Shown: positions 1 to 64,000 of the stretch, one piece after another
How the letters are laid out: every line of letters starts with the position of its first letter
How positions within the stretch are numbered: the first letter of the stretch is position 1
IMG/VR virus record: IMGVR_UViG_3300022468_000772
Coordinates: 22,224-86,223 of that record
Direction: 5' to 3' (one strand)
Source of the DNA: a virus
Lineage: Duplodnaviria; Heunggongvirae; Uroviricota; Caudoviricetes
Length of the DNA: 64,000 bases
The notes under the pieces: generated by a model
What the model saw: the letters and a program-made list of their open reading frames with translations, nothing else
Told to the model about the DNA's origin: nothing
The model's database searches: none
Position numbers and translations under genes: made by a program

Positions 1-578
1 GTTGGGTTGCTTTGAATGGCGATATGGCTGGTCTTGCTGCTCGTGTGGATCAAACCCACGACACATGGTATAGCCCTGCTGGTTACACCAAAGGTCAAGT
101 TAAGGGTGTTACTAAGTTGGCTTGGAATCCAAACCAATCTCAACGTGATGCGCTGTACAAGCAATCTATCAACTCTGTTGTGACTTTTGCTAATCAAGGT
201 ACTGTGTTGTTCGGTGACAAGACTGGTACAACAAAGCCAAGCGCATTTGATCGTATCAATGTTCGTCGGTTGTTCCTGAATCTGGAAAAATCGATTGCTC
301 GTATGTCGAAGTACCAATTGTTTGACTTTAATGATGAAGTTACTCGCCAACAATTCATTGCTGCTGTTGAGCCATACCTGCGCGGTGTTCAGGGTCGCCG
401 TGGTATCACTTCATTCCGAGTTATTTGTGACGCCACAAATAACACTCCTGCGGTTGTCTCTGCTAACGAATTTGCCGGAACAATTATTGTAGTTCCAAAC
501 TACAGCATCAATGCAATCGTTCTGACATTTACTGCAGCAAATGGTTCTGTTTCGTTCGACGTAGCAGCACAAGTTTAA
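1..578 (+). CDS. gp18: Tail sheath protein, C-terminal part (gene starts before window)
   Basis: FGDKTG...SAFDRINVRRLF and FNDEVTRQQF motifs; directly upstream of tail tube. Confidence 0.95.
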   Translation, partial: WVALNGDMAGLAARVDQTHDTWYSPAGYTKGQVKGVTKLAWNPNQSQRDALYKQSINSVVTFANQGTVLFGDKTGTTKPSAFDRINVRRLFLNLEKSIARMSKYQLFDFNDEVTRQQFIAAVEPYLRGVQGRRGITSFRVICDATNNTPAVVSANEFAGTIIVVPNYSINAIVLTFTAANGSVSFDVAAQV

Positions 579-596
579 TAGAAAGAAGAAAATAAA

Positions 597-1118
597 ATGG
601 CAACTCGTATTGACCAATTTCGCGCTATGCTTTCTGGTGGTGGCGCTCGCCCCACTCAGTTTAAAGTTATTTTGACATTCCCTGAGTGGGTAGCAGGTGC
701 GGATGCTGCAGTAAAAGGTGAGTTTTTAGTTAAAGCTACATCTTTGCCAGCATCCACCATCCAGCCTATCGATGTACCTTTCCGTGGTCGCCCTGTAAAG
801 GTGGCTGGTGAGCGTGTATTCCAAAACTGGAACGTGACTGTTTTGAACGATAACGACTTCCTTATTCGCAACGCATTTGAACGTTGGTCTAAGGGTGTTT
901 TGGATCATCGTACTGTTGGTGGTCGTTTGCAACCAGAATCATATGAACGTGATTTGATTGTGCAGCAACTTGATCGTAATGATAATCCTATCAAGACTTA
1001 CAAGATGTTCCATTGCTGGCCCCAAACAATCTCTGAAATCCAGCTTGACTTCGGTGCTACTACAGCAATCGAAGAATTCCAAGTTGAATTCTCAGTTGAC
1101 TATTGGGACACTGTTTAA
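597..1118 (+). CDS. gp19: Tail tube protein
   Basis: LPASTIQPIDVPFRGRPVKVAGER.F.NW.VTV.ND; synteny gp18-19-20. Confidence 0.95.
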   Translation: MATRIDQFRAMLSGGGARPTQFKVILTFPEWVAGADAAVKGEFLVKATSLPASTIQPIDVPFRGRPVKVAGERVFQNWNVTVLNDNDFLIRNAFERWSKGVLDHRTVGGRLQPESYERDLIVQQLDRNDNPIKTYKMFHCWPQTISEIQLDFGATTAIEEFQVEFSVDYWDTV

Positions 1119-1161
1119 TCGTCAATAAATAACTGATTACAACATCGTTATTTGGAATTGA

Positions 1162-2757
1162 ATGGCACAAACTGCAACAACTGATAATACTGGTATGACC
1201 ATCTTTGGCTTTCAAATCAAGAGAGCCAGAGATAACCTGCAACCAAAATCTTTTCTACCAACTGATAATCAGGATGGTGGATTGGTTGTTGACGCCAGTG
1301 TTGCGGGTACCGCAGCATACAATTCATTTTCTATTGATATCGATCCTTCATCCGCAGGTGGTGAAGGTGAGTTAGTTCAACGATACAGAGATATTTCCCT
1401 TATCTCTGATATCGATATGGCTGTTGATGAAATTGTAAACGAAGTGATTGTTTACGACGAACAAAAGCAGTCTGTCACTCTTGACTTCAGTGAGGATGTG
1501 GCAAAGGGTATTACGCAAAAGACAAAAGACATTATTATTGAAGAGTTTAACGAAGTTTTGCGCATGCTTAACTTCCAAGAAAATGCTCCAGAAATAGTAC
1601 GTTCTGCTTATGTTGATGGTCGTTTGGCCTATCATAAAGTATTGAACAAAGACAATCCATCTACAGGTATTATCGAACTGCGACCATTTGATGTTGCGCG
1701 TTTAAAGCGTGTCGTTGAAATCCAAAAACAAAAAGACCCAAAGACACAAGTTGATATCATTACTGGTCAAAACGAATACTATGTTTACGCAAACAAAGGT
1801 AGTTCAATTGGTGTTGCCGGTACTGGTCTTAAAATTTCTGTCGATGCTGTAGCATATTGTACATTCGGGCCTGTCGATAAAAACTCAGGTAACGTGTTGT
1901 CGTATTTGCACAAAGCTATTCGCCCATTGAATCAACTTCGCATGATGGAAGATGCTGAAGTTATCCATCGTTTGGTTCGCGCACCACAAAGACGTATTTT
2001 CTACGTTGATGTTAATGGTATGACAAAAACCAAGGGTGAACAACATATTCGTGATGTTATGTCACGATACAAGAATAAACAAGTCTATGATGCATCTACT
2101 GGTGTTATCAAAGACGATAAGAAACATACTTCTATTTTGGAAGATATCTGGTTGCCAAGAACTTCTGGTGGTAAGGCCACAGAAATCACAACCTTGGATG
2201 GTGCTGGTGATCTGGGTAGTATCGAGAACGTTAAATATTTCCAGAATCGATTGTATCAGTCTTTGAATATCCCTATTTCTCGTTTGAGTGGTGCGGGACA
2301 AAGCGCTTTCAATATGGGTAGAGAGAATGAAATCTCTCGGGATGAAATCAAATTCTCGAAATTCATTGACAAGCTGCGCAGAAAGTTAAATAAACTATTC
2401 TTAGATGTTTTGGAAACGAATATCATCTTGAAGGGTATTGCTACATCGGAAGATTGGGAAGCTATTAAGCCTCACCTTAACTTCAATTATGTGGTTGATA
2501 ACTTCTATGCTGAGATTAAAGAATCTGAAATGATGAAAGAGCGCTTAATGAGCGTTCAATTGGCAGACCCATTTGTCGGTAAATATATTAGTAAGCGTAA
2601 AGTGCAGCGTAACATTATGCGTATGACTGATAAAGAAATCGAAGAAATGGAAGAAGAAAATCAAGAGGATATGTTGGTTCAACAGAAACTTGAAATGGAT
2701 GTATTAAATAAATACGGTGTTGATCCAAATAATCCAACTGGAGCAGAAGAAAAATGA
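1162..2757 (+). CDS. gp20: Portal protein
   Basis: LSYLHKAIRPLNQLRMMEDAEVIHRLVRAPQRRIFYVDV, EDIWLPR, EISRDEIKFSKFI. Confidence 0.97.
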   Translation: MAQTATTDNTGMTIFGFQIKRARDNLQPKSFLPTDNQDGGLVVDASVAGTAAYNSFSIDIDPSSAGGEGELVQRYRDISLISDIDMAVDEIVNEVIVYDEQKQSVTLDFSEDVAKGITQKTKDIIIEEFNEVLRMLNFQENAPEIVRSAYVDGRLAYHKVLNKDNPSTGIIELRPFDVARLKRVVEIQKQKDPKTQVDIITGQNEYYVYANKGSSIGVAGTGLKISVDAVAYCTFGPVDKNSGNVLSYLHKAIRPLNQLRMMEDAEVIHRLVRAPQRRIFYVDVNGMTKTKGEQHIRDVMSRYKNKQVYDASTGVIKDDKKHTSILEDIWLPRTSGGKATEITTLDGAGDLGSIENVKYFQNRLYQSLNIPISRLSGAGQSAFNMGRENEISRDEIKFSKFIDKLRRKLNKLFLDVLETNIILKGIATSEDWEAIKPHLNFNYVVDNFYAEIKESEMMKERLMSVQLADPFVGKYISKRKVQRNIMRMTDKEIEEMEEENQEDMLVQQKLEMDVLNKYGVDPNNPTGAEEK

Positions 2758-3272
2758 AACTGATAGAACAAATTGAATCACTTGATGAAAGCGCTAAACA
2801 AGTATTGATGCAGGAACTGAGCAAACGTGCTTTGCGCAGCATTACTGAAGAAGTATTGGTAGAAGGTGAAGGCCAACGTTATTACATTCGGGATACGAAT
2901 AACAATATTGCTGGAAATAAAAAAGGTTATCGCACTTTTAAAGGTGCTAATCGTGAAGTTGAACATGGAAAAGCAAAGGCTGCTGTTTGGAGTGAGTATT
3001 ACAAACATCACGAAGAGAATCCCGGTTCTTCCAACAATCTTGTTCACACTATTAAACTGGAAGAAATCGAAGACGAAACAATCTCTGATTTAAATGAAGA
3101 GCAATATGGTTACCACGAAAGTAATCCAAAAATTGATCTTCACAACAAACATAGTGGTGAGTATATTGCATCCACAAATTATGCAAAAAATGTTAAGCAG
3201 GCTGTACAAAAATATGAGGAAAAATTTCCTGATATGAAGGGTCATGTTCGCGGCTATATTAATAAGAAATAA
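2754..3272 (+). CDS. Putative prohead core/internal protein (gp67/68 position)
   Basis: Lies between portal and protease; several (L/I)xE motifs resembling gp21 cleavage sites. Confidence 0.5.
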   Translation: MKLIEQIESLDESAKQVLMQELSKRALRSITEEVLVEGEGQRYYIRDTNNNIAGNKKGYRTFKGANREVEHGKAKAAVWSEYYKHHEENPGSSNNLVHTIKLEEIEDETISDLNEEQYGYHESNPKIDLHNKHSGEYIASTNYAKNVKQAVQKYEEKFPDMKGHVRGYINKK

Positions 3273-3274
3273 TC

Positions 3275-3646
3275 ATGGCATTGCTTAAAAAAGTTTTAAA
3301 AAACGATCCACGTGATGTGATTGTTAAGTGGACAGGTAATGGTACCGATACTTTAACATTGTCATCACTGACATCAACAGGACAAACTGTTCTTGGTACA
3401 CCTGCTGCGGGTGTTCATATTGTTGCAGTTTCTTCTTCTATTGCAGGCGGTGGTGATTGCACTATTACTCGTAATGGCGAAGTTCTTTTACATATTCATG
3501 ATAACTTCGAATTTCAAACCGATGGTATTATTCAAGCAGTGATATCTGAAAATCAAGGTAGCGATATTGTTGTAAGTTTAGCTAACAGTGGTACATTGAT
3601 TATTAAATTGCGTAAGGTTCAGGGCTATAGCGAAATTAGTTATTAA
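3275..3646 (+). CDS. Hypothetical head-module protein
   Basis: Tightly packed ORF in the head operon. Confidence 0.6.
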   Translation: MALLKKVLKNDPRDVIVKWTGNGTDTLTLSSLTSTGQTVLGTPAAGVHIVAVSSSIAGGGDCTITRNGEVLLHIHDNFEFQTDGIIQAVISENQGSDIVVSLANSGTLIIKLRKVQGYSEISY

Positions 3647-3677
3647 TTACCAATTTCGAATAACAATAAATACCTTT

Positions 3678-4370
3678 ATGAAACTAATTACTGAATTAAA
3701 TTACGATCCGTTGTCGCTTATCACTGAGGCTGATGCTTCTGGTGAGAAACACCTTTATATCAAAGGGCCAATGGCAGTATCGGAAGTTAAAAATAAAAAT
3801 GGTCGCGTTTATAAGAAGGCACTACTGGAAAAGGTCATTGAGAAATATACCAATGATTATATCAAAACAGGTCGCGCCCTTGGAGAATTGAATCATCCTG
3901 CTCGTTTAGCAGTTGATTATGAACGTGCTACTCACTTGGTTACCGAAATGGTTCAAGACAATAATGTCTGGATCGGTAAAGCTCGTGTGTTGAAAACTCC
4001 TATGGGACAAATCATTGAGGGTCTTTTGCGTTCCGGTGTGAATATCGGTATGTCTACTCGCGGTGCCGGTTCTATCGTAGAAGCAAATAACACTAAATAT
4101 GTTGGTGATGATTTTGTCATGACTGCTATTGATGCGGTTTCTGATCCTTCTGGTCAGTTCGCAACAAAAGACGGTTCCATGGCAGGATGCTTTGTTAACG
4201 GTGTTATGGAAGGTGTTGAATTTATTCAAACTCCTGATGGTCGGTGGCTTGAACAAGAAATTGCTGAAATGGCAAAAGCTGAGTACGACAAGAAAACATT
4301 AAATGAAGCTAAAGCACTTGAATTGTTTAGCGCGTTTATGACCGGGTTAAAAACTGGTCGATTAGATTGA
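3678..4370 (+). CDS. gp21: Prohead core protease
   Basis: KNKNGRVY, RALGELNHP, GMSTRGAGS, IDAVSDPS. Confidence 0.95.
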   Translation: MKLITELNYDPLSLITEADASGEKHLYIKGPMAVSEVKNKNGRVYKKALLEKVIEKYTNDYIKTGRALGELNHPARLAVDYERATHLVTEMVQDNNVWIGKARVLKTPMGQIIEGLLRSGVNIGMSTRGAGSIVEANNTKYVGDDFVMTAIDAVSDPSGQFATKDGSMAGCFVNGVMEGVEFIQTPDGRWLEQEIAEMAKAEYDKKTLNEAKALELFSAFMTGLKTGRLD

Positions 4371-4425
4371 TTAAGCAGTGATTTTAACCCAATAAATAAA
4401 CAATACTAACTAGGAATTTATAACC

Positions 4426-5376
4426 ATGACCTTAGAAGAAATTATCAAAGACCGCCTGAAAGCAGCAACAGCACAATTGTCTGAAGCTAAAAAGCCTGAA
4501 GAAGTGAAGGCAGAAGAGCCAAAAGAAACTGCTGAAGACAAAGGTGTAGAAGATACTGTTTCTACATCAGTTAAAGCTGATAAGAAGCCTGTGAAAGAAG
4601 AAGTTGCTGAAGTGTCTGCACCAGAAGTGACAGAAGCTAAATCTAGCGTGTCCAGCCAAGTGTCTGCACTGTTGGAAGCCGAAGGTCTTTCCGATGAATT
4701 TAAAACCCAAGCAGTAACTATTTTCGAAGCTGCTGTGGCTGATCGCGTTCTTTCTATTCAGGAAGAAATGCAAAAAGAATTTGATGCTCAATTGGCAGAA
4801 GCTAAAGAGCAATTGGATAATGATATTGATGAGTTTTTGAGTGAAGCCGTTGCCCAATGGCAAAAAGATAATGAAGTAGCAATCAAAACTAACTTTAATA
4901 CCCAAGTGACAGAAAGTTTTATGGATGGATTGCGTTCGCTTATTGCTGAACACAATATTGAAGTCCCTGAAGGTAAAGAAGATGCTTTGGCTACTGCCCT
5001 GTCAGAAGTTGAATCTTTGAAAGAATCGTTTAAAGAACAAGAAGCTGCTCAAGCTGCATTGCAAGAACAAATCAAACAGTTCGAAAGCAAGGCATTGCTC
5101 GAATCCTTCCGTTCCAAAATGACCGTTGTGGAATATGACCGCTTCGTTCAATTGACCGAATCTATCAAATTTGAAACTGCTGAACAATATGAAAAACAAC
5201 TGACTATTGTGCTGGAAAACTTCGGTTCTGCAGCAAAGAAAGTTGCGAAGCCTGTTGTAGAAGAAGTGACTGAAGTTGCTGTTGAAAAGACTGTGGTTGA
5301 ATCCAAAGTTGATCCTCGCATGGCAATGTATGTCTCTGCTTTGAAGACTGGTTCTGCAAAATACACCAATAGTTAA
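4426..5376 (+). CDS. gp22: Prohead scaffolding protein
   Basis: Acidic coiled-coil, FKTQAVTIFEAAV, between gp21 and gp23. Confidence 0.9.
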   Translation: MTLEEIIKDRLKAATAQLSEAKKPEEVKAEEPKETAEDKGVEDTVSTSVKADKKPVKEEVAEVSAPEVTEAKSSVSSQVSALLEAEGLSDEFKTQAVTIFEAAVADRVLSIQEEMQKEFDAQLAEAKEQLDNDIDEFLSEAVAQWQKDNEVAIKTNFNTQVTESFMDGLRSLIAEHNIEVPEGKEDALATALSEVESLKESFKEQEAAQAALQEQIKQFESKALLESFRSKMTVVEYDRFVQLTESIKFETAEQYEKQLTIVLENFGSAAKKVAKPVVEEVTEVAVEKTVVESKVDPRMAMYVSALKTGSAKYTNS

Positions 5377-5450
5377 AAACTAACGACATACGAGTTACCA
5401 TAAATAAGTATGTCAACTTTATAAAACTCGTCAATTAAAAGGAAACTAAA

Positions 5451-6782
5451 ATGACAATTCAAGCTGTACCTAATGTACAACAATTGCTCGAAAAATGGGC
5501 ACCCGTTCTGAATGCTGATGATGTGGCTCCAATCACTGATCGCGTTCGCCGTGAAACCACTGCTGTTCTGTTGGAAAACACCGAACAAGACATCTTCAAG
5601 AAGCAAGCAATGCTGAACGAAGCTGCTCCTATCAACACTACCAATGGTTACTCCAATGGTGCTGGTGGTGATGGTTTGGCTAAGTACGATCCAGTGTTGA
5701 TTTCCATGGTTCGCCGTGCTGCTCCACAAATGATCGCTTACGACATCTGCGGTGTTCAGCCTCTGCGTCAACCTACTGGTTTGATCTTCGCTCTGCGTTC
5801 CAAGTACGCTACCATGAACGGTACTGAAGCTCTGTTTAACGAAGCTGATACCAAGTTCTCCGGTGCTGCTTCTCCTGCTCACGCTGGTACAGACCCAACT
5901 GCTGATTTCGTTGACCAAGATTCCGGTACTGCTGGTAACCAATTCGGTACCTTCACAACTGGTACTACAATGACAACTCAGTTCGGTGAAACTTTGGGTG
6001 GTGGCGTTAACGCTTTCAGCGAAATGTCAATGTCCATCGAATCGATGACTGTGACTGCTGGTAGCCGTGCATTGCGTGCTGGTTACTCTGTTGAGTTCGC
6101 ACAAGACCTGCAAAACCTGCATGGTCTGAATGCTGACGCTGAACTGAGCAACATCCTGTCAACCGAAATGTTGTCTGAAGTGAACCGCGAAGTGCTGCGT
6201 ACTATGTACTCCATCGCTAAGGTTGGCGCACAAGATGCAACTACTGCTGGCGTGTTCGACCTGACTACTGATTCCGATGGTCGCTGGTTGGCTGAACGTC
6301 ATAAGGGCCTGTTGTTCCAGATCGAGCGCGAAGCTAACGCTATTGCACAACAAACTCGTCTGGGTAAGGGTAACTTCATCGTCTGTTCATCTGATGTGGC
6401 TTCCGCATTGGCTTTGACCGGTCTGTTGGATTACGCTCCTGCTCTGTCTGCTGGCACTTCCATGAACGTGGATGACAGTTCTGTTACCTTCGCTGGTATC
6501 TTGAACAAGCGTTTCAAAGTGTACATCGATCCATATGCTGGTGCTGCTGGTACCCAAAGCCAATTCTTCATGGTTGGTCACAAGGGTCAATCCCCATGGC
6601 AAGCTGGTCTGTTCTACTGCCCATACGTGCCATTGGATGTTGTGAAAACAACTGATCCTACCACTATGACTCCAGTGATGGCTTACCGTATGCGTTATGG
6701 CATCGCGAAGCACCCATTCTGGAACCAAGCTGGTCGTACCAATGCGTTCTACAGAATCGCCCGAGTGAAGAACCTGATCTAA
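5451..6782 (+). CDS. gp23: Major capsid protein
   Basis: LLEKWAPVL, YDPVLISMVRRAAPQMIAYDICGVQP, GLFYCPYVPL; LNE/A processing site near residue 57. Confidence 0.98.
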   Translation: MTIQAVPNVQQLLEKWAPVLNADDVAPITDRVRRETTAVLLENTEQDIFKKQAMLNEAAPINTTNGYSNGAGGDGLAKYDPVLISMVRRAAPQMIAYDICGVQPLRQPTGLIFALRSKYATMNGTEALFNEADTKFSGAASPAHAGTDPTADFVDQDSGTAGNQFGTFTTGTTMTTQFGETLGGGVNAFSEMSMSIESMTVTAGSRALRAGYSVEFAQDLQNLHGLNADAELSNILSTEMLSEVNREVLRTMYSIAKVGAQDATTAGVFDLTTDSDGRWLAERHKGLLFQIEREANAIAQQTRLGKGNFIVCSSDVASALALTGLLDYAPALSAGTSMNVDDSSVTFAGILNKRFKVYIDPYAGAAGTQSQFFMVGHKGQSPWQAGLFYCPYVPLDVVKTTDPTTMTPVMAYRMRYGIAKHPFWNQAGRTNAFYRIARVKNLI

Positions 6783-6820
6783 GGCATCTGACTAACTCTC
6801 GCAAGAGGTTAGTATAAAAC

Positions 6821-6846
6821 AAAAAACCCGCTTCGGCGGGTTTTTT
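6821..6846 (+). terminator. Intrinsic terminator after gp23
   Basis: AAAAAACCCGC-TTCG-GCGGGTTTTTT. Confidence 0.9.
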
Positions 6847-6989
6847 CATTATAGTCAAAAACTATTTGTATGATAGAAAAATACAATCATTTTTATGTAA
6901 AAATGAAGAGTGTATTACATTAAATAAAGGTGTAGATCGCGATATTACCAGTATCCACCTACTCTAATCAACCCAAGTTAAGGAGTCAT

Positions 6990-7766
6990 ATGACCAGCAA
7001 TGATATTTATGCTATTCTAGCATCAAAACCTCATAATCCACACTATTTGAAACGATATTTCAAATTTATTCAGTGGTGCCAACAAAATCCAACAAACGAA
7101 GAATACACTGAAGAACATCATATTTGCCCCAAGGCCGATGATCTGTTTCCTGAGTATAAATCTCTCTATAAAAATCCTTGGAATGCAATAAAACTATCAG
7201 CGAAACAACATATCATTGCACACATTTTTCTGTGGAAATCATATGGTGATAGTCAAAGCGCGGCATTAACTTTTATATTTTCAACAAGAAAAGTGATACC
7301 ATCTAAAATGATGCTAGATGCTGCTGCGAAATCTAGAATTGATGCAAATGAAGTTTTTAGAAAATTTTGGACAAACCGCAAACGATATATGACGCCAGAT
7401 GGTATCTACCATGGCTCATATCTGAATGATGATCCTATTATCAAACAACTCAATTTGATCCCTTTAAGAACCAAGGCACAAAGTGCCCAGAATGCTTCTA
7501 GAACTGATTTGGCGACTGCAGCTAAGTTGGGTACTAAAATCTACAACAACGGCCTAGAAGAGCGTTTTCTTGTCGCTCCTATAGATGATTCATGGATTCT
7601 TGGTCGTTTGCCTTATTCTGAAGAAGGTCGGAAAAATCAAAAAGATGCAACTCGTGCCGCATGTAAAGGTAAAAAGACCTATAACAATGGTGTTGTAAAT
7701 AGATTTTTTGGTGATGATGAAATTATACCTAAAGGATTTGTTCGAGGAATGAAACCTAGAAAATAG
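6990..7766 (+). CDS. Free-standing HNH homing endonuclease with C-terminal DNA-binding repeats
   Basis: YTEEHHICPK, NAIKLSAKQHIIAH, two YNNG..E/N.F repeats; late-promoter-like TAAATA and AGGAG upstream. Confidence 0.8.
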   Translation: MTSNDIYAILASKPHNPHYLKRYFKFIQWCQQNPTNEEYTEEHHICPKADDLFPEYKSLYKNPWNAIKLSAKQHIIAHIFLWKSYGDSQSAALTFIFSTRKVIPSKMMLDAAAKSRIDANEVFRKFWTNRKRYMTPDGIYHGSYLNDDPIIKQLNLIPLRTKAQSAQNASRTDLATAAKLGTKIYNNGLEERFLVAPIDDSWILGRLPYSEEGRKNQKDATRAACKGKKTYNNGVVNRFFGDDEIIPKGFVRGMKPRK

Positions 7767-7768
7767 TA

Positions 7769-7796
7769 GAGAAAACCCGCTTCGGCGGGTTTTCTC
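7769..7796. terminator. Bidirectional terminator between convergent genes
   Basis: 12-bp stem GAGAAAACCCGC/GCGGGTTTTCTC with TTCG loop. Confidence 0.9.
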
Positions 7797-7804
7797 ATTG
7801 GTAC

Positions 7805-7978
7805 CTAACAACTTCCATCACAGCCATAACCAAGCTGACAAGATTGGTTACAGTATCCTGTACTGTTTCCTCGACCACCATCATGCTCTTCACAAAGCCA
7901 TGCTTCTAGCTCTTCGTCATATATGTTTGCCTCATTCATGCAATTGCAAAATTCACAAACATGTTGTTCGCTTGCCAT
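7805..7978 (-). CDS. 57-aa Cys-rich hypothetical protein (not in ORF track)
   Basis: MASEQHVCEFCNC...GYCNQSCQLGYGCDGSC; AGGAG RBS. Confidence 0.7.
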   Translation of the reverse strand: MASEQHVCEFCNCMNEANIYDEELEAWLCEEHDGGRGNSTGYCNQSCQLGYGCDGSC

Positions 7979-7998
7979 ATTTTAGCTCCTAAAGTATA

Positions 7999-8178
7999 TT
8001 ACTCTTCGTACAAAAGACGCGAATCAATATCAAAACTGATACAAGAACCATATTGATCCTTCTCAGATTCGATAAACTTTTCGGCAGCTTTTCGGGTCAA
8101 AAACAACGCACAGGGAATATGCGTATCATCAGTGTCATCATTCATGATCACATCATAAACAACTTTTTCGTTTGTCAT
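7999..8178 (-). CDS. 59-aa hypothetical protein (not in ORF track)
   Basis: MTNEKVVYDVIMNDD...LLYEE; packed between neighbours. Confidence 0.65.
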   Translation of the reverse strand: MTNEKVVYDVIMNDDTDDTHIPCALFLTRKAAEKFIESEKDQYGSCISFDIDSRLLYEE

Positions 8179-8181
8179 ATT

Positions 8182-8379
8182 TTAGCTACGTACCTTTTCA
8201 AAACCTTTGGGGATGAAACCTCGGCGGATGTCATCTTCGTGTACCAGAATGCTCTTCACGACTGCATTCTTTGTAGAAAGCAACACACCTTCACACTCAA
8301 CAGTATCAACAATACCTTCTTCATCGAAGGTGATGATGTATGTCTTGTTTTTCTTAGAGAGTTTGCGCCTCATGGTCAT
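8182..8379 (-). CDS. Hypothetical protein
   Basis: Follows repeat promoter-leader with GAGG RBS. Confidence 0.65.
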   Translation of the reverse strand: MTMRRKLSKKNKTYIITFDEEGIVDTVECEGVLLSTKNAVVKSILVHEDDIRRGFIPKGFEKVRS

Positions 8380-8425
8380 TTTCAATACCTCTTTTGTGTT
8401 TCGATGGATGAATTATAGCACAGAA

Positions 8426-8962
8426 TTATTTGCGTATGAGCTTTTGATAAGCATTTTCGTGAAATATTTTTATTTTCTCAATCGACTCTTCACCAGCAAG
8501 TCGCATCAGAGTTTCACGATGAAATATTTCATCAGGTAAAACTTTACCTATCACTTCCCGAATATCACTTGGCGTCTGTGGCATGCCTAGAATAATCTCA
8601 AAACGATAAGAAGCTAATGCTTCACCAAAATAATTGGCTGCACAATATTCGGCAGTAGTTTTTACATTCGAAAGAACGTAATCCCAATAGAGACTTGGTT
8701 CACTGTCTGGATTAACAGAAATGTTTCGACTGGCAAAAAGATCAATCAGTAGATTGCTATGCTTTAGTTCGTCATCAGCAATGTTTTTAAGAATTAATCG
8801 CTCACGGTCTGAAACCTCGTTTTCAGCCATAAAAACAATGTGATCATCATACCCACTTAGTTCTGTGCGTTGCAGCTTCTGGAGCCATTTGGTGAGTTTT
8901 GCGGGGTCGTTTACAGTGCGTTCCCACCAAGCCTTAGTAAATTCAATGTCATCTTTATTCAT
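8426..8962 (-). CDS. Ferritin-like diiron-carboxylate protein
   Basis: Two DExxH motifs (DELKH, DEIFH) with upstream Glu ligands; helical pattern. Confidence 0.75.
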   Translation of the reverse strand: MNKDDIEFTKAWWERTVNDPAKLTKWLQKLQRTELSGYDDHIVFMAENEVSDRERLILKNIADDELKHSNLLIDLFASRNISVNPDSEPSLYWDYVLSNVKTTAEYCAANYFGEALASYRFEIILGMPQTPSDIREVIGKVLPDEIFHRETLMRLAGEESIEKIKIFHENAYQKLIRK

Positions 8963-8981
8963 AGATTACCCTTTCATAATA

Positions 8982-9008
8982 AAAAAAAACCCGCCGAAGC
9001 GGGTTTTT
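8982..9008 (-). terminator. Intrinsic terminator; exact reverse complement of the 6823/7772 hairpin
   Basis: AAAACCCGCCGAAGCGGGTTTT. Confidence 0.85.
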
Positions 9009-9021
9009 CAAATAACCATAG

Positions 9022-9423
9022 TTACTTGGCTTGCAATTCAGCAAGACGAGCCTGCAGTTGATCCATGCTCATGTTATCCAGCGCTTTGTCTTGCAACTTA
9101 GCCATCTGTTCCATGATACGTTGGGCTTCGATACGGTTTTCGGTTGCTTTACGTGCAGCAGCGTTTTCAGCCTTCTTCACATCAATAATAAGCAACACGA
9201 TATCCATACGCAAGCGATCCAAAGTATTTGCTTCGGTGGATTCACCCACAAAAGAAATGCTCTGCACACCATTCAGATTTTGATAAATCTTCTTTGCAAC
9301 AGAATCCAAAGACACACTCTTTTCGGAAGACAGGGGTAGTTCCCACAAATCTTCAACAGTCAGGTTACCCTTGGCAGACTCGAAACGCAAACGCAAACGA
9401 GATGCTTGTTCAAAAATGTTCAT
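9022..9423 (-). CDS. Phage hypothetical protein
   Basis: LRFES.KG.LTVEDLW.LPL; AGGA RBS. Confidence 0.7.
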   Translation of the reverse strand: MNIFEQASRLRLRFESAKGNLTVEDLWELPLSSEKSVSLDSVAKKIYQNLNGVQSISFVGESTEANTLDRLRMDIVLLIIDVKKAENAAARKATENRIEAQRIMEQMAKLQDKALDNMSMDQLQARLAELQAK

Positions 9424-9455
9424 AATATATTTCCTTTTCTATATAAAGTTACTGA

Positions 9456-11486
9456 TTAAAATACCACGCGAACCACTCGCGAAAACTTACCATTTACCTT
9501 CACCAACACCGAGTTACGAATTGTACTCGAAAAACCGACTCCAGACAATTGCTTTTCAGCTTTTTCTGTCTTTAGCTTAGAACCCACCATTTCCAAAGCC
9601 TTACGATGTGGTTTCAAGTCATCACGCAAGAATTCGTTATAGAATCCACGTGCTGTGTCTTCATTCGCACATCCTTCAATCATGAAGAAATAGTGTTTGT
9701 TACCAAAACTTTTTTCGTCCCAGAAGTTAGGTGAGTGCATCACCACATTCACAGGGACAAATGTGTTTGTCGCCACACCCCAAATTTGCTTGCTTGGGCC
9801 ACCAGAAACGCTACTCTTCATGACAGGTTCGACACGAATACCGTTTTTGTCTTTGATGATCTTTGCAATTTCAACAGTGGAACCATGTCCAATCACGTTA
9901 TTGGTTTCAAAGTGATGTACTTCACCAAAAAGGTCAATTTCCACTTGGAAACCAGCACCTTTAGATCGGCGTGAAAAGTTATAAACCTTCAGCGAATATG
10001 TGCCATTTTTCATACGGGAAACACGTTCATAGAAAATGTTTTCCACCGGATGATCCATCATTCCAGAACCACCGTTAGCATCCACATCCAATTTACCACC
10101 ATTACTAGAAAGACTGTGGCGTGTCATGTAGTAGATGTGTCCATCTGGTTCATACATATGGAAATCCAGATCGTCGGTATAATCCCAAGCCAAACGGCAG
10201 CACAATTCACCAGTCACGTTACCACCTGCAGCCTTGACTTTTTCCTTGATGGAATCAGTCAGATCACCAGTGTAAGACCAAGAGAAATCATTACCCCACT
10301 TGAATAGAGGGTTTGCACTTGCGTTCTGTGGAGCAATCAAGCTAACAAAGTTGCCAGCATGCTTGTTTTCCACCATGATTTCAATCGAATCTGCCTTTGG
10401 CAAAATGTCAGCAAGGAACTTTTCAATCCCGACTTCATCAACCTTATCCAACTTCTTAGGGTTGGTCTGCACAGACGCTGCGAGTTGATCGAACACATCA
10501 CCAGACATGACAGACTTTGCGTTACGGTTGGCGTACAGCACGTTGTTGATGGTAATGTCATCCAGAACCGCATATCGACGTTCCAGAGCAGAAGTCAATC
10601 CCAATTCAGTAATACTCTTCTTTGCATTTTCAATCATCTGCTTTGTCACCAAAGCAGTAGAGCGTCGATAGTTTATAGGTGCAACCATCAATTCATAGCT
10701 GCGAACTGCACTTTCCAGTTCTTCATCTTTTGATAGTGCATCCACCAGTTTACCAATGGATGTGTTGCGGAAGCCGCTAACGGAGCCCGGAATAGTTGCA
10801 ATATTTTCCCAAACATATGTAGCTTTCTTTGCAGCCGACAACTTATCCCACTTCTTCTTCATCTTCAAGAATTCGGTGACTTGGAACTTCATTTCGTCGC
10901 CACGATACAGAGAACCGTTTGCAATCAAATCCAAAACAGTATCTGCCGCATCTTCTGTCAATTCATTCAATGCACGAGTAGTGGTTTGTACAGATGTACG
11001 CACTGCACCAAGCATGGTTCCAATCTGGTCGCTACGCACAACATATTGGGCAGGAATCATCACGTGGAAGTGATCCCACTGAGCAGCACCACCACCGACC
11101 ATGGCAGAGAAATTCTTTTCTGTACCCGCAGAACGTTCGTAATGCAAGAATTTGTCGGTGACTGGTTTGCTCTTCACGTAAGATGCCAATGCATCTGCTA
11201 CGACTTGGTAAGCAGGTTCACCGGCTACAACACAATCCCAGATGGTTTCAACAACACCGTCTTTAACGGTTACTACGTTACCCACAGCACGAATGAACTG
11301 CTTGCAGCAATTGCAATCATGTTCGGTGCGATTTTTGTAGATTGGGTTGGTACCGTCTGGGAATGCGCCCAAATAGGTATCCCAGATTTCAGTTTTATCT
11401 GTGGCGGTGACAAACAAGTTGCCTGTCTTAGCCATCTTGTCAAATTGCTTTTGTACCGCATTGCGGAACTTTTTAAAATCCATCAT
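9456..11486 (-). CDS. 676-aa hypothetical protein; HDCNCC metal motif and YfaP/DUF2135-like C-terminal region
   Basis: EHDCNCCKQFIR; DDLDFHMYEPDG and GKLDVDAN...ENIF motifs. Confidence 0.6.
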   Translation of the reverse strand: MMDFKKFRNAVQKQFDKMAKTGNLFVTATDKTEIWDTYLGAFPDGTNPIYKNRTEHDCNCCKQFIRAVGNVVTVKDGVVETIWDCVVAGEPAYQVVADALASYVKSKPVTDKFLHYERSAGTEKNFSAMVGGGAAQWDHFHVMIPAQYVVRSDQIGTMLGAVRTSVQTTTRALNELTEDAADTVLDLIANGSLYRGDEMKFQVTEFLKMKKKWDKLSAAKKATYVWENIATIPGSVSGFRNTSIGKLVDALSKDEELESAVRSYELMVAPINYRRSTALVTKQMIENAKKSITELGLTSALERRYAVLDDITINNVLYANRNAKSVMSGDVFDQLAASVQTNPKKLDKVDEVGIEKFLADILPKADSIEIMVENKHAGNFVSLIAPQNASANPLFKWGNDFSWSYTGDLTDSIKEKVKAAGGNVTGELCCRLAWDYTDDLDFHMYEPDGHIYYMTRHSLSSNGGKLDVDANGGSGMMDHPVENIFYERVSRMKNGTYSLKVYNFSRRSKGAGFQVEIDLFGEVHHFETNNVIGHGSTVEIAKIIKDKNGIRVEPVMKSSVSGGPSKQIWGVATNTFVPVNVVMHSPNFWDEKSFGNKHYFFMIEGCANEDTARGFYNEFLRDDLKPHRKALEMVGSKLKTEKAEKQLSGVGFSSTIRNSVLVKVNGKFSRVVRVVF

Positions 11487-11562
11487 AAAATTTACCTTTC
11501 AAGTTTCGGAGATTTGTATTATATCATGGCTTAGTAACCACGAATCTAATTTTTAAAGACTG

Positions 11563-12369
11563 TCAAATAAAAAGAAACTTCACACGCTGCTCTTCAGTCA
11601 CTGCTTCCAGCTTTTCTGCAGCCAGTTCCACGTTTTCAACACGTGTGCGTACCGTCATATTGTTTGGATCGGGCCGAAATTTCTCTGGAATGTTTGCCAA
11701 TTCTGCATCAGACAATTTTACCATAGAAGTGACACGCCGAGCAAAAATACCTTGCTTAAAGTGAGTTGGATAGTCATTCCACTCGATATCTTTTTCTCTC
11801 AGCATCTTCAGCTTTGTGTTATGCCCTTTACCCTGCAGTTCTTTGTGACTGTAGTATGTACTTGCAGCCATAGTCACCGAATTGCGGATTGCGTCTGTTT
11901 CTCGCCACATCAAATTTTCTGCAGCCAGTTCTAATGACTCGTATTGCATTACACGTGCGTCAAATGTGGGCGTTAGTTCCCACTTGTCTTCAGGCAAATT
12001 GCGCACCGATTGTTTGAAAAATTCAACAGATGCAAATGCTGCAAAGCTGGACAAAATCTTGGAGACTTTGCCACCAAAGATCATTTGTGTGTTTGTGTCG
12101 AGTGTTTGGTTGGCAAACGCCAGCGTAATTTCATCGGATTGGGTATAGCCCACAGTTGGATGGAATTCTTTCACCAGCGCCTTCATAGTGGCTTCCATGG
12201 CGCGACTCATACCCGCATCATATGGTCGAGCAAGACCACGTGTATATGTGTGAAACGAGCGACCATCAAGGCGCACGACAAATGGTAAACCCTCTTTCAG
12301 AGTCTCCTGAAAGAGTTTTTCAAATGCCTTGTGCTTATCGCCAAGGGCTTCAAAATCAGTTGGATTCAT
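11563..12369 (-). CDS. thg1: tRNA-His guanylyltransferase (Thg1-like 3'-5' polymerase)
   Basis: VVRLDGRSFHTYT, GYTQSDEITL, FGGKVSK, FDARV, WRETDAIRNS. Confidence 0.92.
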   Translation of the reverse strand: MNPTDFEALGDKHKAFEKLFQETLKEGLPFVVRLDGRSFHTYTRGLARPYDAGMSRAMEATMKALVKEFHPTVGYTQSDEITLAFANQTLDTNTQMIFGGKVSKILSSFAAFASVEFFKQSVRNLPEDKWELTPTFDARVMQYESLELAAENLMWRETDAIRNSVTMAASTYYSHKELQGKGHNTKLKMLREKDIEWNDYPTHFKQGIFARRVTSMVKLSDAELANIPEKFRPDPNNMTVRTRVENVELAAEKLEAVTEEQRVKFLFI

Positions 12370-12858
12370 TTACTTTACCTTTACAAGAACACGAAGGTGC
12401 AGAGCTTGAATGTTGTAGCCACCTGCACGGATGGTTTCGATTGTAACACACTTATTACCCGCATCGGTGTGAACAATGAAAATACCGTTGAAACCGTCGC
12501 GACTGTGGGTGAATTCTTCGCTGATCACTTCTTTGACACCAGCTTTTGCCAACTTTGTAGCAATGCTTGCGTTACGCTTATCAGCGATTGCCTTGCAGTT
12601 CTTTACAACAAACTCTTCGATTTGTGTAGCACTGCTGCGGGAAAAGAGGGTGTACCAAGTCTTGCCACCGGCAATGGCAAAGAGTTTGTCGTAAACACCA
12701 CCCCATGCACCTTTCTTGTTTAGCTCTGTGTACTCTTCTGTTTGCTTGAATTCCTTCAGAGCCTGTACACGACCAATAGCCCACTGCTTAGAGGATTGCA
12801 GAACTTCAGCATCCAGATCAGCAAAGAGTTCATTCAGTTTTGCGGAGAGTTGAATCAT
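12370..12858 (-). CDS. Hypothetical early protein (start MIQL)
   Basis: Repeat promoter-leader and GAGG RBS immediately upstream. Confidence 0.7.
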   Translation of the reverse strand: MIQLSAKLNELFADLDAEVLQSSKQWAIGRVQALKEFKQTEEYTELNKKGAWGGVYDKLFAIAGGKTWYTLFSRSSATQIEEFVVKNCKAIADKRNASIATKLAKAGVKEVISEEFTHSRDGFNGIFIVHTDAGNKCVTIETIRAGGYNIQALHLRVLVKVK

Positions 12859-12936
12859 TTGGAGCCTCTTTTGTGTTTCGATGGATGAATTATAACACAA
12901 CTTTCCATTAAATAGAGAAAGTTTAGAGGAAAAAAT

Positions 12937-13554
12937 ATGAATGTCACAGAAGCAGTTGTTTTAGTTGTAGAACAAGAAAATTTTAAAAAGTGGTTTGGTA
13001 AATCTACATTACACCAAGATGGTAAACCACACACTTTTTATCACGGAACATCATCCGATTTCTCAGAATTTAAATCTGGCACAGGTAATCAGTGGGGTAA
13101 AGGTCTATATTTTATTCGATCCCCAAAAATTGCCAGTGATTATGCATCTGGTACAACCTCTGGGTCGCATGCACGTATAGCACCTTCTGGAAATGCTGCT
13201 CCTAATGTAGTTCCCGTGCATCTAAGAATGGAAAAACCTTTCGTAATGGATGCACCATTAGAGGCATCGACTGTTACGAAAGTAAAAAAACACTTAGGTG
13301 ATGGTGGTAAAGATTTAAAAGATCATCTATGGCAGGGTATGAAGAATAGGGATTTACACCAAGTTTTACACCAGCAGTTTCTACCCAATGTAGATGCTGC
13401 TAATGACGTTATACAAAAATCTGGCTTTGATGGTATTAAAGAAAAACATGATGACTCTATTCATATGGTTTTTCACCCAAATCAAGTCAAATCAGCAATT
13501 GGAAATAATGGCAACTATTCAAAAACATCAAACAACATTAATGAGTCTATCTAA
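12937..13554 (+). CDS. ADP-ribosyltransferase-like protein (ART-PolyVal-like)
   Basis: FKKWFGKS...FYHGT...GKGLYF...VVPVHL...GFDGI...VFHPNQVKSA.GNNG. Confidence 0.7.
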   Translation: MNVTEAVVLVVEQENFKKWFGKSTLHQDGKPHTFYHGTSSDFSEFKSGTGNQWGKGLYFIRSPKIASDYASGTTSGSHARIAPSGNAAPNVVPVHLRMEKPFVMDAPLEASTVTKVKKHLGDGGKDLKDHLWQGMKNRDLHQVLHQQFLPNVDAANDVIQKSGFDGIKEKHDDSIHMVFHPNQVKSAIGNNGNYSKTSNNINESI

Positions 13555-14054
13555 TGTCAATTCAACAAGATTACAACTCACTAAAAACGAATGCGTTTAA
13601 CTTTGTGTTGTCTCGCATACCAGAGACTGCATTTAGGGTTCAGGCATGCAATTTGCCTTCTGTGTACATTCCGACACCGGAGGAAAATCCGCCCGGCATC
13701 CTGCAATCGTGGTCTGGTACCGACAGTCGATTTGAGGAACTTACCATCAAATTCATTGTTGATGAAAATTTACGCAACTATCGTGAACTTTACAACTGGA
13801 TAACCATGCAGCGATATGCAGCACGTACCAACGAAGTTGCTCCCCAATTTCTGGAATCAGAACTGTATAGTGACGGTGCTTTGATTACTCTGACGAATGC
13901 AAGTAATCCAAACATTGTATTTTCATTCAAAAACCTTTTTCCAATTAGCATCAGCGAATTATCTTTTGACACTACAACACCGGTATCTCAAATAACGTGT
14001 CAAGTCGTTTTCAGATACTCATATTTCACCATGGGTGAAGAAGTTGCTGGTTAA
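13554..14054 (+). CDS. gp3: Tail completion / sheath terminator protein
   Basis: FEELTIKFIVDENLRNYRELYNWI, YSDGAL, FKNLFPISISEL.FD. Confidence 0.9.
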   Translation: MSIQQDYNSLKTNAFNFVLSRIPETAFRVQACNLPSVYIPTPEENPPGILQSWSGTDSRFEELTIKFIVDENLRNYRELYNWITMQRYAARTNEVAPQFLESELYSDGALITLTNASNPNIVFSFKNLFPISISELSFDTTTPVSQITCQVVFRYSYFTMGEEVAG

Positions 14055-14062
14055 ATACCTTA

Positions 14063-14686
14063 ATGATTAAACAAAAAGTTAAAGCCCAACCACATTCAAT
14101 TTTAGACCTAGTTCGTCAAGACCCTAGGTTTAATCAGACACGTTCTGTGGATTGGTTTAAGCAGAAAATTACACAATTGGGTGGTAACTCACCATCCGCA
14201 AAAACTGATCTGTTGGCAGAGACAAAGCATTTGCAGACGCAGATGTTTTTGCCGGGCGCGATGCACATGTTCGCCTACGATCCAAAATACAAAGAAGAAT
14301 TACCTTTCTACGATAAGTTTCCTTTGGCCCTGATTTTCAGCGTCGAAGGTGATTTAGTTCGCGGTATTAACTTTCACTATCTACCCTACGTTCTGAGAGC
14401 TAGACTTTTTGACAAGATGTGGCAGATCGCATCGAAGTATCACAACAACAAACAACAGGTCATGCGTCTTAACTGGAAACTGCTTGGTAATATTTCCAAG
14501 TTCCCAGAGGTTCAACCTGCTGTTAAAAGCTACCTGTATAGTCATGTTCGCTCACGGATTATTAAGGTACCAGTCGAAGATTGGAAAACTGCAATCTTCT
14601 TACCTACAGAGACTTTTGCTAAAAAATCGCAGGCTTATGTTGCACGTGATTCTGGTCAGCAAATTCGCAGACTCACTAACCGTTAA
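14063..14686 (+). CDS. gp2: DNA end protector protein
   Basis: FAYDPKYKEELPFYDKFPL, GINFHYLPY.LR, VKSYL.SHVRSR. Confidence 0.9.
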   Translation: MIKQKVKAQPHSILDLVRQDPRFNQTRSVDWFKQKITQLGGNSPSAKTDLLAETKHLQTQMFLPGAMHMFAYDPKYKEELPFYDKFPLALIFSVEGDLVRGINFHYLPYVLRARLFDKMWQIASKYHNNKQQVMRLNWKLLGNISKFPEVQPAVKSYLYSHVRSRIIKVPVEDWKTAIFLPTETFAKKSQAYVARDSGQQIRRLTNR

Positions 14687-14712
14687 ATATAGACTTTCAG
14701 GGAACAAATAAA

Positions 14713-15411
14713 ATGGGAACAGCATACCTAACAGAACTCAATTCACTCATTTCAGGTGAAGATCAAGTAAACAACTGGCTTCAAGTAGCCAACGGTGCAT
14801 CAGCGTATCAATACGTGCGCGGCGCTGTTTTGGGTGATACCACTACATATGGTGCTATTAACGGCTCCAATGGCGTTTTAATCGGTACTGCAGGTGCTGC
14901 CGGTGACTATCTTGCCCAACTGACTGCTATCGTCGCTACGTCTGCACAATCACGAATTGCACTTCAGGATGTTGCTTCAGTGTCTTACACATCGTCAGGT
15001 ACAGGAACTGCATTTACTTCGGCAACTGCAATCAACTTTGGTGTTACCGCAGCACAAACAACTGCTCAACTGGCTGCTATGGTTGGGCAATTTTTGATCT
15101 GCACTGCAACAGTTTCTGGTGTGAGTGTTTTGGTTGCACGGAAAATTACTGCCGCAGTTGCGGGGCCAGGTACAACTCCCAACTTTAACGTGACACTGAC
15201 TGTTGATACTCTTACCGTTAATGGTGTTGCTGCTACCGCAATCGACACAACTGCAGGTAGAGCATTTATCAGCCCATTGATTGAAATTCTGCCAGCGTCT
15301 GCACCAGTCGGGCCTATCACCATCCCACTAAACATCAAATCCAAATATGCTGGTTTCCGTGTTTTTGCTGACTCTGGCGTGTCTGTTATCGCAACTGGAA
15401 GATTCGCCTAA
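14713..15411 (+). CDS. Ala/Thr/Gly-rich hypothetical, probably virion-associated
   Basis: Late-promoter-like TAAATA upstream; beta-rich composition. Confidence 0.55.
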   Translation: MGTAYLTELNSLISGEDQVNNWLQVANGASAYQYVRGAVLGDTTTYGAINGSNGVLIGTAGAAGDYLAQLTAIVATSAQSRIALQDVASVSYTSSGTGTAFTSATAINFGVTAAQTTAQLAAMVGQFLICTATVSGVSVLVARKITAAVAGPGTTPNFNVTLTVDTLTVNGVAATAIDTTAGRAFISPLIEILPASAPVGPITIPLNIKSKYAGFRVFADSGVSVIATGRFA

Positions 15412-17621
15412 TGCCTAAATTAACAGCAGCTAACGGGATTTTATATCTCGATGGTGATGTATGTGATCATATTGGTTTCAACTACTATTCCGCAATGGAA
15501 AAGGAGTGGTCTAATCTCGCATATGACAATGGATACAGATATAAGGAAGATTTTCCAATTCTGAAAAATCGCGGAATCAAGATCGTCAAAACCATGATGA
15601 CGCCATTTGATTCCAGTACATATACCAGTGTTGTTGGTAACTCACTTACTGCTGTTAATGCTAACTATTACTTAGGAACAGTAAATGGTTCCTATCCTGC
15701 ATACAGTTACTACAATGGTGTTGATAAATTTTTAGAAACTGCACTTGATAATGATGTTGGTGTCATTCTGACGTTCAACTGGTTCTATAAAACTATTGCT
15801 GACATTTTCGATGCCGGTAATTATTCTAAGTGGAATGATCCAAATTCTAATTCACGAATTCATTTCAGAATGTTCATGAATGATTTTGTGACTCGTTACA
15901 CAACAGGTTCAAAGGCAAACTTGGGTGAAGCAATTGCTGGATGGTCATTCACCAATGAAGCAGAAGTTATTTTTAATAATTCATCGACATCATCAACTTC
16001 ATCAGATATCAACTTAGAAGGTTATCTTGGTATATTGTCTGATGCCAAGAAAATTGTAAAATCACTCGATCCATATGCCCGTATTGTTTGTGCGCAAACA
16101 ACTGCGCCTATTGTAAATGCTCGTCAAAAAGATGTTAATTCTGTAAGTTCAATTTTGGCTCGTTATTATGGAAGAATCCATGAAGTTGCAGATGTTGTAG
16201 AATTACATACATACCCTGATAATAAGTTCATGGGTGTGACTGATTTTGTTGAAAACAAGTACCCCTACAGAATGGGCGCTGTTGCTGGTTTTGAAAGTTT
16301 CTTAAAAGAAGCAGTTCGATATGCAGCTAGTATCAGGAAACCACTATTCCTTGGTGAATTTGGTGTGTCTCAAAGATTCAATGCAGAAAATTCAGATGTA
16401 TCTCCACTAGCGGTTACTGTTTCCAGTGTTGCTTCAGGAGTTTCTGTAATACCTTGCTCGAACACTACTGGAATTTCAGTAGGTATGATTGTTTCATCGT
16501 CAAACACTACAAATGGTACTGCTGTGTCTGGTGGAACAGTTATCACTGCCGTTGTTCCTAACACATCATTCACGATAGCACCCGCAGCAAAAACAACCAC
16601 ACCGACAACACTTTATGTCTATCAAAGTTCGGATACAGAAGAAAGAATGTTTTCTTCCATGGTGGATTCAATAAAGAAAGCTGGTGTTCAACTTTCCCTT
16701 TGCTGGAATTGGAATGAGAGCAAATATGTCTCTTCTCAGAACGTTTGGTCAGTATATCCAAATATTGATAGTGCTAGAAACTATCCGACTGGCAATGCAT
16801 ATCACAACACACGATATAAACAGATCGACATTATTGAGCAAGCAAACAAAACTTCACTGATTGGATCACCATACTCAAATCGGCTGCCTTCGCCACCTAA
16901 TAGCTTTTTGAGACTTCGTAGGCAAAGCGGATTTTTCCCATGTGTCGGTTTGACTGATGTGGCTAAACTACCAAACTTTTGGTCTAGGTTTTCTGCAAAT
17001 GGTGGAGACTTCACAATCAGTTTTTGGTTCAGACCTAATTCAATTTCAACCAGTTTCCCAACAATTTGGAGATATGGTAATGATGGTATCAATCAAATAA
17101 TACTTGCTCAACAACCATTAACAGGTTCTGTTTTACCTAATATCTATGCTGAAGGTAAAACTGCTAGTTCTACAACATTATCGACTGCCGGTATGAACAG
17201 AGGATTGGTTCAGTATGAGTGGCAGCACATGATCATTTCTGTTAAGACACATGCTGTAAATAAAAAGCAAACTAAGGTTTATTCACAGGGTGTTTTAGTT
17301 TCTCACTCACCATTGGGGAATTACACATTTGGACAACCAAATTCATCATCTACACAGGTATGGACAATTGGTACAGGTGGAAACATTGCTAGTAGCATTG
17401 CTGATACAAACTTTGATATGGCTAACTTAAATATTTTTGGTCGAGCAGTCACAGAAAGTGAAGCATATGACATTTATAACGGAGTCGTCCCGACTGATGT
17501 TATTGCGAGTTATCCTTTTGACGATACCAATACATATAATGATATTTCTGGGAATCAATTCCATTTAGCAACAGGCGCAAATTCTCAGATCGTTACTGCA
17601 CCAATTAAGACACAAAGATGA
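15411..17621 (+). CDS. GH5-like (clan GH-A) glycoside hydrolase fused to a LamG/ConA-like domain
   Basis: GFNYY, WSFTNEAE (acid/base), VELHTYP, PLFLGEFG (nucleophile); C-terminal FTISFWFRP, WQHM. Confidence 0.8.
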   Translation: MPKLTAANGILYLDGDVCDHIGFNYYSAMEKEWSNLAYDNGYRYKEDFPILKNRGIKIVKTMMTPFDSSTYTSVVGNSLTAVNANYYLGTVNGSYPAYSYYNGVDKFLETALDNDVGVILTFNWFYKTIADIFDAGNYSKWNDPNSNSRIHFRMFMNDFVTRYTTGSKANLGEAIAGWSFTNEAEVIFNNSSTSSTSSDINLEGYLGILSDAKKIVKSLDPYARIVCAQTTAPIVNARQKDVNSVSSILARYYGRIHEVADVVELHTYPDNKFMGVTDFVENKYPYRMGAVAGFESFLKEAVRYAASIRKPLFLGEFGVSQRFNAENSDVSPLAVTVSSVASGVSVIPCSNTTGISVGMIVSSSNTTNGTAVSGGTVITAVVPNTSFTIAPAAKTTTPTTLYVYQSSDTEERMFSSMVDSIKKAGVQLSLCWNWNESKYVSSQNVWSVYPNIDSARNYPTGNAYHNTRYKQIDIIEQANKTSLIGSPYSNRLPSPPNSFLRLRRQSGFFPCVGLTDVAKLPNFWSRFSANGGDFTISFWFRPNSISTSFPTIWRYGNDGINQIILAQQPLTGSVLPNIYAEGKTASSTTLSTAGMNRGLVQYEWQHMIISVKTHAVNKKQTKVYSQGVLVSHSPLGNYTFGQPNSSSTQVWTIGTGGNIASSIADTNFDMANLNIFGRAVTESEAYDIYNGVVPTDVIASYPFDDTNTYNDISGNQFHLATGANSQIVTAPIKTQR

Positions 17622-19909
17622 CAAGTTACTATATCGATGCTATCAACGGAAATAACTCAAATGATGGGTTAACTACAGCAACACCCAAAAAAGGTATTGG
17701 TCGCAGTATTGGAGATGACTACTATGAATATAGAAATGGTGGGTGGGAACTTACACCCACCATTTCGCGAGAAACAAATATGTTGACAGTTTCGGAGAAA
17801 AAGAACTCACCATATACTGTAATCTCATTATATTATTCTGAGTGGCAAACACCAGGCCAGAGCTATAACAAAACACCTTGGAATTGGTTTACTCGGGATG
17901 ATCTTGATGAAAGATACCCTCTGTTTGCTAAGACAAAAGACTATAAACCATTTTTGTATGACTTTTCTAATGAAAGAATCAGAAATTATGCCACAACAAG
18001 TAGTTCTACACTAACATCAACTGGTAGAACATTGATTCAAACTGCAACTGGTGCAGACCCTATTTTCTATCCAAATTTTCCTGTTTTTGACGGATCACAA
18101 TTTAGATATGTTCGTATATCTTTGCGACGTATTGCTGGTTCAGCTTGGGATGGTGCAGTTTATTACACTACATCTGGACATAGTTGGTCTGCATCATACA
18201 TGAAAACCAATTCGCAGCCAGTGTGGAATGCTAATGGTATGACCACATTTACTGCCGATATGCATTCTCTTACTGCAGGTGGTACAGATTGGGCAACAAA
18301 CAAAATTACTGGATTGCGATTAGACTTTGGTGCAAGTGTATCAGATGTTTTTGAAATTGCATCTGTTGAACTACTCACACCAACCGGTCAATCATATGTA
18401 GTTGAAATGACCGAACATGATCCTAATCAAGCTGGTTCTTTTGCACGTGAACAAAAAGTCGCATATAGCTATGGTATTGATGTATTTTCTTCTTGCTACT
18501 ATTGGGATGGCACAAAAAACTTCGCTGATTCATCGTTCAAAATGTTTGCAAACCACCCAGAGCGAAATCGACCAAAATTCTGTATTATGTGGGCAATCAC
18601 ATCATCCGCAAATCCTATTTCTGGGCCATTTGGTACTGTGAACAATGTACCAAATTTGACTGGATGGTATTCTTTGTTGGATGATTGGTATGAAATTTGG
18701 AAATCAGACAAATACTGGTTCAAAGGTGGTAAGCCTGTTGTTATGGCCTTTACTGCTGGTAACATTAGAGTCTCTGCCGCATGTAACTATGGATTTTTGA
18801 CATCTAAAGTTGTGTCAACACATACCGCAGGAACAAATATTGTTTCCTTACCTGATGTGACTGGTGTTACTGTGAACAACCGGGTTACAGGTACTGGTAT
18901 TAACACTGTTGGTGATGATATCTTTATCACTGCTATCAATGGTAATAACATAACGCTATCCAAGTCGATTTCTACCAGTCTCACAGGGGTAACTATCTCC
19001 ATCAGAAATGCAGCTACTGTGTCGGCAACCACACAGCTTTTAGCTGCTTTGGATGCATATGTAATTGCAAAACCAAATAGTATTGCTCCAAATGGTATTC
19101 ACTGGACAGCTATGAATGATAACACAGATCATCCAGATTATTTTGGTAAGGTTTCTGGAAACACTGAGGCATATCTGAAGACAATTGGTTTTAGTTCCAC
19201 TGGAACATATAACTTCTTTGATGGTTATGTAGGCCAAATACAATTCGGAACTGGTGGTCGGTCATCTGGTACAACTGCTGGATATAACTTCAAAGCCAAT
19301 TATATTGCTGCCGGTAAAGACCCAAATACATATGCATATCAAATGGATTTGTATGATAGCACACTCACTTATGCAGCAAACTCAGGAACTACAATTCCTT
19401 ATTTTGCATCTGTTATGGCGGGTTGGGAAAAGACACCTTGGACATTCTATGCATCAATTGTTTACATATCAAATGTAACTTGGTTGAATGGTGTGGCAAC
19501 AGTGTCAACATCAACCTCACATGGTTTTGTTACCGGTGACAAAGTAAGTCTAAAAGACATTTTGACAAATGGCTATACAGTTGACAACGGTTACAATAAA
19601 AAGCGTGTTTCTGTTACTGTATTAAATACTACACAGTTCACCTTCACATGCGAAAATTTTGGTGATTATGTTAGTGGTGGTGTATGTGTCAAAGACCCAG
19701 ATTCTTCACACAGAGCAGCAACCATTAAAGAATTCAGGGAACACTTGGTTCGCACCAAAACAATCATGGATGCAGCACCAGCAACAGGTACAGACAAGAC
19801 CATCATGATCTATGCTTGGAATGAATTTGGTGAAGGTGGATTTATATGTCCAACTCGTAAGTACGGATATAAGATGCTTGAAGCTATCAAGACAACATTT
19901 AATAAATAA
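17618..19909 (+). CDS. GH99/WbsX-like glycoside hydrolase domain protein with inserted beta modules
   Basis: EQKVAYSYGIDVF..CYYW, PKFCIMWA, GGKPVV, SVMAGWEKTPW, IMIYAWNEFGEGG.I.PT. Confidence 0.7.
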   Translation: MTSYYIDAINGNNSNDGLTTATPKKGIGRSIGDDYYEYRNGGWELTPTISRETNMLTVSEKKNSPYTVISLYYSEWQTPGQSYNKTPWNWFTRDDLDERYPLFAKTKDYKPFLYDFSNERIRNYATTSSSTLTSTGRTLIQTATGADPIFYPNFPVFDGSQFRYVRISLRRIAGSAWDGAVYYTTSGHSWSASYMKTNSQPVWNANGMTTFTADMHSLTAGGTDWATNKITGLRLDFGASVSDVFEIASVELLTPTGQSYVVEMTEHDPNQAGSFAREQKVAYSYGIDVFSSCYYWDGTKNFADSSFKMFANHPERNRPKFCIMWAITSSANPISGPFGTVNNVPNLTGWYSLLDDWYEIWKSDKYWFKGGKPVVMAFTAGNIRVSAACNYGFLTSKVVSTHTAGTNIVSLPDVTGVTVNNRVTGTGINTVGDDIFITAINGNNITLSKSISTSLTGVTISIRNAATVSATTQLLAALDAYVIAKPNSIAPNGIHWTAMNDNTDHPDYFGKVSGNTEAYLKTIGFSSTGTYNFFDGYVGQIQFGTGGRSSGTTAGYNFKANYIAAGKDPNTYAYQMDLYDSTLTYAANSGTTIPYFASVMAGWEKTPWTFYASIVYISNVTWLNGVATVSTSTSHGFVTGDKVSLKDILTNGYTVDNGYNKKRVSVTVLNTTQFTFTCENFGDYVSGGVCVKDPDSSHRAATIKEFREHLVRTKTIMDAAPATGTDKTIMIYAWNEFGEGGFICPTRKYGYKMLEAIKTTFNK

Positions 19910-19924
19910 CAGGGAACAAATAAA

Positions 19925-21292
19925 ATGCCAATCGAAGACACATCAAACTCGTATGAATATAAACTAAAACAAGCTGGCCTAGCAGAGCCGCTATCTACAT
20001 ACTTGGCTGACCCGTATGATGAAGATCGATTGGCTGCAGGGTTTCCTGCATTTAACTTTGATTCTAATGGTGGTGTTTCTGGTTTAAGATCGGTAGATGA
20101 TACTTCCATTAGATTCAATTCAATTTTTGGTAGTGGTTGGAATAGAGTTTTTAGTGGCCCACCCGCTGCAGCAACTGCGTATTCTTTCTGCAATCAAATC
20201 CCATCACGACCAAAATTTGTTGGTGTCCAACTCGGGTTTTTAAATTTGGGGGCTACACCATATACCGTATCTGGATGTAAAGTTGCTGCCACCCCTACCG
20301 ATGGTAATACTGGTCAGACATTAACATGGTCTGATGCTACATTTGATAGCGGAGTTTCGTCAAGCACTACACCTAAAGTAATTTCTGCAGGTTCTGGTGC
20401 TACAGTTAATGCAATTCCCGGTGGTTTGACTGCAACTGATGTAATTGCAGTCAATTCAGTGGAACGTACTGATATTGTTGGAAATCCATATTTGCTTCAA
20501 GTGAGAACATACATCAGTACGTCATCAAACTTGCATGCATCACAAGCAGGTGGTATCTCTGCATTTAGAACTGCAACTGGTCTTGAGTATGGCTCCACAA
20601 TTTTAGCAGGTGATCAAGTCACTAACCCAACTACAAACGCTATGACTCCAACTGGCGCTGGAACGTGGATTTGCCCAAGTGTAGTTAAATTCTACTATGA
20701 GGCACCAACAATTAATGTTGCAGGAATTGGCGATTCTCTTATGCGGGGCCAAGGTTCAAATTCTGGACACACAAGTGCTGAAGAAATTGCATGTCGCCAA
20801 CTTTCAAGTGCATCAAAAATGTATGCATATTCAAATTTTGGTGTTTCTGGTCAAGGTCTAGCAGCAAGTTTTGCAACAGCACAAGCAGTTTTGAATTCTG
20901 ATGTATTCCGACCACAAGTTTTAGTTTGGAAAGCATTCTCACCAAACGATGCATATACTCAATCAAATTTTGATGCGGCATATCTATACCTATTGAGATT
21001 GATGGATTTATGCAATCAGAAGGGTGTTAAGTTAATTGTTCGGAATGCACAGCGTTGGAATCAGTCAGTAGGTGTAACAGCTTCTATTGAAGTATTCAAT
21101 GCACGAGTTGCTAAATTAGCTGGTCTGAATATCAATGATGATTATGGTATTCTTTCTGCTGGTTCTTCCGATCCAACAAAAAATCTTTTGGCATATAGCG
21201 TGAGTGGTGCAGATGCTCACTTGTCTGATGCAGGGTATACTGCACTATCCCAAAGTATTAGAACATTGATTCAGTCTGTATATCCTGTATAA
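19925..21292 (+). CDS. SGNH/GDSL esterase domain protein
   Basis: GIGDSL (block I Ser), NFGVSGQ, SPND, D-A-H-LSDAGY. Confidence 0.8.
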   Translation: MPIEDTSNSYEYKLKQAGLAEPLSTYLADPYDEDRLAAGFPAFNFDSNGGVSGLRSVDDTSIRFNSIFGSGWNRVFSGPPAAATAYSFCNQIPSRPKFVGVQLGFLNLGATPYTVSGCKVAATPTDGNTGQTLTWSDATFDSGVSSSTTPKVISAGSGATVNAIPGGLTATDVIAVNSVERTDIVGNPYLLQVRTYISTSSNLHASQAGGISAFRTATGLEYGSTILAGDQVTNPTTNAMTPTGAGTWICPSVVKFYYEAPTINVAGIGDSLMRGQGSNSGHTSAEEIACRQLSSASKMYAYSNFGVSGQGLAASFATAQAVLNSDVFRPQVLVWKAFSPNDAYTQSNFDAAYLYLLRLMDLCNQKGVKLIVRNAQRWNQSVGVTASIEVFNARVAKLAGLNINDDYGILSAGSSDPTKNLLAYSVSGADAHLSDAGYTALSQSIRTLIQSVYPV

Positions 21293-21299
21293 ATAACCC

Positions 21300-21845
21300 A
21301 TGACGCAACCCGCAGCATGATAAATCAAAAGAATTAAAGAATAAGGAAAAGAGTACAGGCGTAGCCTTGCCGTAGGCACTTTCTAAGTGTTTCTACTACA
21401 ATGGTTATTACGTCTTGCTAACTTCTACCTATTCTTTAATTCCTGTTTATGTTATGCTGCTTCGAAGAGAGGGTTAGTCTCTAGCTCTTATGATGTTCCG
21501 TATCTCTTGGTGAGCCGTACTGGTCATTCAATCTTATCCAATTATCGACCGAGTTTTTATCGTTAGATTGCTCTAACGCTCAGACTCCATATGTGGTAGT
21601 GCGCTCCACACAACTGAGTTAAAATCATGCCTTTCGGTGGGTCGTGTCTTGTATGCCCAGATGAGACATACTTCCTGCGGGTTGCTAGTGAACAGGTGGT
21701 TGCTTGCTTACCTTCGTTATAATGGATCGCTAATCCATGTTCTTTTACGTCTAACTGAAACAGCAAGTAAAGACGACGACTTTTTTGGTACGCTCCCATC
21801 GTGAGGATAAATAGCAGATTGAGTACCACGAAACCCGCTAAGTTG
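21300..21845. ncRNA. ~550-nt highly structured intergenic element (ncRNA or origin candidate)
   Basis: No credible ORF; many hairpins and long-range complementarity; promoter-like motifs at both ends. Confidence 0.5.
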
Positions 21846-21932
21846 TATTATTTACTGCAACTATTTTTTGTCAAGAAGTCTTGCGTTTGTCTGTAAGATG
21901 CTATACAATGGTCTATTTATCATGAAATTCCT

Positions 21933-22373
21933 ATGCTGAACCACGAACAACTGATGGCTGAATGGGCCAAAGACTCTACTATCGATGAAACCAATCTGAT
22001 GAACGAAATGTATCGTCATCCGATGAAACATAGCAAGTATCTCACGCATCTACAAACTTACAAGGTGAAGCTGCGCCAGATGACCGCTAAATATATGAGT
22101 CTGCGCAGTGACAAGGTTCGGTACTACAACGGTGAAATGCCGAAGTCGGAATTGGCAGAACGGGGATGGCAGCAATATTTGTTTGCTAAACCGTTGAAGG
22201 CTCAGATGGAAGCGTTGCTTGAAGGTGACGCTGATCTGCAAAAGCTGCAGGAACAAACTTTGTATATTGAGACATTGGCACAGTCATGTGAGTCTATTTT
22301 GAAAGACCTTGGGAATCGGTACTACCTATTCAAGAGCATGGTCGAATACCAGAAATTTTTAAGTGGTGCATAA
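21933..22373 (+). CDS. uvsY: Recombination mediator UvsY
   Basis: EWAKDSTID, HSKYL, KVRYYNGE, ADLQKL; upstream of uvsW. Confidence 0.85.
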   Translation: MLNHEQLMAEWAKDSTIDETNLMNEMYRHPMKHSKYLTHLQTYKVKLRQMTAKYMSLRSDKVRYYNGEMPKSELAERGWQQYLFAKPLKAQMEALLEGDADLQKLQEQTLYIETLAQSCESILKDLGNRYYLFKSMVEYQKFLSGA

Positions 22374-22375
22374 TT

Positions 22376-23905
22376 ATGAGTGTTTTGGAGTATGGTGAAA
22401 ACGAGATAGTTGTATTCAAGCAAGATGAAAGCATGTTGAAGATTTTGTGCTTTCAATCTATTGCTATGGAAATCAATGAAGCATACAGCTTTCTTATGGA
22501 TGGCTATAAGTATTCGCCACTCTACAAACAGGGTCGGTGGGATGGATACATTCGTATTTTCAGCCTTGGGAAACGTACTCTACCTTCTGGTCTTTACTCC
22601 AATCTTCAAGCCATGTGCGAAGATAGAGGCTGGACACTTCGCACTGTTTTAAATCCACATAATGAATCTTACGGTCTTCCAAATCAGAAACTGGAATTAT
22701 CCAAAGAAGAATGTCAGGAGTATGTTGAAAGCCTGAACATTCATGCAGGTGGAAATAAGCTGATTGTAGACGATTTTCAGCATCATGGTATCTATCAGGC
22801 ACTGATGAATCGTCAGTGCATCCTACACGCTGCTACGAGTGCTGGTAAGTCATTGATGGTCTATTCGATTGCGCGATACATCACTGAAGAACTTGATGGT
22901 CGAGTGCTTGTACTGGTACCTACTGTTGGTTTGACTACGCAGTTTAAATCTGACTTTAAAGACTACTCCAGCGAGAACAAATGGGATACCGAATCCAACG
23001 TACATTTGATCAGCGCAGGTGTCGATAAGAAGACCAAGAAACGCATCACGATATCTACCTACCAATCACTGTCTAAAGAACCTGCAGAATACTTCAATTC
23101 ATTCACGTGTATTCTGACCGATGAAGGCCATAAGATTACTGCAGACACGTTCAAAAACATCTATGGTAAGGCAACCGAAGTACCTTATCGTTTGGCCTGT
23201 ACAGGTACGTTACAGGAACTGAAATGTAATCTGTTGCAGATGATTGGTCTGACAGGGCCAGTGATCCATGTGATCAGTGCTGCTGAGTTGATAGAACGTG
23301 GTCGTGCTGTGCCACTAAAGATTCGTGGTATTCAGTTGAACTACAGTGAAGATTGGTGTGCTGCTATGAAAAAAGCAGACTATGACCAAGAAATCACGTG
23401 GTTAACAATGAACCCACGGCGCAATACCTTTGCAGCAAAATTAGCATCGAAGTTGAAAGGTACGACTTTGGTGATGTTCAATTACTCTGACCATGGAAAA
23501 ATACTGTATGACAAAATTAAAGAATATGTTGGTGACACTCGCCCTGTCTATCTCATTGATGGTAACGTCAAGAAAGACCGTCGCGAAGAAATACGACTTC
23601 TGGCAGGGCTAGAAGACTGTATCATCGTCGCATCGCTTAAAACGATGGCTGCTGGTGTCAACATGCCAGCGATTGAAAACATCGTCTATACACACCCCAC
23701 CAAGGGCAAAATCCAGTACCTACAAACGCTTGGTCGTGGCATTCGACTCAAGAAAGGTAAGACTCATTGCAATCTTTACGATCTAGGTGATAATCTAACC
23801 TATAAACGGAAACCAAACAACACGTTTAAACATTTTGGTATTCGTATGGAAACTCTTTCTCAGGAGGGTCATGAGTTTGAGATTGTGATGGTAGATTTTA
23901 AATAA
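22376..23905 (+). CDS. uvsW: SF2 DNA helicase UvsW
   Basis: WDGYIRIF, ATSAGKS, DEGH, QTLGRGIR. Confidence 0.93.
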   Translation: MSVLEYGENEIVVFKQDESMLKILCFQSIAMEINEAYSFLMDGYKYSPLYKQGRWDGYIRIFSLGKRTLPSGLYSNLQAMCEDRGWTLRTVLNPHNESYGLPNQKLELSKEECQEYVESLNIHAGGNKLIVDDFQHHGIYQALMNRQCILHAATSAGKSLMVYSIARYITEELDGRVLVLVPTVGLTTQFKSDFKDYSSENKWDTESNVHLISAGVDKKTKKRITISTYQSLSKEPAEYFNSFTCILTDEGHKITADTFKNIYGKATEVPYRLACTGTLQELKCNLLQMIGLTGPVIHVISAAELIERGRAVPLKIRGIQLNYSEDWCAAMKKADYDQEITWLTMNPRRNTFAAKLASKLKGTTLVMFNYSDHGKILYDKIKEYVGDTRPVYLIDGNVKKDRREEIRLLAGLEDCIIVASLKTMAAGVNMPAIENIVYTHPTKGKIQYLQTLGRGIRLKKGKTHCNLYDLGDNLTYKRKPNNTFKHFGIRMETLSQEGHEFEIVMVDFK

Positions 23906-23912
23906 GGTATAA

Positions 23913-24914
23913 ATGCTTTTCATTGACATAAAATTTGCCAAGATGGTTGGGCAAAGAGTGGAGAGAGGTAGGATCAAAAACGATAACCCTTTTCACTTTC
24001 AAGGCAGGTGTGGAGTCTGCGGAGACTCCAAAGAATCCAAAAGTAAGATGCGGTTCCATATGCGAACACTTGATGATACCGTCATGTGTTCGTGTTTCAA
24101 TTGTGGCCTAGCATTACCGATTGGTGCATACATGAAGTTGTATGAACCGGATTTGTTTGCGGATTACAAGTTTGAAAAATATCGGATCAATGGTGATGGT
24201 GGCGCAGTCATTACAACCAAAGAGGAACCCGTTAAACCGCCACCAGAATCGATTTGTACGCTTGACCTTGAACTGGTATCAGAAATGCCAGAAGACAGCA
24301 TGGTGGCCCAATACGTGGCCTCACGACAGCTTCCTAAGTACCCCTTTTACTATGCAGAGAAATTCAGCGAGTTCTCTGCGCAATTCAATCCAGAAATGGC
24401 AAAGGCTCCAGAGGGGCCTAGACTTGTTATTCCATTTTTTGACAAGCGGGGTAACATATACGCATATCAAGGTCGTGATCTAACAGGTGAGTCAAGTCAT
24501 AAATATCTCACCGTGAACATCGATAAGAAGATGCCAACAATTTTTGGTATCAATAGGGTCACGCGAAAGAAAAATATTCTGTTGGTCGAAGGGCCTTTGG
24601 ATTCGTTATTTTTACCGAACTGTCTTGCTTCGGTTAATGCGGGTCTTCTATCAACAGCAAAAAAACTCGGTGTTGACAAGAACAACATAACTTTGATATT
24701 TGATTGTGAACCAAGAAACAAGGATATTGTTTCTATGTATAAAAAGGCACTTGAAGAGGGCTACAAGGTTGTTATATGGCCCAACACAACTGCCAAAAAG
24801 GTTGATATTAATGACTTGGTTAGAGCAGGTAAAGACCCTGTGAAAATAATCAATGACAACACATATCAGGGGCTTATGGGAATGATGAAATTTAACGAAT
24901 GGAAGAGAGTATAG
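23913..24914 (+). CDS. gp61: DNA primase
   Basis: Zn finger CGVCGDS...CFNCG; LVIPFFD, YQGR, VEGPLDSLFL, FDCEPRN. Confidence 0.93.
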   Translation: MLFIDIKFAKMVGQRVERGRIKNDNPFHFQGRCGVCGDSKESKSKMRFHMRTLDDTVMCSCFNCGLALPIGAYMKLYEPDLFADYKFEKYRINGDGGAVITTKEEPVKPPPESICTLDLELVSEMPEDSMVAQYVASRQLPKYPFYYAEKFSEFSAQFNPEMAKAPEGPRLVIPFFDKRGNIYAYQGRDLTGESSHKYLTVNIDKKMPTIFGINRVTRKKNILLVEGPLDSLFLPNCLASVNAGLLSTAKKLGVDKNNITLIFDCEPRNKDIVSMYKKALEEGYKVVIWPNTTAKKVDINDLVRAGKDPVKIINDNTYQGLMGMMKFNEWKRV

Positions 24915-27200
24915 ATGCTAAAAACGTTGATTAAGAGAGATGGTACAGTTCAAGAATATGATGCAAACAAAGCCAATGGTTGGGGTGAGTTTGCTGCGAA
25001 GACTTTAGGTAGCTATGTTGATTGGAGTTCTATTGTTCTGGAGACTGTTTCCAGATTGGGTGATCAATGCACTACGTTGGATTTTCAGAAGGGTCTGATC
25101 TACTCATGCTTGAATCGTAAGACATGGGAATACAACCGTATGGCTGGACGCTTGTATGCACCACAACTGGTTCGTGAGTTCTATGGTGACAAGCATCCTA
25201 CCGTGCAACAACTGCATGCGGAATTGTTTAGCGTTGGATTGATGGTTTACCTGAATTACTCTAGCGAAGAGTATGCACAGGTTGAAGACATGATCAACCA
25301 CAATCAGGATTTGAAGTACGCACACTTCCAGATTCATCAGATTCGCACTAAGTACGCACTGCGTAACAAGGTGTTGAAGAAAGAGTATGAAACTCCACAA
25401 TTCGTTTTCATGCGTATGGCAATGGCTTTGGCAGAAAACGAGCCAAAAGAGCAGCGTATGGAGCATGTTAAGAAGTGGTACACATACCTCTCTAAGAACA
25501 AGATCAATGCGCCTACACCTAACTATGTGAATCTTGGCACACGCCTGAATGGTTATGCGTCTTGCTGTGTCTACACTACACATGATACTGCTGCTTCATT
25601 GGCTGCTGGTGATCATATCGCTTACATGATGACATGCATGTCTGCTGGTATCGGCTCACACATCAAGACTCGTTCCTTGGGTGATCCTATTCGTGGTGGA
25701 TTGATTGAACATCAAGGTAAGCTGCCTTACTACCGTGCCATGGTTGGTGCTATCGGCGCTAACTTGCAAAATGGTCGTGGTGGTGCATCGACAGTTCACT
25801 ACACTGCATTTGATCCTGAAGTTAAGACAATCCAGAAACTACGTCACCCGATGACTCCTGCAGCTAAACGTATTGCAGGCGCACACTACTCATTTGGCTC
25901 TAACAAACTGTTCGCACGTAAGGTTGCACGTGACGAAATGTATGCACCATTTTCTTACCACTCTAATCCTGAATTGTATAACGCTCAATATGCAAAAGAT
26001 CAAAGCATTTTCGAACGTCTGTACATGGAGTATGAAAAGACTGCAACGTTCAAACTAAGCGCTCGTGAAGTGCTTGTAGATGCTCTGCGTCAGGCTTATG
26101 AAACTGGTGTGCAGTATGACCATCGCACCGATGAATTGAATAAGCACACACCTTTTATTGACCCAATTTGGTCATCTAATTTGTGTCAAGAAATTGGTCT
26201 TCCAAGTAAAGGCTATCAATCAGTCAAAGAACTGTATGAAGAGTACAAAGAGGGTGATGGTGAAATTGGTCTTTGCTCTTTGGGTGGTGTGGTTGTTGGT
26301 AACATCGACTCCGATGAAGAGTACGCTGATGTCGCATACTACACGCTGAAAATGATCGATGTTTGTATCCACAAAGCAGACTATGTTTTCCCAAGTTTGG
26401 AACACACTGCTAAGTCTCGTATGAGTGCTGGTGTGGGTGTTATTGGTCTTGCACACTTGATGGCTAAGAAACATTTGAAGTTCGATACACAGGAAGGTCG
26501 TAACTTCATCCACGAGACATTTGAAACCCACTACTGGCACTTGCTGAATGCGTCTTTGCGCCTCGGTAAAGAGTTGGGTAATGCTCCATGGATGCACAAG
26601 ACTTTGTGGCCTAAAGGATGGTTACCTCTCGATACATACAACAAGAATGTTGATAGCCTCGTCACTGTAGAGAACAAGCGTGATTGGGAATGGATACGCA
26701 AAGAAATCATTGCAAATGGTGGTATTCGTAACTCGGTTATTGCTGCCCATATGCCTGCTGAATCTTCGGCATCCGCATCAGGCACAACTAATGGTGGATA
26801 TGCTATTCGTTCATTGTCTATCATGAAGACAAACGATACAGCAACTACATATTGGGAAGCACCTGATGCTGGTAAACTTGGTAAGTGGTATCAACTTGCA
26901 TGGGATATTTCAAACACGGATCACATCAAGAATTATGCTGTGATGCAGAAGTGGACAGATCAAGGTATCTCTGCTGATCTTTATGCAGATGTGTCGGGTA
27001 ACACCACTATTTCTTCGTCTGAGATCATTCAGGATTATTTGTCAATCGCTAAGTATGGTTTGAAGAGTCGCTACTACGTTGTTTCTAAGACTTCTGATGG
27101 TGTGGATTTGACTTCAACAGAGAATGCAGTATCATTAAATACTGTCCCGACTGCAGAAGTCGAGGAAGATGATTCGGTCTGCGAATCATGCACTTTGTAA
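24915..27200 (+). CDS. nrdA: Class Ia ribonucleotide reductase alpha subunit
   Basis: N-terminal ATP cone, ASCC, SSNLCQEI, GLKSRYY, C-terminal CESC. Confidence 0.96.
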   Translation: MLKTLIKRDGTVQEYDANKANGWGEFAAKTLGSYVDWSSIVLETVSRLGDQCTTLDFQKGLIYSCLNRKTWEYNRMAGRLYAPQLVREFYGDKHPTVQQLHAELFSVGLMVYLNYSSEEYAQVEDMINHNQDLKYAHFQIHQIRTKYALRNKVLKKEYETPQFVFMRMAMALAENEPKEQRMEHVKKWYTYLSKNKINAPTPNYVNLGTRLNGYASCCVYTTHDTAASLAAGDHIAYMMTCMSAGIGSHIKTRSLGDPIRGGLIEHQGKLPYYRAMVGAIGANLQNGRGGASTVHYTAFDPEVKTIQKLRHPMTPAAKRIAGAHYSFGSNKLFARKVARDEMYAPFSYHSNPELYNAQYAKDQSIFERLYMEYEKTATFKLSAREVLVDALRQAYETGVQYDHRTDELNKHTPFIDPIWSSNLCQEIGLPSKGYQSVKELYEEYKEGDGEIGLCSLGGVVVGNIDSDEEYADVAYYTLKMIDVCIHKADYVFPSLEHTAKSRMSAGVGVIGLAHLMAKKHLKFDTQEGRNFIHETFETHYWHLLNASLRLGKELGNAPWMHKTLWPKGWLPLDTYNKNVDSLVTVENKRDWEWIRKEIIANGGIRNSVIAAHMPAESSASASGTTNGGYAIRSLSIMKTNDTATTYWEAPDAGKLGKWYQLAWDISNTDHIKNYAVMQKWTDQGISADLYADVSGNTTISSSEIIQDYLSIAKYGLKSRYYVVSKTSDGVDLTSTENAVSLNTVPTAEVEEDDSVCESCTL

Positions 27201-27207
27201 AGGAAAT

Positions 27208-28308
27208 ATGAGTAAAGTTTTTAACACAGGAAAAACGATTGAGGAATACATGGAAAAGGGTACGCCCCTTTTCCTTGGAGTAGAGCCTGGTCTTTTTAAC
27301 ACTATCAACAAACAGTACCCAAAACTCTGGGATTTGTACAAGGAAATGAAGAGTTTGGATTGGGATGAAGTCGAGTTTGACTACTCTCAATGTAACCAAG
27401 AATTCAAGACATGTGACAGATCAACATACCAAATGATGTTGATTAACCTTGCATGGCAATGGGGTGGTGATTCTGCCGCAACATCCATCACTGCCATTCT
27501 TGGTAGCGTCATCACAGACTCTTCTTTGTGGGCACTGACAGGTCGAATCTCTGACAACGAAGTCGTACATGCATCCACATATTCTGAGATTGTGCGGATG
27601 TCTTTTGATAATCCAGAATTGGCTCTGCGGGAAGTTCTGGATGCGAAAGAATCTATCAATCGACTGACTCATGTTGTTGCTGTTTTTGAAAACGCAAAAC
27701 GACTTTGTAGTCTGTATGGTGCGGGTGAAGAGGTTGATAAGCAAGAGTTGTACGATGCAATCTTTTTGATGTATTGCGCACTGCTGATGTTGGAGCGAGT
27801 TCAGTTTACAGGTTCATTCGGTGTGACGTTTACGATCTGTGCTACAGGTCTGTTTCAGGCTATCGGTAAAGCGATCCAAAAAATTTGCCAAGATGAATTG
27901 GAAGTACATGCCATGGCAGATAAAGAAGTGTTGCGCATCGAACTCAAAACTCAGCGTGGACAAGACTCTTACAACCGTCAATTGCCAAAGATCAAACAAC
28001 TCTTCAATGAAGTGATTGGTGCAGAATTCAGCTTCATCGATTACATGTTTTCTGAAGGTCGTTCTTTGACTGGTGCTACGGCAAATACCATGAAGCAATG
28101 GGTTTTGTTTAACGCACGTGATGTGGACAAGTTTTTGGATTTGAATAGTGAATTCACATTCCCCACCAAAAACCCATGCCCTCACTTGGAAGATTGGGTA
28201 AATATTGGCAATGTACAGGCTGCTCCACAGGAAGAAGTCAACAATGCATACAAGGTCAACACTATTGTGAATGACGATTCTGGTAAAACTTTTGAGGTAG
28301 ATTTCTAA
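27208..28308 (+). CDS. nrdB: Ribonucleotide reductase beta subunit (start MSKVF)
   Basis: NEVVHASTYS, LERVQFTGSF, DELEVH; AGGA RBS. Confidence 0.95.
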   Translation: MSKVFNTGKTIEEYMEKGTPLFLGVEPGLFNTINKQYPKLWDLYKEMKSLDWDEVEFDYSQCNQEFKTCDRSTYQMMLINLAWQWGGDSAATSITAILGSVITDSSLWALTGRISDNEVVHASTYSEIVRMSFDNPELALREVLDAKESINRLTHVVAVFENAKRLCSLYGAGEEVDKQELYDAIFLMYCALLMLERVQFTGSFGVTFTICATGLFQAIGKAIQKICQDELEVHAMADKEVLRIELKTQRGQDSYNRQLPKIKQLFNEVIGAEFSFIDYMFSEGRSLTGATANTMKQWVLFNARDVDKFLDLNSEFTFPTKNPCPHLEDWVNIGNVQAAPQEEVNNAYKVNTIVNDDSGKTFEVDF

Positions 28309-28562
28309 TGGGTGATTTTGTAGTTTATTCCAAACCGGCTTGCGTTCAATGTGATCAGGCAAAGGCTTTGATCAAGGCAAAAGGTAAGACTTATATTGAA
28401 AAACAAATTGATGTTGGTCAGGATAAGAAGCCAGATGTTGAATATGTTGAACTGCAGACTTTGAAGCAACAATATTCGAACATTCGTATGGCTCCTGTCA
28501 TTACTGATATCAACGGAAACTTTATTGGTTCATTACCCGAGTTGCGCAAACTGTTGAGTTGA
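28308..28562 (+). CDS. nrdC: Glutaredoxin
   Basis: VYSKPACVQC; follows nrdB. Confidence 0.85.
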   Translation: MGDFVVYSKPACVQCDQAKALIKAKGKTYIEKQIDVGQDKKPDVEYVELQTLKQQYSNIRMAPVITDINGNFIGSLPELRKLLS

Positions 28563-28588
28563 TAAATACTGACTTATGGGAGAAAACT

Positions 28589-29038
28589 ATGAGTCAGTGG
28601 ACATACAATGGTGTTATAATGGCATCACAGGATCAGTTTCCTAGTGATGCCTTTTCATTTGTGTATAAGATTACACGAATATCCGATGGGAAGTTCTATA
28701 TCGGTAAAAAATTAGCATTCTTTCAGAAGACAACCCAGAAAACGGTTAAACTGAAGAATGGAACAAAAAAAGTCAAAAAAATTAAGAGTCTGGTACCTTC
28801 CGACTGGCTCACGTATTGGAGTTCATCTGCTGAACTTATCAAGGATGTAGAAACCCTTGGTGAAGATGCTTTCACACGTGAAATACTCTGCTTTTGTCTC
28901 AGTAAATCACACGCATCATATCTCGAAGCCAAATATCAGTTTGATCATAAAGTTCTTGAAATTGATAAGGAAAAGACATATAACGGCATCATAAACTGTC
29001 GAATACATCATTCTCATGTGAGAAAGTTTTTTAATTGA
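28589..29038 (+). CDS. GIY-YIG family nuclease
   Basis: FVYKIT...KFYIGKK, WLTYWSSS, FTREIL, YNGII. Confidence 0.75.
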   Translation: MSQWTYNGVIMASQDQFPSDAFSFVYKITRISDGKFYIGKKLAFFQKTTQKTVKLKNGTKKVKKIKSLVPSDWLTYWSSSAELIKDVETLGEDAFTREILCFCLSKSHASYLEAKYQFDHKVLEIDKEKTYNGIINCRIHHSHVRKFFN

Positions 29039-29079
29039 TCTAAACTTGTGTTATAATTGATGTAACAAAGGAAAATAAG

Positions 29080-29595
29080 ATGAAAACTTTTTACATTCAC
29101 GGTTACGGCTCTTCTCCCAAGTCACAGACTTTCTTGGATATGCAAGCAGCTATTCCTGATATCGAATGCTTGACATATGATAGTAATTCGCCAATCAGTT
29201 CTATTTTTCTATTTGTCGGCCAAGTTTTAAAGGTTGATGAACCGATCCATATCATTGCATCGTCATTGGGCGGTTGGTATGCAGAACAGATTGCATCCAT
29301 CATTCCAGTGTCTTTGACCCTATATAACCCTTCACTGAATCCACGTGAATCTTTGAAGAAGTATGGGTTGCCTGAAAGCGTTACAAATTTGTATCGTGAC
29401 GTTTTGATCAACCCAAATGTTGATCGCACTGTTGTCCTTTCAAAGGATGACACTGTGGTTTCTCCTGATAACGCAATGGTTAAATATGCAGACATTGCAA
29501 ATATGGTCATCACAGAAGGTGGTCATAGAATGACCCCAACAAACTTAGGTATTATCGTAGATGACTGGAAATTTAGATCAAATCAACTTGGATGA
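29080..29595 (+). CDS. YqiA/YcfP-like alpha/beta hydrolase
   Basis: YIHGYGSSP, ASSLGGWYA, NPSLNP, DDTV, GGH. Confidence 0.85.
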   Translation: MKTFYIHGYGSSPKSQTFLDMQAAIPDIECLTYDSNSPISSIFLFVGQVLKVDEPIHIIASSLGGWYAEQIASIIPVSLTLYNPSLNPRESLKKYGLPESVTNLYRDVLINPNVDRTVVLSKDDTVVSPDNAMVKYADIANMVITEGGHRMTPTNLGIIVDDWKFRSNQLG

Positions 29596-30592
29596 AGTAA
29601 TTTTCGAAAATGTTACTGTGAATTTTAGATTCTCAGATTTTCGAAAGCTAAATGAAGGGTTTAAGAACTTTTTACCATCTGATGTAGAAAAGAAACGTGC
29701 CCATGCCGATGAAATCCATGCAATGCTTACAAAGGCATATGCTGATCAAGGTGGTATAAAAGGTACCGGTTTTGAATCACCTGAAAGTATGGTTCATAAC
29801 ATTCCTATGTGGAAAATCCATAAACAAGATGGAAAGATTCGCAGTGTGGCTATGTATAAAGATTCGGATGGTCGTAAACGTGTTGCTATTGCTACCGATG
29901 GTACTCCAGAAGGAAAGGCATCTGCAGCCAAAGTTGTTGATGCTGATTTAAGAAAGCATCGTGCCCACATGGAAGTTTCTGGTAAATCACTTTCTGTTTT
30001 AAAGAAAATGGTTCCTATCAAAGACTTTGCACGTAGTTTTGAGGATGCTGAAAAATTTCATGCTTCACGTGGCGATAAAATTGAGCGACCAACAGATGAT
30101 GATCCAGAGGCTGTTCGTCATCCAGAACTGAAGCATCTGATGTACACTCGCGAACTCGGTGGTGAGAAAAAGACCAAGATTATGCTTGGTAAGCAGGGTT
30201 TGAAGATCACCGAAGCCACTGCCGAAGACCACTTCAAGGCATCTAAGTCACGATTCAACCGTAGCCACTATTCGACAGGTGGTTGGACAGTTGTTCCTAA
30301 CACACACCCTGCAGCACAAGCTGCTGATCGTCGGCCTGAGTTTTCAACCGATGACTGGAATAAGTTGCATGACAAGTCTATCGCTGCTATCCATAAGCAT
30401 AAAGTGCCTTCAGGCTATCATGTCATGTTTAGTCGGCATATGGATCAGGGTTATGTCACTCACGTTGATCATGACTCGAAGAAGTTAAATATTGTCACAG
30501 TTTTGCCACGTGGGAAGTATCGACCAACAAAAGAAGGTGATGGTCGAGTTATTTTTGAATCTATTTCAGAAAATTTTGTTGACATAGACTAA
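29561..30592 (+). CDS. Hypothetical, candidate capsid-internal two-domain protein (true start uncertain, possibly 29618)
   Basis: FSDFRKLNE leader-like motif and internal ITE/A; basic and His-rich. Confidence 0.55.
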   Translation: MTGNLDQINLDEVIFENVTVNFRFSDFRKLNEGFKNFLPSDVEKKRAHADEIHAMLTKAYADQGGIKGTGFESPESMVHNIPMWKIHKQDGKIRSVAMYKDSDGRKRVAIATDGTPEGKASAAKVVDADLRKHRAHMEVSGKSLSVLKKMVPIKDFARSFEDAEKFHASRGDKIERPTDDDPEAVRHPELKHLMYTRELGGEKKTKIMLGKQGLKITEATAEDHFKASKSRFNRSHYSTGGWTVVPNTHPAAQAADRRPEFSTDDWNKLHDKSIAAIHKHKVPSGYHVMFSRHMDQGYVTHVDHDSKKLNIVTVLPRGKYRPTKEGDGRVIFESISENFVDID

Positions 30593-30611
30593 ACTGTGTT
30601 ATAATTCGGGT

Positions 30612-30875
30612 ATGACACAGACACATACCCAAATCCGCGAAGCTAACATTCTTTCCCTGCTGCGTAAACACGATCCAGCAGGCGTTGGCATTTTTCCAGA
30701 ATCAGAAATCAACTACATTGAGTATGCTCATGAAGCATCGCTCTTGGTTACCGTTTCTGACGAAAATTTCATCACTGCAGCATGTAAATTTCTAGAATCA
30801 ACATATGGCCGTGTGGTTGATTCTTATATGGTCAATCGTGTTACTTTAGTTGCTGCTGAACTACGAAAGATGTAA
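30612..30875 (+). CDS. Hypothetical protein
   Basis: Follows AAACTGTGTTATAAT promoter motif. Confidence 0.65.
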   Translation: MTQTHTQIREANILSLLRKHDPAGVGIFPESEINYIEYAHEASLLVTVSDENFITAACKFLESTYGRVVDSYMVNRVTLVAAELRKM

Positions 30876-30881
30876 ATCTTT

Positions 30882-31562
30882 ATGCTCAAGAAAAATAAAC
30901 TACCAACTCTAAAAATCACCAATGCTTTTGGTGATGCTGTCATCAAAGTGAAGAAAAACCGCTGGATTCAAGGTGCCAAGTGGTTTATTGCTATCGTAAT
31001 TATAGCAATTGCTTCCGCAACTTACACTGTGGGTAAATCGACGTATCAAGAATATGTTGCAAAACAAAACTATGTTGCTGAAGAAACCAAGAAAGCACTC
31101 TCTGGTGAAGATTCTATAGTCATTCAAGCTACTGCAGACATCATCAAGCGTGATGCTAAGGTGCCTACTTCTAACGAAATTGCCAAGAAATATGCAATGT
31201 GGGTCTATCAGGCTGCGTCTAAGTATTCCGTTGATCCAGTGCTGGTATTGTCCGTGATGCGTAACGAATCACAGTTTGACTACAAGGCAACTTCTCCTAC
31301 TGGCGCACGTGGTTTGATGCAAGTGATTGCGTCTTGGCATCGTGAAAAAACAAGTGAAGTGGCACTGTATGATCCTAAAAATGCTATCTTTGTAGGAACA
31401 CAAATTCTTGCGGAATATGGTGCTAGGTCTAAGACTGAAGCGGAAACGTTGCTTCGATACAACGGTTCTTTGAATCAAGCACCTGTGTATGCTACAAAGG
31501 TGCTACTGACCAAGCGTAAATATGATGATGAAATCTATAAAGCAATCATCAATGATGTATAA
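30882..31562 (+). CDS. Lytic transglycosylase (SLT domain) with N-terminal membrane anchor
   Basis: VMRNESQF...SPTGARGLMQV, YNG; hydrophobic N-terminal helix. Confidence 0.9.
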   Translation: MLKKNKLPTLKITNAFGDAVIKVKKNRWIQGAKWFIAIVIIAIASATYTVGKSTYQEYVAKQNYVAEETKKALSGEDSIVIQATADIIKRDAKVPTSNEIAKKYAMWVYQAASKYSVDPVLVLSVMRNESQFDYKATSPTGARGLMQVIASWHREKTSEVALYDPKNAIFVGTQILAEYGARSKTEAETLLRYNGSLNQAPVYATKVLLTKRKYDDEIYKAIINDV

Positions 31563-31570
31563 GGAAAATA

Positions 31571-31741
31571 ATGGCAACTGCGCACAATGACATTACTAAC
31601 GACAAGATCGCTTCTAAGGTACCTTCTCAGGATTACCTTAGTAATTTCGACTTGATTTTTCGTAAAAACAAGCCTGTTGAGGCACCAAAAGTTGAAGACG
31701 ATAAATATGTAATCGAATCTCAACAACCAACAGGAAATTAA
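31571..31741 (+). CDS. 56-aa hypothetical protein (not in ORF track)
   Basis: MATAHNDITNDKIASK...NFDLIF; AAGGA RBS. Confidence 0.65.
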   Translation: MATAHNDITNDKIASKVPSQDYLSNFDLIFRKNKPVEAPKVEDDKYVIESQQPTGN

Positions 31742-31743
31742 TA

Positions 31744-33486
31744 ATGCAAACTTTCAAGGAATTTAGAGCAGAGCGGATGAATCCGACTGAGGCTCATGTT
31801 CAAGCCAAACACTTTGACACTCAAGAATATGATGTGCTGACTGGTAAAGAAGCAACAAACGAATCAGTTTCTCCTGATCCAGAAAATGCAAAGCGCATCA
31901 TCATGCGTCACGATGGCGAAGGTGCGCCTAAAGGTGTTTCTGGCTTGAGCGTTCCACGCCACATGTGGGAAGGTTCTAAGACCATGACTGGTATGGCAGA
32001 GCGTAATAAAGCACGTGCTGAAGTATATGGCTCCGAACATCGCGAACCCCTCTCGGTTTCCGAAATGGAAGAAAGCCATAAATCTGTTTTGGATGAACAC
32101 TTTGCAAAGCCAAAAGCACTGCAAATCGCTCATGAAAAAGAAGCTATTGGTCGTCTGAAGGCTGCTAAACATTTGGATTCCGGTAGTACAACCGACGAAT
32201 CTGAAAAAACCGATACCATCCTGCATGAAAAGGATAAATCTGGTCGTGGCTACATTGCTGCAGCGTGTAAAGGTGTGGCTGGTCATGCTGTTTACACTTC
32301 TGGTGGTGGTGAGCATGCGCAGCATCGGGTGGTGAATACCTGCCCGGGTCAGACTCGTGGTTGTGGTGGTGGTGTTGATGCCCATGGCGTTGCGAACACG
32401 ACTAAGGGTACATGTTTTGCACCTAATGCCGAGGCACAGTATCCGGGCGCTTCGATCCGTCGCGCATACCTTGATCAGTCAAAACATGATCCTAAGATGA
32501 CCAAAGACTACATCTTGGCTCATACTCACTCTATCCGTATGGGTGCTGAAAAGGCTGACAAGAAAGACAAGAATTTCGTTATTCGACCAAACACTTTGAA
32601 TGAGAATGATCGTTCGACAAAGCACGTTGTGCGCCAACTGAATGCACAACGTGCTACAGAAGGTAAGTCTAAGATCATTAGCTACCAGTACAGCAAGACT
32701 AACGAATTGAACGATCCAGAAAACGGTACTCACGTTACCCACTCCAACATTGGCCCAAAGGTGATCAATGGTAAGATGGTGCGTGAAAACGTTAATCGTG
32801 ACTCACATCGCGTTAACAACACTGTGACTGCAACTAAGTCTTCTGGTGAAGATTTGCGAAACGTGCAAGGCAACAAGACCCCTGCTATGCACTCTTACTT
32901 GGTTACCAATTTACCACGTGGTGGTGCTATGGACAAAGAGTACCAGAAGCATGCAAAGACCATTAAGTATTGGGATCGTGGTACAAAGCTGTCTGAAGAC
33001 GAATTGAAGTCTAGCCCTCGTGAAGGTCACTTTGACGGTGCTGGTAAGCCTACAACCGAAGATAAGGCACACCATGGATTTAAGGTGGTTGGTGAGCGTA
33101 AGTATGAGTATCAGAATCAACACATCTTGCATCCACGGATGACCAGTGTAAACGGGCATGATATTCCTTCTGACTCACGTTTCAAAGACGACGAACATAT
33201 GCCCTCTGAGGCTACCCGTTTCAAGTCTAAAAACGGTAAGTCTGCCGGTGGTGTGGTTGTGACTTCTGCAACGACTTCTACCAGTGGTGAGCGTAGCAAT
33301 TCTTCCTTCACGCATCGTATTGATCAACACAAACTTGATAAAATCAAGCAGACTGGAGTTCATGAAATCGATGCGCCTGAAGAGCAAGAGGCAGCACGTG
33401 GTAAAGACTACAATGGTGAAGAACATGCAGTTCCATTGAGCAAAATTGGTGGTCTGAAGAAAACTCTCAAAGAGTCTGAAGAATAA
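31744..33486 (+). CDS. 580-aa candidate injected internal protein with GP88-like Cys domain
   Basis: N-terminal MQTFKEFRAE; TCPG..GC...CFA; IRPNTLNE; late motif GATAAATA upstream. Confidence 0.6.
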   Translation: MQTFKEFRAERMNPTEAHVQAKHFDTQEYDVLTGKEATNESVSPDPENAKRIIMRHDGEGAPKGVSGLSVPRHMWEGSKTMTGMAERNKARAEVYGSEHREPLSVSEMEESHKSVLDEHFAKPKALQIAHEKEAIGRLKAAKHLDSGSTTDESEKTDTILHEKDKSGRGYIAAACKGVAGHAVYTSGGGEHAQHRVVNTCPGQTRGCGGGVDAHGVANTTKGTCFAPNAEAQYPGASIRRAYLDQSKHDPKMTKDYILAHTHSIRMGAEKADKKDKNFVIRPNTLNENDRSTKHVVRQLNAQRATEGKSKIISYQYSKTNELNDPENGTHVTHSNIGPKVINGKMVRENVNRDSHRVNNTVTATKSSGEDLRNVQGNKTPAMHSYLVTNLPRGGAMDKEYQKHAKTIKYWDRGTKLSEDELKSSPREGHFDGAGKPTTEDKAHHGFKVVGERKYEYQNQHILHPRMTSVNGHDIPSDSRFKDDEHMPSEATRFKSKNGKSAGGVVVTSATTSTSGERSNSSFTHRIDQHKLDKIKQTGVHEIDAPEEQEAARGKDYNGEEHAVPLSKIGGLKKTLKESEE

Positions 33487-33506
33487 ATTATTTTCAAAAA
33501 TAATTC

Positions 33507-33531
33507 AAAAAGGCCCCTAGGGGCCTTTTTT
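33507..33531 (+). terminator. Intrinsic terminator
   Basis: AAAAAGGCCCC-TA-GGGGCCTTTTTT. Confidence 0.85.
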
Positions 33532-33575
33532 ATTGTATAATTCATCCATCGAAACAAAACTTCAAAAGGTACGAT

Positions 33576-34085
33576 ATGAAACAAGTAATTAACAAATCCA
33601 TCGCTCAAATCTTCTCTGCTGTGAACGGCAACACCATCATCAGCATGGACACTGAAACAGTTCCTGTTCTGAAGGGTGGCAAGAGCAATCCTCTGCAAGG
33701 TCGCGTTACCAAAGTCATGCGCGGTGCGTCGGTGATGGTTTTCCAGAACAAGAACAGCAACGGCTACGAAAACATGGTTCGTCGTCGCCTTGAAAAAGAA
33801 GGTAAAGATGTAGATTTCCAAGTTGGCCCTCGTGCATGGGGTACTCGTGTCGAAGGTACTCCTATCGTTGAACACAAGGGCAAGACCTACCTCGAAGTCA
33901 TCTTCCTCCGCGCTGGTGAAGTCGAATATCGACTGGATGGTAAAGCAATTGATGCTGAACTGGTTGGTGAACAAACTTCCAGCAACGGTCAACAAGCAGG
34001 TCTGGATAACAAAGTTGTTATTCGCACTTTTGCTGAAGACTCCATCAAGCGACTCAAAGTTGGTGGCATCACCTTCGAAGCATAA
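33576..34085 (+). CDS. Hypothetical early protein
   Basis: Repeat promoter-leader upstream, terminator downstream. Confidence 0.75.
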   Translation: MKQVINKSIAQIFSAVNGNTIISMDTETVPVLKGGKSNPLQGRVTKVMRGASVMVFQNKNSNGYENMVRRRLEKEGKDVDFQVGPRAWGTRVEGTPIVEHKGKTYLEVIFLRAGEVEYRLDGKAIDAELVGEQTSSNGQQAGLDNKVVIRTFAEDSIKRLKVGGITFEA

Positions 34086-34086
34086 G

Positions 34087-34110
34087 AAAAGACCCTTCTG
34101 GGTCTTTTTT
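34087..34110 (+). terminator. Intrinsic terminator
   Basis: AAAAGACCC-TTCT-GGGTCTTTTTT. Confidence 0.8.
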
Positions 34111-34158
34111 GTTGACAATATAAAAATCTTGGTGTATATTACCGAAAAAGGATTTATT

Positions 34159-34524
34159 ATGAAACTACTTACAAAACTGCGTCTGAAGACGATCTTTACA
34201 ACTATCATGTTTGCTTTTGTACTGGCAAACTGCGCTCCAAAGCCTGCACATGCTCAATTGACTGATGGGCAGTCTGCAGTGCTTGGTGGCATCATTGGAT
34301 ATGCTCTTGGCAAGGATAAACGTGAAATTCAATACGTTCCTGTCTATCCTACATACGTTCCGCAGGCTCCAGTCTTTATCCACCCTTCTCAGGTACAGGG
34401 ATACAACTCAACCGACCATGGATACTGCGCACCCTACTTGAATGAAGCGTATTATCAGTGCCTTGGTAACCTGCAGCGCCAACGAAATGAGGCTGCTTAC
34501 CAGCGAGGATTGCGCGGTTATTGA
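34159..34524 (+). CDS. Secreted/membrane protein with glycine-zipper-like segment
   Basis: Signal-like hydrophobic stretch, AVLGGIIGYALG. Confidence 0.6.
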   Translation: MKLLTKLRLKTIFTTIMFAFVLANCAPKPAHAQLTDGQSAVLGGIIGYALGKDKREIQYVPVYPTYVPQAPVFIHPSQVQGYNSTDHGYCAPYLNEAYYQCLGNLQRQRNEAAYQRGLRGY

Positions 34525-34598
34525 CGAACTAACAAACGTAGGTTATGATTTCAATAGAACTAAGTTCGAAAACGGTTTTTATTTTATAAAGGATTAAA

Positions 34599-35534
34599 AT
34601 GGTAAAAGTGAGTGGAAAGAATGGTATTACCGTAACAGTCATTGCAGACTCGGTAAATATCTTAGGCAATCGAATGACAACTTTGGAATTGGAATATCCA
34701 CGGTTTATCCATTCTGAGGTTATGACACATCGCATGTTGTCGAAAAATGCAGCCAGTTCTCGCGCTATCCCCATTAAAACCACAATTGAGCATGTAAAAA
34801 AATTTCCTGCTACACCTGTGCATTGGGGTAAAAATCAAGCCGGTATGCAGGCAAAGGAAGAGTTAGATGCTCCATCGATTGCTCGTGTGGAACATCTTTG
34901 GCATTCAGCTAAAGAGTCTGCTATTCATTACCTTGAAGAGTTGCAAAGTGCCGGATTGCATAAGCAAATTGCGTCAAGAATTATTGAGCCATGGTTTATG
35001 ATGAAGACCGTAATTTCCGGTACTGAATGGAACAACTTGATCTGGTTGCGTGACCATGAAGATGCACAACCTGAATTTGCTGAACTAGCTAAGTGTATTG
35101 TTGATGCAGTAAACAAGTCTACACCGATTCTCTTGCATGCCGGTGAATGGCATCTACCTTATGTCACAACTGCTTTTTCTATCAGTGAAGATGGTCTAGA
35201 CGAAAATATTGTTTACCTCGATACCGATGGTAATAAAATCGACTTGGATACTGCACGTAAGGTTTCCGCATCATGCTGCGCACAGGTATCTTACCGTAAG
35301 CTGGATGACAGTGTAGAAAAGGCTATTGATATTTTCAACAAGCTGTTTAGCGGTAGTCGAGTACATGCATCTCCTGTTGAGCATCAAGCCACTCCGATGA
35401 TTGAAGAGCAGGGTGATCCCTTGGATTGGGAAGCAGGCGTTACTCACGTGGATCGCAACGGTAAATACTGGTCTGGTAATCTTTGTGGATGGATTCAGTA
35501 CCGTAAGTTGATTGCTAATGAGGCAGTTTGGTAA
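34599..35534 (+). CDS. thyX: Flavin-dependent thymidylate synthase
   Basis: PRFIHSEVMTHRMLSKNAASSRAIP, LRDHEDAQPE, HASPVEHQATP. Confidence 0.88.
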   Translation: MVKVSGKNGITVTVIADSVNILGNRMTTLELEYPRFIHSEVMTHRMLSKNAASSRAIPIKTTIEHVKKFPATPVHWGKNQAGMQAKEELDAPSIARVEHLWHSAKESAIHYLEELQSAGLHKQIASRIIEPWFMMKTVISGTEWNNLIWLRDHEDAQPEFAELAKCIVDAVNKSTPILLHAGEWHLPYVTTAFSISEDGLDENIVYLDTDGNKIDLDTARKVSASCCAQVSYRKLDDSVEKAIDIFNKLFSGSRVHASPVEHQATPMIEEQGDPLDWEAGVTHVDRNGKYWSGNLCGWIQYRKLIANEAVW

Positions 35535-35731
35535 TGTTTCATTGGTTATCACACTTAACAGGACAAAATCTTGGTAAGGTGGTAACTTACCGAGAAAACG
35601 GCTACATTTATGTGGGCTTTGAATGTAGCAAGTGTAAGAAAATAGACCCGAAAACCCTTGAAAAAATTGAAGAAAGTGAAATTATACATGACAACACAAG
35701 ACCTGACCCAGACTACGACGACTCAGATTGA
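35534..35731 (+). CDS. Hypothetical protein with CxxC
   Basis: Coupled to thyX stop. Confidence 0.55.
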   Translation: MFHWLSHLTGQNLGKVVTYRENGYIYVGFECSKCKKIDPKTLEKIEESEIIHDNTRPDPDYDDSD

Positions 35732-36029
35732 CTCAGATGTGATGCTTATCGGCCTCCCTTCCGGTGAAAAAGTGGTCGCTGATGTGACCTTTGATGGTGG
35801 CTCACTGATCCTACGGAATGTGCTTGAAATTCTGACCATGGCGGATGGCGCGGGTAACTACAAGTTCAGTCTTGCACCGTTTATGGTTTATGCTGATCCT
35901 GAAGCTGGTATTTCTGTGCCGGTGACTCAAGTGCTGATGTCGATTCCGGGCGGCGAGTTGCGCGAAGCCCATAAGCGTCAATTCAGCAAAATCATTCTGC
36001 CTGAATCCAACTTGGTTCTTTCTAGCTAA
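35688..36029 (+). CDS. Hypothetical protein
   Basis: Phage-like codon usage, operon context. Confidence 0.6.
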   Translation: MTTQDLTQTTTTQIDSDVMLIGLPSGEKVVADVTFDGGSLILRNVLEILTMADGAGNYKFSLAPFMVYADPEAGISVPVTQVLMSIPGGELREAHKRQFSKIILPESNLVLSS

Positions 36030-36034
36030 TCCAG

Positions 36035-36319
36035 ATGCCAACATACGATTATCACTGTAAAGCCTGTAGCAGCACGTTTGAGGCTGTTAAAAAAATTGCA
36101 GACAGGGACAATACTACTGATCTAGTTTGTCCAGAATGCGCTGGACACGGTTCTATTGAGCGGCAGGTAGGTGCGCCTATGTTTGCCTACACAGTCGTCA
36201 CCAAGGGCGGTTATGGCTCGAATTTGGGCGGTTTTAAAGATGTGTTGGCTAAGGTTCACTCAAGAACTGTAGGTTCAAACCTCGACAAACTAAGTAGCTA
36301 CGAAGTTGGGAAGTATTAA
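36035..36319 (+). CDS. FmdB-like zinc-ribbon protein
   Basis: MPTYDYHCKAC...CPEC. Confidence 0.8.
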   Translation: MPTYDYHCKACSSTFEAVKKIADRDNTTDLVCPECAGHGSIERQVGAPMFAYTVVTKGGYGSNLGGFKDVLAKVHSRTVGSNLDKLSSYEVGKY

Positions 36320-36391
36320 CTGCTTCCATTAAATCGATTTGAGGGCGCGTGAGTACCCTCAAATTTTGATTAACAACTATGGAGTTTTAAC

Positions 36392-37216
36392 TTGGCACGA
36401 TCTGCTACTAAAAAATCTACACTCACTTCCGCACCACCTGCTTTGCAACGTCAAGCCAAACGGCTCACACGACAGCAGAAACGCCTTGAACAGGAACTTA
36501 TGGCGGCAGCGCCATTGACCACTACAAGTGCAACAACTAGAAGTCGCGGCATTACTTTAAAAGACCTGAAAGTGATTGAACCAATCACTGAAACTCAGGA
36601 AGATTTTTTTGATAATTATGTTGACAATGATGCAATCGTACTGGCTGGTTCCGCAGGTACTGGAAAATCTTACATTGCCATTTATCAGGCATTGCTCGAT
36701 GTTCTGGAACCAGAATCACAGTATCATAAAATCGCTATCATTCGTTCGACAGCGCAGGTTCGGGATATGGGTTTCTTGCCCGGCACTGATGAAGAAAAAA
36801 TTGCTCCCTTCGAGGAACCATACAAAGAAATTTGTGCCAATCTTTTGAAGCGCAAAGACGCATACGACAAGCTGAAAGATATGGGTAAAATTGAGTTTGC
36901 ATCCACTTCCTTTTTGCGCGGCATGACCTTCGATAATACGATTGTTATCTTTGATGAATGCCAGAATGAAACCTTTGCTGCTATAAATACAGTAGCAACC
37001 CGCATTGGTAAAAACTCTAAGTTGCTCATGATTGGTGATGGTGCGCAAACCGATATCTCTAAGAACAAATCAGACATGTCTGGTTTTGCCGATTTTATGA
37101 GAGTGGCGCGTACTATCCCTGACTTCCGTATTCACACATTTACTAGCAACGACATTGTTCGCAGCGGTTTTGTAAAACAGTGGATCATAGCTTGCGAAAA
37201 ATTAGGCTTACTGTAA
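36392..37216 (+). CDS. phoH: PhoH-like ATPase
   Basis: GSAGTGKS, MGFLPG, FLRGMTF, DECQN, GDGAQTD, DIVRS. Confidence 0.93.
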   Translation: MARSATKKSTLTSAPPALQRQAKRLTRQQKRLEQELMAAAPLTTTSATTRSRGITLKDLKVIEPITETQEDFFDNYVDNDAIVLAGSAGTGKSYIAIYQALLDVLEPESQYHKIAIIRSTAQVRDMGFLPGTDEEKIAPFEEPYKEICANLLKRKDAYDKLKDMGKIEFASTSFLRGMTFDNTIVIFDECQNETFAAINTVATRIGKNSKLLMIGDGAQTDISKNKSDMSGFADFMRVARTIPDFRIHTFTSNDIVRSGFVKQWIIACEKLGLL

Positions 37217-37222
37217 AATAAA

Positions 37223-37242
37223 AAGGGGCTTCGGCCCCTTGT
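37223..37242 (+). terminator. Terminator hairpin
   Basis: AAGGGGC-TTCG-GCCCCTT. Confidence 0.75.
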
Positions 37243-37264
37243 TAACTTTTAGGATAAAACAAAT

Positions 37265-38797
37265 ATGGTTTCATGCACACACTGTAATTCTACTGATGTA
37301 AAATATAAACGTGATCGCGTTAACTCTGATGGGTCTATATCTAATCGGTACGTTTGTGGCTCTTGCGACAAGTGGTTTTCTGTGAGATGCGACAAGGCCG
37401 AGCCTAGTGAAGGTGACTTATCCGCACTGACTTCATCCACCAAATTTGTTATTACTTCATGCCAGAATAACACTCCGGTTCATGAAGAGTTTTTGTATGC
37501 TCTGGAAAACTATTGCAATTACCACAAAGCACAGTTGCTCATTGTTCCTATCAACTATCGTGCTAACGATTTTGACGAACTGACATACGAAATACCAGTA
37601 GATATTCGACACACTCTGGTAACGACGAAACTGCAGATTCACCCTGAAGTGTTTGTCATGGGTAAGTTCAACTTTATCCCCACGACAGTAAACCCTTTGG
37701 CTGGTCTGGAATCACTTTCACGTGGTGATACGTTGATTGTACCTTCTCCACAATTGCGCATGAAAGCCAGTGCTGTAAGTGCTTCTAGACACCCTGCTAT
37801 CTTGCATACGACTGGTGCGATTAGTCATCCACAATACGCAAATAACAAGGTCGGTGAAAAAGCATTGTTTAATCATTCTTACTCTGCCGTTCTGGTTGAT
37901 ATCGATAGCGACAATGATTTTCATATTCGAGTTCTTTCCTGTGATCAAGAAAACCGTTTCCGTGATCTTGGTGAAGTCTGGTCTGCAAACAGCATCCATG
38001 GCCCAGACGGTTTCGATGCGCCTACTGCTTTGGTGACAGGCGACGAACATGCTATTTTTGCCTCACCAAGTGTTAAAGAAGCCACTTATACCAATTCTGA
38101 TTCTATTGTTCGTGTTTTGAAACCGACATTTGTAGTTCGTCATGATGTGCTGGATATGTACTCAGGTAGCCACCATCATAAGGGTGATGCTATTAAAACA
38201 GTAGCTAAACATACCTTTGGTATGGATAAAGTTGAAGATGAATTAGAAAAAACTGTCGAATATATCAAAGAAACCACTATTGGTGATTATTTCAATATTA
38301 TTGTTCCATCTAATCATAGTGATCATTTGACAAAGTGGTTATCCACTGTTGATATCAAACAAGAGCCATGGAATGCTTTGTTCTATCACAAAATGATGTA
38401 TAATATCCTTAGCACTTTGAAACAAACCGAAAGTGGTGTTTCTTATGCTGATCCGTTTAAGTTATACTGTGAGTCTGTTGGCGCACCTAATACACGCTTC
38501 TTAGCCCATGGTGAATCTTTTAGTGTTGCTGGTGTTGAGTTGGGTTCCCATGGTCATGAAGGTAAGAATGGCGCACGTGGATCGATTAACCAGTATGCAG
38601 ACCTATCACAGCGATATGTGATTGGGCATAGCCATACGCCGGGAATTATCTACGGGGCTTACCAAGTCGGCACTTCCAGCAATCTCAAGCTGGAATATTC
38701 TCGCGGCCCATCAAGCTGGATCGCTTGCCATTGCGTTGTATATAGCAATGGCAAGCGCCAGTTAATTAATGTCATCAATGGTAAATGGAGAGCCTAA
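37265..38797 (+). CDS. Metallophosphoesterase-fold nuclease, T5 A1-like, with N-terminal Zn ribbon
   Basis: FVITSCQNNT, GDEH, HDVLD, SNH, HGH, GHSH, GPSSW, NGKRQLI. Confidence 0.65.
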   Translation: MVSCTHCNSTDVKYKRDRVNSDGSISNRYVCGSCDKWFSVRCDKAEPSEGDLSALTSSTKFVITSCQNNTPVHEEFLYALENYCNYHKAQLLIVPINYRANDFDELTYEIPVDIRHTLVTTKLQIHPEVFVMGKFNFIPTTVNPLAGLESLSRGDTLIVPSPQLRMKASAVSASRHPAILHTTGAISHPQYANNKVGEKALFNHSYSAVLVDIDSDNDFHIRVLSCDQENRFRDLGEVWSANSIHGPDGFDAPTALVTGDEHAIFASPSVKEATYTNSDSIVRVLKPTFVVRHDVLDMYSGSHHHKGDAIKTVAKHTFGMDKVEDELEKTVEYIKETTIGDYFNIIVPSNHSDHLTKWLSTVDIKQEPWNALFYHKMMYNILSTLKQTESGVSYADPFKLYCESVGAPNTRFLAHGESFSVAGVELGSHGHEGKNGARGSINQYADLSQRYVIGHSHTPGIIYGAYQVGTSSNLKLEYSRGPSSWIACHCVVYSNGKRQLINVINGKWRA

Positions 38798-39586
38798 ACT
38801 TTCAAAATCTTCTAGACTATATGCTTTAAAACCTTTATGTGATTTAGTTCTTCCATGGATTACATCACAAACAGATGAATACTTTAAATCGTTATCTCTA
38901 CAAAACTGCGCAAGACCTCTTATTGTTTCTTGTTTTCCGCAAGGATGAATAATAACGTAAGATTTTTTACGGTTTTCTGTTCTTTTAGCGACATGATCTT
39001 GAGATTGTTTTCTACCTTTTCCTGCATCACTCATTTTTTGTTTTGCTTCATCGGATGGTTTTCTATTTCTATTTTTTAAATTTGGTTTACCCTTTCTCAT
39101 TTTAGATTGGGCTTCGCAAAATTCCTTTGACATCTTTGCACCTTTTCTATTTGAGACTCTACCTTTTAGCTTTTTGGAAATAGCTGCTCTATGCTCTTCT
39201 GTGATCGTTTTGCCACTATGTATTTTTGAAAGTTTGTCCTTTGTTTCCTGACTACGCTGTAAACCCTTTTGTGACATTCCAAAAAACCCGTTCACACTTG
39301 CATTTGACATGTTTATGTAAAGGGGAGATTTTACAACGTTCAGTGACTTTTGAACTCTGAATTCTGCTTCAATAGCCTCTTTTCTACTTTCATATGTTTT
39401 TATAATTTGGGTCTTGAATAGATGCTTGTTATTTTTTAGTTCTGATAGCCATATCTCTTTGTACTTTTTCGACACAACAGTTCCATGATATCCATCCTTG
39501 ATTCGACTCACTGACGAAGAACCGATATAAAACATAGGCATTTTATTACCCATGTATGTTGTCAAATAGATTGCATATGTTTTCAT
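38762..39586 (-). CDS. Free-standing GIY-YIG homing endonuclease (Seg-like) with NUMOD3-like repeats
   Basis: AIYLTT...FYIGSS, SRKEAIEAE, ETKDKLS/EEHRAAIS/EAKQKMS repeats; AT-rich. Confidence 0.85.
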   Translation of the reverse strand: MKTYAIYLTTYMGNKMPMFYIGSSSVSRIKDGYHGTVVSKKYKEIWLSELKNNKHLFKTQIIKTYESRKEAIEAEFRVQKSLNVVKSPLYINMSNASVNGFFGMSQKGLQRSQETKDKLSKIHSGKTITEEHRAAISKKLKGRVSNRKGAKMSKEFCEAQSKMRKGKPNLKNRNRKPSDEAKQKMSDAGKGRKQSQDHVAKRTENRKKSYVIIHPCGKQETIRGLAQFCRDNDLKYSSVCDVIHGRTKSHKGFKAYSLEDFESLGSPFTIDDIN

Positions 39587-39739
39587 TTTTACTCCTATAT
39601 TTTTCCTATTCTTTATTTATTGTTTTTCAACACTCATTGAGTCGTTTATAATGATGGAAATTCAATTTTAATGTCGATTAGAGTTGACTCTCTAATTTTT
39701 CATGTTATACTGGTCATTTTTGATCAATAAAGGAATGAA

Positions 39740-39970
39740 ATGAGTGAAGAAACAAAAGATACAGAACAAGAAATTATTGATGTAATCGAAGATCAAGGTC
39801 GGCCTCGTGTGTTCAGTTATAAGTTCACTGCTCCCGATGGGGATTCTAAGGTTGTGGCTGTTATTGCAATGTGCGCAACTGATGCTAAAATAGCTTTACT
39901 CTCCCAATTACCGGAAGGTTCTACGCTTTTAAAAGTCGGCGTCATTGCCGATTTTGTTTTGCAAGCGTAA
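39740..39970 (+). CDS. Hypothetical protein
   Basis: AAGGA RBS. Confidence 0.6.
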   Translation: MSEETKDTEQEIIDVIEDQGRPRVFSYKFTAPDGDSKVVAVIAMCATDAKIALLSQLPEGSTLLKVGVIADFVLQA

Positions 39971-40016
39971 CTGTCGCTGAATCAGATATTCAGTATTTTT
40001 ATGAAAGAAGTGTTAT

Positions 40017-40199
40017 ATGATTGTTAAAACTGGTGAAAAATTTGCTTCTCGTGCATCTGGTCAAAAAATTCGCGTTGTGGGTACTTTGGGTACTGAAACA
40101 GCGATTATTGTTAACCTGAAGGGTAATGGTCATCGTGATGCATCAACAACTCGTGCAGTGGTTGTTGACTCGATCCGTCGCAAGTACCAACGGGTGTAA
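40017..40199 (+). CDS. Hypothetical protein
   Basis: Coupled to next gene. Confidence 0.55.
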   Translation: MIVKTGEKFASRASGQKIRVVGTLGTETAIIVNLKGNGHRDASTTRAVVVDSIRRKYQRV

Positions 40200-40594
40200 T
40201 GCGAGTAGCTGTAGTTGGCGGTAGAGATTTTACTGACTATGGCTTGTTGAAGACAACATTAGCACCACTCAAAATAAGTCATATTATTTCAGGTGGTGCT
40301 AATGGTGCTGATACGTTGGCTGTTCAATATGCTATAGAAAAAAGCATACCATTTACAGAATTTATACCTCAATGGTATGTGAATGGTCGATACGATAACC
40401 GTGCAGGATTTGTACGAAATAAACAAATTGTACATGCGTCTGAAGTTGTCTATGCTTTTTGGAATGGTAAATCAAAGGGTACAAAATCAACAATTGATTT
40501 TGCCAATAAAATCGGTGTTAAATGTTTTGTGGTAACGTATGAAACATTTTATGAAATAGAAGAGGAAAACGATTTATGGAAAATAACCTTGTAA
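40199..40594 (+). CDS. SLOG-family (YspA/DUF2493-like) protein
   Basis: VAVVGGRDF, IISGGANGAD, AGFVRNKQIV, FWNGKSKGT. Confidence 0.85.
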   Translation: MRVAVVGGRDFTDYGLLKTTLAPLKISHIISGGANGADTLAVQYAIEKSIPFTEFIPQWYVNGRYDNRAGFVRNKQIVHASEVVYAFWNGKSKGTKSTIDFANKIGVKCFVVTYETFYEIEEENDLWKITL

Positions 40595-41265
40595 AACGCA
40601 GCCGTAACGAAGAAGACGGTGATGAAATTGAAATGATTCAGATTGGTGCCTCACAATCATCTATGATCCGTGCTTCGCGACACACAATTAACAATTTTCG
40701 TGTGTACTTAGATGAAAATATCGGTGAAGCTAAAAAATATCGTGATTTGATTGATGCTTTGGTTTCGGCAGGACAGCATGACGAGTTCAACCTGTTTATC
40801 AATAATGGTGGTGGATATCTGTATACTGCACTGGCTATCATCGAAGCAATTAAGGCAAGTCAGGCAACTGTCCGTGCTATTGTGGTTGGTGAATGTCACT
40901 CCGCAGCCAGTATTATCACTCTGTCATGCCATGAAATCATGATCACAGATGCTGCAAATATGATGGTTCACTCCGCATCATTTGGCTCTGGTGGTTTTGC
41001 TCACAACGTCAAGCATCATGCAGATTTTTCTGTAGCTCAATTGGGTGTGTTGTTTGATGAAGTTTATGGTGGTTTCCTAACCGAAACCGAAATGAAAGAG
41101 TTGAAGAGTGGTCGCGAATTCTGGTTCAATGCAAAAGAAATTGCAAAACGTGTGGCTAATCGCATGAAACATCAGCAATCAAAAACCAAGGCTTCTATCA
41201 AGAAAGCTGGAAGCACTCCAAAACGTACCAAAAAGGTCGTAGGCGAAGATTTGGTTTCTGATTAA
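40576..41265 (+). CDS. ClpP-like serine protease
   Basis: LFINNGGGYL, CHSAASII, MMVH, FWFNA. Confidence 0.8.
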   Translation: MENNLVKRSRNEEDGDEIEMIQIGASQSSMIRASRHTINNFRVYLDENIGEAKKYRDLIDALVSAGQHDEFNLFINNGGGYLYTALAIIEAIKASQATVRAIVVGECHSAASIITLSCHEIMITDAANMMVHSASFGSGGFAHNVKHHADFSVAQLGVLFDEVYGGFLTETEMKELKSGREFWFNAKEIAKRVANRMKHQQSKTKASIKKAGSTPKRTKKVVGEDLVSD

Positions 41266-41316
41266 TAGCAACCTAACAATAATTATGGAAAGCGCTCTAA
41301 CGGGCGCTATTGAATT

Positions 41317-42987
41317 TTGAAGTATCAAACTTTAATTGAGACTGTTTTCAAAGATATTCAGCGGGAGCCACGTGGCAATCAAGTAGAGATTGTCAACCAA
41401 GTTCTCACTGAATTTTTTGACAACGACAAGCAAAACGTAGTTTTAAACGCACCAACGGGTATCGGTAAGTCGATCCTTGGTGCTGTCATTGCTGGATGTG
41501 TTGAATCACTCTCCGAACAAACAAATGGCTTGTCATCTATTATTTTGATGGGCACCAACGGGCTTGCAAAGCAATACAGTGAGTCTTTTGATCATCTTGA
41601 TCACCACAAATTCTTTCAGATTAAAGGCGCTTCAAATTATCCCTGCGCCTTCATGGAAGCACAACCAAGCGCCACATCCACAACCGGTGAAGAGTGTTGT
41701 AAGCCCCTTCTCCATGAAATGGAAGTATCGAAGTATTGCCGAGGCTGTGAGTTTGACCATGCTAAGAAGATGGTCAACAAGACAGCGAATCTGATTACCA
41801 ACTTTTCCTACTTCCTTACTGCCAGTTTGAATTCTGGGCACTTGGAACCTAGGACACTACACATCTTTGATGAAGCACACACGTTCAATGATGCATATAC
41901 CAGCTTCACCGAAATTTTGATCACATCCGAATTGCTTGGTAAGTATGTTTCCGAACTGAGCAATGTGAATGATCGTTGCAACGAAGAAGCTGCTGCTCTG
42001 GCTATGCTTAAACAGAAGCTGGAAAACAATGAAGTGCATGAATCCAGTTATGAGCAAATCATCAACGTTCTGATGAAGATTTATGAGAGTGCCGCATCCA
42101 CTTTAACATCACAATCTTCTTTGATTGCGGGACATGATAAGGTGCTTGCAATGAAGTATGCGAAGATGGCGAAGAAGTACGAAAACAACTATCAACGCAT
42201 CAAGTTTTTGATTGAAGGTGAGTATGAGCATGTTTTCGATAATACTGCTCCAAATTGTGCCGCAATTAAGACTATTTTTGTCTCTGACTCTATCGAAGCA
42301 TGCTTGGGTAAAAAGAACCTCTTCATGTCTGCTACCATCACCGAAAATATCGCTTGGAACATCATTGGATTGGATCGGGAGAATAGTGCATTCATCATGC
42401 TCGATCCTGTCTTCCCACCAGAGAACAAACCAATCTTTTTCATTGGTAAACACTCCCTGAATTTCAACACTCTGAAAGACCCTGAAGTCTTGAACAACTT
42501 GAAGACTTCCGTTCAAAAAATTTCTGAGCGGTACCCAGATTCTAAGGGTCTGTTGATCGCACCATCGTTCTATCTTGGTTCAGTTGTTGCAAAAAATGTG
42601 AAGGGTGTTAGACTCTTTGAACATGTGTCTGGTGGAAAGAAACTACCTGAGTTGATCAAAGAGTTTAAGGCTTACAAAGGCGGTGCCTTGCTGGTGTCTC
42701 CGAGCATCTGGGAAGGTTTCGATATTGCAGAGTCTGACTATCAGATTTTGCTTAAAGCACCCTACGCATCTTTGGGAGACAAGCGTATCAAGTACATCTG
42801 TGATAACTATCCGATTGTCTATCAAGAAATGACACTGCTAAAGATACTTCAGGGTATTGGTCGTAGTGTTCGTTCCCCTACTGATCGTGCAGACACATAC
42901 ATGCTTGATGCCGGTATTGAGAAGCTGTTTAACAGCAAATCCAATCTCTGGAAAAACCACTATAAAGTTTTGAGTAAAGGAAAATAA
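41317..42987 (+). CDS. DinG/YoaA-like helicase (TTG start)
   Basis: APTGIGKS, Cys cluster, IFDEAH, MSAT, QGIGRSVR. Confidence 0.85.
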   Translation: MKYQTLIETVFKDIQREPRGNQVEIVNQVLTEFFDNDKQNVVLNAPTGIGKSILGAVIAGCVESLSEQTNGLSSIILMGTNGLAKQYSESFDHLDHHKFFQIKGASNYPCAFMEAQPSATSTTGEECCKPLLHEMEVSKYCRGCEFDHAKKMVNKTANLITNFSYFLTASLNSGHLEPRTLHIFDEAHTFNDAYTSFTEILITSELLGKYVSELSNVNDRCNEEAAALAMLKQKLENNEVHESSYEQIINVLMKIYESAASTLTSQSSLIAGHDKVLAMKYAKMAKKYENNYQRIKFLIEGEYEHVFDNTAPNCAAIKTIFVSDSIEACLGKKNLFMSATITENIAWNIIGLDRENSAFIMLDPVFPPENKPIFFIGKHSLNFNTLKDPEVLNNLKTSVQKISERYPDSKGLLIAPSFYLGSVVAKNVKGVRLFEHVSGGKKLPELIKEFKAYKGGALLVSPSIWEGFDIAESDYQILLKAPYASLGDKRIKYICDNYPIVYQEMTLLKILQGIGRSVRSPTDRADTYMLDAGIEKLFNSKSNLWKNHYKVLSKGK

Positions 42988-42988
42988 A

Positions 42989-43378
42989 ATGACTGATAAA
43001 AATGTAGATACAACGTATCCATACCCAACGGGCGGTGTGCCATCGATTAGCGCTGGTGGTGTCAGTTCGCGTGAGTATATCCCAACACGTGACGGTACAC
43101 CAGTGCATGTTAACGGTTGGGTGGATAATGTGATTAATCTGAAGACATTCGATAAACGCGCACACAACCACTATTTCAAAGATGTTTCGAAACTGGATTT
43201 CATTGATGTGTATCGTGTTCTGCAGTTGTTTGCTGTGAATGATCCCTGCATTCAACATGCAGTGAAGAAACTGCTTGTTGCCGGTGGTCGCGGTGCTGGC
43301 AAAGACATCAAAAAAGACATTCAAGAAGCTATCGATTCATTGACTCGTTGGCAAGAAATGCAAAAAGAAAATGGCTAA
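42989..43378 (+). CDS. Hypothetical, DUF3310-like C-terminal domain
   Basis: NHYF, IQHAVKKLL...GKD..KDIQEA. Confidence 0.5.
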   Translation: MTDKNVDTTYPYPTGGVPSISAGGVSSREYIPTRDGTPVHVNGWVDNVINLKTFDKRAHNHYFKDVSKLDFIDVYRVLQLFAVNDPCIQHAVKKLLVAGGRGAGKDIKKDIQEAIDSLTRWQEMQKENG

Positions 43379-43907
43379 ATTTAACAATGTGATGCTCGAC
43401 TTGGAAACCCTTAGCGAAGTACCTACTGCTGCAGTAGTCGCTATCGGTGCTGTTGCTTTCAATATGGAAAATGACAGCGTTGCCGAGTTCTATATAAACG
43501 TCGATCCACGTGACTGTAAAGAGTACGGTATGGATATCTCTGAGAGTACCGTAGCATGGTGGCGTAAACAGAATCCAGAGGCTACGAAGGCGTGGATAAC
43601 CGATGCTGTGAGCGTTGTAGAAGCAGGGACAAAGTTTGTAGAATTTATGGAGGAACACACCGATAAACAGACCGTAAATGTCTGGGCTAACGGTATCGAC
43701 TTCGACTTACCTATCCTGAAGAATTTGCTAAAGGTGATTAAAGCGCAGCCATGGTTATTCTGGAATCAATATGATGCACGAACTATTTTTAAACTGGCAA
43801 AGTTTGACACTAAAACTGCTTCACGGGTTGGTAAATATCACAATGCTTTGGATGATTGTAATAATCAAATAAGATGGATTAAGAGTATCGTAAATGGAAC
43901 ATCTTGA
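43371..43907 (+). CDS. 3'-5' exonuclease (DEDDh, Rv2179c-like)
   Basis: VMLDLETL, WANGIDFDLPIL, D.RT, HNALDDC. Confidence 0.85.
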   Translation: MAKFNNVMLDLETLSEVPTAAVVAIGAVAFNMENDSVAEFYINVDPRDCKEYGMDISESTVAWWRKQNPEATKAWITDAVSVVEAGTKFVEFMEEHTDKQTVNVWANGIDFDLPILKNLLKVIKAQPWLFWNQYDARTIFKLAKFDTKTASRVGKYHNALDDCNNQIRWIKSIVNGTS

Positions 43908-44247
43908 GTCTTACAAAGGCCACTTCGTAAAGATCATAAAGAATTCGGCGCAATGTCGTTTATGTGGTGACATTATTACATCTAAACATGTTCATGATTA
44001 TGAACGTTGTAAATGTGGCGAAATAAGTGTTGATGGGGGTAATGAATATCTCCGAAGGTCAGCAAAGGATTTACATAATTTAATTGATTGCAGTGAGAGT
44101 CGTAACCTCAGTTTTCAGGAGATTAAAAATTTGAAAACTACCGCAATGAAACAAATGCGCGAATCTTCTTACTCGGATTCTTACTACAAAAATCTGATTG
44201 CTGCTGCAGAGTATTACGCAAACCTTTGGTACTCTTGCAAAATTTGA
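43894..44247 (+). CDS. Cys-rich hypothetical protein
   Basis: CRLCGD...CKCG..SVDGG. Confidence 0.65.
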   Translation: MEHLESYKGHFVKIIKNSAQCRLCGDIITSKHVHDYERCKCGEISVDGGNEYLRRSAKDLHNLIDCSESRNLSFQEIKNLKTTAMKQMRESSYSDSYYKNLIAAAEYYANLWYSCKI

Positions 44248-44292
44248 AACCCGTTATAGAATTGAATTTTTAACCCTAGAAAGATATACATT

Positions 44293-44970
44293 ATGAAATT
44301 GAGCAAAGCAACTTTGGCGGTACTGAAGAATTTTTCTTCTATCAATGGAAACGTCATGATCGAAGCAGGTAACTATCTGCACACCCGTACCGTGGAGCGT
44401 AACATGTACGCATGCGCAACCGTGGAAGACGAATTCCCCAAAACCTTTGGTATCTATGATCTGTCACAACTTTTGGGTGTGATCAGTTTGTTCAGTGAAC
44501 CTGAGTTGGAATTTGGTGAGTCTTCCCTGACCATTAGCCAAGGTAAGAACCGTGTTGAATACCGTTATGCATCATCAGACATTCTGGCTTTCCCAGACAA
44601 GAAACTGACTGAGCCTAGTGTTGATGCGACATTCACTCTGACCGAAGAAAACCTGAAGTCTCTGCTGAAAGCCGGTGCTGTTTTGGGATCGCAGATGTTG
44701 CGTATCGGTGGTGATGGTAAGACCATCACATGTACACTGTTAACACTGGATAAGGACAATAACCCATCCACATCGTTTAACACCTTCAGCGTTGATGTTG
44801 GTGACACTGATAGCACTTTTAGTGTAGATATTCGCCTTGAAAATATTAAGATGATGTCTGGTAACTATGAAGTGTCTTTATCCAAAAAGAAGATCGCTAA
44901 ATTTGCAAACACAGGCACATCATATACCCTGTATGTGGCAAACGAAAAGTCTTCTAAGTGGGAAGACTAA
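44293..44970 (+). CDS. gp45: DNA polymerase sliding clamp
   Basis: MKLSKATLAVLKNFSSIN, FGIYDLSQLLG. Confidence 0.93.
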   Translation: MKLSKATLAVLKNFSSINGNVMIEAGNYLHTRTVERNMYACATVEDEFPKTFGIYDLSQLLGVISLFSEPELEFGESSLTISQGKNRVEYRYASSDILAFPDKKLTEPSVDATFTLTEENLKSLLKAGAVLGSQMLRIGGDGKTITCTLLTLDKDNNPSTSFNTFSVDVGDTDSTFSVDIRLENIKMMSGNYEVSLSKKKIAKFANTGTSYTLYVANEKSSKWED

Positions 44971-44972
44971 TA

Positions 44973-45179
44973 ATGGCTGAAGTTAAATCTCCACCTACTC
45001 TTTTTCGTGTTAACATCATGGAATATGAACGGGGTTGGGGTTGCAAAGTGGATGGTGTAGAGTATTTCGATACCGAAAAATCAGCCAAAGAATTTTGCAC
45101 TAACTTCAACTCTCAGAACACATCCGAAAGCGTACCAAGCTGGTACATGGTTGCTGAATACATTGGACAGGTTTCCTAG
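44973..45179 (+). CDS. Hypothetical protein
   Basis: Coupled to gp45. Confidence 0.65.
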   Translation: MAEVKSPPTLFRVNIMEYERGWGCKVDGVEYFDTEKSAKEFCTNFNSQNTSESVPSWYMVAEYIGQVS

Positions 45180-45300
45180 GGTGGGAAGAGCATCGTAACC
45201 GGACACGATGTAAAATAAAAGAAAGCGTGAACTATTTGAATGTTGACCACGAAAGGGTCAAGACGGACACATAACCGTCACGAATAACTATTGGATAAAT

Positions 45301-45612
45301 ATGACTCTTGTTACATCACAGATATCACGAATTGGTTTTACTGTAGAACGATTCGACAGTCGTTGGGTTCCATTCGAATACCGCATGTTTTACTGTCGTC
45401 AAAACAACGACTTGAAGAACAGCATTTTCTATAAAGAATGGGCACGTGAGTGCGTCAGTCTGATGTCACAATTTGGTTTCAATCACACTTTCAGAAAAAT
45501 GGAAGTTGGAGAGAGCAGACGATACTTTGCTCATGTTGAGTTTTCACATTACCGAGACTATTGGGGTGAGAGTGATTACGACATGGAAATCATAAAAATG
45601 CGGCGCGTGTAG
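45301..45612 (+). CDS. Hypothetical protein
   Basis: ORF track; plausible composition. Confidence 0.55.
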   Translation: MTLVTSQISRIGFTVERFDSRWVPFEYRMFYCRQNNDLKNSIFYKEWARECVSLMSQFGFNHTFRKMEVGESRRYFAHVEFSHYRDYWGESDYDMEIIKMRRV

Positions 45613-45637
45613 AAAACTGTGTTATAATTTGTCTATT

Positions 45638-45758
45638 GCGAGGGTGGCGAAATAGGTAGACGCACTGGACTTTTACAGAATATCTTCCTAAGAGGGTATT
45701 CGATAAAATCCAACGGGGAGTGATCCTCATACGGGTTCGATCCCCGTCCCTCGTACCA
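45638..45758 (+). tRNA. tRNA-Leu-type gene with 32-nt hairpin insert in anticodon loop
   Basis: Acceptor GCGAGGG/CCCTCGT, Leu-type D and variable arms, T arm, CCA; insert at ~45672-45704. Confidence 0.8.
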
Positions 45759-45760
45759 GT

Positions 45761-45834
45761 GGCGCACTGTCAGATTGGTTATGTACGGGATTGCAAATCC
45801 TGATAGATCGGTTCGATTCCGGTGTGCGCCTCCA
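45761..45834 (+). tRNA. tRNA-Cys(GCA)
   Basis: GGCGCAC/GTGCGCC, loop TTGCAAA, U73, CCA. Confidence 0.9.
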
Positions 45835-45859
45835 AGTGAAACAAAACAGGAGTTATATT

Positions 45860-46354
45860 ATGTCTCAATTTAAAGTAGGTGATAAAGTTCGTCGCACAGA
45901 AGAAGGTGGCAGTGACGATAAGTTTGGTATATATGTTGGAAAAATTTATACTGTCTCCAGTAGCGGATCGTGCGGATCGTTCATTCTTTTAGAAGGTATA
46001 GCGGGTTCATGGAACTCCAACTATTTTGAGTTAGTGGATGATAACGGTGAGTTTCAATCAAAAAAGCATCCTCACGCTGATCTGATCATTGCATGGGCTA
46101 ACGGTGCTAGCATTGAGCAACTTGGTCAAGGCAAAAATGGAAAGTGGGTAGTTGTTTCGCAGCCATCTTGGGCTGTTAACTCTAAATTCCGTGTCAAGCC
46201 AAAAGTTGTTGAACCAGTTACCGCGAAGCGTAGAATTGCAGCAGTTGGATCAGCTATTGGTGATTACCTGACATGGTATACAGATGGTGTTCCCAATGTC
46301 GAAGTGACCTACAATCCAGAGACAAAAGAAATTCTGACTATCAAACAAATCTGA
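45860..46354 (+). CDS. Hypothetical protein (KOW/SH3-like start, then HPHADLIIAWANG domain)
   Basis: AGGAG RBS; FKVGDKVR. Confidence 0.7.
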   Translation: MSQFKVGDKVRRTEEGGSDDKFGIYVGKIYTVSSSGSCGSFILLEGIAGSWNSNYFELVDDNGEFQSKKHPHADLIIAWANGASIEQLGQGKNGKWVVVSQPSWAVNSKFRVKPKVVEPVTAKRRIAAVGSAIGDYLTWYTDGVPNVEVTYNPETKEILTIKQI

Positions 46355-46356
46355 TT

Positions 46357-46698
46357 ATGGAACTAAAAATCAAGAAGGAACTTCGTACTACGAAGTCTGG
46401 TCAGCCTGAATTCTCAAATAAATTTATTGAGGTCAAGTATGACATGGAACACAGGACAGCAACATTTCATAACCCTTATATTGACGTATACACGCATGAA
46501 TTAAAAATATTTGCCAAGGGTCAATTTCCATCTGATGGTACACCTGATCACAGTATAGCAAGAAATGGCTTGATGTCTTTCCTGTACTCTGATATAATTC
46601 ATGAGTTGCATCTTTTGGCAAATGATATTTCACCTAGAAATACAGATGCAATAAAAAGAATTCGACAAATGCAGCATGATTTGTCCACATGGGAATAA
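46357..46698 (+). CDS. Hypothetical protein
   Basis: Coupled to upstream gene. Confidence 0.6.
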   Translation: MELKIKKELRTTKSGQPEFSNKFIEVKYDMEHRTATFHNPYIDVYTHELKIFAKGQFPSDGTPDHSIARNGLMSFLYSDIIHELHLLANDISPRNTDAIKRIRQMQHDLSTWE

Positions 46699-46740
46699 AG
46701 CGTGTTATAATTCAGTCTTCGAAACACAAAAGGAAATCCT

Positions 46741-46896
46741 GTGAATACTGTGAAAAATGTAATAGTAAATGGGTTTGAGATTGGAAGAGTTGAGGGCAGT
46801 CGTTTTTACGGTTGTATTAAAATTGGTGAAAAACGCGGATTTCTGTTTAATACAAAAAAAGCTGCAGTAAGTTTTGCAAAAAATCAAAAACTGTGA
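46741..46896 (+). CDS. 51-aa hypothetical protein (GTG start)
   Basis: Directly behind repeat promoter-leader with AAGGA. Confidence 0.55.
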   Translation: MNTVKNVIVNGFEIGRVEGSRFYGCIKIGEKRGFLFNTKKAAVSFAKNQKL

Positions 46897-47232
46897 TATA
46901 ATTCAGTTATCCTACATACATCGAATGGTTCGGACAAGATAGCAAGAGTTATCTGCGTAGGATTCTCAACAAAAAAGCCGTGACAGTTGAGAACTTGTTG
47001 AGGAACTAAAAATAGTTCCCACATGTAAGCAAAATAGTGATATAATGCTTACATGTGACAGCAAACTGACGAGTTTATTGTTGCTATAGGAAGTAATTAA
47101 TCCTAGACCTAGTATAGTGTAGTTGGTAAGCACGTGCCCATTCGTAGGTTCGAATCCTACCACTTCTGTAATGGAAGTGTAGCCAAGAGGTCTAAGGCGG
47201 GTTCGAATCCCCTACATAAGGTCATATATAAA

Positions 47233-47322
47233 TTTGCTTGTAGACGAAATTAGGTAAAGTCGCCGTGAAAACCGGCAAAAAATATCGAAAGATATTTGGT
47301 GGTTCGAATCCACTCCGGCAAA
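47233..47322 (+). pseudogene. Degenerate class-II tRNA-like element
   Basis: D arm GAC..GTC, shortened anticodon arm, long variable arm, GGTTCGAATCC; no CCA. Confidence 0.45.
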
Positions 47323-47355
47323 TTTGTGTTATAATTGATTGAAGACTAATATGAT

Positions 47356-47572
47356 GAGTGTATACCTTAATAAAACAGAGGCGAAGGAAAGAATCGCCAA
47401 TGTGGTCTAAAGGGAACACTTCCAACATGGTATCGGAGAATAGGGCAGTAGTGACATAAGAGTGGTATCTTATGAATCGAAGTCGGGATAAGTACCAATC
47501 CCGCTAAACAGGAATCCGAACGATACCGGAGAAGATGTTTGATTTTAGGTTCGAATCCTAATGTACTCACCA
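47356..47572 (+). ncRNA. 217-nt tRNA-like RNA with large internal insertions
   Basis: GAGTGTA/TGTACTC stem + ACCA, canonical T arm, several internal hairpins. Confidence 0.5.
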
Positions 47573-47602
47573 TATTAGTTTTAATGTTAATTTGGAGTTA
47601 TT

Positions 47603-47848
47603 ATGAAAAAGTTTTTGGTTATCGCTGCAGTTGCACTTTTGAGCGCATGTACAAATACATCCAACGCAGAGCGTGTGTTGGCTGATAATGGATATACCGA
47701 TATCCAAATGACTGGTTATAGTCTATTTGGTTGTGATAAAAACGACACTTTTTCAGATGGCTTTAAAGCAAAAAGCCCAAATGGAAAAATGGTGGAAGGT
47801 GTTGTTTGCTCTGGAGTTTTTAAAGGTGCCACCATCCGGTTTAATTGA
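47603..47848 (+). CDS. Putative lipoprotein
   Basis: Signal peptide with lipobox LSAC. Confidence 0.75.
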   Translation: MKKFLVIAAVALLSACTNTSNAERVLADNGYTDIQMTGYSLFGCDKNDTFSDGFKAKSPNGKMVEGVVCSGVFKGATIRFN

Positions 47849-47857
47849 TATAAATAC

Positions 47858-47931
47858 TTACTCGTAGCTCAGTGTAGAGCGCCCTACTTTTAATGGGGAG
47901 GTCGGTGGGTCGTTCCCATCCGAGTAAACCA
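47858..47931 (+). tRNA. tRNA-Lys(TTT), atypical T loop
   Basis: TTACTCG/CGAGTAA, loop CTTTTAA, CCA; TATAAATA upstream. Confidence 0.8.
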
Positions 47932-48047
47932 AGTTTGTAACCCTAAACGTCTAAGTAACCGAGACATGACGTTGAATTGCAAGAGAACTGCTGGCAAAGT
48001 CGATAAATTCCTTCTCAGGATGTGCAGTTAGCAAAGGGTTCATTTAT

Positions 48048-48171
48048 TTTGTTGTGAAGGGGAATTGGTATACCCTACTGGTTGGATAATAGTGGGAAAG
48101 CGGTGTTTATCACCTTAAAGTAGCCCTCCTGTAAGCCGGTGCTTGTTTAGGTTCGAATCCTATCAACAAAA
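48048..48171 (+). tRNA. tRNA-like gene with ~45-nt insert in anticodon loop, no encoded CCA
   Basis: TTTGTTG/CAACAAA, D arm AGGG/CCCT, stem CTGGT/GCCGG around a 52-nt loop, T arm. Confidence 0.5.
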
Positions 48172-48256
48172 AAAGAGCAAGTCGGGTAGCGCCCGAACAA
48201 CTCAGATCAAGAGTTACATTGTTGATCCTGCGGGTGCAAGAAGTCCCGACCAAATT

Positions 48257-48346
48257 GGGGTGTTGGCCGAGTGGTCTAAGGCAGCGGTCTTGAAAACCGT
48301 CACTGGCGCAAGCTGGTCGTGGGTTCGAATCCTACACGCCCCGCCA
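48257..48346 (+). tRNA. tRNA-Ser(TGA)
   Basis: Cloverleaf, long variable arm, G73, CCA. Confidence 0.92.
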
Positions 48347-48501
48347 CTATATTATTAGGAAACAGTATGGCATTGCTAGAGTTTTGTTTTGCAATCTATC
48401 TAATTTTCAATGATCATCCAGTCATTGGAATAATTTTGTTGCTTGATTCTGTTTCACGTACATCTTAGTGCTATAATCATTGAAATACAAAAGAGGTAGC
48501 T

Positions 48502-49116
48502 ATGCCAACATTCCGCGAAAAAATGATTGATGCAGTTCAGACACAGGAGGGATTTGATGTAAATCCTGACGATTTCTTTTTTGAAACTGGTATTGGTGGA
48601 ACTGACATCGATTATGAAAAGTTTGATGCGCGGTTTAAGAAATATCCAGTTTATACATGGGTGTGTACCGACACTTCTGTTGGCATCTATGCCATTACAC
48701 TCGATGGTGTACTCGTCGCATACACAACACAAAATGCCCGTAAAAACCCTGTAAACGTTTACTACTTTTCAAAGCTCATACAAGATTTGGTTGTTAAGGC
48801 GGTTTGCGAATGTGAACTTAACTGTGAATCTGAAAAGAATTATAGTCTGGTTGATGAATCAATTCTTGATTCTGACTATGACAAGATCAACGCTTTTGAA
48901 AATCGCATGTTGGTAACTGAGTTCCCTGCATTGGTTTCCATGGGTCTGACTATTGAACAAAATGAAAACAAATTTATTGTGTTGAAAGACAGTGTTCGGA
49001 TAAACGATTTCTCTCATGAAAGTATGGATACTGTTGAACAATGCGCCAAGCATCATGTTAGTTATTCGTCTGATCCAGAATCTTTCATCAAACTATTTCT
49101 GTTGCCTGAAATGTAA
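48502..49116 (+). CDS. Hypothetical protein
   Basis: Repeat promoter-leader with GAGG RBS. Confidence 0.7.
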   Translation: MPTFREKMIDAVQTQEGFDVNPDDFFFETGIGGTDIDYEKFDARFKKYPVYTWVCTDTSVGIYAITLDGVLVAYTTQNARKNPVNVYYFSKLIQDLVVKAVCECELNCESEKNYSLVDESILDSDYDKINAFENRMLVTEFPALVSMGLTIEQNENKFIVLKDSVRINDFSHESMDTVEQCAKHHVSYSSDPESFIKLFLLPEM

Positions 49117-49121
49117 TTACT

Positions 49122-49198
49122 GCGACCATAGCTCAATTGGATAGAGTTACTGTCTTCTACACAGTCTGTTGGGGGTTCGAATCCCTCTGGTCGCACCA
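49122..49198 (+). tRNA. tRNA-Arg(TCT)
   Basis: Cloverleaf, loop CTTCTAC, CCA. Confidence 0.92.
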
Positions 49199-49210
49199 AT
49201 CAAAAATATT

Positions 49211-49540
49211 ATGACAAAACATCTGTATAGATTTGTTGATTCTGATTATGGAATTGATCCCATTATTGAGAAATTTCCAATCATCAAAGAAACCCCTTGC
49301 GCGTATTGGATTGACCGTTCATACAATGAGCCAAAACTTGTCTATAAAAATTCCACTCGTGGTTTTGCCAAGCAAACAATCGAAGAAGCTATGGAGAGCT
49401 ATTATCGAAGAAAATTGCGACAACTATCTATTTTGAATAGTCATGTTTCTCGTGTGGAGAGTATTCTTGAAGAAATCAAGACAAAAGAGCAGCGTGGCGA
49501 TATTGTCAATAAATCATTAGAAAGAGTCAAAGAATGGTAA
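49211..49540 (+). CDS. Hypothetical protein
   Basis: ORF track with corrected start. Confidence 0.6.
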   Translation: MTKHLYRFVDSDYGIDPIIEKFPIIKETPCAYWIDRSYNEPKLVYKNSTRGFAKQTIEEAMESYYRRKLRQLSILNSHVSRVESILEEIKTKEQRGDIVNKSLERVKEW

Positions 49541-49821
49541 GAATTCTTCATAGTTCATTTGCGGGTTCATACTATCAAGAGTGTACAATTGTTGATCATG
49601 TCAAGTTTGACCCTGTAAAACACGGAAGTGACTTGAATAAGGTTATGATTGCCTTCGGTTATAGTAAAGCAGAAGATCACCCACACTTCGATAAAGATGG
49701 TGTCATTGTTTCATATTATGATGATGTTTTGGGTGAGTCTGTAGAACAATGGGTGGAGTTCAGTCGAATAGAAACCATGCGTGATGGGAGTGGTTTAGCT
49801 CGGTTTAACAAGGTGGATTGA
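49534..49821 (+). CDS. Hypothetical protein
   Basis: Overlapping operon ORF. Confidence 0.6.
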   Translation: MVRILHSSFAGSYYQECTIVDHVKFDPVKHGSDLNKVMIAFGYSKAEDHPHFDKDGVIVSYYDDVLGESVEQWVEFSRIETMRDGSGLARFNKVD

Positions 49822-49823
49822 AA

Positions 49824-50165
49824 ATGAGTAATCTGAAACTGTATATCGCGGTTCTAGACGAGTTTCCAGACTATATGACACCTACCCTAGTGGCACATGC
49901 TGTTCTCGCTGCAGATCGCGAATTTGTAGGAACCAAACTGTATGAACAATGGTTTGCTGATTCATTTAAGAAAGTTGTTGTTCGGGTCAACCAAAAAGAG
50001 TTTGACAAGATTAGTCAACTATTTGGTGTGCATCTGGCGCACGAAAACAAGACACTTGGCGGTAAGAAAGCATGTGCTGTTGTATGCCCTCGCGAAGATG
50101 TGCCCAATGTATTGAAATTTGCTAAGACTTGGAAACCACTTCCGGCATCTAGTGAGGTCAGCTAA
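49824..50165 (+). CDS. Peptidyl-tRNA hydrolase 2 (PTH2)-like protein
   Basis: KLYIAV...VAHA...W...SFKKVV.RV pattern matches the PTH2 fold signature. Confidence 0.55.
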   Translation: MSNLKLYIAVLDEFPDYMTPTLVAHAVLAADREFVGTKLYEQWFADSFKKVVVRVNQKEFDKISQLFGVHLAHENKTLGGKKACAVVCPREDVPNVLKFAKTWKPLPASSEVS

Positions 50166-50246
50166 AGGTTAAGCTGTTGCCCTCGATATCAGAAAAAGGC
50201 GTCACTGATTGGCAACAAATTTTTGGTTCGATTCCAAAATCTCATA
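50152..50246 (+). tRNA. tRNA-like gene with ~22-nt hairpin insert in anticodon loop
   Basis: GTGAGGT/ATCTCAT, D arm GCT/AGC, GTTGCC/GGCAAC around 29-nt loop, T arm. Confidence 0.5.
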
Positions 50247-50291
50247 CAAACCGTGTTATAATTCAGTCATCGAAATTCAAAAGGTGGTCTT

Positions 50292-50510
50292 ATGAAAAAT
50301 ACAAAATACTTTTGGAAAGAAGTTCCACTCAAAGCTGATATTGAGCGGCACCGTAAACAAGAAAAAGAAATTCAAGATAAGATTGACTTGCTTGAGTCGA
50401 TTGTTGAACCAACAGAAATGCAATTGAGAACACTTGCTACATATCGAAATTTTATGTATCAACTGCAACTGTCTAAAGCAGAAGTTGTTTCTAAGATTGG
50501 TAAGAAATGA
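50292..50510 (+). CDS. Hypothetical coiled-coil protein
   Basis: Behind 38-bp promoter repeat. Confidence 0.65.
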   Translation: MKNTKYFWKEVPLKADIERHRKQEKEIQDKIDLLESIVEPTEMQLRTLATYRNFMYQLQLSKAEVVSKIGKK

Positions 50511-50863
50511 CACCACTGAATAAATCTTTTATTGGTGCCGCGAACACCAAACGTGCAAGTCTAAACGCTATCTTGATTCGCTCAAAAATTGACAAAATTG
50601 TCTATCCATCGTTCCATTTAGTGGAACGTATGGTTGAGCGAAATATTGATGTTGTCGATGTTGCACGGATGACTGTGCCAATTGTCAAATACTTTCGAGA
50701 AACCACATTCAACGACAGAAGCTGTTTAGTTCTGTGGCGCGACCTGAAGCTGGCGGCTGACATTCGGATTGGAACCGTTACTGGTAAACGTTCGATTATT
50801 TTGAAAACCATTGTTGATGATGTTTCTCGAAAAACTTTTGATGAAACGTTCAAAATCGAATAA
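50507..50863 (+). CDS. Hypothetical, possible DUF4258/BECR-like fold
   Basis: SFHLVERMVERNI motif. Confidence 0.45.
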   Translation: MTPLNKSFIGAANTKRASLNAILIRSKIDKIVYPSFHLVERMVERNIDVVDVARMTVPIVKYFRETTFNDRSCLVLWRDLKLAADIRIGTVTGKRSIILKTIVDDVSRKTFDETFKIE

Positions 50864-50907
50864 AACCGTGTTATAATTCAGTCATCGAAATTCAAAAGGT
50901 AAACAAA

Positions 50908-51144
50908 ATGACTACATTCATCACTTCTTACAGCCAGTTGAACAATGGTGATCGTATTTCTTATGAATCTAATTGTGGTACACTAACTGCCACTGTGAGT
51001 CACATTCGAATCGGTAAGAATGGTCTTGGTAAGATGGTTCCATTTTTGGGCCTGAATGTTGATGCAAAGAATGGTCGCAAGGCACATCGGCTTGAATTGC
51101 TTGGTGGTAATTCTTTGCCTATGTACAGAATTCAGAAACTGTGA
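50908..51144 (+). CDS. Hypothetical protein
   Basis: Behind 38-bp promoter repeat. Confidence 0.65.
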   Translation: MTTFITSYSQLNNGDRISYESNCGTLTATVSHIRIGKNGLGKMVPFLGLNVDAKNGRKAHRLELLGGNSLPMYRIQKL

Positions 51145-51159
51145 TAGAATAAAGAAAAC

Positions 51160-51235
51160 GCACCAAGTCATCTAGAGGCAAGGATACGTACCCGTCTTGT
51201 GGTCGCAACGTAGGTTCGAATCCTACCTTGGTGCA
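51160..51235 (+). pseudogene. Degenerate tRNA-Asp(GTC)-like gene
   Basis: GCACCAAG/CTTGGTGC, Asp/Glu-type D arm and T arm; anticodon stem poorly paired; no CCA. Confidence 0.5.
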
Positions 51236-51267
51236 TTTAACAAATTGATAATGAAAAGGAAAATATT

Positions 51268-51915
51268 ATGAGCGAAAAACAATTGATCAGTGTGACACGT
51301 GCTTTGGCTTTGTTGAAGCAAACCGACGAGCGTATTCAGCGCGCAATGAGCGACAAGTTCATTGATGTGTCTGTTGGTAAGGGTAAGAACCGCCGTGTTC
51401 AGCGTGGCGGTAGCGATACAGTTGATGTGGTCGAAAAGAACATTCAGTCTGCTATCGACTCCGTGCGTGATTTGCTGTCTCGCCGTGCAGCTATCAAGGC
51501 AGCTATCGTTGCTTCGAACGCAAAGACTGGCCTGACTGTTGCCGGTGAATATGTGACTGTGGCAGAAGCTATCGAAATGAAGCGTTCTGTTGAGTTCAAG
51601 CGTCAACTGGTTAACGCCATGAAGACACAGTATCTTCAGGCTAACAATACAGTTGCTACTCTGAATGTGAAGGTGGAAGCAAGTATTGATGCTATCATCA
51701 ATACCATGATGGCTTCTGATAAATCTACAAAGGTCGATCCTTCGGTTTTGGCTGCGATTGGTGAACCCCAACGCAATCAAAGTGAAGCAGCTTTGATTGA
51801 TCCTGCAAATCTGTCTACCTTCATCAAGAAGTTGGAAGACGAGATTTCCGAGATTGACACCGAACTGGATTTCTTGTTGAGTGAAATCAACGCGAAGACA
51901 CATATTCTGGTATAA
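51268..51915 (+). CDS. Coiled-coil protein, DIP1984-like
   Basis: RALALLKQ.DERI, AAI.ASNA.T, TVAEAI, LSEINA.T pattern; AAGGA RBS. Confidence 0.6.
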   Translation: MSEKQLISVTRALALLKQTDERIQRAMSDKFIDVSVGKGKNRRVQRGGSDTVDVVEKNIQSAIDSVRDLLSRRAAIKAAIVASNAKTGLTVAGEYVTVAEAIEMKRSVEFKRQLVNAMKTQYLQANNTVATLNVKVEASIDAIINTMMASDKSTKVDPSVLAAIGEPQRNQSEAALIDPANLSTFIKKLEDEISEIDTELDFLLSEINAKTHILV

Positions 51916-51919
51916 ATAA

Positions 51920-52185
51920 CATTTCAACGTCCTAGGTGAACAGTCTAAGATGACCTTTCGAGCAGAGAGAATCAAAACATCTGCAACTTTGCTTAAAAAG
52001 TACAAATTAAATCTGGAACTTCAAAATTCAAAGATCAAAGTTTATGCTTCAAAGTTTAAGTTTTAAGTTTTAGAATATCATGTTTTAAAATTGAAAGTTA
52101 AAAGGTCTTCAAATCCTGATCAACGGTTTTATGGTGCTGGAGTCGCACCTAGATTGTACCGCAGGCTGCTTAGTGGGGTTGAAAT
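51920..52185 (+). ncRNA. ~265-nt structured RNA with central 7-nt periodic tract
   Basis: Terminal stem ATTTCAAC/GTTGAAAT, inner CTAGGTG/CACCTAG; TATAAATA at 51911. Confidence 0.6.
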
Positions 52186-52186
52186 T

Positions 52187-52271
52187 GGGAGAGTGGCGGA
52201 ATAGGTAGACGCGCCGGTTTAAGAAGCCGGTACCGTAAGGTGTGCAGGTTCGATTCCTGTCTCTCCCACCA
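52187..52271 (+). tRNA. tRNA-Leu(AAG)
   Basis: GGGAGAG/CTCTCCC, loop TTAAGAA, variable arm, A73, CCA. Confidence 0.88.
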
Positions 52272-52278
52272 AATTTAT

Positions 52279-52351
52279 GCGGGTAAGCTAGAGGTTAGTC
52301 GCCAGCCTTCCAAGCTGTGCAGAGTGGAGTTCGATTCTCCCTACCCGCTCA
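52279..52351 (+). tRNA. tRNA-Gly(TCC), incomplete CCA
   Basis: GCGGGTA/TACCCGC, loop CTTCCAA, ends TCA. Confidence 0.8.
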
Positions 52352-52736
52352 TGATTATAATAATCAGACATCGAAAATACAAAAGAGGTAATTATGGCAA
52401 ACCATGGATTCAAATTATGTGGTAATTTTCCATACAAATTTATGGCATATTCACCATCCGACCCTTCCAAAATGGGATTGGGTTTCACTGATATGTTATC
52501 TGCTCAGAGACACTGTAACAAATGAACAGTCTTATTGAAACTGAGCCGGAAATATTTGATGTGCAGCATTGGGGTACTGATAAACCAGAAAAGTGGATTG
52601 CAGAACAATTACCGTGAATAAGAGTTCGCATAGCACGATATGGTGATTATGCGAAAAGTTCCTCAAAAATTCATGTAGAACTGGCAAAATCTATGTTATA
52701 ATTCATTCATCAAAAACACAAACGAGGTAACGAATT

Positions 52737-53108
52737 ATGGCCTACATGTCTCAACAACAAAAAGCTGCTATGTCTCCCGCTATCAAGGCTGTGCTGAAGA
52801 AGTACAATATGAAGGGTACTATTGCAGTTCAACATAAGTCTACTCTTGTTGTGAATATCAAATCCGGTAAACTAGATGTGATGGGTGAAACAACAGGTTG
52901 CCAAGGTCGCAAATATATTAGCATCAACCCTTACTACCTGAAAAATAATCATCAAGGTGACACATACTTCTTTTTGAAAGAGTTGATTGCTGTTATGAAT
53001 GATGGTAACTACGACAACAGTGATGTCCAGACAGACTATTTTGACACTGGTTGGTATGTTTCTGTTAACATCGGCTCTTGGGACAAACCTTACACTGTGG
53101 TGGCTTGA
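52737..53108 (+). CDS. Phage hypothetical protein
   Basis: Promoter-leader repeat; DNSD.QTDYFD.GWY. Confidence 0.75.
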   Translation: MAYMSQQQKAAMSPAIKAVLKKYNMKGTIAVQHKSTLVVNIKSGKLDVMGETTGCQGRKYISINPYYLKNNHQGDTYFFLKELIAVMNDGNYDNSDVQTDYFDTGWYVSVNIGSWDKPYTVVA

Positions 53109-53110
53109 TC

Positions 53111-53281
53111 ATGGCAAATCAGTACAAATCCAAAACAGAAGCTGAACTGAGGTTCATCATCAAAGATGCTGGTGAAGCAGCTAAGTGTATGCGGGATATC
53201 AATCCTGCTGCAGAAGCAAAATATCTTGATCAGGTGAATGACGCCTGTAGTGAACTTTATCGTAGAAAGAACAAGAAATGA
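53111..53281 (+). CDS. Hypothetical protein
   Basis: Coupled ORF. Confidence 0.6.
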   Translation: MANQYKSKTEAELRFIIKDAGEAAKCMRDINPAAEAKYLDQVNDACSELYRRKNKK

Positions 53282-53601
53282 TTAGTGCAAAAGAAGCCAA
53301 AGAACTATACGACAACTCTGGTGCTGAAGTTGAGGATTTTCTGGCAAAAACTGTCGAGCCTGCGGTTATTAAAGCAGCCAGGGGTGGTAAGCGACAAGCC
53401 ACTATTCATATTGGTTGTCAACGTGCCAGTATGCCTTATGAAATAAAGTCACTGGATAGTAATGTTCTCGCTAAATTGCGAAATCTTGGATATACTGCTG
53501 GAATTCAATGGATTGATGAAGAATATGTACCAAGAGGTCTGCAAGATGATAACGGTAAAGGTACACTCCATCGTAACTATGGCTATCTCATTAAGTGGTA
53601 A
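53278..53601 (+). CDS. Hypothetical protein
   Basis: ATGA overlap. Confidence 0.65.
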   Translation: MISAKEAKELYDNSGAEVEDFLAKTVEPAVIKAARGGKRQATIHIGCQRASMPYEIKSLDSNVLAKLRNLGYTAGIQWIDEEYVPRGLQDDNGKGTLHRNYGYLIKW

Positions 53602-53603
53602 TT

Positions 53604-54074
53604 ATGAAAGTTTTTAAATCTCCCCAAGATACAAGTAACGTAAAAGATAGTGATTTTTCTATCTTTTTGGCAGGCTCTATTGAAATGGGCGTTGCTGAAG
53701 ACTGGCAGACTCGACTCACTACCGCAATAGCTCTAGGTGGTATTGAAATTACCATTTTTAATCCTCGTCGCGATGATTGGGATTCGTCATGGGTTCAAAG
53801 TATTCATGACAAGCAGTTTAATCAGCAAGTGACATGGGAAATTGATCATTTGCTACAATCATCATTTATCGTTTTTTACTTTGATCCAAACACTAAATCA
53901 CCTATCACTTTAATGGAGTTAGGATTGATAGCAGGCCAGTGTCGGGATGCTGTTGTTTGTTGTCCAGACGGTTTTTGGCGCAAAGGTAACGTGGAAATGA
54001 TTTGTGACCGTTTCAATATTCCTATGGTTGAAAGTTTGGAAGAGCTTATTCAGTATGTGAAGCAAATTGTATGA
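53604..54074 (+). CDS. Nucleoside 2-deoxyribosyltransferase-like protein
   Basis: IFLAGSI, DWQ, FNPRRDDW, QVTWE, SPITLMELG. Confidence 0.8.
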   Translation: MKVFKSPQDTSNVKDSDFSIFLAGSIEMGVAEDWQTRLTTAIALGGIEITIFNPRRDDWDSSWVQSIHDKQFNQQVTWEIDHLLQSSFIVFYFDPNTKSPITLMELGLIAGQCRDAVVCCPDGFWRKGNVEMICDRFNIPMVESLEELIQYVKQIV

Positions 54075-54862
54075 AATTTGTAATTCAACACAACCTTATC
54101 AATAAGCAATCACTCGAAAAGATTAGGAAGGCCACAGAGCATCTTCCTGTTGTTTGGGTAGGTGCTATACCATTCTCTGAAGAAATCGCTTCTAACGATG
54201 AACTGGAGGGTCTGGAGTACATTCCTTATGGCTCGAACCTTCTGGCGCGTGTAGCAGCTAAAAGAGGCTGGAAAGGTCTACATCATGATCTTACAAAGCT
54301 GAACTATCGCAACTTTGTTGAACATCGTGCCGATATGCTGAATTGTAATGTCATGTCTGCGGAGAGAGTTGTTGACTTTTTGGAAGTTGTCAATGGAATT
54401 CCATGGCCCAAAGAATATTTCATTCGGCCTAGTCTAGATGACAAGCAATTCTCCGGTACAGTCATGGAACCGAAAGAAATCATTGAGTGGTTTAAATCGA
54501 TGATGGAGAGTGGGCCGGGCAGCTACTACATGTCTCCAGAGACAGATATTGTTATTGCTCTACCAAAGAAAATTCAAGCCGAGTGGCGATGGTTCATTGT
54601 TGGTGGTAAGATTATTTCTGGCTCCATGTATCGTGCCCATGATCAGATGCAGTTGAAACAAGAAACCGACATCGAAGTCATTAAAGAAGCGCAAGCACTT
54701 GCAGACGTTTGGTTGCCATGCGATTGTGTCGTGATGGATACAGCCTTAGTTGATGACAAGGTTTATGTGTTGGAGTTTAACAACATTAACTCCAGTGGTT
54801 TTTATGAACACGATATTGGCGCGGTTTTTAACGCACTGTACGGATATCATACTAAACTGTGA
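54071..54862 (+). CDS. ATP-grasp domain protein (R2K/DUF4343-like)
   Basis: FIRP..DDKQFSG, EWRWFIVGG, VMD, VLEFN..NSSGFY. Confidence 0.75.
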   Translation: MKFVIQHNLINKQSLEKIRKATEHLPVVWVGAIPFSEEIASNDELEGLEYIPYGSNLLARVAAKRGWKGLHHDLTKLNYRNFVEHRADMLNCNVMSAERVVDFLEVVNGIPWPKEYFIRPSLDDKQFSGTVMEPKEIIEWFKSMMESGPGSYYMSPETDIVIALPKKIQAEWRWFIVGGKIISGSMYRAHDQMQLKQETDIEVIKEAQALADVWLPCDCVVMDTALVDDKVYVLEFNNINSSGFYEHDIGAVFNALYGYHTKL

Positions 54863-55106
54863 TACAATAATAGTTCGAAATCGAAAGGACAACATGACAT
54901 TTGAAGTGACACCATATGGATAACTCAAAAAAAGTACCCATGAAACCAGAATTCGAAAAATTCTGGAAAGAAGCCCATAAATCGGGAGGCATTATTCATA
55001 CTTTTGAGTTGAATAAGTTTGCTGAATTGGTTTGGGAAGCTGGATTTAAAGCTGGTGCAAAAGAAAAAAATAATAATGGCTAAAGCAATACGAATGGAGT
55101 TTGAAA

Positions 55107-55529
55107 ATGAGTAAAGAAGTAGAAAAATTGACCCCTATGCAAGAAGAGTTGTTGAGTCGCGCAGATAGCATTTTTGCTACTATGAAAGAAGCTGCTATGG
55201 CAGCTAAAGACTTTGCGATGGATCAATTGCCTGATATTGTTCATCAGTTGATCGTGTTCGAGCGTGTCTACTTGACATGTATTGTATTAGCTCCAATTAT
55301 TTTATTGCCACTATTCATCGCACTGTGGTTTAAAACAACAAAAATAGATGCTTACGAAAATGATGGTATTATAATTTTATTTGGTGCAGGTACCATAATG
55401 CTTGGTGTATCATCGTTTTTGGCATTTATATCTATGTTAGCCAATTTTAAATCGTTTCTGATGGTTTGGTTTGCTCCTAAGATTTATCTGATCCAGTATT
55501 TGACTGAACTGTTGAAGAAAGCGACTTGA
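55107..55529 (+). CDS. Membrane protein
   Basis: Two to three hydrophobic helices. Confidence 0.65.
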   Translation: MSKEVEKLTPMQEELLSRADSIFATMKEAAMAAKDFAMDQLPDIVHQLIVFERVYLTCIVLAPIILLPLFIALWFKTTKIDAYENDGIIILFGAGTIMLGVSSFLAFISMLANFKSFLMVWFAPKIYLIQYLTELLKKAT

Positions 55530-56290
55530 TATGACATTGCGTAAATTACGGAAACTTCGAAGCAATCGTGCTGGATGGAACCACTTTTTTATGCAGTCAT
55601 GTCAATTTTTAAGCGTCTTCGGTGTGGATGATAAACAAAAATATCCCATTTTGACAGTCGGGTGGCGAGAATTGAAAGACTTGTGATATAATACAGCTAT
55701 CGAAAACAAAAGGTAAAATTATGGCAAATTTAAAAATTGTTAAGACTTATGTAACAAACAGCAAAGGCACTATGAAAGTTGCTTGGAACGTGGTTGAAAA
55801 TGATGGTTTTGTTGTGGAAACATTCAGTCTGAAGCGCGATGCAGCAAAGTGGCTGAAAAATACAAAGTGAGTCAAACATGAAATACGATGGAACATTTGA
55901 AGATTTTGTCAATGAAGCACTCCGCGCTGCGTTTGATGGTTTGATCACCGGTGGAACAAAGGGTATGAAAACTGTCATCTACCAGTATATCAATATCGCT
56001 GTCCAACTTGGTCGTGACGGTTCTCAGTTCAAGACTCGGGATTGAGTATGAAAGCTATATATGGAATTTTGAATGCTATTTTTAGTATAATTTTAATAGC
56101 TGCTTTCTATACATTTACATTTTTCTGTTATGTATTGGAAGAAACAAAACGTACATACTATACTGTTTTTGGGATTCCCTATTACACATTCAATGATAAA
56201 ATGCATAATTACTACAAAAGAAAATGATATTTGTATGAAATCCGTGCTATAATAGCACAACAGCAATTAATGATCGAGTTGATTGCTGAT

Positions 56291-56734
56291 AAGTTCTTTA
56301 GAAATTACTGTTGGAGGTAGGCTTAGAAGTAGCCATTCTGATACAAGAAAGGTATTACCGAATTAAGTTAGGGTAAGGTTTCTCAAGGTCAGACGCAAGT
56401 TAGATGATTCTCATATGAGGATTCTCGTAGTCAACAAGGTAAGGAAAACTGACTGACTTGTGCCTTTAAAGAGTCGAACAATAGCATGATTGTGACATCT
56501 ACAATTCTTAGAAGGGCATCAATAAGAATTGGAATTCAAAAGTGTTTCTGGTGAATATGGGGAAGATCGGAAACATCAGCAAATCAACTTTCGCGGGTTG
56601 ATGAAGCAATGGGGTAGCGCCCCTGAGAATTGTTGCACATGGGCCACTTGGTTAAGTACAGAGGCACCCCAGAAATGGTAAGGCTGAAGTTTCGTTTGGT
56701 GTAGAAACGCACAACAGTAATTTCTAAAGAATTT
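56291..56734 (+). ncRNA. ~440-nt RNA with 23-bp terminal stalk and 23S rRNA L11-site-like segments
   Basis: GAGGTAGGCTTAGAAGTAGCCAT at 56314; TTTAAAGAGT at 56465; no ORF. Confidence 0.7.
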
Positions 56735-56758
56735 CAAAAACTGTGTTATAATAGCTAT

Positions 56759-57001
56759 ATGAAAATTTTTGAAGTACCAAAAAACGAAGCAGAAATCAAG
56801 CGTGGCTTGATTCTTATTGGAATTGAAGGTTCAGAGTTTGAAGTGGAATCGGTTACAAAACTGATTTCAAAATCATATCCTAGTACAAATTGTTCTGATG
56901 TGGGTGATAAAGAAGGTTATGTAATTGAATATTTTTGCATAAACCGTTCTGATAAGTCTCATTTTGTTAATCTTTACAAAACAGCAAAATCTGGTTTATA
57001 A
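56759..57001 (+). CDS. Hypothetical protein
   Basis: Promoter motif upstream. Confidence 0.55.
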   Translation: MKIFEVPKNEAEIKRGLILIGIEGSEFEVESVTKLISKSYPSTNCSDVGDKEGYVIEYFCINRSDKSHFVNLYKTAKSGL

Positions 57002-57077
57002 TAAGGTGAATATATGCAATTCTTATGAAAAGAGGAAGATAGTTTGACCGAAGCATTTAACAAAGGAACCTACTGAA

Positions 57078-57326
57078 ATGGAAAATTTCTATACAGTTTG
57101 GATTGTCGCCAGTGTCATCACTTTTGTTTTGTACATTTTTGATTATCGTCATCGTAGTAGCGTCACGGTAGGTGAAGTTTTTGCGCATATTCTTTTAACA
57201 GTGTTGCCGACATCCATCCTCGTTGTTGTGATTGTGGCTGTCGTCTATGTTTGGGAATCGGCACTCGGTGGGTTTTCAAGAATTAGTGATATTCTTGATC
57301 GTGAAATAAAATTGAAGGGTAAATAA
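57078..57326 (+). CDS. Small membrane protein
   Basis: Two hydrophobic helices. Confidence 0.6.
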   Translation: MENFYTVWIVASVITFVLYIFDYRHRSSVTVGEVFAHILLTVLPTSILVVVIVAVVYVWESALGGFSRISDILDREIKLKGK

Positions 57327-57365
57327 ATGACACGCTGTTAAAAGTGTGTTATAATTGAGAGATAC

Positions 57366-57451
57366 GGACAGGTGGGTGAGTGGTTAAAACCAGCAGACTG
57401 TAAATTTGCCGCCTAACGGCTACGTAGGTTCGAATCCTACCCTGTCCACCA
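57366..57451 (+). tRNA. tRNA-Tyr(GTA)
   Basis: Cloverleaf with variable arm, CCA. Confidence 0.92.
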
Positions 57452-57550
57452 AAAAGTTTAAGGAGTATAAAATGAACGAAGGTTCAGGATACGCATAAAT
57501 AGTTGACACTCTATAAAAGTGTGATAGAATTAAGTTTTAGAGTATTGTGT

Positions 57551-57636
57551 CTGGGATTAGCTCAGTCTGGTCAGAGCACCTGATTTGGATTCAGGAGGCG
57601 AAGTCGTATACGTAGGTTCGAATCCTACATCCCAGA
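57551..57636 (+). tRNA. tRNA-Pro(TGG) with long variable region and extended acceptor stalk, no CCA
   Basis: CTGGGAT/ATCCCAG, loop TTTGGAT; stem continues 10+ bp. Confidence 0.7.
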
Positions 57637-57736
57637 CACAATACTTTGAAGCGATTTCGGAATGAAATACTGAGTTCGAAATCTAACGGTTGTAAGTGAC
57701 GATGAAAAACGGAACTTCCATTTTAAAGTTCTTTGT

Positions 57737-57813
57737 CAGTGTGTAGCTCAGTCTGGTAGAGTACCCTCACTGTTCAAGAGGGTTGTCGCTGGTTCGAATC
57801 CATGCCGCACTGA
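57737..57813 (+). tRNA. tRNA-like gene with 9-nt anticodon loop on extended stalk
   Basis: CAGTGTG/CGCACTG plus 13 further bp; CCCTC/GAGGG with ACTGTTCAA loop. Confidence 0.5.
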
Positions 57814-57965
57814 CAAAGAATTTTATAGACATACGGTGGAACCTGATACGTCATCCGAAGATCATTGAATCATTAGGCGTCCTGCGGCATCGAAAGTACC
57901 CCGCATCAACATGAATTAAGTTTTATGCTCTGTTATAATGCAGGTTTTCTATAAAATTTTGAAAT

Positions 57966-58042
57966 AGAGCGGTAGTTTAATTGGCAAAATTCAGAACTCC
58001 AAATTCTTGAGACTCTAGGTTCGAATCCTAGTCGCTCTGCCA
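57966..58042 (+). tRNA. tRNA-Trp(CCA)
   Basis: AGAGCGG/TCGCTCT, loop CTCCAAA, G73, CCA. Confidence 0.85.
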
Positions 58043-58051
58043 ATGGTTTAT

Positions 58052-58146
58052 ATGTCGGTAGCTTAAAGAGGTGCGCAACTAAATCCTCAACGTCAGAGCG
58101 CCTATTCGCGATAGGAGGTGGGGTTAGATTCCTTCCCGGCATGCCA
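58052..58146 (+). tRNA. tRNA-like gene with D-loop insertion (anticodon possibly CGC)
   Basis: ATGTCGG/CCGGCAT+GCCA; GCTT/GAGC enclosing 31 nt; CCTA(T)/(A)TAGG arm. Confidence 0.5.
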
Positions 58147-58225
58147 TATTGTTAGTTTTATCGGTGAGTGAAAAGTTGGGAGAGATTGTGTATACCATAA
58201 ATATATGTATAGTTGAGGTATACAC

Positions 58226-58615
58226 ATGGAAAAAACTTACGAATGTCTACACTGTAGTAAAATTTGCATTATGCATCGGGCAAAGGTTAACAAATATTGT
58301 TCAAACCAATGTCAAAAAGATTATGAATTCTATAAGTCAGTGGAATCTGGGACAGCATCGCATAGAGTTATAAAACGGTATTTGATTGAAAAGAATGGAT
58401 CAAAATGTTTTGAATGCGGGATCAGTGATTGGAATGGTTTATCTTTGGTAATGGAGTTGGAGCATATTGATGGCAATTCTGAAAACAATAGTTTAGCCAA
58501 TGTTAAACTATTGTGTCCAAATTGTCATTCCCAGACGCCAACATATAAGGCTAAAAATGTTGGAAATGGAAGGCATTCGCGTCGAATTCGATATCAAAGT
58601 GGAAAAAGTTATTAG
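58226..58615 (+). CDS. HNH endonuclease inside the tRNA cluster
   Basis: CFECG, LEHIDGNSENN...LLCPNCHS. Confidence 0.88.
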   Translation: MEKTYECLHCSKICIMHRAKVNKYCSNQCQKDYEFYKSVESGTASHRVIKRYLIEKNGSKCFECGISDWNGLSLVMELEHIDGNSENNSLANVKLLCPNCHSQTPTYKAKNVGNGRHSRRIRYQSGKSY

Positions 58616-58703
58616 CTGGATTGTCTGAGTGGTTGAAAGAAACGGTTTTGTAAGCCGTTGGGTTAACTCCCCATCGCAGGTTCGAATCCTGTGTCCAGCA
58701 CCA
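58615..58703 (+). tRNA. tRNA with Thr(TGT) anticodon on a class-II body
   Basis: GCTGGAT/GTCCAGC, loop TTTGTAA, long variable arm, CCA. Confidence 0.8.
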
Positions 58704-58780
58704 GTTAGCGTGATAGACCACGCACCAACGTTAGAAGTAACGTTAATGACTTCAATCAAGTGCGAATCTTGTTAAAATTT

Positions 58781-58856
58781 GGGTCTTTAGCTCAGTTGGG
58801 AGAGCCGTGCCCTTGTAGGGCGAAGGTCGGCAGTTCAAGTCTGTCAAGACCCACCA
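58781..58856 (+). tRNA. tRNA-Thr(TGT)
   Basis: GGGTCTT/AAGACCC, loop CTTGTAG, CCA. Confidence 0.8.
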
Positions 58857-59081
58857 AATTGTGGTATAATGTAGGTATACTAAGTTGCTTGTGATTAGTA
58901 GAGTAGATGAAAACCGAGCCAGAGCGCAAAGAACTGGTCTTCAATCATTAGATTGACGTTTACGGAAGGAAGTCGGTTCAGTAGGGAGTCGAAAGCAAGC
59001 AATAGCGGAAAGAGTTGGTTGGACGACAAAAGTTATGAGTTTGTTCCTCAAATAACGCCGTGTATTCGTTCATAGATTATT

Positions 59082-59156
59082 GGGTTGTTAGTGTAATGGT
59101 TAGCACCAGAGATTGTGATTCTCTTAGTTCAAGTTCAAATCTTGAACAACCCTCCA
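59082..59156 (+). tRNA. tRNA-His(GTG) without encoded G-1
   Basis: GGGTTGT/ACAACCC, loop TTGTGAT, T at -1, T73, CCA. Confidence 0.9.
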
Positions 59157-59428
59157 AAGTTGTGGTATAATTGCTTTATCAAAGGATAAATAATTATGTC
59201 AGCCTTATCACCTGATAGAAAATAGACACCGAATTATGTGGTTAGCGTAGTTCTATAGATGTCTGGGGTAAGAATCCTAAGTTAACCACGAATTAATCGA
59301 TCTGATCAGTCGAAAAGTAAGTAGTAGGGTGTCATGTTACAGCGGCGCTCTTTGCAGTGATATACTGCGTCAGTCTGAGGAAGATTGAGAAACACTGTGG
59401 TAAAAACCCAAACGTAGCTGTAACCTAT

Positions 59429-59505
59429 GCCCCGTTGGACTTCTGGTTGAGGTCATCACCCTTTCAAGGTGAGCAGGCTCGGTTCGAATCCGGCACGGGG
59501 TACCA
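59429..59505 (+). tRNA. tRNA-Glu(TTC)
   Basis: Cloverleaf, loop CTTTCAA, CCA. Confidence 0.9.
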
Positions 59506-59517
59506 AGTTTTATTTGT

Positions 59518-59596
59518 TGCGGATTAGAGAAGCCCGATCTATCTCACTTGGCTCATAACCAAGAGGTCACTGGTTCAAATCCAGTATCCGCTACCA
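59518..59596 (+). tRNA. tRNA-Met(CAT), initiator-like 1:72 mismatch
   Basis: TGCGGAT/ATCCGCT, loop CTCATAA, CCA. Confidence 0.85.
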
Positions 59597-59607
59597 ATAA
59601 AATTTAT

Positions 59608-59686
59608 TCCACAGAACCCGAGCGTGGTGCATGGGCCGGACTGTTAATCCGTGGTTAGCTGGGATCGTCACCCAGATGTGGAGCCA
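59608..59686 (+). tRNA. tRNA-Asn(GTT), atypical D/T loops
   Basis: Loop CTGTTAA, G73, CCA. Confidence 0.78.
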
Positions 59687-59706
59687 TATTTGAAAGAAAA
59701 ATATTA

Positions 59707-59883
59707 TGAGTGCAAAACTGATTGGTGAAGATATTCCAAAGAGCATTGGTAAATACAATATCGCATCTGAGCGAATTCGTACTATGATTCCATTTTTTGC
59801 GACCTTTGATGGTGAAAAATGGGTTGATATTCCATCTTTTTTCCTAAATGAAGGTGGTAAACTCTATTTCTTTGAAGATTGAT
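59707..59883 (+). CDS. 58-aa hypothetical protein (not in ORF track)
   Basis: MSAKLIGEDIPK...LYFFED. Confidence 0.55.
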
Positions 59884-59891
59884 ATATCGGG

Positions 59892-59967
59892 GGGGGTGTA
59901 GCTCAGTTGGGAGAGCGGTTGCTTTGCAAGCAATAGGTCGCAGGTTCGATTCCTGTCACTTCCACCA
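59892..59967 (+). tRNA. tRNA-Ala(TGC)
   Basis: G3:U70, loop TTTGCAA, CCA. Confidence 0.93.
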
Positions 59968-59968
59968 T

Positions 59969-60080
59969 ATTTGAAGGCCAAATTCTCCTGGTGAGTATTA
60001 AAAGGCGTTGCGGCACTCGGAAGAGGCGTTAAACATCGAAGCGCAAACTAATAGGGTTGTGTCCCTGCCTGCCTTCAAAT
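59969..60080 (+). ncRNA. ~110-nt RNA closed by a 10-bp terminal stem
   Basis: ATTTGAAGGC/GCCTTCAAAT. Confidence 0.45.
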
Positions 60081-60245
60081 TATTATTATGAAAGTGAACT
60101 ATGAAACTTGTTGATATCTTCTTGGTGGATGGTATTCGAGTCTACGGCTATACACTTGAAGGTCACTCTGGTATTTGGCGTTCCATGACTTACTACCCTG
60201 AAACATGGCACATCCCAATGATCAAAGATATCTGGTTCGACTGAC

Positions 60246-60796
60246 ATGACACATCTTCCAATCCAATACATTCCATGTGCCATAGATTACCCTACACAGG
60301 CTTTCAAACGGCTTTGGAATGAACTGCAGTGGGATCGTCGTGGTTCAACTCCACGTAGAGAATACTACTGCAACGATGTCAACGTGTCCCTTACACCTAT
60401 GGCTCTGGCTCTGGTATCAGAACATATGAACCAAGGCTAATGCATCCTGTCATAGCTCAGATCAAATCTGATTGTGAGTTAATCATGAACACAAAATTTG
60501 AAGTAGTGTTTTTGAATGGATACGAGAATTCACGTGATCATCTTGGATGGCATGCTGATGACTCCCCAGAAATGGATGATACCAGACCCATTTGCATTGT
60601 TTCTCTTGGTGCAGAGCGTGAGATTTGGTTCAGGCCACAGAACGACAAAGACGAAGTGACTAAACTTGTGTTGCAGCATGGAAGCCTTTGTGTGATGGAA
60701 GCTGGTATGCAGGATACACACTATCACCGAATTCCCAAAGCCAGCTTTGAATGTGGGCCTAGAATCAGCATTACACTGCGCGGATACACTGAATAA
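60246..60796 (+). pseudogene. AlkB-family 2OG-Fe(II) dioxygenase split by a frameshift near 60385
   Basis: WHADD, SLGAER, H.IPK, RISITLR; conserved-looking PYTYGSG..IRTYEP lies in the shifted frame. Confidence 0.8.
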
Positions 60797-60797
60797 T

Positions 60798-61088
60798 ATG
60801 CCAGAGCAATACAATACATTTCCAAAATTCCCTGCTATGTCACGTGCTTTAGCTGATGTACGTCTTATGTTTGGGCTTACCGACTATCCTATTAGATTTA
60901 CCAAAGAAGAGCTTGAAATCGCTTCTAGGTTTGATGCTGCTTTAGAATTACGTAAAGTAATGGAACGTAGAAAAGCTATGAGGGAAGAGCAACAGCTTAA
61001 TGAATTTGATGTGTCTGAATTCATAGAACAGCAAAAACAACTATCTGAATACAATAAAAATAATCCAGATAATCCCGCAAAGTTCTAA
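60798..61088 (+). CDS. Hypothetical protein
   Basis: Coupled ORF. Confidence 0.6.
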   Translation: MPEQYNTFPKFPAMSRALADVRLMFGLTDYPIRFTKEELEIASRFDAALELRKVMERRKAMREEQQLNEFDVSEFIEQQKQLSEYNKNNPDNPAKF

Positions 61089-61134
61089 ATCTTGTGGTAT
61101 AATTCATTTATCTAAATTCAAAAGGAAATTCAAA

Positions 61135-61554
61135 ATGAACACCACATACGCTATTGCATATGTTTCGAATGGAAATACCTATCATAATTGGAGTGGTCAA
61201 ATTCAAGACTCTTTTGTGACCAAAACCTACGGATCGCAGCGTTTTGAGAGTGAAAGCGAAGCAGAGTTTTATATGGAAAAACTCTTCCGCGATTACCATG
61301 CAATTAAAAAAACAGAGCAAGAATTGTTTAGTGTTGATAAGAAACACTCAAATTTTCTTCGCTCTGAGAAAAAGGTTTCGCCTTACTGTGATGAAGTGAT
61401 CCGCCTTCATGATGAAGTTGAAACGAAAAAACAAGATTTTCAACTGGAATATGGAATTCGATTCCAAGATTTGGATTTTCATACGTCAGAAAATCACTTT
61501 CAAATCCATAAGCAGTATAACTATGACCCAGACGCATACAAGGGGTATCCATGA
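61135..61554 (+). CDS. Hypothetical protein
   Basis: Promoter-leader repeat upstream. Confidence 0.65.
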   Translation: MNTTYAIAYVSNGNTYHNWSGQIQDSFVTKTYGSQRFESESEAEFYMEKLFRDYHAIKKTEQELFSVDKKHSNFLRSEKKVSPYCDEVIRLHDEVETKKQDFQLEYGIRFQDLDFHTSENHFQIHKQYNYDPDAYKGYP

Positions 61555-61847
61555 TCACCATTGCTGAAGATAACCACATCCCCTTACTGCATAAGTTATC
61601 GATAACCGAAACTAAAAACGCCTTGAAATGGGGTTCTTTAGTTGATATCGAAGAATTCAAGCGGCAAGTTAATTCAGGGTTAGTCTCATATGACGAATCT
61701 GCGTTATGGGCATGCGAACACGAAACCAGAATCTACACTGGTGAAATGGTTGAATGGGAACTCAGCGAGAACGACAAAGACGAAGAAATTGTTTTACTTT
61801 TGAATAAACCCGAGTGGGCCACTATGGTTTACTGGTACGGCAAGTAA
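61551..61847 (+). CDS. Hypothetical protein
   Basis: ATGA overlap. Confidence 0.6.
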   Translation: MITIAEDNHIPLLHKLSITETKNALKWGSLVDIEEFKRQVNSGLVSYDESALWACEHETRIYTGEMVEWELSENDKDEEIVLLLNKPEWATMVYWYGK

Positions 61848-61865
61848 TGTGCTATAATTCCATTC

Positions 61866-62918
61866 ATGAAAACATCTATCTCTCAACTCAAAACATATTT
61901 GGTCGGCGGCGCAGTTCGCGATATCTACATGGGAGAAATCCCAAAGGATCGTGACTACGTTGTGCTTGGTTCCTCTCCAGAAGAAATGCTTTCTCTGGGC
62001 TTCGAACAAGTCGGTGCTGACTTCCCTGTGTTTCTACATCCAGAGACAAAGGAAGAGTATGCTTTGGCTCGTCGTGAGCGCAAGGTTGGTTCTGGTTACC
62101 TTGGTTTTGAGTGTGAGTTTGGTGCTGATGTTACACTTGAAGAAGACCTGAACCGTCGCGATTTCACTTGCAACTCCATGGCAATGGATTTGGAAACAAA
62201 CGAAATCTTTGACCCGTTTGATGGTCGCCACGACATCGACAGAGACACTCTCCGTATTACCTCTCCTGCCTTCAAAGAAGACCCTCTGCGCGTCTTGCGC
62301 ATGGCACGTTTTGCTGCGCGTTATGATTGGCATATTTCGTCTGAGTCTGTTGGTATTGCACGAGAAGTTGTACTCTCCGGTGCATTGAATGAACTGCCTG
62401 CAGAGCGTTTCTGGAAAGAGATTGAAAAGTCTTTTGATGACGAATCATTGCGTGATTTTTTTGTTAACTTGGATTACCTTCTGGTTATGAATTTTTCCGA
62501 GTTTTTTAAGAATGCACTACCAAAGTGGGCTGTTTATAAATCACATTTTGATGATCTTGAAAATGTGGAGTGGCTTTCTGCTCTGCTGTCGAATGAAAAT
62601 ACAACAATCTGGCTATCTGCACGTGCCAAACGCATTGCTAAGGCTTTGATGCTGGTTACACCGAGGAATGCAGAAACAATGTATAGTTACCTACTTGGAT
62701 GTGATGCATTCCGCATGAGCAGTATCTTGCGCGATGTTGTAAGTATCAAAAAAACAGTATATTTTAATACATCAACACAAATCACCATTGGTGCATGTAA
62801 CCTGTGCAAGACAGTCACTGCAACCGACTTCCCAAATCTGGAAGGAAAAGCGCTTGGTGATGCTATCAAAGACAAACGCATGCAATTGATCGCATGTCTC
62901 TATAACGATTTATTTTAA
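61866..62918 (+). CDS. cca: tRNA nucleotidyltransferase (CCA-adding enzyme, class II)
   Basis: YLVGGAVRD, DRDYVV, ALARRE, EEDLNRRDFTCN, EDPLRVLRMARFAAR, ERFW.E. Confidence 0.93.
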   Translation: MKTSISQLKTYLVGGAVRDIYMGEIPKDRDYVVLGSSPEEMLSLGFEQVGADFPVFLHPETKEEYALARRERKVGSGYLGFECEFGADVTLEEDLNRRDFTCNSMAMDLETNEIFDPFDGRHDIDRDTLRITSPAFKEDPLRVLRMARFAARYDWHISSESVGIAREVVLSGALNELPAERFWKEIEKSFDDESLRDFFVNLDYLLVMNFSEFFKNALPKWAVYKSHFDDLENVEWLSALLSNENTTIWLSARAKRIAKALMLVTPRNAETMYSYLLGCDAFRMSSILRDVVSIKKTVYFNTSTQITIGACNLCKTVTATDFPNLEGKALGDAIKDKRMQLIACLYNDLF

Positions 62919-62921
62919 GGA

Positions 62922-63116
62922 ATGAAAATGTTAAAAGATCGTAAAGTATTGGTTGAAAATGAAATTGAAAAACTCAAACGTGAATGTGGGCAGGAATATC
63001 TATCTATGATCCGTGGAGTGAATATTATTGGATATGATGACAAGCGTGAAAAGCTAACTTCACTTATGGTTGACCTTTCTTTGATTGAAAAGATGATTTC
63101 TGATGGACAAGAATGA
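62922..63116 (+). CDS. Hypothetical protein
   Basis: AAGGA RBS. Confidence 0.6.
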   Translation: MKMLKDRKVLVENEIEKLKRECGQEYLSMIRGVNIIGYDDKREKLTSLMVDLSLIEKMISDGQE

Positions 63117-63253
63117 CAAAGAAACACGTGAGTGGCTAACTTCGTGTTATAATCAGGCCAATGACATTACAGTGAAGAATCCTCCGCTATCTACGGATCG
63201 AATCTTTGCTGCAATGTTGTATATGTACGAGCTTGGAAAGAAAGAAACTCAAA

Positions 63254-63478
63254 ATGGAATTCACCGATCTACTTGACGATTATTTGGCGCAAAAAGAAGT
63301 GATCGATAAACTGCGTATAGAATACAGTCAAAATCTATATGCATACAGTACAACTTTCAAATCTTTTGATGATTACTATTTCGAGCCTGTAGAAAAATAT
63401 CAACAGGCTCGAAATCGTTTGAACGAATTTATGAACCGCAAGTCTCTCAGTGAAATACGCTTCGGCGGGAGTTTATAA
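63254..63478 (+). CDS. Hypothetical protein
   Basis: Corrected ATG start. Confidence 0.55.
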   Translation: MEFTDLLDDYLAQKEVIDKLRIEYSQNLYAYSTTFKSFDDYYFEPVEKYQQARNRLNEFMNRKSLSEIRFGGSL

Positions 63479-63924
63479 TGTACAGCACCACACCACTACC
63501 AGACCCGAATCAGGGTCATGTCGGTTTTTATTTCGCAATTGTAGGTTTGCTACTTCTGGGTATCATTTCTTATATGGTATCACTCCAACATCACTCTACA
63601 TATGAAGACAAATATGAACCATGGAGTCTTAAAAATTCTCCTGTGTTTACAACATTTTTTGTGATTTACATCATTTTGTTTTTCGCGGCATTTTATGGTT
63701 CATTCATTGATACCAAACCTGTCCCAAAGAACGAAGTCGTTATAGCAGAACTGGTTGATTTGGACACTAAGATGGTGCAGAAAAACTTTGGTAGCACTAA
63801 GCATCCTGAATGGCGTTCGGTTCAGCAAGGTTTCCTTGTTTACAAAACTCCTGATGGCTATTTGACACTACCAAACAGTCATTTACAGATCGTACATCAA
63901 CGGATTATTTTATACAAGAATTGA
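63478..63924 (+). CDS. Membrane protein
   Basis: Two hydrophobic helices. Confidence 0.65.
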   Translation: MYSTTPLPDPNQGHVGFYFAIVGLLLLGIISYMVSLQHHSTYEDKYEPWSLKNSPVFTTFFVIYIILFFAAFYGSFIDTKPVPKNEVVIAELVDLDTKMVQKNFGSTKHPEWRSVQQGFLVYKTPDGYLTLPNSHLQIVHQRIILYKN

Positions 63925-64000
63925 AAATAAAAGTTGAATATCTTTATTTCGTGGTATAATTCAGTTATCGAAACACAAAAGGAAAATGAAATGCTACTCT

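Follow-up and report, generated by a model that had tools for sequence, protein, structure and literature searches.

Noncoding RNAs of the size and complexity described here are rare, and their known jobs are mostly those of ribozymes, ribonucleoprotein cores and guide RNAs; a few large ones (such as GOLLD and ROOL) form RNA-only assemblies of unexplained function. GOLLD, ROOL and OLE form RNA homo-oligomers (PMC12286853). The RNA that we report resembles GOLLD (RF01998), ROOL (RF03087), OLE and raiA in that it spans several hundred nucleotides with many helices and pseudoknots, occurs on phages and other mobile elements, was recognised only through comparative analysis and, like them, has no known function or partner protein. 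It differs from them in lacking any Rfam match, in not lying beside tRNA genes and in being far more narrowly distributed (8 to 9 lineages). A precedent for its location is the T4 replication origin oriF, or ori(uvsY), which spans ~100 bp, combines an A+T-rich unwinding element with a MotA-dependent promoter and involves no sequence-specific RNA; the primer of such an R-loop origin needs no RNA fold (PMC3016281).

The window (the whole stretch of DNA analysed, 64,000 nt) contains a 640-nt gap (21293-21932) between the end of a GDSL-esterase-like gene (21292) and the start of uvsY (21933). An earlier note had described this region as an ORF-free, densely base-paired element and had proposed either a large noncoding RNA or an RNA-primed replication origin. 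The absence of genes was borne out: the longest ORF in the gap, 88 aa on the minus strand, was dropped as a gene because it is missing from the 83%-identical ortholog L003, and the gap holds no conserved ORF. The first of the two proposals gained support, since we found a conserved, covarying, structured RNA of ~540 nt with its own promoter, lying between two complete genes and interrupting neither. We consider it likely that the minus strand of 21303-21840 is a real RNA gene of a new family and not an origin (Table 1). The noncoding RNA gene is self-contained within that interval. Position 21303, where the last of the conserved helices ends, served as the provisional 3' limit; no terminator was found after this helix, and a longer transcript or processing is possible. 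That a transcript is made, where it begins and stops and how abundant it is are all inferred from the sequence. Transcription of the minus strand would read antisense into the esterase-like gene.

Table 1. Features of the uvsY-linked RNA locus, in window coordinates.
Feature	Coordinates	Strand	Details or basis
Noncoding RNA gene, uvsY-linked paralog, ~540 nt	21303..21840	-	core model R1, 174 bits, E = 1e-43; conservation and covariation
Sigma-70-type promoter of the RNA gene	21847..21874	-	-35 TTGACA 21874-21869, 16-nt spacer, -10 AATAAT 21852-21847; 11/12 matches
5' pseudoknot H1/H2	21786..21840	-	H1 21840-21832 with 21820-21812; H2 21828-21823 with 21791-21786
Hairpins H4 and H5	21722..21775	-	H4 21748-52 with 21771-75, inner 21755-57 with 21761-63; H5 21722-27 with 21733-38
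Pseudoknot helix CCUG:CAGG	21674..21696	-	21693-96 with 21674-77; encloses P1 5' strand (21685-21678)
P9, hairpin	21651..21671	-	different sequence in every lineage
P8, hairpin	21629..21638	-	GAAA tetraloop (21635-21632); covarying stem
P6 enclosing P7	21579..21618	-	P6 21579-83 with 21614-18; P7 21592-96 with 21606-10
P5a, hairpin with 7-bp stem	21561..21578	-	minus-strand GCAA tetraloop 21571-21568
Most conserved single-stranded junction	21542..21561	-	plus-strand TTATCGACNGAGTTTTTATC; includes P5 3' strand 21546-50, pairing with 21640-44
P4, three-part hairpin	21490..21527	-	invariant AGUAC 21521-21517 opposite GGAA 21499-21496
P3, hairpin	21466..21482	-	variable loop
P2 and long extension	21313..21459	-	P2 21313-22 with 21450-59; outer pairs covary among own1, own2 and L008 (by eye)
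P1 3' strand	21305..21312	-	pairs with 21678-21685; closes ~380-nt 3' domain
uvsY	21933..22373	+	Pfam UvsY, E = 4e-22; divergent neighbour, outside the RNA

The family is absent from Rfam. With Rfam 15 covariance models, the search that the earlier note had suggested, the whole window gave only tRNAs at the gathering score, and at E values up to 10 the region gave only chance matches to eukaryotic microRNA and snoRNA models; neither GOLLD, ROOL, OLE, raiA or HEARO nor any other Rfam 15 family was matched. ARAGORN found no tRNA or tmRNA in 21293-21932, a blastn comparison of the gap with 50,697 GenBank phage records returned no match, and the literature that we searched held nothing resembling this knotted RNA family. 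Two large ribozymes with pseudoknotted cores, group I introns and RNase P RNA, are of similar size and share its GNRA tetraloops, its pseudoknots, its conserved unpaired junctions and the long range of its closing helices, but the RNA differs from them in having no match to RF00028, RF00010 or RF00011, in interrupting no gene and in not pairing its 5' and 3' ends together. A group I intron was rejected because the 8-mer CACAGACT, which we take to resemble the R element of these introns, is on the wrong strand, the intron model RF00028 gives no match and the element lies between complete genes. Reading of the sequence revealed none of the conserved regions of RNase P.

The genome of this uncultured T4-like phage (198 kb) carries two paralogs of this RNA: the uvsY-linked copy in the window (own1) and a second copy outside it, between gp55 and gp4-like genes (own2). 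Members of the family, which spans 8 to 9 lineages, were found in uncultured phages of the T4-like type, on one contig of a Polaromonas MAG and on two short contigs from metagenomes; L003 also adjoins uvsY, and the further members are L007/L009, L008, L010, L102 and L131/L125. L102 gives no more than a hint of freshwater Betaproteobacteria as hosts. Related IMG/VR records are 3300043433, 3300042988, 3300047480, 3300047552 and 3300046097. The score of the uvsY-linked copy with core model R1 (Table 1) compares with 100 to 171 bits in the other members. The usual site of the family is the gp55/gp4 gap and not uvsY, and a complete 178-kb relative has a single copy in that gap and none at uvsY. Members also occur on bacterial-type contigs, and the four different gene contexts seen (gp55/gp4, uvsY, L010 and the bacterial-type contigs) indicate that the RNA is autonomous. 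In 80 T4-like phages at a greater distance, R1 gave no credible match at the gp55 locus (best E = 0.02), and it added nothing among the other 150 genomes sampled from the family to which the L102-carrying MAG belongs. A first pattern scan of metagenomes found nothing, and looser patterns gave only L102, L131 and L125; the contigs encoding the L131 neighbour gene are all under 4 kb.

The fold consists of ~15 helices, with a double pseudoknot at the 5' end and a further pseudoknot around the helix that closes the 3' domain, and at least three pseudoknots are supported by covariation. In the 5' knot, the 3' strand of H1 sits inside the H2 loop, and changes on both sides were found in all nine H1 pairs and in three of the six H2 pairs. 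In the gp55-linked members the next element is H3 (CCUA paired to UAGG), the third of the interleaved helices; the uvsY-linked copy has a local hairpin (21794-96 with 21805-07) in its place. Downstream, H4 and H5 are separated by a conserved A-rich linker, and H5 is formed by ATGGAT/ATCCAT here, by TAGGG/CCCTA in L003 and by other sequences in every other lineage. The sequence of P1 (8 to 9 bp) is a different one in this genome's own RNA, L008, L009, L010 and L102, with complementarity kept each time. The CCUG:CAGG helix is 100% paired and becomes CCGG:CCGG in L009, a change on both sides. P1, CCUG:CAGG and H1/H2 are all present in the uvsY-linked copy. Within the P2 extension lie two small triloop hairpins (21358-66 and 21369-77) and a perfect stem of 13 bp (21331-43/21430-42); the extension varies in length and is nearly missing in the paralog.

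The conserved core of the family is present here as well, namely, P4 with AGUAC/GGAA, the junction TTATCGACNGAGTTTT, P5, P5a, P6/P7 with CAGACTCC...AACTG, and P8. The final pair of P5 varies among lineages between C-G, A-U and U-A. The P5a loop is GCAA in own1, L003, L008, L102 and L131 and GUAA in L009, and without minus-strand G-U pairs the P5a stems of L003, L008 and L102 would be incomplete. The P8 loop is identical in seven lineages and differs in L131. An invariant GGAGU in the internal loop between P6 and P7 may form a further pseudoknot with ACUC (21551-54), a pairing that is itself invariant. In P4, the invariant AGUAC faces GGAA beside C-G pairs, an arrangement that we take to be the loop-E consensus and that, on the minus strand, looks like the signature of a sarcin-ricin/loop-E (bulged-G) module. 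The likeness to rRNA is confined to this local module: a mimic of the ribosomal sarcin-ricin loop was rejected because the GAGA tetraloop is absent, a longer helix standing in its place. Dimerisation or kissing through the palindrome CUUCGAAG was also dropped, as the palindrome occurs in only four lineages and has no consistent partner.

The pairings listed in the earlier note were all found, including the 13-bp perfect stem of the long hairpin, the complementarity of GCAACCCG (21305-12) to CGGGTTGC (21678-85), CGTTAG/CTAACG at 21561, CTCAG/CTGAG around TGTGG/CCACA, ATGGAT/ATCCAT at 21722 and GGTAC/GTACC, and most of these helices covary in relatives. The tests of covariation used seven-lineage alignments, 500 shuffles scored by five measures, and slid controls. 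In the 5' knot, 91% of cells were paired and 15 of the 25 pairs showed changes on both sides; in the core, 96% of cells were paired and 15 of the 26 pairs showed such changes. None of the 500 shuffles reached any of the five measures for the 5' knot or four of the five for the core (21/500 did so for further pair types), although these controls overstate significance, the 8 to 9 lineages being few and related to one another. In slid controls the share of paired cells did not exceed 41% for the 5' knot and 42% for the core. Between the uvsY-linked copy and L003, 10.5% of paired positions had changed compared with 18% of unpaired positions, and six pairs were fully compensated and three half compensated. 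These differences indicate that the uvsY-linked copy is itself under selection.

The earlier note had placed a late promoter, TATAAATA, at 21288 pointing in from the left and a TTGACA-N16-AATAAT promoter at ~21874 pointing in from the right, and of these only the right-hand, minus-strand promoter is credible. It predicts a transcription start at ~21840, and equivalent minus-strand promoters (10 to 11 of 12 matches) occur at the same relative site in five lineages (own1, own2, L003, L008 and L009); judging from promoter coordinates and sequences, the predicted start lies 0 to 5 nt before H1 in own1, own2 and L009. The left-hand sequence is present but is not evidence of a late promoter, as it occurs at chance frequency (4 in the window versus 3.07 expected) and shares bases with the stop codon of the gene to its left; we dropped it. 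A late transcript running from TATAAATA towards uvsY, with the plus strand as the functional RNA, would account for two positions in P2 of own1 and L008 whose G-U pairing is restricted to the plus strand, for a plus-strand G-U in P8 of own1 and L003 and for a lower minimum free energy on the plus strand in five of seven lineages. This energy difference vanishes against shuffles, however, TATAAATA is missing at that place in other lineages, and no conserved plus-strand promoter was found in own1, own2, L003, L008 or L009. The tally of G-U pairs also favours the minus strand, with 11 pairs possible only there versus 3 only on the plus strand (P5a, P7, P8 and P9; symmetric scoring) and, in the 5' domain, 10 minus-strand G-U pairs versus 1 A-C. 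Watson-Crick-only symmetric folding gave no decisive separation (1x1 mismatch counts, 8 G-U versus 5 A-C), the outer helix of P4 mixes G-U and A-C, and folding energies are modestly unusual on either strand (z about -3) and do not separate the two. The GAAA and GCAA/GUAA tetraloops and the AGUAC/GGAA module exist on the minus strand only. Reading of the RNA from the minus strand is thus supported by the conserved promoter, the G-U bias, the GNRA loops and the AGUAC/GGAA module, and we regard a plus-strand RNA as quite improbable.

An element that acts on the DNA itself, such as a homing-endonuclease target, a recombination site or a packaging signal, could explain why the helices are largely Watson-Crick on both strands and why the element's direct neighbour in L003 is an ORF that carries a GIY...YIG-like motif and is flanked by a 34-nt repeat of the end of the element. 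The strand bias of the G-U pairs speaks against such an element, and pseudoknots, tetraloops, invariant single-stranded junctions and a dedicated promoter have no role in duplex DNA, so we give this explanation hardly any credence. The RNA could instead act in cis, as a giant structured 5' leader controlling gp55 or, at this locus, as an antisense RNA directed at the late genes upstream: in the gp55-linked copies, the RNA and gp55 share a strand, with the RNA upstream and no intervening terminator, and the uvsY-linked transcript has the antisense direction noted above. But the interval between the RNA and the gp55 start codon holds a near-consensus promoter for gp55 itself, conservation ends at the last helix, and the downstream gene differs in the four contexts, being convergent in L010, with no same-strand gene here. 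Control in cis is therefore improbable.

The second proposal of the earlier note, an RNA-primed origin at uvsY, found no support: there is no unwinding element, a complete relative lacks the uvsY copy and the fold is conserved. As at T4 oriF, a promoter beside uvsY, here a strong one, fires into a gene-free, noncoding stretch, where a transcript that stays hybridised to the DNA might prime the leading strand; this promoter is of the sigma-70 early type and not a MotA-box middle promoter, and one of the T4 origins, oriE, seems to rely on an early promoter (PMC3016281). The paralog, moreover, lies 2.5 kb from the main minus-to-plus strand switch of the genome and a broad GC-skew minimum. We dropped this skew signal, because skew only follows gene orientation, and the skew shows no inflection at the uvsY-linked copy. 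Where oriF has an unwinding element, this locus has 540 nt of conserved fold in the opposite orientation, its conserved promoter pointing away from the divergent uvsY, and the family is mostly not at uvsY. No A+T-rich unwinding element lies downstream of the start (GC content of 43% over the first 100 nt and 47% over the following 100, versus 40.7% for the genome), and the lowest-GC 50-mer of the gap (28%) is only at the 5th percentile of the window and 430 nt from the start. R-loop formation in T4 is independent of specific sequence (PMC3016281), whereas here a precise fold covaries, and members of the family are found on bacterial-type contigs too. An R-loop origin like oriF is thus very improbable. 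A gene-free, hairpin-rich gap beside uvsY is not thereby an oriF-like origin, a tempting annotation that the uncatalogued RNA family corrects.

We propose that the RNA gene works as follows. Host RNA polymerase would start at the near-consensus sigma-70 promoter, so that the RNA would be an early product and its transcript would open directly with H1. Two linked domains would then fold: a 5' domain of the interleaved H1/H2 (with H3 in the other subfamily), H4 and H5, and a 3' domain closed by the long-range P1, whose 5' strand would be trapped within the CCUG:CAGG pseudoknot. The 3' domain would contain P2 to P9, with two GNRA tetraloops, the loop-E/sarcin-ricin-type module and invariant single-stranded junctions. 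The uvsY-linked copy would be a duplicate of the gp4/gp55 copy of related phages, its fold still under selection. Mobile elements would express a trans-acting folded RNA at once on cell entry. Its putative function as a protein-binding scaffold, decoy or ribonucleoprotein in host takeover or counter-defence is our leading guess, though we would not count on it; a putative ribozyme seems unlikely, and a putative self-assembling RNA-only particle like ROOL or GOLLD is more doubtful still.

This knotted RNA lies in the best-studied phage lineage, with a clear early promoter and two diverged copies in one genome, and it is small enough for in vitro transcription, so that its structure, oligomeric state, catalysis and protein partners are directly testable. 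We raise, tentatively, the idea that it may be a large RNA of a new kind, either catalytic, as a class of ribozyme, or self-assembling, as an RNA-only particle, which T4-like phages and integrative elements would make within the first minutes of entry in order to disable some host system or turn it to their own use. If that were true, the two paralogs of this genome would be specialised variants.

The source record of the window, a 198,204-bp IMG/VR virus judged complete, is a distant T4-like phage whose UvsW shares at most 42% identity with that of any GenBank phage, the nearest being a freshwater Synechococcus phage. A gap of 640 nt separates a GDSL-esterase-like gene (Pfam; ends at 21292) from uvsY (starts at 21933). 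It holds no ORF longer than 88 aa, and its 88-aa ORF is missing from the ortholog in the related phage L003 (83% identical). All hairpins and the long-range pairing that an earlier note had described here were found in place. The Rfam search proposed in that note gave no match to the gap in Rfam 15, and neither ARAGORN nor blastn against GenBank phages matched it.

Covariation among homologs, also proposed in the earlier note, showed that compensatory change keeps a fold in both the 5′ domain and the core. Across the seven lineages aligned for the 5′ domain (helices H1, H2, H3, and CCUG:CAGG), 91% of cells were paired and 15 of 25 pairs changed on both sides; none of 500 shuffles reached any measure, and slid controls were at most 41% paired. 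The model-based alignment of the core was 96% paired, with both-sided change in 15 of 26 pairs (0 of 500 shuffles reached four of five measures; 21 of 500 reached that for further pair types). The long-range pairing of GCAACCCGCAG with CTGCGGGTTGC corresponds to helix P1, whose sequence is different in each of five lineages and whose strands pair in every case, and in P5a, P7, P9, and H5 the sequence is replaced in nearly every lineage. Between the window copy and L003, 10.5% of paired positions changed versus 18% of unpaired ones, and six pairs were fully compensated; the window copy is hence not a decaying duplicate.

Folding energy left the strand undecided (similar z-scores for plus and minus). 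Four independent lines of evidence indicate that the RNA is very probably read from the minus strand. First, five lineages carry a minus-strand promoter, TTGACA-N16/17-TAnnnT (10 to 11 of 12 matches), just beyond the conserved part, with the predicted start 0 to 5 nt ahead of H1 in the window copy, its paralog, and phage L009. Second, in a tally of well-defined hairpins that scored G-U and A-C alike, against bias, 11 pairs were G-U only on the minus strand versus 3 on the plus strand; the 5′ domain in minus orientation had 10 G-U versus 1 A-C. Third, on the minus strand the P8 loop is GAAA in seven lineages, on a covarying stem, and the P5a cap is GCAA or GUAA in six. Fourth, P4 has an invariant AGUAC facing GGAA on the minus strand only, which we take to be the loop-E/sarcin-ricin consensus. 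The exceptions, which suit the plus strand better, are the outer P4 pairs and two positions of P2 in the window copy and phage L008. On the minus strand, these two P2 positions are A-C oppositions, at identical places in both copies, and adjoin the conserved UUAUCAUC; the site may be a non-canonical motif instead of a plain helix.

Features of the RNA gene (in RNA orientation, 5′ to 3′) and of related loci
Feature	Position	Strand	Remarks
Promoter	21874-21847	minus	
H1/H2 pseudoknot	5′ end of RNA		H1, H2, remaining H1 strand interleaved
H3	after H1/H2		gp55-linked subfamily; local hairpin instead in window copy
H4, A-rich linker, H5			in this order
CCUG, P1 5′ strand, CAGG			pseudoknot trapping P1
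P9	after CCUG:CAGG, ahead of P5		
P5			encloses P8 (GAAA loop), P6/P7, P5a (GCAA loop)
Invariant junction, P4, P3			P4 with loop-E module
P2 and variable extension	P2: 21313-21322 with 21450-21459		long hairpin of the earlier note
P1 3′ strand			last conserved part
Back-to-back promoters	21875-21932; L003 2746-2786		RNA and uvsY
118-nt tRNA call	45638-45755		
gp55-linked paralog	G000:C1:~175515-175987 (= L002 1434-1905)	minus	outside window
GIY...YIG-like ORF	L003 1364-1861	plus	165 aa; region L003 1193-2169
Repeat flanking ORF pair	L003 1279-1312, 2169-2202		34 nt, 79% identical
RNA and recombinase	L102 4400-6400		
RNA in ORF-poor stretch	L131 1158-3061		L125 alike

The same genome holds exactly two copies; the second (~73% identical, at 175.5 kb) lies between gp55, the late-sigma gene, and a gene of the gp4-like head-closure type. 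Further members came from pattern scans and then from R1, a covariance model built on the core: an ortholog adjoining uvsY in L003, gp55-linked copies in L008 and L009/L007, a copy in L010, one on a 7-kb Polaromonas MAG contig (L102), and one represented by two short contigs from metagenomes (L131 and L125). In a complete relative of 178 kb there is a single copy, at gp55, and none at uvsY; R1 found no credible match in 80 more distant T4-like gp55 loci (best E = 0.02) or in the 150 other genomes sampled from the MAG's family. This distribution indicates that the uvsY-linked copy is a derived duplicate in a narrow clade. The paralogs differ in complementary ways: in the gp55-linked one, most of the P2 extension is missing and P5a has no GNRA cap, and the H3 pseudoknot that it keeps is lost from the uvsY-linked copy.

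The RNA-primed origin at uvsY that the earlier note had considered is very unlikely. T4 oriF and oriG (~100 bp) combine a MotA-dependent promoter with an A+T-rich unwinding element, and R loops form there irrespective of specific sequence (PMC3016281); in contrast, GC here is 43 to 47% in the 200 nt after the start, above the genome's 40.7%. The promoter is directed away from uvsY, the family lies mostly elsewhere, selection maintains a fold, and cumulative GC skew tracks gene orientation with no signal at 43.5 kb. Nor did the late promoter assigned to TATAAATA at 21288 hold up: this T4 consensus occurs only four times in the 64-kb window, the level expected by chance, and the phage's late promoters probably follow a different consensus.

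The RNA and uvsY promoters stand back to back. In L003 their −35 boxes are 7 nt apart and the plus-strand one reads TTGACT-17-TACAAT; within the window, the promoter scan listed no plus-strand promoter for uvsY. Shared polymerase access or supercoiling could couple the two genes. No intrinsic terminator follows the P1 3′ strand, and in gp55-linked copies the RNA is followed by the gp55 promoter.

The RNA gene occurs in four different neighborhoods, the phage copies adjoining gp55/gp4 or uvsY. In L102 it points the same way as a small (225-aa) resolvase-type serine recombinase gene that begins ~470 nt downstream, and both stand where high-GC bacterial genes give way to a low-GC stretch of an otherwise high-GC contig; the locus is an integrated element or else an assembly chimera. 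Its RNA contains a 15-nt segment, UGACGUUGACCGGCC, repeated twice. In L131 the RNA lies within a 1.7-kb stretch without a plausible ORF and adjoins a residual C-terminal piece of moaC, a 72-aa ORF of which only the last ~30 residues match MoaC; on these short contigs, the border of an element inserted in moaC would fit. In L003 the GIY...YIG-like ORF (no Pfam match; PHROG matches all of unknown function) is wedged at the RNA 3′ end and followed by a second, overlapping ORF. The pair, between a tail-gene end and the RNA, is flanked by a repeat of the RNA's last helices and looks like a free-standing homing-endonuclease cassette inserted in or beside the RNA gene. Elsewhere in the window, a tRNA called by Rfam (41.6 bits) and unreported by ARAGORN directly precedes tRNA-Cys and presumably has a long insert.

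The family has no Rfam match, no cultured-phage carrier, and no description in the literature searched; among published catalogues of structured RNAs from phages the largest, built on an older IMG/VR release, lists candidates of only 29 to 151 nt (PMC10690425). We ranked functions by the modules that the RNA contains (tetraloops, loop-E, knotted 5′ end). A protein-binding scaffold or decoy leads, at somewhat less than an even chance; a ribozyme is unlikely, an RNA-only assembly like ROOL or GOLLD (PMC12286853) slightly more so, and a cis-regulatory or antisense role the least probable. The RNA and its promoter would form an autonomous cassette that mobile elements carry and the host polymerase fires, which suggests a trans-acting, early function.

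Follow-up and report, generated by a model that had tools for sequence, protein, structure and literature searches.

As far as is known, tRNA splicing in bacteria and their viruses relies on self-splicing group I introns alone, and in tRNA-Leu(UAA) such an intron lies between U34 and A35, its classical position. From bacterial 23S rRNA, RNase III excises intervening sequences, and the fragments are not rejoined. Cyanobacterial and plastid tRNA-Leu(UAA) carries a group I intron (PMC3984707), and the tRNA introns of archaea and eukaryotes contain a bulge-helix-bulge motif and are processed by EndA/TSEN together with either RtcB or Trl1 (PMC4090602). A single report describes short inserts in phage tRNAs, termed 'enigmatic' and given no mechanism; they occur in the Lak megaphages of Prevotella, which have genomes of about 540 kb and an alternative code; these short introns, some of them tRNA-like, are conserved across genomes and are present in some variants and absent in others (10.1101/356790). 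In T4 gene 60, a 50-nt insert protects against cleavage by MobA (10.1101/2022.08.31.505936); this insert is tolerated since expression works around it by ribosomal hopping on the mRNA, and it moves as part of the nuclease cassette. T4 SegB is one of the free-standing homing endonucleases encoded in phage tRNA clusters (PMC2330249), and F-CphI of cyanophage S-PM2 targets an intron insertion site (PMC6083498); in such systems, insertion into the target site gives immunity, and inserts that lack a nuclease are mobilized in trans.

Here we describe a phage tRNA-Leu(UAA) gene that is interrupted by a plain 32-nt hairpin. Like the Lak introns, with which it can be compared by description, this insert is located in the anticodon loop of a phage tRNA, is too short for self-splicing, is conserved and has intron-less variants. 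The bare hairpin, which is predicted to zip up the loop, its occurrence in a 198-kb T4-like phage and the allelic series, in which sister phages have a nuclease cassette at this site, set the locus apart from Lak. With the cyanobacterial and plastid group I introns, the insert shares the tRNA species and the same or an adjacent position, and its removal would regenerate UAA; unlike these ribozymes, which comprise at least 200 nt and end in G, it is 32 nt long and has neither a core nor a terminal G. Like archaeal and eukaryal introns, it is short, pairs with anticodon-loop bases and would need a protein endonuclease and a ligase; unlike them, it has no bulge-helix-bulge, is not found at 37/38, is not accompanied by phage genes for EndA or RtcB, and would need cuts of the opposite stagger.

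The resemblance to T4 gene 60 consists in a short non-coding insert within an essential or useful gene of a T4-type phage, close to a putative homing endonuclease site; here, however, the gene encodes a tRNA, and the insert and the nuclease ORF are alternative alleles. As with SegB and F-CphI, nuclease genes in tRNA clusters appear to overwrite the neighboring alleles of related phages, but in this case the cassette ORFs belong to no named family and carry a substitute compact tRNA-Leu. Finally, the insert resembles the 23S rRNA intervening sequences in extending a helix from the loop of a stable RNA and in its patchy presence among close relatives; in contrast to those, a nicked anticodon loop would not decode, so that religation would be needed, and the predicted geometry of RNase III cleavage could not restore the ancestral loop.

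Genomic context

The window analyzed in this work is a stretch of 64,000 nt (bases 22224-86223 of a 198,204-bp virus record that was judged complete) with a G+C content of 40.7%. The source is an uncultured T4-like phage, with T4-type replication genes present; its sliding clamp (44293-44970) shows 40-47% identity to cyanomyovirus clamps. A tRNA cluster spans from 45638 to about 62900 and includes 15 standard tRNAs, several odd tRNA-like genes, an AlkB-like gene and, at the far end, a CCA-adding-enzyme-like gene (61866-62918, plus strand; Pfam PolyA_pol head domain, 67.8 bits). Within the cluster, several further tRNA-like RNAs of elaborate form show compensatory changes between relatives and appear, on this comparative evidence, to be kept under selection. 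A tRNA-Lys(UUU) is already among the standard tRNAs of the phage, and ARAGORN -i detected no other tRNA-Leu(UAA) in the window genome. TTA and TTG together account for 45% of the phage Leu codons, AAA is among its commonest codons, and TAA is the stop of 115 of the 175 long ORFs.

Related loci, denoted below by L numbers, were gathered by searching a large protein collection with the two flanking proteins and fetching the contigs; the comparison covers the loci between the same flanking genes. Upstream of the tRNA-Leu gene, an extended -10 promoter-like motif, TGTTATAAT (45620-45628, plus strand), was read from the sequence and ends 9 nt before the 5' end of the tRNA. The consensus promoter scan did not list this motif since it lacks a -35 element; equivalents of TGnTATAAT (TGGTATAAT, TGCTATAAT, TGATATAAT) are located at an equal distance in L034, L037, L038, L001 and L040, and the motif is a putative promoter. 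A tRNA-Cys(GCA) gene, identified in tRNA searches, follows 2 nt downstream of tRNA-Leu (45761-45834, plus strand), probably in the same transcription unit.

The interrupted tRNA-Leu gene

The gene at 45638-45758 (plus strand) is an interrupted class II tRNA-Leu(UAA) gene of 121 nt with A73 and an encoded CCA, as judged from Rfam RF00005, ARAGORN -i and the orthologues. RF00005 matches 45638-45755 end to end, over model positions 1-71, with 41.6 bits (gathering score 29; E 6e-8 locally), and the Rfam alignment places a 33-nt insertion within the anticodon loop; default ARAGORN overlooks the gene, and ARAGORN -i calls it with a 30-nt intron. The tRNA body consists of a 7-bp acceptor stem (with G1.U72), a 3-bp D stem, a 5-bp variable arm with a GNRA loop, a canonical T arm, A73 and an ACCA 3' end. 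An earlier note on this DNA, made from the sequence alone, had described a well-formed Leu body with a 10-bp hairpin in the anticodon loop, and the sequence, the Rfam score and the predicted fold all agree with that description.

Alignment with uninterrupted alleles delimits a 5' exon (45638-45672, plus strand) that extends through U34 in the 34/35 register or, in the 33/34 register, through 45671. It is followed by a 32-nt intervening sequence (45673-45704 or, alternatively, 45672-45703; plus strand) that the window, L028 and L038 have and that L037, L034-36 and L040 lack; the 1-nt ambiguity of its boundary arises because a T is repeated. The 3' exon (45705-45758, plus strand), defined by the RF00005 match and the alignment, encompasses A35-A38, the 3' strand of the anticodon stem, the variable arm, the T arm, the acceptor strand and ACCA.

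Both the sequence and its folding reveal a 10-bp hairpin within the insert, GAATATCTTC-CTAA-GAGGGTATTC (45678-45701, plus strand; loop CUAA in RNA), and the stem includes two G.U pairs, which on the opposite strand are A.C mismatches. The anticodon loop, 39 nt instead of 7 nt, is predicted to be fully zipped into a helix, given that the loop bases flanking the hairpin pair as well (UUUUA with UAAAA). The predicted rod-like anticodon arm (45666-45712, plus strand) comprises UGGA/UCCA (4 bp), a C bulge, UUUUA/UAAAA (5 bp), a 2x2 loop CA/GA and the 10-bp stem, that is, a 19-bp helix with the bulge and the internal loop, in a rod about 21 bp long, and this structure accounts for 71% of the predicted ensemble. 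The minimum free energy of the arm (45664-45713) is -17.9 kcal/mol compared to -6.9 +/- 2.3 for shuffled sequences (z -4.8; none of the 200 shuffles as good). On this model, the transcript as made, without a 7-nt loop, would be unable to decode.

The same insert allele is present in an independent ENA assembly (L028) and a variant of it in a Logan assembly (L038), and therefore the insert is not an assembly artefact. We consider the observation itself and the comparative facts on this locus to be close to certain. With respect to the source of the insert, the hairpin has no second copy in either the window or the 198-kb genome, and this single-copy status led to the rejection of a dispersed repeat, REP or MITE; a target-site duplication was rejected as well, with merely 1 nt repeated at the two ends of the insert.

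Allele states among the relatives

The related loci fall into four allele states. An uninterrupted class II tRNA-Leu(UAA) is found in L037, whose neighboring protein is 88% identical to that of the window, in L034-36 (59%) and in L040 (46%); these are intron-less orthologues of the kind envisaged in the earlier note. The gene is interrupted by the hairpin in the window, in L028, which has the same insert, and in L038 (neighboring protein 50% identical). In L001, L020-22 and L024, the first 31 nt of the class II gene are followed by a nuclease-like ORF and a compact 77-nt tRNA-Leu(UAA), and in L029-33 the compact tRNA stands alone. Some tRNA-Leu(UAA) is retained at the locus in every relative sampled, with the nuclease cassette bringing its own replacement, which argues for a function under selection. 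Every interrupted lineage has a close uninterrupted sister, so that the presence of the insert is polymorphic.

The loop of the uninterrupted orthologues is CTTAAAA, and the L040 arm reads CTGGA-CTTAAAA-TCCAA, exactly as expected after removal of the insert. Given this empty site, CTT^AAAA, the insert follows U33 or U34 and is not at 37/38, and its removal must regenerate the anticodon UAA. The insert of L038 is 34 nt long, and its flanks, CTTTTACA and GATAAAA, are identical to those of the window. In the stem of L038, GAGTATCTTC...GAGGGTACTC, pair 3 is changed from A-U to G-C, and these are the sole two stem differences from the window; the hairpin has one extra U-A pair around an AAAA loop, and the arm shows an architecture like that of the window (-21.8 kcal/mol). 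The covariation in the insert amounts to one event among three sequences (roughly p 0.03-0.05). The earlier note had associated a non-conserved insert with a simple pseudogene; the insert is instead shared by L038, with a compensatory pair, and is retained in two lineages whose neighboring protein is only 50% identical.

Across the six class II alleles, 97% of the cells are paired, five pairs are doubly changed and none of 500 shuffles scores as high; all the stem substitutions preserve pairing. Three stem substitutions are confined to interrupted alleles and all of them preserve pairing (roughly p 0.03 under neutrality, in a small sample), which is suggestive of constraint on these genes. Most body polymorphisms of the interrupted alleles are common to uninterrupted alleles, and several of the shared ones could have come by recombination rather than through selection in the interrupted genes.

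Along about 350 nt of non-coding sequence, the window hardly differs from L037 outside the insert and the anticodon stem, in which four substitutions form two compensatory pairs. The differences are thus concentrated at one spot, the anticodon arm. We read this concentration as a likely sign of pressure on the anticodon-arm DNA, with at least three putative escape forms: the hairpin insert, the recoded stem and the replacement tRNA.

A putative nuclease cassette in sister phages

In sister phages, the cassette that carries the nuclease-like ORF and the compact tRNA has its left junction after tRNA nt 31 (equivalent to 45668/45669 of the window), where the homology of L001 with the window, L038 and L040 ends; it is 4-5 nt from the start of the insert (45672 or 45673; nt 35/36). 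L001 and L038 are 94.5% identical over 750 nt up to tRNA nt 31, and past this point L038 has the hairpin allele and L001 the block of ORF plus compact tRNA. L024 has a different tRNA-Leu 5' fragment, also of 31 nt, before the same cassette start, TGAAA, and shares with the L001 cassette the hairpin over the ribosome-binding site. The cassette ORFs of L001 (11996-12736) and L024 (356-1000) are 70% identical over the N-terminal 82 aa and then diverge; one C-terminus gives a weak PD-(D/E)XK/resolvase-like match and the other weak HNH matches, and neither belongs to a named family. Given the shared N-terminal module, the swapped nuclease modules, the fixed junction in two recipients and the substitute tRNA, the ORF together with the compact tRNA apparently constitutes a homing cassette.

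No homologue of the cassette ORF was found in the window genome. The cassette alleles are without the hairpin. The insert and the nuclease ORF never occur in one genome of the set, and the ancestor of L001 could itself have carried the insert, points that weaken the case for immunity. The earlier note had also raised the possibility of a shield against anticodon nucleases; that suggestion obtains no direct support here, and what is seen instead, at this site in sister genomes, is a nuclease cassette, a putative agent at the DNA level. Two further candidates were rejected: the insert as a remnant of the cassette 5' end, for which local alignment was no better than for shuffled sequences (p 0.79-0.99), and persistence of the gene's 3' half at another place in the L001 contig, on a search of that contig.

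Splice register and RNA-processing genes

Removal of 32 nt yields TAA with cuts at 33/34 or 34/35, TTA at 35/36 and TTT at 36/37 or 37/38. This table, given in the earlier note together with the claim that the register sets the anticodon, was correct on recomputation; the choice is not free, given that the orthologue loop CTTAAAA leaves only 33/34 or 34/35 and, accordingly, UAA. The ochre suppressor (TTA) considered there is implausible in view of this loop and of the TAA stop of the 115 long ORFs, which would make it harmful, and a Lys anticodon from the canonical 37/38 cut or from 36/37 fails to restore the orthologue loop.

The predicted arm contains a 1-nt bulge and a symmetric 2x2 loop, without a 3-4-3 motif, and hence no bulge-helix-bulge. 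When cleavage is modeled on the exon duplex, the cuts that restore CUUAAAA would leave a 2-nt or 4-nt 5' overhang, the opposite of the RNase III and EndA geometry, and cuts with a 2-nt 3' overhang would yield CUUUUAA or longer loops, never CUUAAAA. Inspection by eye of the toxin-type RNase motifs (ACA, UAH) and of the RNase E motif identified none that gives a 7-nt loop.

The phage encodes two RNA ligases, namely a Rnl1-like ligase that matches T4 Rnl1 (E 2e-8) and a NgrRnl-like ligase closely related to the nick-sealing ligase of Naegleria (E 5e-57). EndA (PF01974) and RtcB (PF01139) are absent from the complete phage genome, in searches that covered phage genes alone and for which the controls were positive; RNase III, the PNK3P phosphatase and the 2H esterase are absent from the phage genome as well. 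The sole AAA_33 protein of the phage was rejected as a polynucleotide kinase or end-healing enzyme because the similarity is limited to the P-loop. The earlier note proposed protein-dependent splicing and called for a search of the genome for ligase and endonuclease genes. Ligases are indeed encoded, of the Rnl1 and NgrRnl types rather than RtcB; neither EndA nor another endonuclease candidate was found in the phage, and the arm has no bulge-helix-bulge.

The T4-type ligase is known to reseal anticodon loops; Rnl1 belongs to the usual repair equipment of T4-type phages and is not specific evidence for splicing. Both Rnl1- and NgrRnl-type ligases require 3'-OH and 5'-phosphate ends, which RNase III leaves directly. 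Given these end requirements, a metal-dependent endonuclease fits better than a cyclizing anticodon nuclease, unless the host heals the ends.

Proposed origin and fate of the insert

The explanation that we tentatively put forward, with confidence somewhat short of even, is that a selected insert splits the target of a homing endonuclease and is removed from the RNA by a protein-based cut-and-ligate route. A hairpin placed after U33 or U34 and pairing with the loop bases would convert the anticodon arm into a rod. In DNA, the insert would break up the sequence beside the cassette site and would probably render the gene immune to a tRNA-Leu-specific homing endonuclease, and recombination that follows cleavage of sensitive alleles during mixed infection could spread it. 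In the precursor RNA, the hairpin would most likely be excised by a putative protein endonuclease, of the host or of the phage, and the Rnl1-type ligase of the phage would seal the halves, restoring the loop CUUAAAA in a decoding tRNA-Leu(UAA) of 89 nt.

Four components of this explanation are inferred, namely that the gene is immune to the endonuclease, that the hairpin is excised, that the halves are ligated and that the product decodes, and they differ in strength. That the insert shields the gene from homing is about an even proposition. That the RNA is spliced to a working tRNA-Leu(UAA) we consider possible, at a level slightly below that, on the basis of the intact body, the conserved insert and the retention of tRNA-Leu(UAA) in every relative and even in the cassette. 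The complete chain, in which protein-only splicing (neither group I nor bulge-helix-bulge) is combined with Rnl1 sealing, a hairpin that hides the gene from the endonuclease and spread by trans-homing, is still more tentative.

A doubtful but serious alternative is that the insert, as a repair scar or as a nuclease-resistant allele, ended decoding, so that the RNA is not matured, the phage relies on the host tRNA-Leu(UAA), and the body is intact merely because the event was recent or because recombination with intact alleles refreshes it. None of the splicing machinery looked for in the phage (EndA, RtcB, RNase III, PNK3P and 2H) was found, close sisters differ in allele state, which implies fast turnover at the locus, and most body polymorphisms are common to uninterrupted alleles, all of which is compatible with inactivation; conservation of the putative promoter is uninformative on the Leu gene because it probably also serves tRNA-Cys. 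On the other hand, useless DNA is quickly deleted from phage genomes, and this insert persists in two lineages with 50% identical neighboring proteins, with a compensatory pair and no stem-breaking change in three alleles. Furthermore, all other relatives keep a working tRNA-Leu(UAA) at the locus, and a selfish cassette supplies one.

It is also conceivable, although rather unlikely, that the RNA functions unspliced, at 121 nt, as a tRNA mimic whose acceptor, T, D and variable parts are normal and whose anticodon loop is replaced by a rod. LeuRS is not known to read the anticodon, and such an RNA could still be leucylated; it might serve as a decoy or sponge for a tRNA-targeting defense, or as a non-ribosomal Leu donor. 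The tRNA-Lys(UUU) loop is a classic anticodon-nuclease target, and the 5' side of the loop in the window, CUUUUA, resembles it. The great stability of the rod and its conservation in L038 fit such a role, and the other elaborated tRNA-like RNAs of this genome, with the compensatory changes that suggest selection, add some weight. Evasion of anticodon nucleases has been proposed to drive phage tRNA evolution (PMC10264068), which is favorable as well. Against a mimic, the insert alone distinguishes the gene from its orthologues, which are standard decoding tRNA-Leu(UAA) genes, neofunctionalization would have to be accompanied by the loss of the only phage tRNA-Leu(UAA), and neither a partner protein nor a defense system was found.

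Cleavage of the rod by host RNase III, in the style of an rRNA intervening sequence, with the halves either remaining nicked or sealed by the phage ligases, is very improbable. The arm, with its lower stem, its internal loop and an upper stem of 10 bp, does resemble the signals at which RNase III processes phage RNAs, the ends left by this enzyme suit both phage ligases, and the searches of the phage yielded no end-healing enzyme. However, with the usual 2-nt 3' overhang, the only 7-nt loop would be CUUUUAA, an unlikely outcome: the ancestral loop would not be re-formed, and a tRNA charged with Leu but bearing a Lys anticodon would insert Leu at Lys codons, of which AAA is among the commonest, in a phage that already encodes tRNA-Lys(UUU). 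In addition, the helix is only 19 bp long and is disrupted by the bulge and the internal loop.

The known intron types, whether a group I remnant or a bulge-helix-bulge intron of the archaeal/eukaryal kind, which an EndA-type enzyme would cleave, are essentially excluded: the classical U34/A35 position is one of the two that the alignment permits (33/34 or 34/35) and the insert pairs with anticodon-loop bases as in eukaryal pre-tRNAs, but its 32 nt include no catalytic core (P3-P9) and give no Rfam ribozyme or intron match up to E 10, as the earlier note had argued for group I on grounds of size, its last base is U or A and not G, there are no 3-nt bulges around a 4-bp helix, the position is not 37/38, and EndA and RtcB are missing.

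Implications

The phage must either cut the hairpin from the RNA by an undescribed route or use the RNA for a non-decoding job. If the hairpin is removed, this would represent a new pathway of tRNA maturation, in which T4-type RNA ligases would have a natural function other than repair; if it stays, the RNA would be a chargeable, non-decoding tRNA mimic. In either case, conflict with homing endonucleases would be capable of shaping the anticodon arm of a tRNA, in what would be the tRNA counterpart of the T4 gene 60 bypass insert. The locus is a minimal tractable case, with natural empty-site, hairpin, stem-variant and nuclease-invaded alleles of one gene.

Occurrence in other sequence collections

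Exact-pattern scans of IMG/VR for the tRNA halves and for the insert retrieved nothing besides one relative, and the pattern scan of metagenomes matched only unrelated bacterial tRNA-Leu genes. Among 185,579 prokaryote genomes, the insert-flank pattern gave three chance matches, all inside coding sequence, and ARAGORN at a low threshold produced noise alone. In the blastn comparison with the INPHARED phages, the only similarity was that of the 5' half to ordinary tRNA-Leu genes, and the matches include uninterrupted cyanomyovirus tRNA-Leu(UAA) genes.

Candidate nuclease cassettes and compact tRNA at the tRNA-Leu locus

In two of the related phage loci, the class II tRNA-Leu(UAA) gene is cut short after nucleotide 31 by a segment that contains a nuclease-like ORF and brings its own replacement, a compact 77-nt tRNA-Leu(UAA); the two segments (L001:11947-12798 and L024:304-1062) are candidate homing cassettes. 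The cassette ORFs have the N-terminal 82 amino acids in common (70% identity) and differ at the C-terminus, which is PD-(D/E)XK-like in one and HNH-like in the other, and in both loci the ribosome-binding site of the ORF is overlain by a conserved hairpin. The compact tRNA (L001:12722-12798, L024:986-1062 and L029:2882-2958) is the sole occupant of the tRNA-Leu locus in L029-33. Without a long variable arm, this tRNA combines a class I shape with a Leu anticodon.

The uninterrupted orthologue of the window tRNA-Leu(UAA) gene in a further related locus (L037:199-287) differs from the window exons only in one T-loop base and two compensatory anticodon-stem pairs, the stem being TGGA/TCCA in the window and CGCA/TGCG in L037. 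This recoded anticodon stem may be another means by which the gene evades the cassette nuclease.

Other tRNA-like RNAs of the cluster

Several additional tRNA-like elements are encoded in the window. The 217-nt RNA at 47356-47572 possesses a tRNA acceptor stem, a T arm and a terminal ACCA; five pairs of its internal hairpin are kept in L001 via three double changes, and the RNA is also conserved in L034 and L035 and, partly, in L029. The gene at 50152-50249, with a 29-nt anticodon loop that includes an ATCAG/CTGAT hairpin and with the 3' end ACAA, shows 97-98% identity to its copies in L001 and L029, far above that of the flanking DNA, and a compensatory acceptor pair is present in the L001 version. 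The gene at 48048-48171 (52-nt anticodon loop, no CCA) is 96.8% identical to its L001 counterpart, where one T-stem pair is broken. The element at 47105-47220, conserved in L001, L038 and L040, consists of two T-arm-like modules separated by an inverted acceptor-like hairpin; it yields weak Rfam matches to YrlA and tRNA at 47111-47201, the YrlA-like match (23.9 bits) being far below the family threshold. In the L001-type lineage, a conserved and likewise odd tRNA-like RNA (GGGTGTG...CACACCC-ACCA plus a T arm; L001:12811-12921, L038:1675-1778 and L040 from 1285) adjoins the tRNA-Leu locus; the window lacks this RNA.

Associated protein genes and unusual isoacceptors

Outside the window, the phage genome (C1) encodes two RNA ligases, one NgrRnl-type (PF09414) and one Rnl1-type (C1:128449-129498 and C1:154156-155316, both on the minus strand); no Pnkp-type end-healing enzyme is recognizable alongside them in this genome. 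Within the tRNA cluster, one of two neighboring genes at window 53595-54862 encodes a nucleoside 2-deoxyribosyltransferase-like protein, and the other a member of the R2K clade of ATP-grasp proteins. The window also contains a tRNA-Leu with the anticodon AAG (A34; 52187-52271), conserved in L001. The tRNA-Pro(UGG) at 57551-57637 and one tRNA-Thr(UGU) at 58615-58703 have hairpin-forming variable regions of 13-14 nt, unusual for these isoacceptors.

What the first reader, a model, noticed from the sequence alone, without database searches (positions are those of the whole stretch)
45638..62918. Integrated phage tRNA build-and-repair system with many non-canonical substrates
Seen: about 17 standard tRNAs mixed with at least 8 tRNA-like genes with loop inserts, stalks or missing CCA, plus CCA-adding enzyme, Thg1-like, PTH2-like and AlkB-like genes. 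Known: phage tRNAs and repair enzymes counter host anticodon nucleases and tRNA depletion. Inference: interrupted tRNAs may be matured by cut-and-ligate steps, possibly exploiting host anti-phage nucleases, or act as nuclease decoys. No RNA ligase or splicing endonuclease is visible in this window.
Basis: partly seen in the sequence, partly recalled or inferred. Interest (0 to 1): 0.75.

Follow-up and report, generated by a model that had tools for sequence, protein, structure and literature searches.

The report
Phage tRNA region with tRNA-derived RNAs
This stretch of an uncultured T4-like phage mixes about a dozen ordinary tRNA genes with at least a dozen conserved tRNA-shaped RNAs, and one tRNA is split by a small mobile hairpin; the phage also carries tRNA-care enzymes, but scattered over the genome and not as one proven cut-and-rejoin system.

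Summary
Window 45638-60090 holds 12 canonical tRNAs and about 13 non-canonical tRNA-shaped elements, all on the + strand. All 20 + strand copies of the T-loop word in the 198-kb genome lie within window coordinates 45811-64277.

- CCA-adding enzyme: real.
- PTH2-like: real by fold.
- AlkB-like: real, but frameshifted here.
- Thg1-like: real, but 33 kb upstream on the other strand.
- Elsewhere in the genome: Rnl1 and Rnl2. No RtcB and no Pnkp phosphatase.

Two relatives (L167, L177) show the odd RNAs are not decaying pseudogenes:
- The 240-nt tRNA-framed RNA has 13 compensatory pairs.
- The 50152 element is 100% identical over 81 nt in three phages whose flanks are 72-78% identical.
- tRNA-Leu(UAA) carries a 32-nt hairpin at position 34/35 that L167 lacks. 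L167 has a structural twin of that hairpin in a different tRNA.

Best reading: a T4-type tRNA and stable-RNA region (compare T4 RNAC/RNAD) with tRNA-scaffolded small RNAs, one mobile hairpin insert and a dispersed tRNA-care toolkit. Protein-dependent splicing is possible but unshown. Expression could not be tested. This scan has already noted similar interrupted phage tRNAs on other DNA.

The parts
45638..45758 (+). tRNA-Leu(UAA) gene with A73 and CCA, interrupted by a 32-nt hairpin insert at 45673-45704 (register 34/35). The insert has a 5-nt tail, a 10-bp stem, a CUAA tetraloop and a 3-nt tail.
   Evidence: Rfam tRNA 41.6 bits with a 33-nt local insert. ARAGORN intron mode. MFE -48.8 kcal/mol, z -5.0. 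Ortholog L167 6566-6654 is uninterrupted, with two compensatory stem changes.
45761..45834 (+). tRNA-Cys(GCA), canonical.
47106..47222 (+). X1-X2: an RNA with two D-arm/T-arm pairs and no anticodon arm. T arm 1, an acceptor-like hairpin and D arm 2 resemble the permuted tRNA-like module of YrlA.
   Evidence: Rfam tRNA 23.9 bits (model 4-67) and YrlA 23.9 bits (model 24-84). Conserved in L167 with 5 compensatory pairs, 4 of them in the central hairpin.
47233..47323 (+). X3: cloverleaf with a 10-bp closing helix, a 4-bp anticodon stem, loop UGAAAAC (AAA, no U33), a 7-bp variable hairpin and no CCA.
   Evidence: Fold z -3.0. L167 ortholog is called tRNA-Phe(AAA) by ARAGORN. 86% identical, with 1 compensatory and 3 one-sided changes and none broken.
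47346..47579 (+). X4: ~235-nt tRNA-framed RNA with its own promoter. It has an 18-21-bp stalk that includes a 7-bp acceptor-like stem, a canonical T arm at the 3' side and a ~140-nt multi-helix interior.
   Evidence: Perfect 7/7 acceptor plus T arm. MFE -69.3 kcal/mol, z -4.5. 13 compensatory pairs of 57-60 against L167, 0 in slid controls. The apparent ACCA is ACAA in L167 and pairs within the stalk.
47858..47931 (+). tRNA-Lys(UUU), canonical.
48048..48170 (+). X5: cloverleaf with a perfect 7-bp acceptor, D and T arms, and a 52-nt 'anticodon loop'. No CCA. Absent from L167.
   Evidence: 12.1 bits; z 0.25.
48257..48346 (+). tRNA-Ser(UGA), class II, canonical.
49122..49198 (+). tRNA-Arg(UCU), canonical.
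49818..50165 (+). PTH2-like protein (115 aa). It belongs to a family of more than 1,800 phage proteins of ~105 aa.
   Evidence: Pfam PTH2 15 bits, below the cut-off of 23. Profile against PDB: 1rlk E 0.0018, 1wn2 E 0.027. AF2 model pLDDT 82.7. Foldseek top 14 hits are all PTH2/Bit1, prob 1.0, TM ~0.6. Homolog count.
50152..50246 (+). tRNA-like RNA with a hairpin (5-bp stem, 12-nt loop) inside the anticodon loop. No CCA. It overlaps the last codons of the PTH2-like ORF.
   Evidence: Rfam tRNA 36 bits with a 29-nt insert. The interior 81 nt are 100% identical in window, L167 and L177, while the flanks are 72-78% identical. Only the acceptor stem varies, with compensation.
51160..51235 (+). tRNA-like RNA with its own promoter: 8-bp acceptor, canonical T arm, aberrant D/anticodon region, no CCA.
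   Evidence: Rfam tRNA 34 bits. 5 compensatory pairs in the acceptor, the T stem and one interior helix across three phages.
52187..52271 (+). tRNA-Leu(AAG), class II. 99% identical in L167.
52279..52349 (+). Gly(UCC)-like tRNA with an aberrant D arm, a long variable region and no CCA. The gene at the same place in L167 is a canonical tRNA-Gly with CCA.
   Evidence: Rfam 27.1 bits, below the cut-off of 29. Own model R1 34 bits. Alignment.
57366..57451 (+). tRNA-Tyr(GUA), canonical class II.
57537..57649 (+). Pro(UGG)-like cloverleaf on a ~21-bp leader-trailer stalk, with an 11-nt insertion in the variable region. It has U1-A72, C73 and no CCA.
   Evidence: MFE -51.2 kcal/mol, z -7.4. The L167 ortholog is a canonical 77-nt tRNA-Pro with C1-G72, A73 and CCA. 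5 compensatory pairs.
57724..57826 (+). Asn(GUU)-like cloverleaf on a ~20-bp stalk, with a 9-nt anticodon loop, a weak T stem and no CCA.
   Evidence: Rfam only 23.9 bits. MFE -41.8 kcal/mol, z -5.4. L167 has a stalked Asn(GUU) carrying the twin 32-nt insert.
57966..58042 (+). tRNA-Trp(CCA), canonical.
58047..58147 (+). Weak tRNA-like element with a 7-bp acceptor-like stem ending in GCCA. Lineage-specific.
   Evidence: Sequence read. Own model R1 7.7 bits. No fold signal, z 0.7. Weakest member.
58226..58615 (+). HNH endonuclease ORF whose stop codon abuts the next tRNA. Absent from L167.
   Evidence: phrog_10822 4.4e-23. Alignment.
58615..58703 (+). Class II-type tRNA (long variable arm) with anticodon UGU, A73 and CCA.
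   Evidence: Rfam 52.6 bits. The L167 ortholog is 58% identical, with 8 compensatory pairs.
58781..58856 (+). tRNA with anticodon UGU (Thr). The ortholog in L167 has a ~93% identical body but anticodon UAC (Val).
59082..59156 (+). tRNA-His(GUG) with no encoded G-1 (the base at -1 is T) and U73.
   Evidence: Sequence read..
59429..59596 (+). tRNA-Glu(UUC) and tRNA-Met(CAU), canonical.
59608..59686 (+). Asn(GUU)-like tRNA with a proper anticodon loop and CCA, but a non-canonical T loop.
   Evidence: ARAGORN only at relaxed threshold. Own model R1 15.4 bits. Cloverleaf MFE, z -0.07.
59892..59967 (+). tRNA-Ala(UGC), canonical.
60246..60796 (+). AlkB-like 2OG-Fe(II) oxygenase gene, split into a 64-aa and a 118-aa ORF by a 2-nt insertion near 60383.
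   Evidence: PF13532 71.1 bits for the C-terminal part. phrog_21963 for both parts. Alignment to the intact L167 gene.
61866..62918 (+). CCA-adding tRNA nucleotidyltransferase (350 aa).
   Evidence: PF01743 67.8 bits. phrog_2244 1.9e-90. 36-38% identical to annotated phage CCA enzymes.
11563..12369 (-). Thg1-like tRNA-His guanylyltransferase (268 aa), outside the stated interval.
   Evidence: PF04446 106.6 bits, E 1.2e-31. phrog_4717 1.8e-65.

Best explanation
This is the early-transcribed tRNA and stable-RNA region of an uncultured T4-like phage. It holds three kinds of genes.

(1) About 12 ordinary decoding tRNAs that supplement host translation.

(2) About a dozen tRNA-scaffolded small RNAs. 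They keep the tRNA top half (acceptor-like helix, T arm and usually a D arm), which is what tRNA-processing enzymes and the CCA enzyme recognise. The anticodon domain is replaced or extended by another module: a rod, a hairpin or a 140-nt multi-helix domain. In other cases the acceptor is extended into a 17-21-bp stalk. Several no longer carry the identity elements or anticodon loop needed for decoding. I read them as stable non-coding RNAs of the T4 RNAC/RNAD type, whose targets are unknown.

(3) One otherwise intact tRNA-Leu(UAA) that carries a 32-nt hairpin element at 34/35. This element moves between tRNA genes in this phage lineage.

The tRNA-care enzymes are a dispersed toolkit typical of large phages, not one operon-like system. 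They are the CCA-adding enzyme, PTH2-like, Thg1-like, Rnl1, Rnl2 and a broken AlkB.

Shown here: the elements, their strand and clustering, their promoter motifs, their conservation and covariation, the insert polymorphism, and the enzyme families.

Inferred, not shown: transcription, processing by host RNase P and RNase III, CCA addition to the CCA-less RNAs, G-1 addition to the phage tRNA-His by the Thg1-like enzyme, and any function of the scaffolded RNAs.
For: Clustering and strand bias of T-loop words: 20 on the + strand, all within window coordinates 45811-64277.

Promoters: 25 of the genome's 36 + strand extended -10 motifs lie in window 45000-64000. Several sit directly before odd RNAs, at 45620, 47038, 47327, 51142 and 57522.

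Close relative: L167 is syntenic at 75-93% identity.

Covariation against L167 and L177:
- X4: 13 compensatory pairs, 0 in slid controls.
- X1-X2: 5.
- Class II tRNA(UGU): 8.
- Stalked Pro: 5.
- 51160 element: 5.
- 50152 element: interior 81 nt identical in three phages whose flanks are 72-78% identical.

Loss of decoding features:
- The stalked Pro has U1-A72 and C73, while the L167 ortholog has C1-G72, A73 and CCA.
- X1-X2 and X4 have no anticodon arm.
- X3 lacks U33.

Insert polymorphism: the 32-nt insert is present in Leu here and absent in L167. The twin is in the stalked Asn of L167 and absent here. Both have the same length, site and layout, with 4 covarying stem pairs.

Enzymes.

Precedent: T4 RNAC and RNAD lie in the T4 tRNA cluster, and RNAC has a canonical T arm. 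Their function is unknown (PMC3014915, PMC9697503).
Against: - Expression and processing are untested.
- Only two relatives could be found, so covariation rests on 2-3 sequences. RNAalifold picks compatible pairs by construction.
- X4 has no detectable homologs in 77 other T4-like tRNA loci.
- Some elements (X5, 58047, 59608) are lineage-specific and show no fold signal. They could be decaying copies.
- No target or partner was identified for any scaffolded RNA.
- The tRNA-Leu body keeps every feature of a working tRNA, which would also fit a spliced gene.
Confidence: 0.6

Rival explanations
1. Protein-dependent tRNA splicing. The 32-nt hairpin in tRNA-Leu(UAA), and perhaps the inserts in 50152, X5 and X4, are introns. 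An endonuclease cuts them out and the phage RNA ligase (Rnl1 or Rnl2) joins the halves, giving working tRNAs.
For: - Removing 45673-45704 restores exactly the anticodon loop of the uninterrupted L167 ortholog.
- The Leu body keeps A73, CCA and all stems, with two compensatory changes against L167.
- The twin insert in L167 leaves a perfect CUGUUAA loop when removed.
- The hairpin stem covaries at 4 pairs, so its structure is selected.
- Rnl1 and Rnl2 are present.
- Unexplained introns in phage tRNAs, present or absent between strains, are on record for Lak megaphages (PMC6784885).
Against: - No excising endonuclease was identified. There is no RtcB, no PNK3P phosphatase and only P-loop similarity to T4 Pnkp.
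- I saw no bulge-helix-bulge motif by eye. The insert is far too small for a ribozyme, and no Rfam intron or ribozyme was hit.
- Removing the 50152 insert would give anticodon CGA on a class I body that is not Ser-like. Its insert is invariant in three phages, as expected for a functional module rather than an intron.
- A later check of this scan on a related claim gave protein joining low odds.
Confidence: 0.2
2. Selfish DNA and gene decay. The hairpin is a small palindromic mobile DNA element that lands in anticodon-loop DNA and inactivates dispensable tRNA genes. The lineage-specific odd elements are tRNA pseudogenes in a fast-turnover region.
For: - The tRNA sets differ between close relatives. 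L167 has Phe-GAA, Val-UAC and a canonical Gly and Pro. This phage has Trp, Ala and an HNH block.
- L006, the closest fragment found via the 215-aa protein, has about 40 mostly normal-length tRNAs.
- AlkB is frameshifted here.
- X5, 58047 and 59608 are absent from L167 and have no fold signal.
- A homing-type HNH gene sits in the array.
- Hairpin covariation would also be kept by a DNA-level hairpin recognised by a mobility enzyme.
Against: - It cannot explain X1-X2, X3, X4, 50152, 51160 or the class II tRNA(UGU), which are conserved with compensatory changes or complete identity.
- Only two copies of the hairpin element were found in 2.65 Mb of related DNA, both in anticodon loops. That is few for a proliferating element.
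- The interrupted Leu shows no stem-breaking change.
Confidence: 0.15
3. Decoys or sponges. The tRNA-shaped RNAs soak up host tRNA-directed defence enzymes or toxins, or tRNA-binding factors, and so protect real tRNAs.
For: - Many copies keep the tRNA top half and elbow, with dedicated promoters.
- The anticodon regions are the parts that change: the Val-to-Thr anticodon switch, the 9-nt loop, rods and inserts at 34/35, a site I recall being cut by some anticodon nucleases.
Against: - Anticodon nucleases recognise the anticodon loop, which most of these RNAs lack.
- No matching defence system or host is known for this phage.
- The complete sequence identity of the 50152 hairpin loop suggests a specific partner rather than generic mimicry.
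- Nothing here tests binding.
Confidence: 0.1

Closest known systems
Phage T4 tRNA region with the stable RNAs RNAC (species 1) and RNAD (species 2)
   Same: T4-like genome. A cluster of tRNA genes is interspersed with small ORFs and a homing-type endonuclease (segB in T4, HNH here). Extra stable RNAs of unknown function lie in the cluster. T4 RNAC carries a canonical T arm near its 3' end, as X4 does (PMC3014915, PMC9697503).
   Different: This region has at least 12 such RNAs rather than 2, each with its own extended -10 promoter motif. There is no sequence similarity to RNAC or RNAD. New designs appear here: a double elbow, rods in the anticodon loop and 17-21-bp stalks.
'Enigmatic' introns in Lak megaphage tRNAs (Devoto et al. 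2019, PMC6784885)
   Same: Inserts in phage tRNA genes that are present or absent between related genomes. They are too small for group I introns and their removal mechanism is unknown.
   Different: A different phage group (T4-like, 198 kb). The insert here is a plain 32-nt hairpin at 34/35, not the tRNA-like intron reported for one Lak tRNA. Reciprocal presence and absence in two different tRNAs of two close relatives is shown here.
Group I intron of bacterial and plastid tRNA-Leu(UAA)
   Same: Same tRNA species and, as I recall, the same insertion site between U34 and A35.
   Different: 32 nt with no ribozyme core. Rfam finds no intron model in the region.
T4 Pnkp plus Rnl1 tRNA repair against the PrrC anticodon nuclease
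   Same: An Rnl1-family ligase (394-aa frame) and an Rnl2-family ligase are encoded.
   Different: There is no Pnkp ortholog. tblastn with T4 PseT finds only the P-loop of a 190-aa kinase, and no phosphatase domain was found. The classic heal-and-seal pair is therefore incomplete.
YrlA (bacterial Y RNA-like tRNA mimic) and tmRNA
   Same: tRNA top-half mimicry attached to another RNA domain. The order T arm, hairpin, D arm in X1-X2 matches the YrlA tRNA-like module.
   Different: YrlA scores 23.9 bits against a gathering score of 69. No Rsr/TROVE gene is present. ARAGORN finds no tmRNA, and X4 has G3-C70, not G3-U70.

Membership tests
Canonical tRNA (Rfam RF00005) | Cloverleaf scoring above the gathering score of 29 bits, with a 7-nt anticodon loop. 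| tested here: met
   12 genes score 40-70 bits with normal loops. Among the odd ones, 45638 (41.6), 50152 (36) and 51160 (34) pass only with large local inserts or an aberrant middle. 52279, 57737, 47111 and 47529 score below 29.
Group I intron | Conserved ribozyme core (P3-P9), as I recall typically more than 200 nt. | tested here: not met
   The inserts are 22-52 nt (X4 about 140 nt). There is no Rfam intron or ribozyme hit at E<=10 over 44000-64000.
Archaeal/eukaryal protein-spliced tRNA intron | Bulge-helix-bulge motif at the exon-intron junctions and a splicing endonuclease. | tested here: inconclusive
   By eye the junctions of 45673-45704 lie in a 5-bp helix and a 2x2 internal loop, not in 3-nt bulges. 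EndA/Sen-type endonuclease families were not searched. The insert site is 34/35, not the usual 37/38.
tmRNA | tRNA-Ala-like acceptor with G3-U70, a tag reading frame and pseudoknots. | tested here: not met
   ARAGORN -m finds none in the genome. The X4 acceptor has G3-C70. The apparent ACCA is not conserved.
YrlA / Y RNA-like | Rfam RF02553 at 69 bits or more, and an Rsr (TROVE) partner. | tested here: not met
   23.9 bits, a partial match to model 24-84. No TROVE match in the genome.
CCA-adding enzyme (class II nucleotidyltransferase) | PolyA_pol head domain. | tested here: met
   PF01743 67.8 bits against a cut-off of 23. phrog_2244 1.9e-90. CCA versus A-adding specificity was not tested.
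Thg1 / Thg1-like protein | Thg1 catalytic domain. | tested here: met
   PF04446 106.6 bits against a cut-off of 29.2, in an intact 268-aa frame. phrog_4717 1.8e-65. Activity on the phage tRNA-His is inferred only.
PTH2 (peptidyl-tRNA hydrolase 2) | PTH2 fold. | tested here: met
   AF2 model pLDDT 82.7. Foldseek top 14 PDB hits are all PTH2/Bit1, prob 1.0, TM 0.56-0.62. Profile against PDB: 1rlk E 0.0018.
PTH2 (peptidyl-tRNA hydrolase 2) | Pfam PF01981 above its cut-off, and the catalytic residues. | tested here: not met
   15 bits against a cut-off of 23. Catalytic residues were not examined. I file it as PTH2-like by fold, not as a proven hydrolase.
AlkB (2OG-Fe(II) oxygenase) | An intact reading frame carrying the 2OG-FeII_Oxy_2 domain. 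| tested here: not met
   The domain is present (PF13532 71.1 bits), but the frame is broken by a 2-nt insertion relative to the 184-aa L167 gene. A sequencing error cannot be excluded.
T4-type tRNA repair (Pnkp + Rnl1) | Rnl1 ligase. | tested here: met
   PF09511 68.1 bits, 394-aa frame at genome 154498-155148.
T4-type tRNA repair (Pnkp + Rnl1) | Bifunctional kinase-phosphatase Pnkp. | tested here: not met
   tblastn with T4 PseT matches only residues 4-37. PF08645 gives no hit. The candidate is a 190-aa AAA_33 kinase next to the dCMP deaminase gene.
RtcB ligase | RtcB domain. | tested here: not met
   No PF01139 match in the genome at E<=0.1.

The most novel reading that the evidence does not exclude
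The 32-nt hairpin (window 45673-45704; twin at L167 18679-18710) is a minimal, ORF-less mobile tRNA intron. It inserts between nucleotides 34 and 35 and is removed by proteins: an unidentified endonuclease, followed by sealing with the phage Rnl1 or Rnl2. That would be a protein-dependent tRNA splicing pathway in a bacterial virus. The conserved tRNA-framed RNAs (50152, X4, X1-X2) would be a separate new class of phage regulatory RNAs that ride on host tRNA processing.
Probability: 0.2. Interest if true: 0.85.

Novelty: new variant of a known kind. Interest (0 to 1): 0.62.

Why it matters
Phage tRNA clusters are usually read as codon-usage helpers or as spare parts against tRNA-cutting defences. 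Here half of the tRNA-shaped genes cannot be ordinary decoders. Yet they are conserved with compensatory changes, and in one case letter for letter across phages that otherwise differ by a quarter of their bases. This revives the 50-year-old question of what T4 RNAC and RNAD do, and offers a richer set of such RNAs with clear structural designs to test.

The reciprocal presence and absence of a 32-nt hairpin at position 34/35 in two tRNAs of two close relatives gives a small, well-defined test case. It can show whether bacterial viruses splice tRNAs with proteins, or whether this is a DNA parasite of anticodon loops.

It also matters for annotation. Standard tRNA finders miss or misname most of these genes.

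Tried and rejected
- Relatives by DNA in the 'phages' collection: only tRNA-sized hits, or none.
- Relatives via proteins 48502-49116 and the CCA enzyme in IMG/VR: none.
- Relatives via the 215-aa protein in IMG/VR and metagenomes: 160 loci, the best only 53% identical. Their odd RNAs are not alignable to ours.
- Exact-pattern scans of IMG/VR for the X4 core and for the Leu D-arm/anticodon stem: no match.
- X4-core covariance model over 77 T4-like loci: one marginal hit, E 0.047.
- More distant PTH2-like homologs (P0008, P0002, P0005): non-tRNA contexts, uninformative. P0003 returned no DNA.
- ARAGORN at relaxed thresholds: mostly noise, not used.
- My regex scan for acceptor plus T arm was noisy. 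Only the perfect 7/7 cases were kept.
- Thg1 inside the interval: rejected. ORF 54071-54862 is an R2K ATP-grasp protein.
- tmRNA, YrlA and group I intron readings: rejected (see membership tests).
- Reading the hairpin loop as a second anticodon loop (CUA in its centre): rejected, because the loop closes to 4 or 6 nt, not 7.
- RNase P/Z excision of a tRNA-shaped intron, proposed elsewhere in this scan: it does not fit the 32-nt hairpin, which is not tRNA-shaped. It may fit the 71-79-nt inserts seen in other loci.

Full report
**What the window is.** The window is bases 22224-86223 of a single 198,204-bp virus record. It is T4-like. The genes include a gp45-type sliding clamp at 44293-44970, NrdA, a helicase, and Rnl1 and Rnl2. 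Earlier notes of this scan reached the same view. No near relative is in the cultured-phage collection. NrdA is at best 58% identical to that of Variovorax and Acidovorax T4-like phages.

**The observation.** ARAGORN finds 15 tRNAs, all on the + strand between 45761 and 59967. A 16th appears with intron mode at 45638-45758. Rfam adds 50152-50246 (36 bits), 51161-51234 (34 bits), 52279-52349 (27.1 bits) and partial hits at 47111-47164 and 47529-47569. A tRNA covariance model that I built from 23 canonical phage tRNAs gives 25 + strand hits with E<1 in 44000-64000 and none on the - strand.

The T-loop word GTTCGA[AT]TC occurs 20 times on the + strand of the genome, all within window coordinates 45811-64277. 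It occurs twice on the - strand, elsewhere. Eight copies lie outside called tRNAs. The cluster of extra tRNA-like elements is therefore real and far beyond chance.

By my count 12 genes are canonical: Cys, Lys, Ser, Arg, Leu-AAG, Tyr, Trp, Thr, His, Glu, Met, Ala. About 13 are non-canonical and are listed under parts. Almost all canonical genes encode CCA. The CCA-less ones are the odd elements X3, X5, 50152, 51160, the Gly-like gene and the two stalked cloverleaves (sequence read).

**The enzymes.**
- The CCA-adding enzyme at 61866-62918 is solid.
- The AlkB-like gene is real but split. Relative to the intact 184-aa gene of L167 it has a 2-nt insertion near 60383 that shifts the frame after residue ~47.
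- The PTH2-like call rested on 15 bits in Pfam. A profile of 20 homologs hits PTH2 structures first (1rlk, E 0.0018). An AlphaFold model (pLDDT 82.7) matches only PTH2/Bit1 chains in its top 14 Foldseek hits (prob 1.0, TM about 0.6). It belongs to a family of more than 1,800 phage proteins of ~105 aa. In other phages these often sit next to topoisomerase or nucleotide-metabolism genes, not next to tRNAs.
- The Thg1-like gene is real (Pfam 106.6 bits; phrog_4717 1.8e-65), but it lies at 11563-12369 on the - strand, 33 kb from the tRNA region. The 263-aa ORF inside the region is an R2K ATP-grasp protein.
- Elsewhere the genome has Rnl1 and Rnl2. It has no RtcB, no TROVE/Rsr and no full Pnkp. The only candidate is a 190-aa P-loop kinase beside the dCMP deaminase gene, with no detectable phosphatase domain.

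The toolkit exists but is dispersed, and its classic heal-and-seal arm is incomplete.

**Relatives.** The homolog search with the PTH2-like protein turned up a 93% identical protein on a 198,322-bp contig. Its locus, L167, is syntenic with window 39094-61141 at 75-93% nucleotide identity. A third, more distant relative, L177, is 72-81% identical and covers 49823-52197. These two decide most questions.

**The odd RNAs are conserved structures, not decay.**
- X4 (47346-47579) has its own promoter, an 18-21-bp stalk that includes a 7-bp acceptor-like stem, a canonical T arm and a 140-nt interior (z -4.5). Against L167 it is 74% identical. Of 57-60 predicted pairs, 13 changed on both sides and none broke. 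Slid controls give 0 compensatory pairs. Its apparent ACCA is ACAA in L167 and pairs within the stalk, so it is not a CCA end.
- X1-X2 (47106-47222) has two D-arm/T-arm pairs and no anticodon arm. The hairpin between T arm 1 and D arm 2 is entirely different in sequence in L167 but keeps pairing, with 4 of the 5 compensatory pairs.
- X3 keeps its odd loop UGAAAAC and its variable hairpin.
- The 51160 element keeps its acceptor and T stems through 5 compensatory changes in three phages, while its middle drifts.
- The 50152 element is the most striking. Its interior 81 nt, including the extra hairpin and its 12-nt loop, are identical in all three phages, although the flanking DNA is only 72-78% identical. 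Only the acceptor stem varies, with compensation.
- A class II-type tRNA with anticodon UGU is 58% identical between the two phages, with 8 compensatory pairs.

It fails for these elements. By contrast X5, the 48176-48256 hairpin, 58047 and 59608 are absent from L167, and most show no fold signal. They may be young or decaying.

**Several look-alikes are no longer decoders.** The Pro(UGG) cloverleaf at 57551-57637 sits on a 21-bp leader-trailer stalk (z -7.4). It has an 11-nt insertion in the variable region, U1-A72, C73 and no CCA. Its L167 ortholog is a textbook tRNA-Pro with C1-G72, A73 and CCA. From established knowledge of E. coli ProRS identity (G72, A73, G35, G36), the version here should be a poor ProRS substrate. 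The Asn-like cloverleaf on a 20-bp stalk has a 9-nt anticodon loop and a weak T stem. From memory, not looked up here, stalks of this length are RNase III-type substrates, and T4 species 1 RNA is cut by RNase III.

**The interrupted tRNA-Leu.** In L167 the ortholog (6566-6654) is a normal 89-nt tRNA-Leu(UAA). The window gene is the same tRNA with 32 extra nucleotides (45673-45704 in the 34/35 register; 33/34 is equally possible because of a repeated T). The bodies differ at 8 positions, all structure-neutral, including two compensatory pairs.

The insert folds as a 5-nt tail, a 10-bp stem, a CUAA tetraloop and a 3-nt tail. L167 carries a 32-nt insert with the same layout and a UAAA tetraloop at 34/35 of a different gene, a stalked Asn(GUU) at 18645-18750. 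Its removal leaves the loop CUGUUAA. The two inserts are 17/32 identical without gaps and differ at four stem pairs, all compensated (read). A motif drawn from their loops occurs only at these two places in 2.65 Mb of related DNA. That is circular as a statistic, but it shows there are no further copies. This phage's stalked Asn(GUU) has no insert.

The element has therefore been gained or lost independently in two tRNA genes since two close phages diverged, and its hairpin is under selection. This fits either a small RNA-level intron or a DNA-level palindromic parasite of anticodon loops. I cannot separate the two.
- Against splicing: there is no endonuclease candidate, no ribozyme, no bulge-helix-bulge motif by eye, and no Pnkp phosphatase or RtcB.
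- For splicing: the tRNA body is untouched, excision would be clean, and two ligases are present.

**Context.** ARAGORN in intron mode on the 160-odd tRNA loci of more distant T4-like phages finds further insert-bearing tRNA-like genes. One is a 50-nt rod family conserved in 11 loci. Others are 71-79-nt inserts that themselves contain T-arm-like hairpins, in Trp, Gln, His and Leu(UAA) genes. Earlier follow-ups of this scan reported such 'tRNA-shaped introns' on other DNA, and one later check gave protein joining low odds. The published precedent is the 'enigmatic' tRNA introns of Lak megaphages (PMC6784885). The classical precedent for extra stable RNAs in a T4 tRNA cluster is RNAC and RNAD, whose function is still unknown.

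**How the region most likely works.**
- Shown: 25 of the genome's 36 + strand extended -10 motifs (TGnTAnAAT) lie in 45000-64000. Many sit immediately upstream of the small RNAs, and none is on the - strand there.
- Inferred: host RNA polymerase transcribes many short units early. Host RNase P, together with RNase III at the stalks, releases tRNAs and tRNA-framed RNAs. The phage CCA enzyme repairs CCA ends and could build them on the CCA-less RNAs. The Thg1-like enzyme adds G-1 to the phage tRNA-His, whose gene has T at -1 and U73, whereas bacterial HisRS normally needs G-1. The PTH2-like protein recycles peptidyl-tRNA. Rnl1 and Rnl2 reseal broken tRNAs.
- The scaffolded RNAs use the tRNA top half for processing and stability, and present another module where the anticodon would be. 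Their targets are unknown.

**Verdict.** The 'integrated build-and-repair system with cut-and-ligate maturation' is only partly supported. It is a new variant of known kinds: the T4 tRNA and stable-RNA region, and enigmatic phage tRNA introns. It comes with unusually good comparative evidence and one clean test case for splicing.

Noticed in passing
window 58781-58856 vs L167 17712-17787: The same tRNA body (~93% identical) carries anticodon UGU (Thr) here and UAC (Val) in the close relative. This is an anticodon switch between close phages. From memory of E. coli tRNA-Val, the body looks Val-type.
   Followed up: partly
window 58615-58703; L167 17544-17626: A class II-type tRNA (long variable arm, 3-bp D stem, A73) carries the Thr anticodon UGU. 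It is conserved in both phages with 8 compensatory pairs. Which synthetase charges it is unclear.
   Followed up: partly
window 59082-59156 and 11563-12369 (-): The phage tRNA-His has no encoded G-1 (T at -1) and has U73, while the phage encodes a Thg1-like enzyme. This suggests a tRNA and enzyme pair.
   Followed up: no
L167 8837-8911 vs window 47858-47931: The tRNA-Lys(UUU) ortholog in L167 has one extra T in the anticodon loop (8-nt loop; ARAGORN reads a 4-base anticodon). This could be a homopolymer error or a frameshift-type tRNA.
   Followed up: no
window 52187-52271 and 47233-47323: Two conserved tRNA-type genes have A at position 34 (Leu-AAG; X3 with AAA). From memory, this is unusual for bacteria-type decoding outside Arg-ACG.
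   Followed up: no
window 60383: A 2-nt insertion relative to L167 frameshifts the AlkB-like gene. The 118-aa downstream ORF restarts at an internal Met and keeps the catalytic half.
   Followed up: yes
window 47932-48043; 58875-59081; 59968-60090: Three further gene-free stretches are 94-97% identical to L167, more than the neighbouring coding DNA, and fold with closing stems. The second has its own promoter and partly matches L006 7241-7391. They are likely more small RNAs.
   Followed up: partly
window 51994-52176: The non-coding stretch after the 215-aa gene (phrog_1491) is recognisably conserved in at least a dozen distant T4-like loci. It is the subject of another note of this scan.
   Followed up: no
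L008, L011, L013, L015, L036, L096, L097, L102, L103, L140, L141; L018, L032, L035, L153: Other T4-like phages carry a conserved tRNA-like gene with a ~50-nt rod in the anticodon loop (11 loci). Trp, Leu(UAA), Gln and His genes carry 71-79-nt inserts that contain T-arm-like hairpins.
   Followed up: partly
window 58226-58615: An HNH endonuclease ORF ends exactly where the class II tRNA(UGU) begins. The ORF, the Trp gene, the stalked Asn and the 58047 element form a block that L167 lacks, and L167 has tRNA-Phe(GAA) there instead.
   Followed up: partly
window 53595-54862: A nucleoside 2-deoxyribosyltransferase-like gene overlaps an R2K ATP-grasp gene inside the tRNA region. L167 keeps the R2K gene (13889-14674), but the ORF before it there was not checked as an ortholog. 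The same pair was noted elsewhere by this scan.
   Followed up: no
genome C1:119819-120391 (-) (L005 1381-1953): A 190-aa AAA_33 kinase lies beside the dCMP deaminase gene. In T4, pseT lies ~1.3 kb from cd, separated by cd.1-cd.5. The kinase matches only the P-loop of T4 PseT and has no phosphatase half.
   Followed up: partly
window 45000-64000: 25 of the 36 + strand matches to TGnTA[TGC]AAT in the whole genome lie in this 19-kb stretch, and none is on the - strand there. Promoter density is very high.
   Followed up: yes
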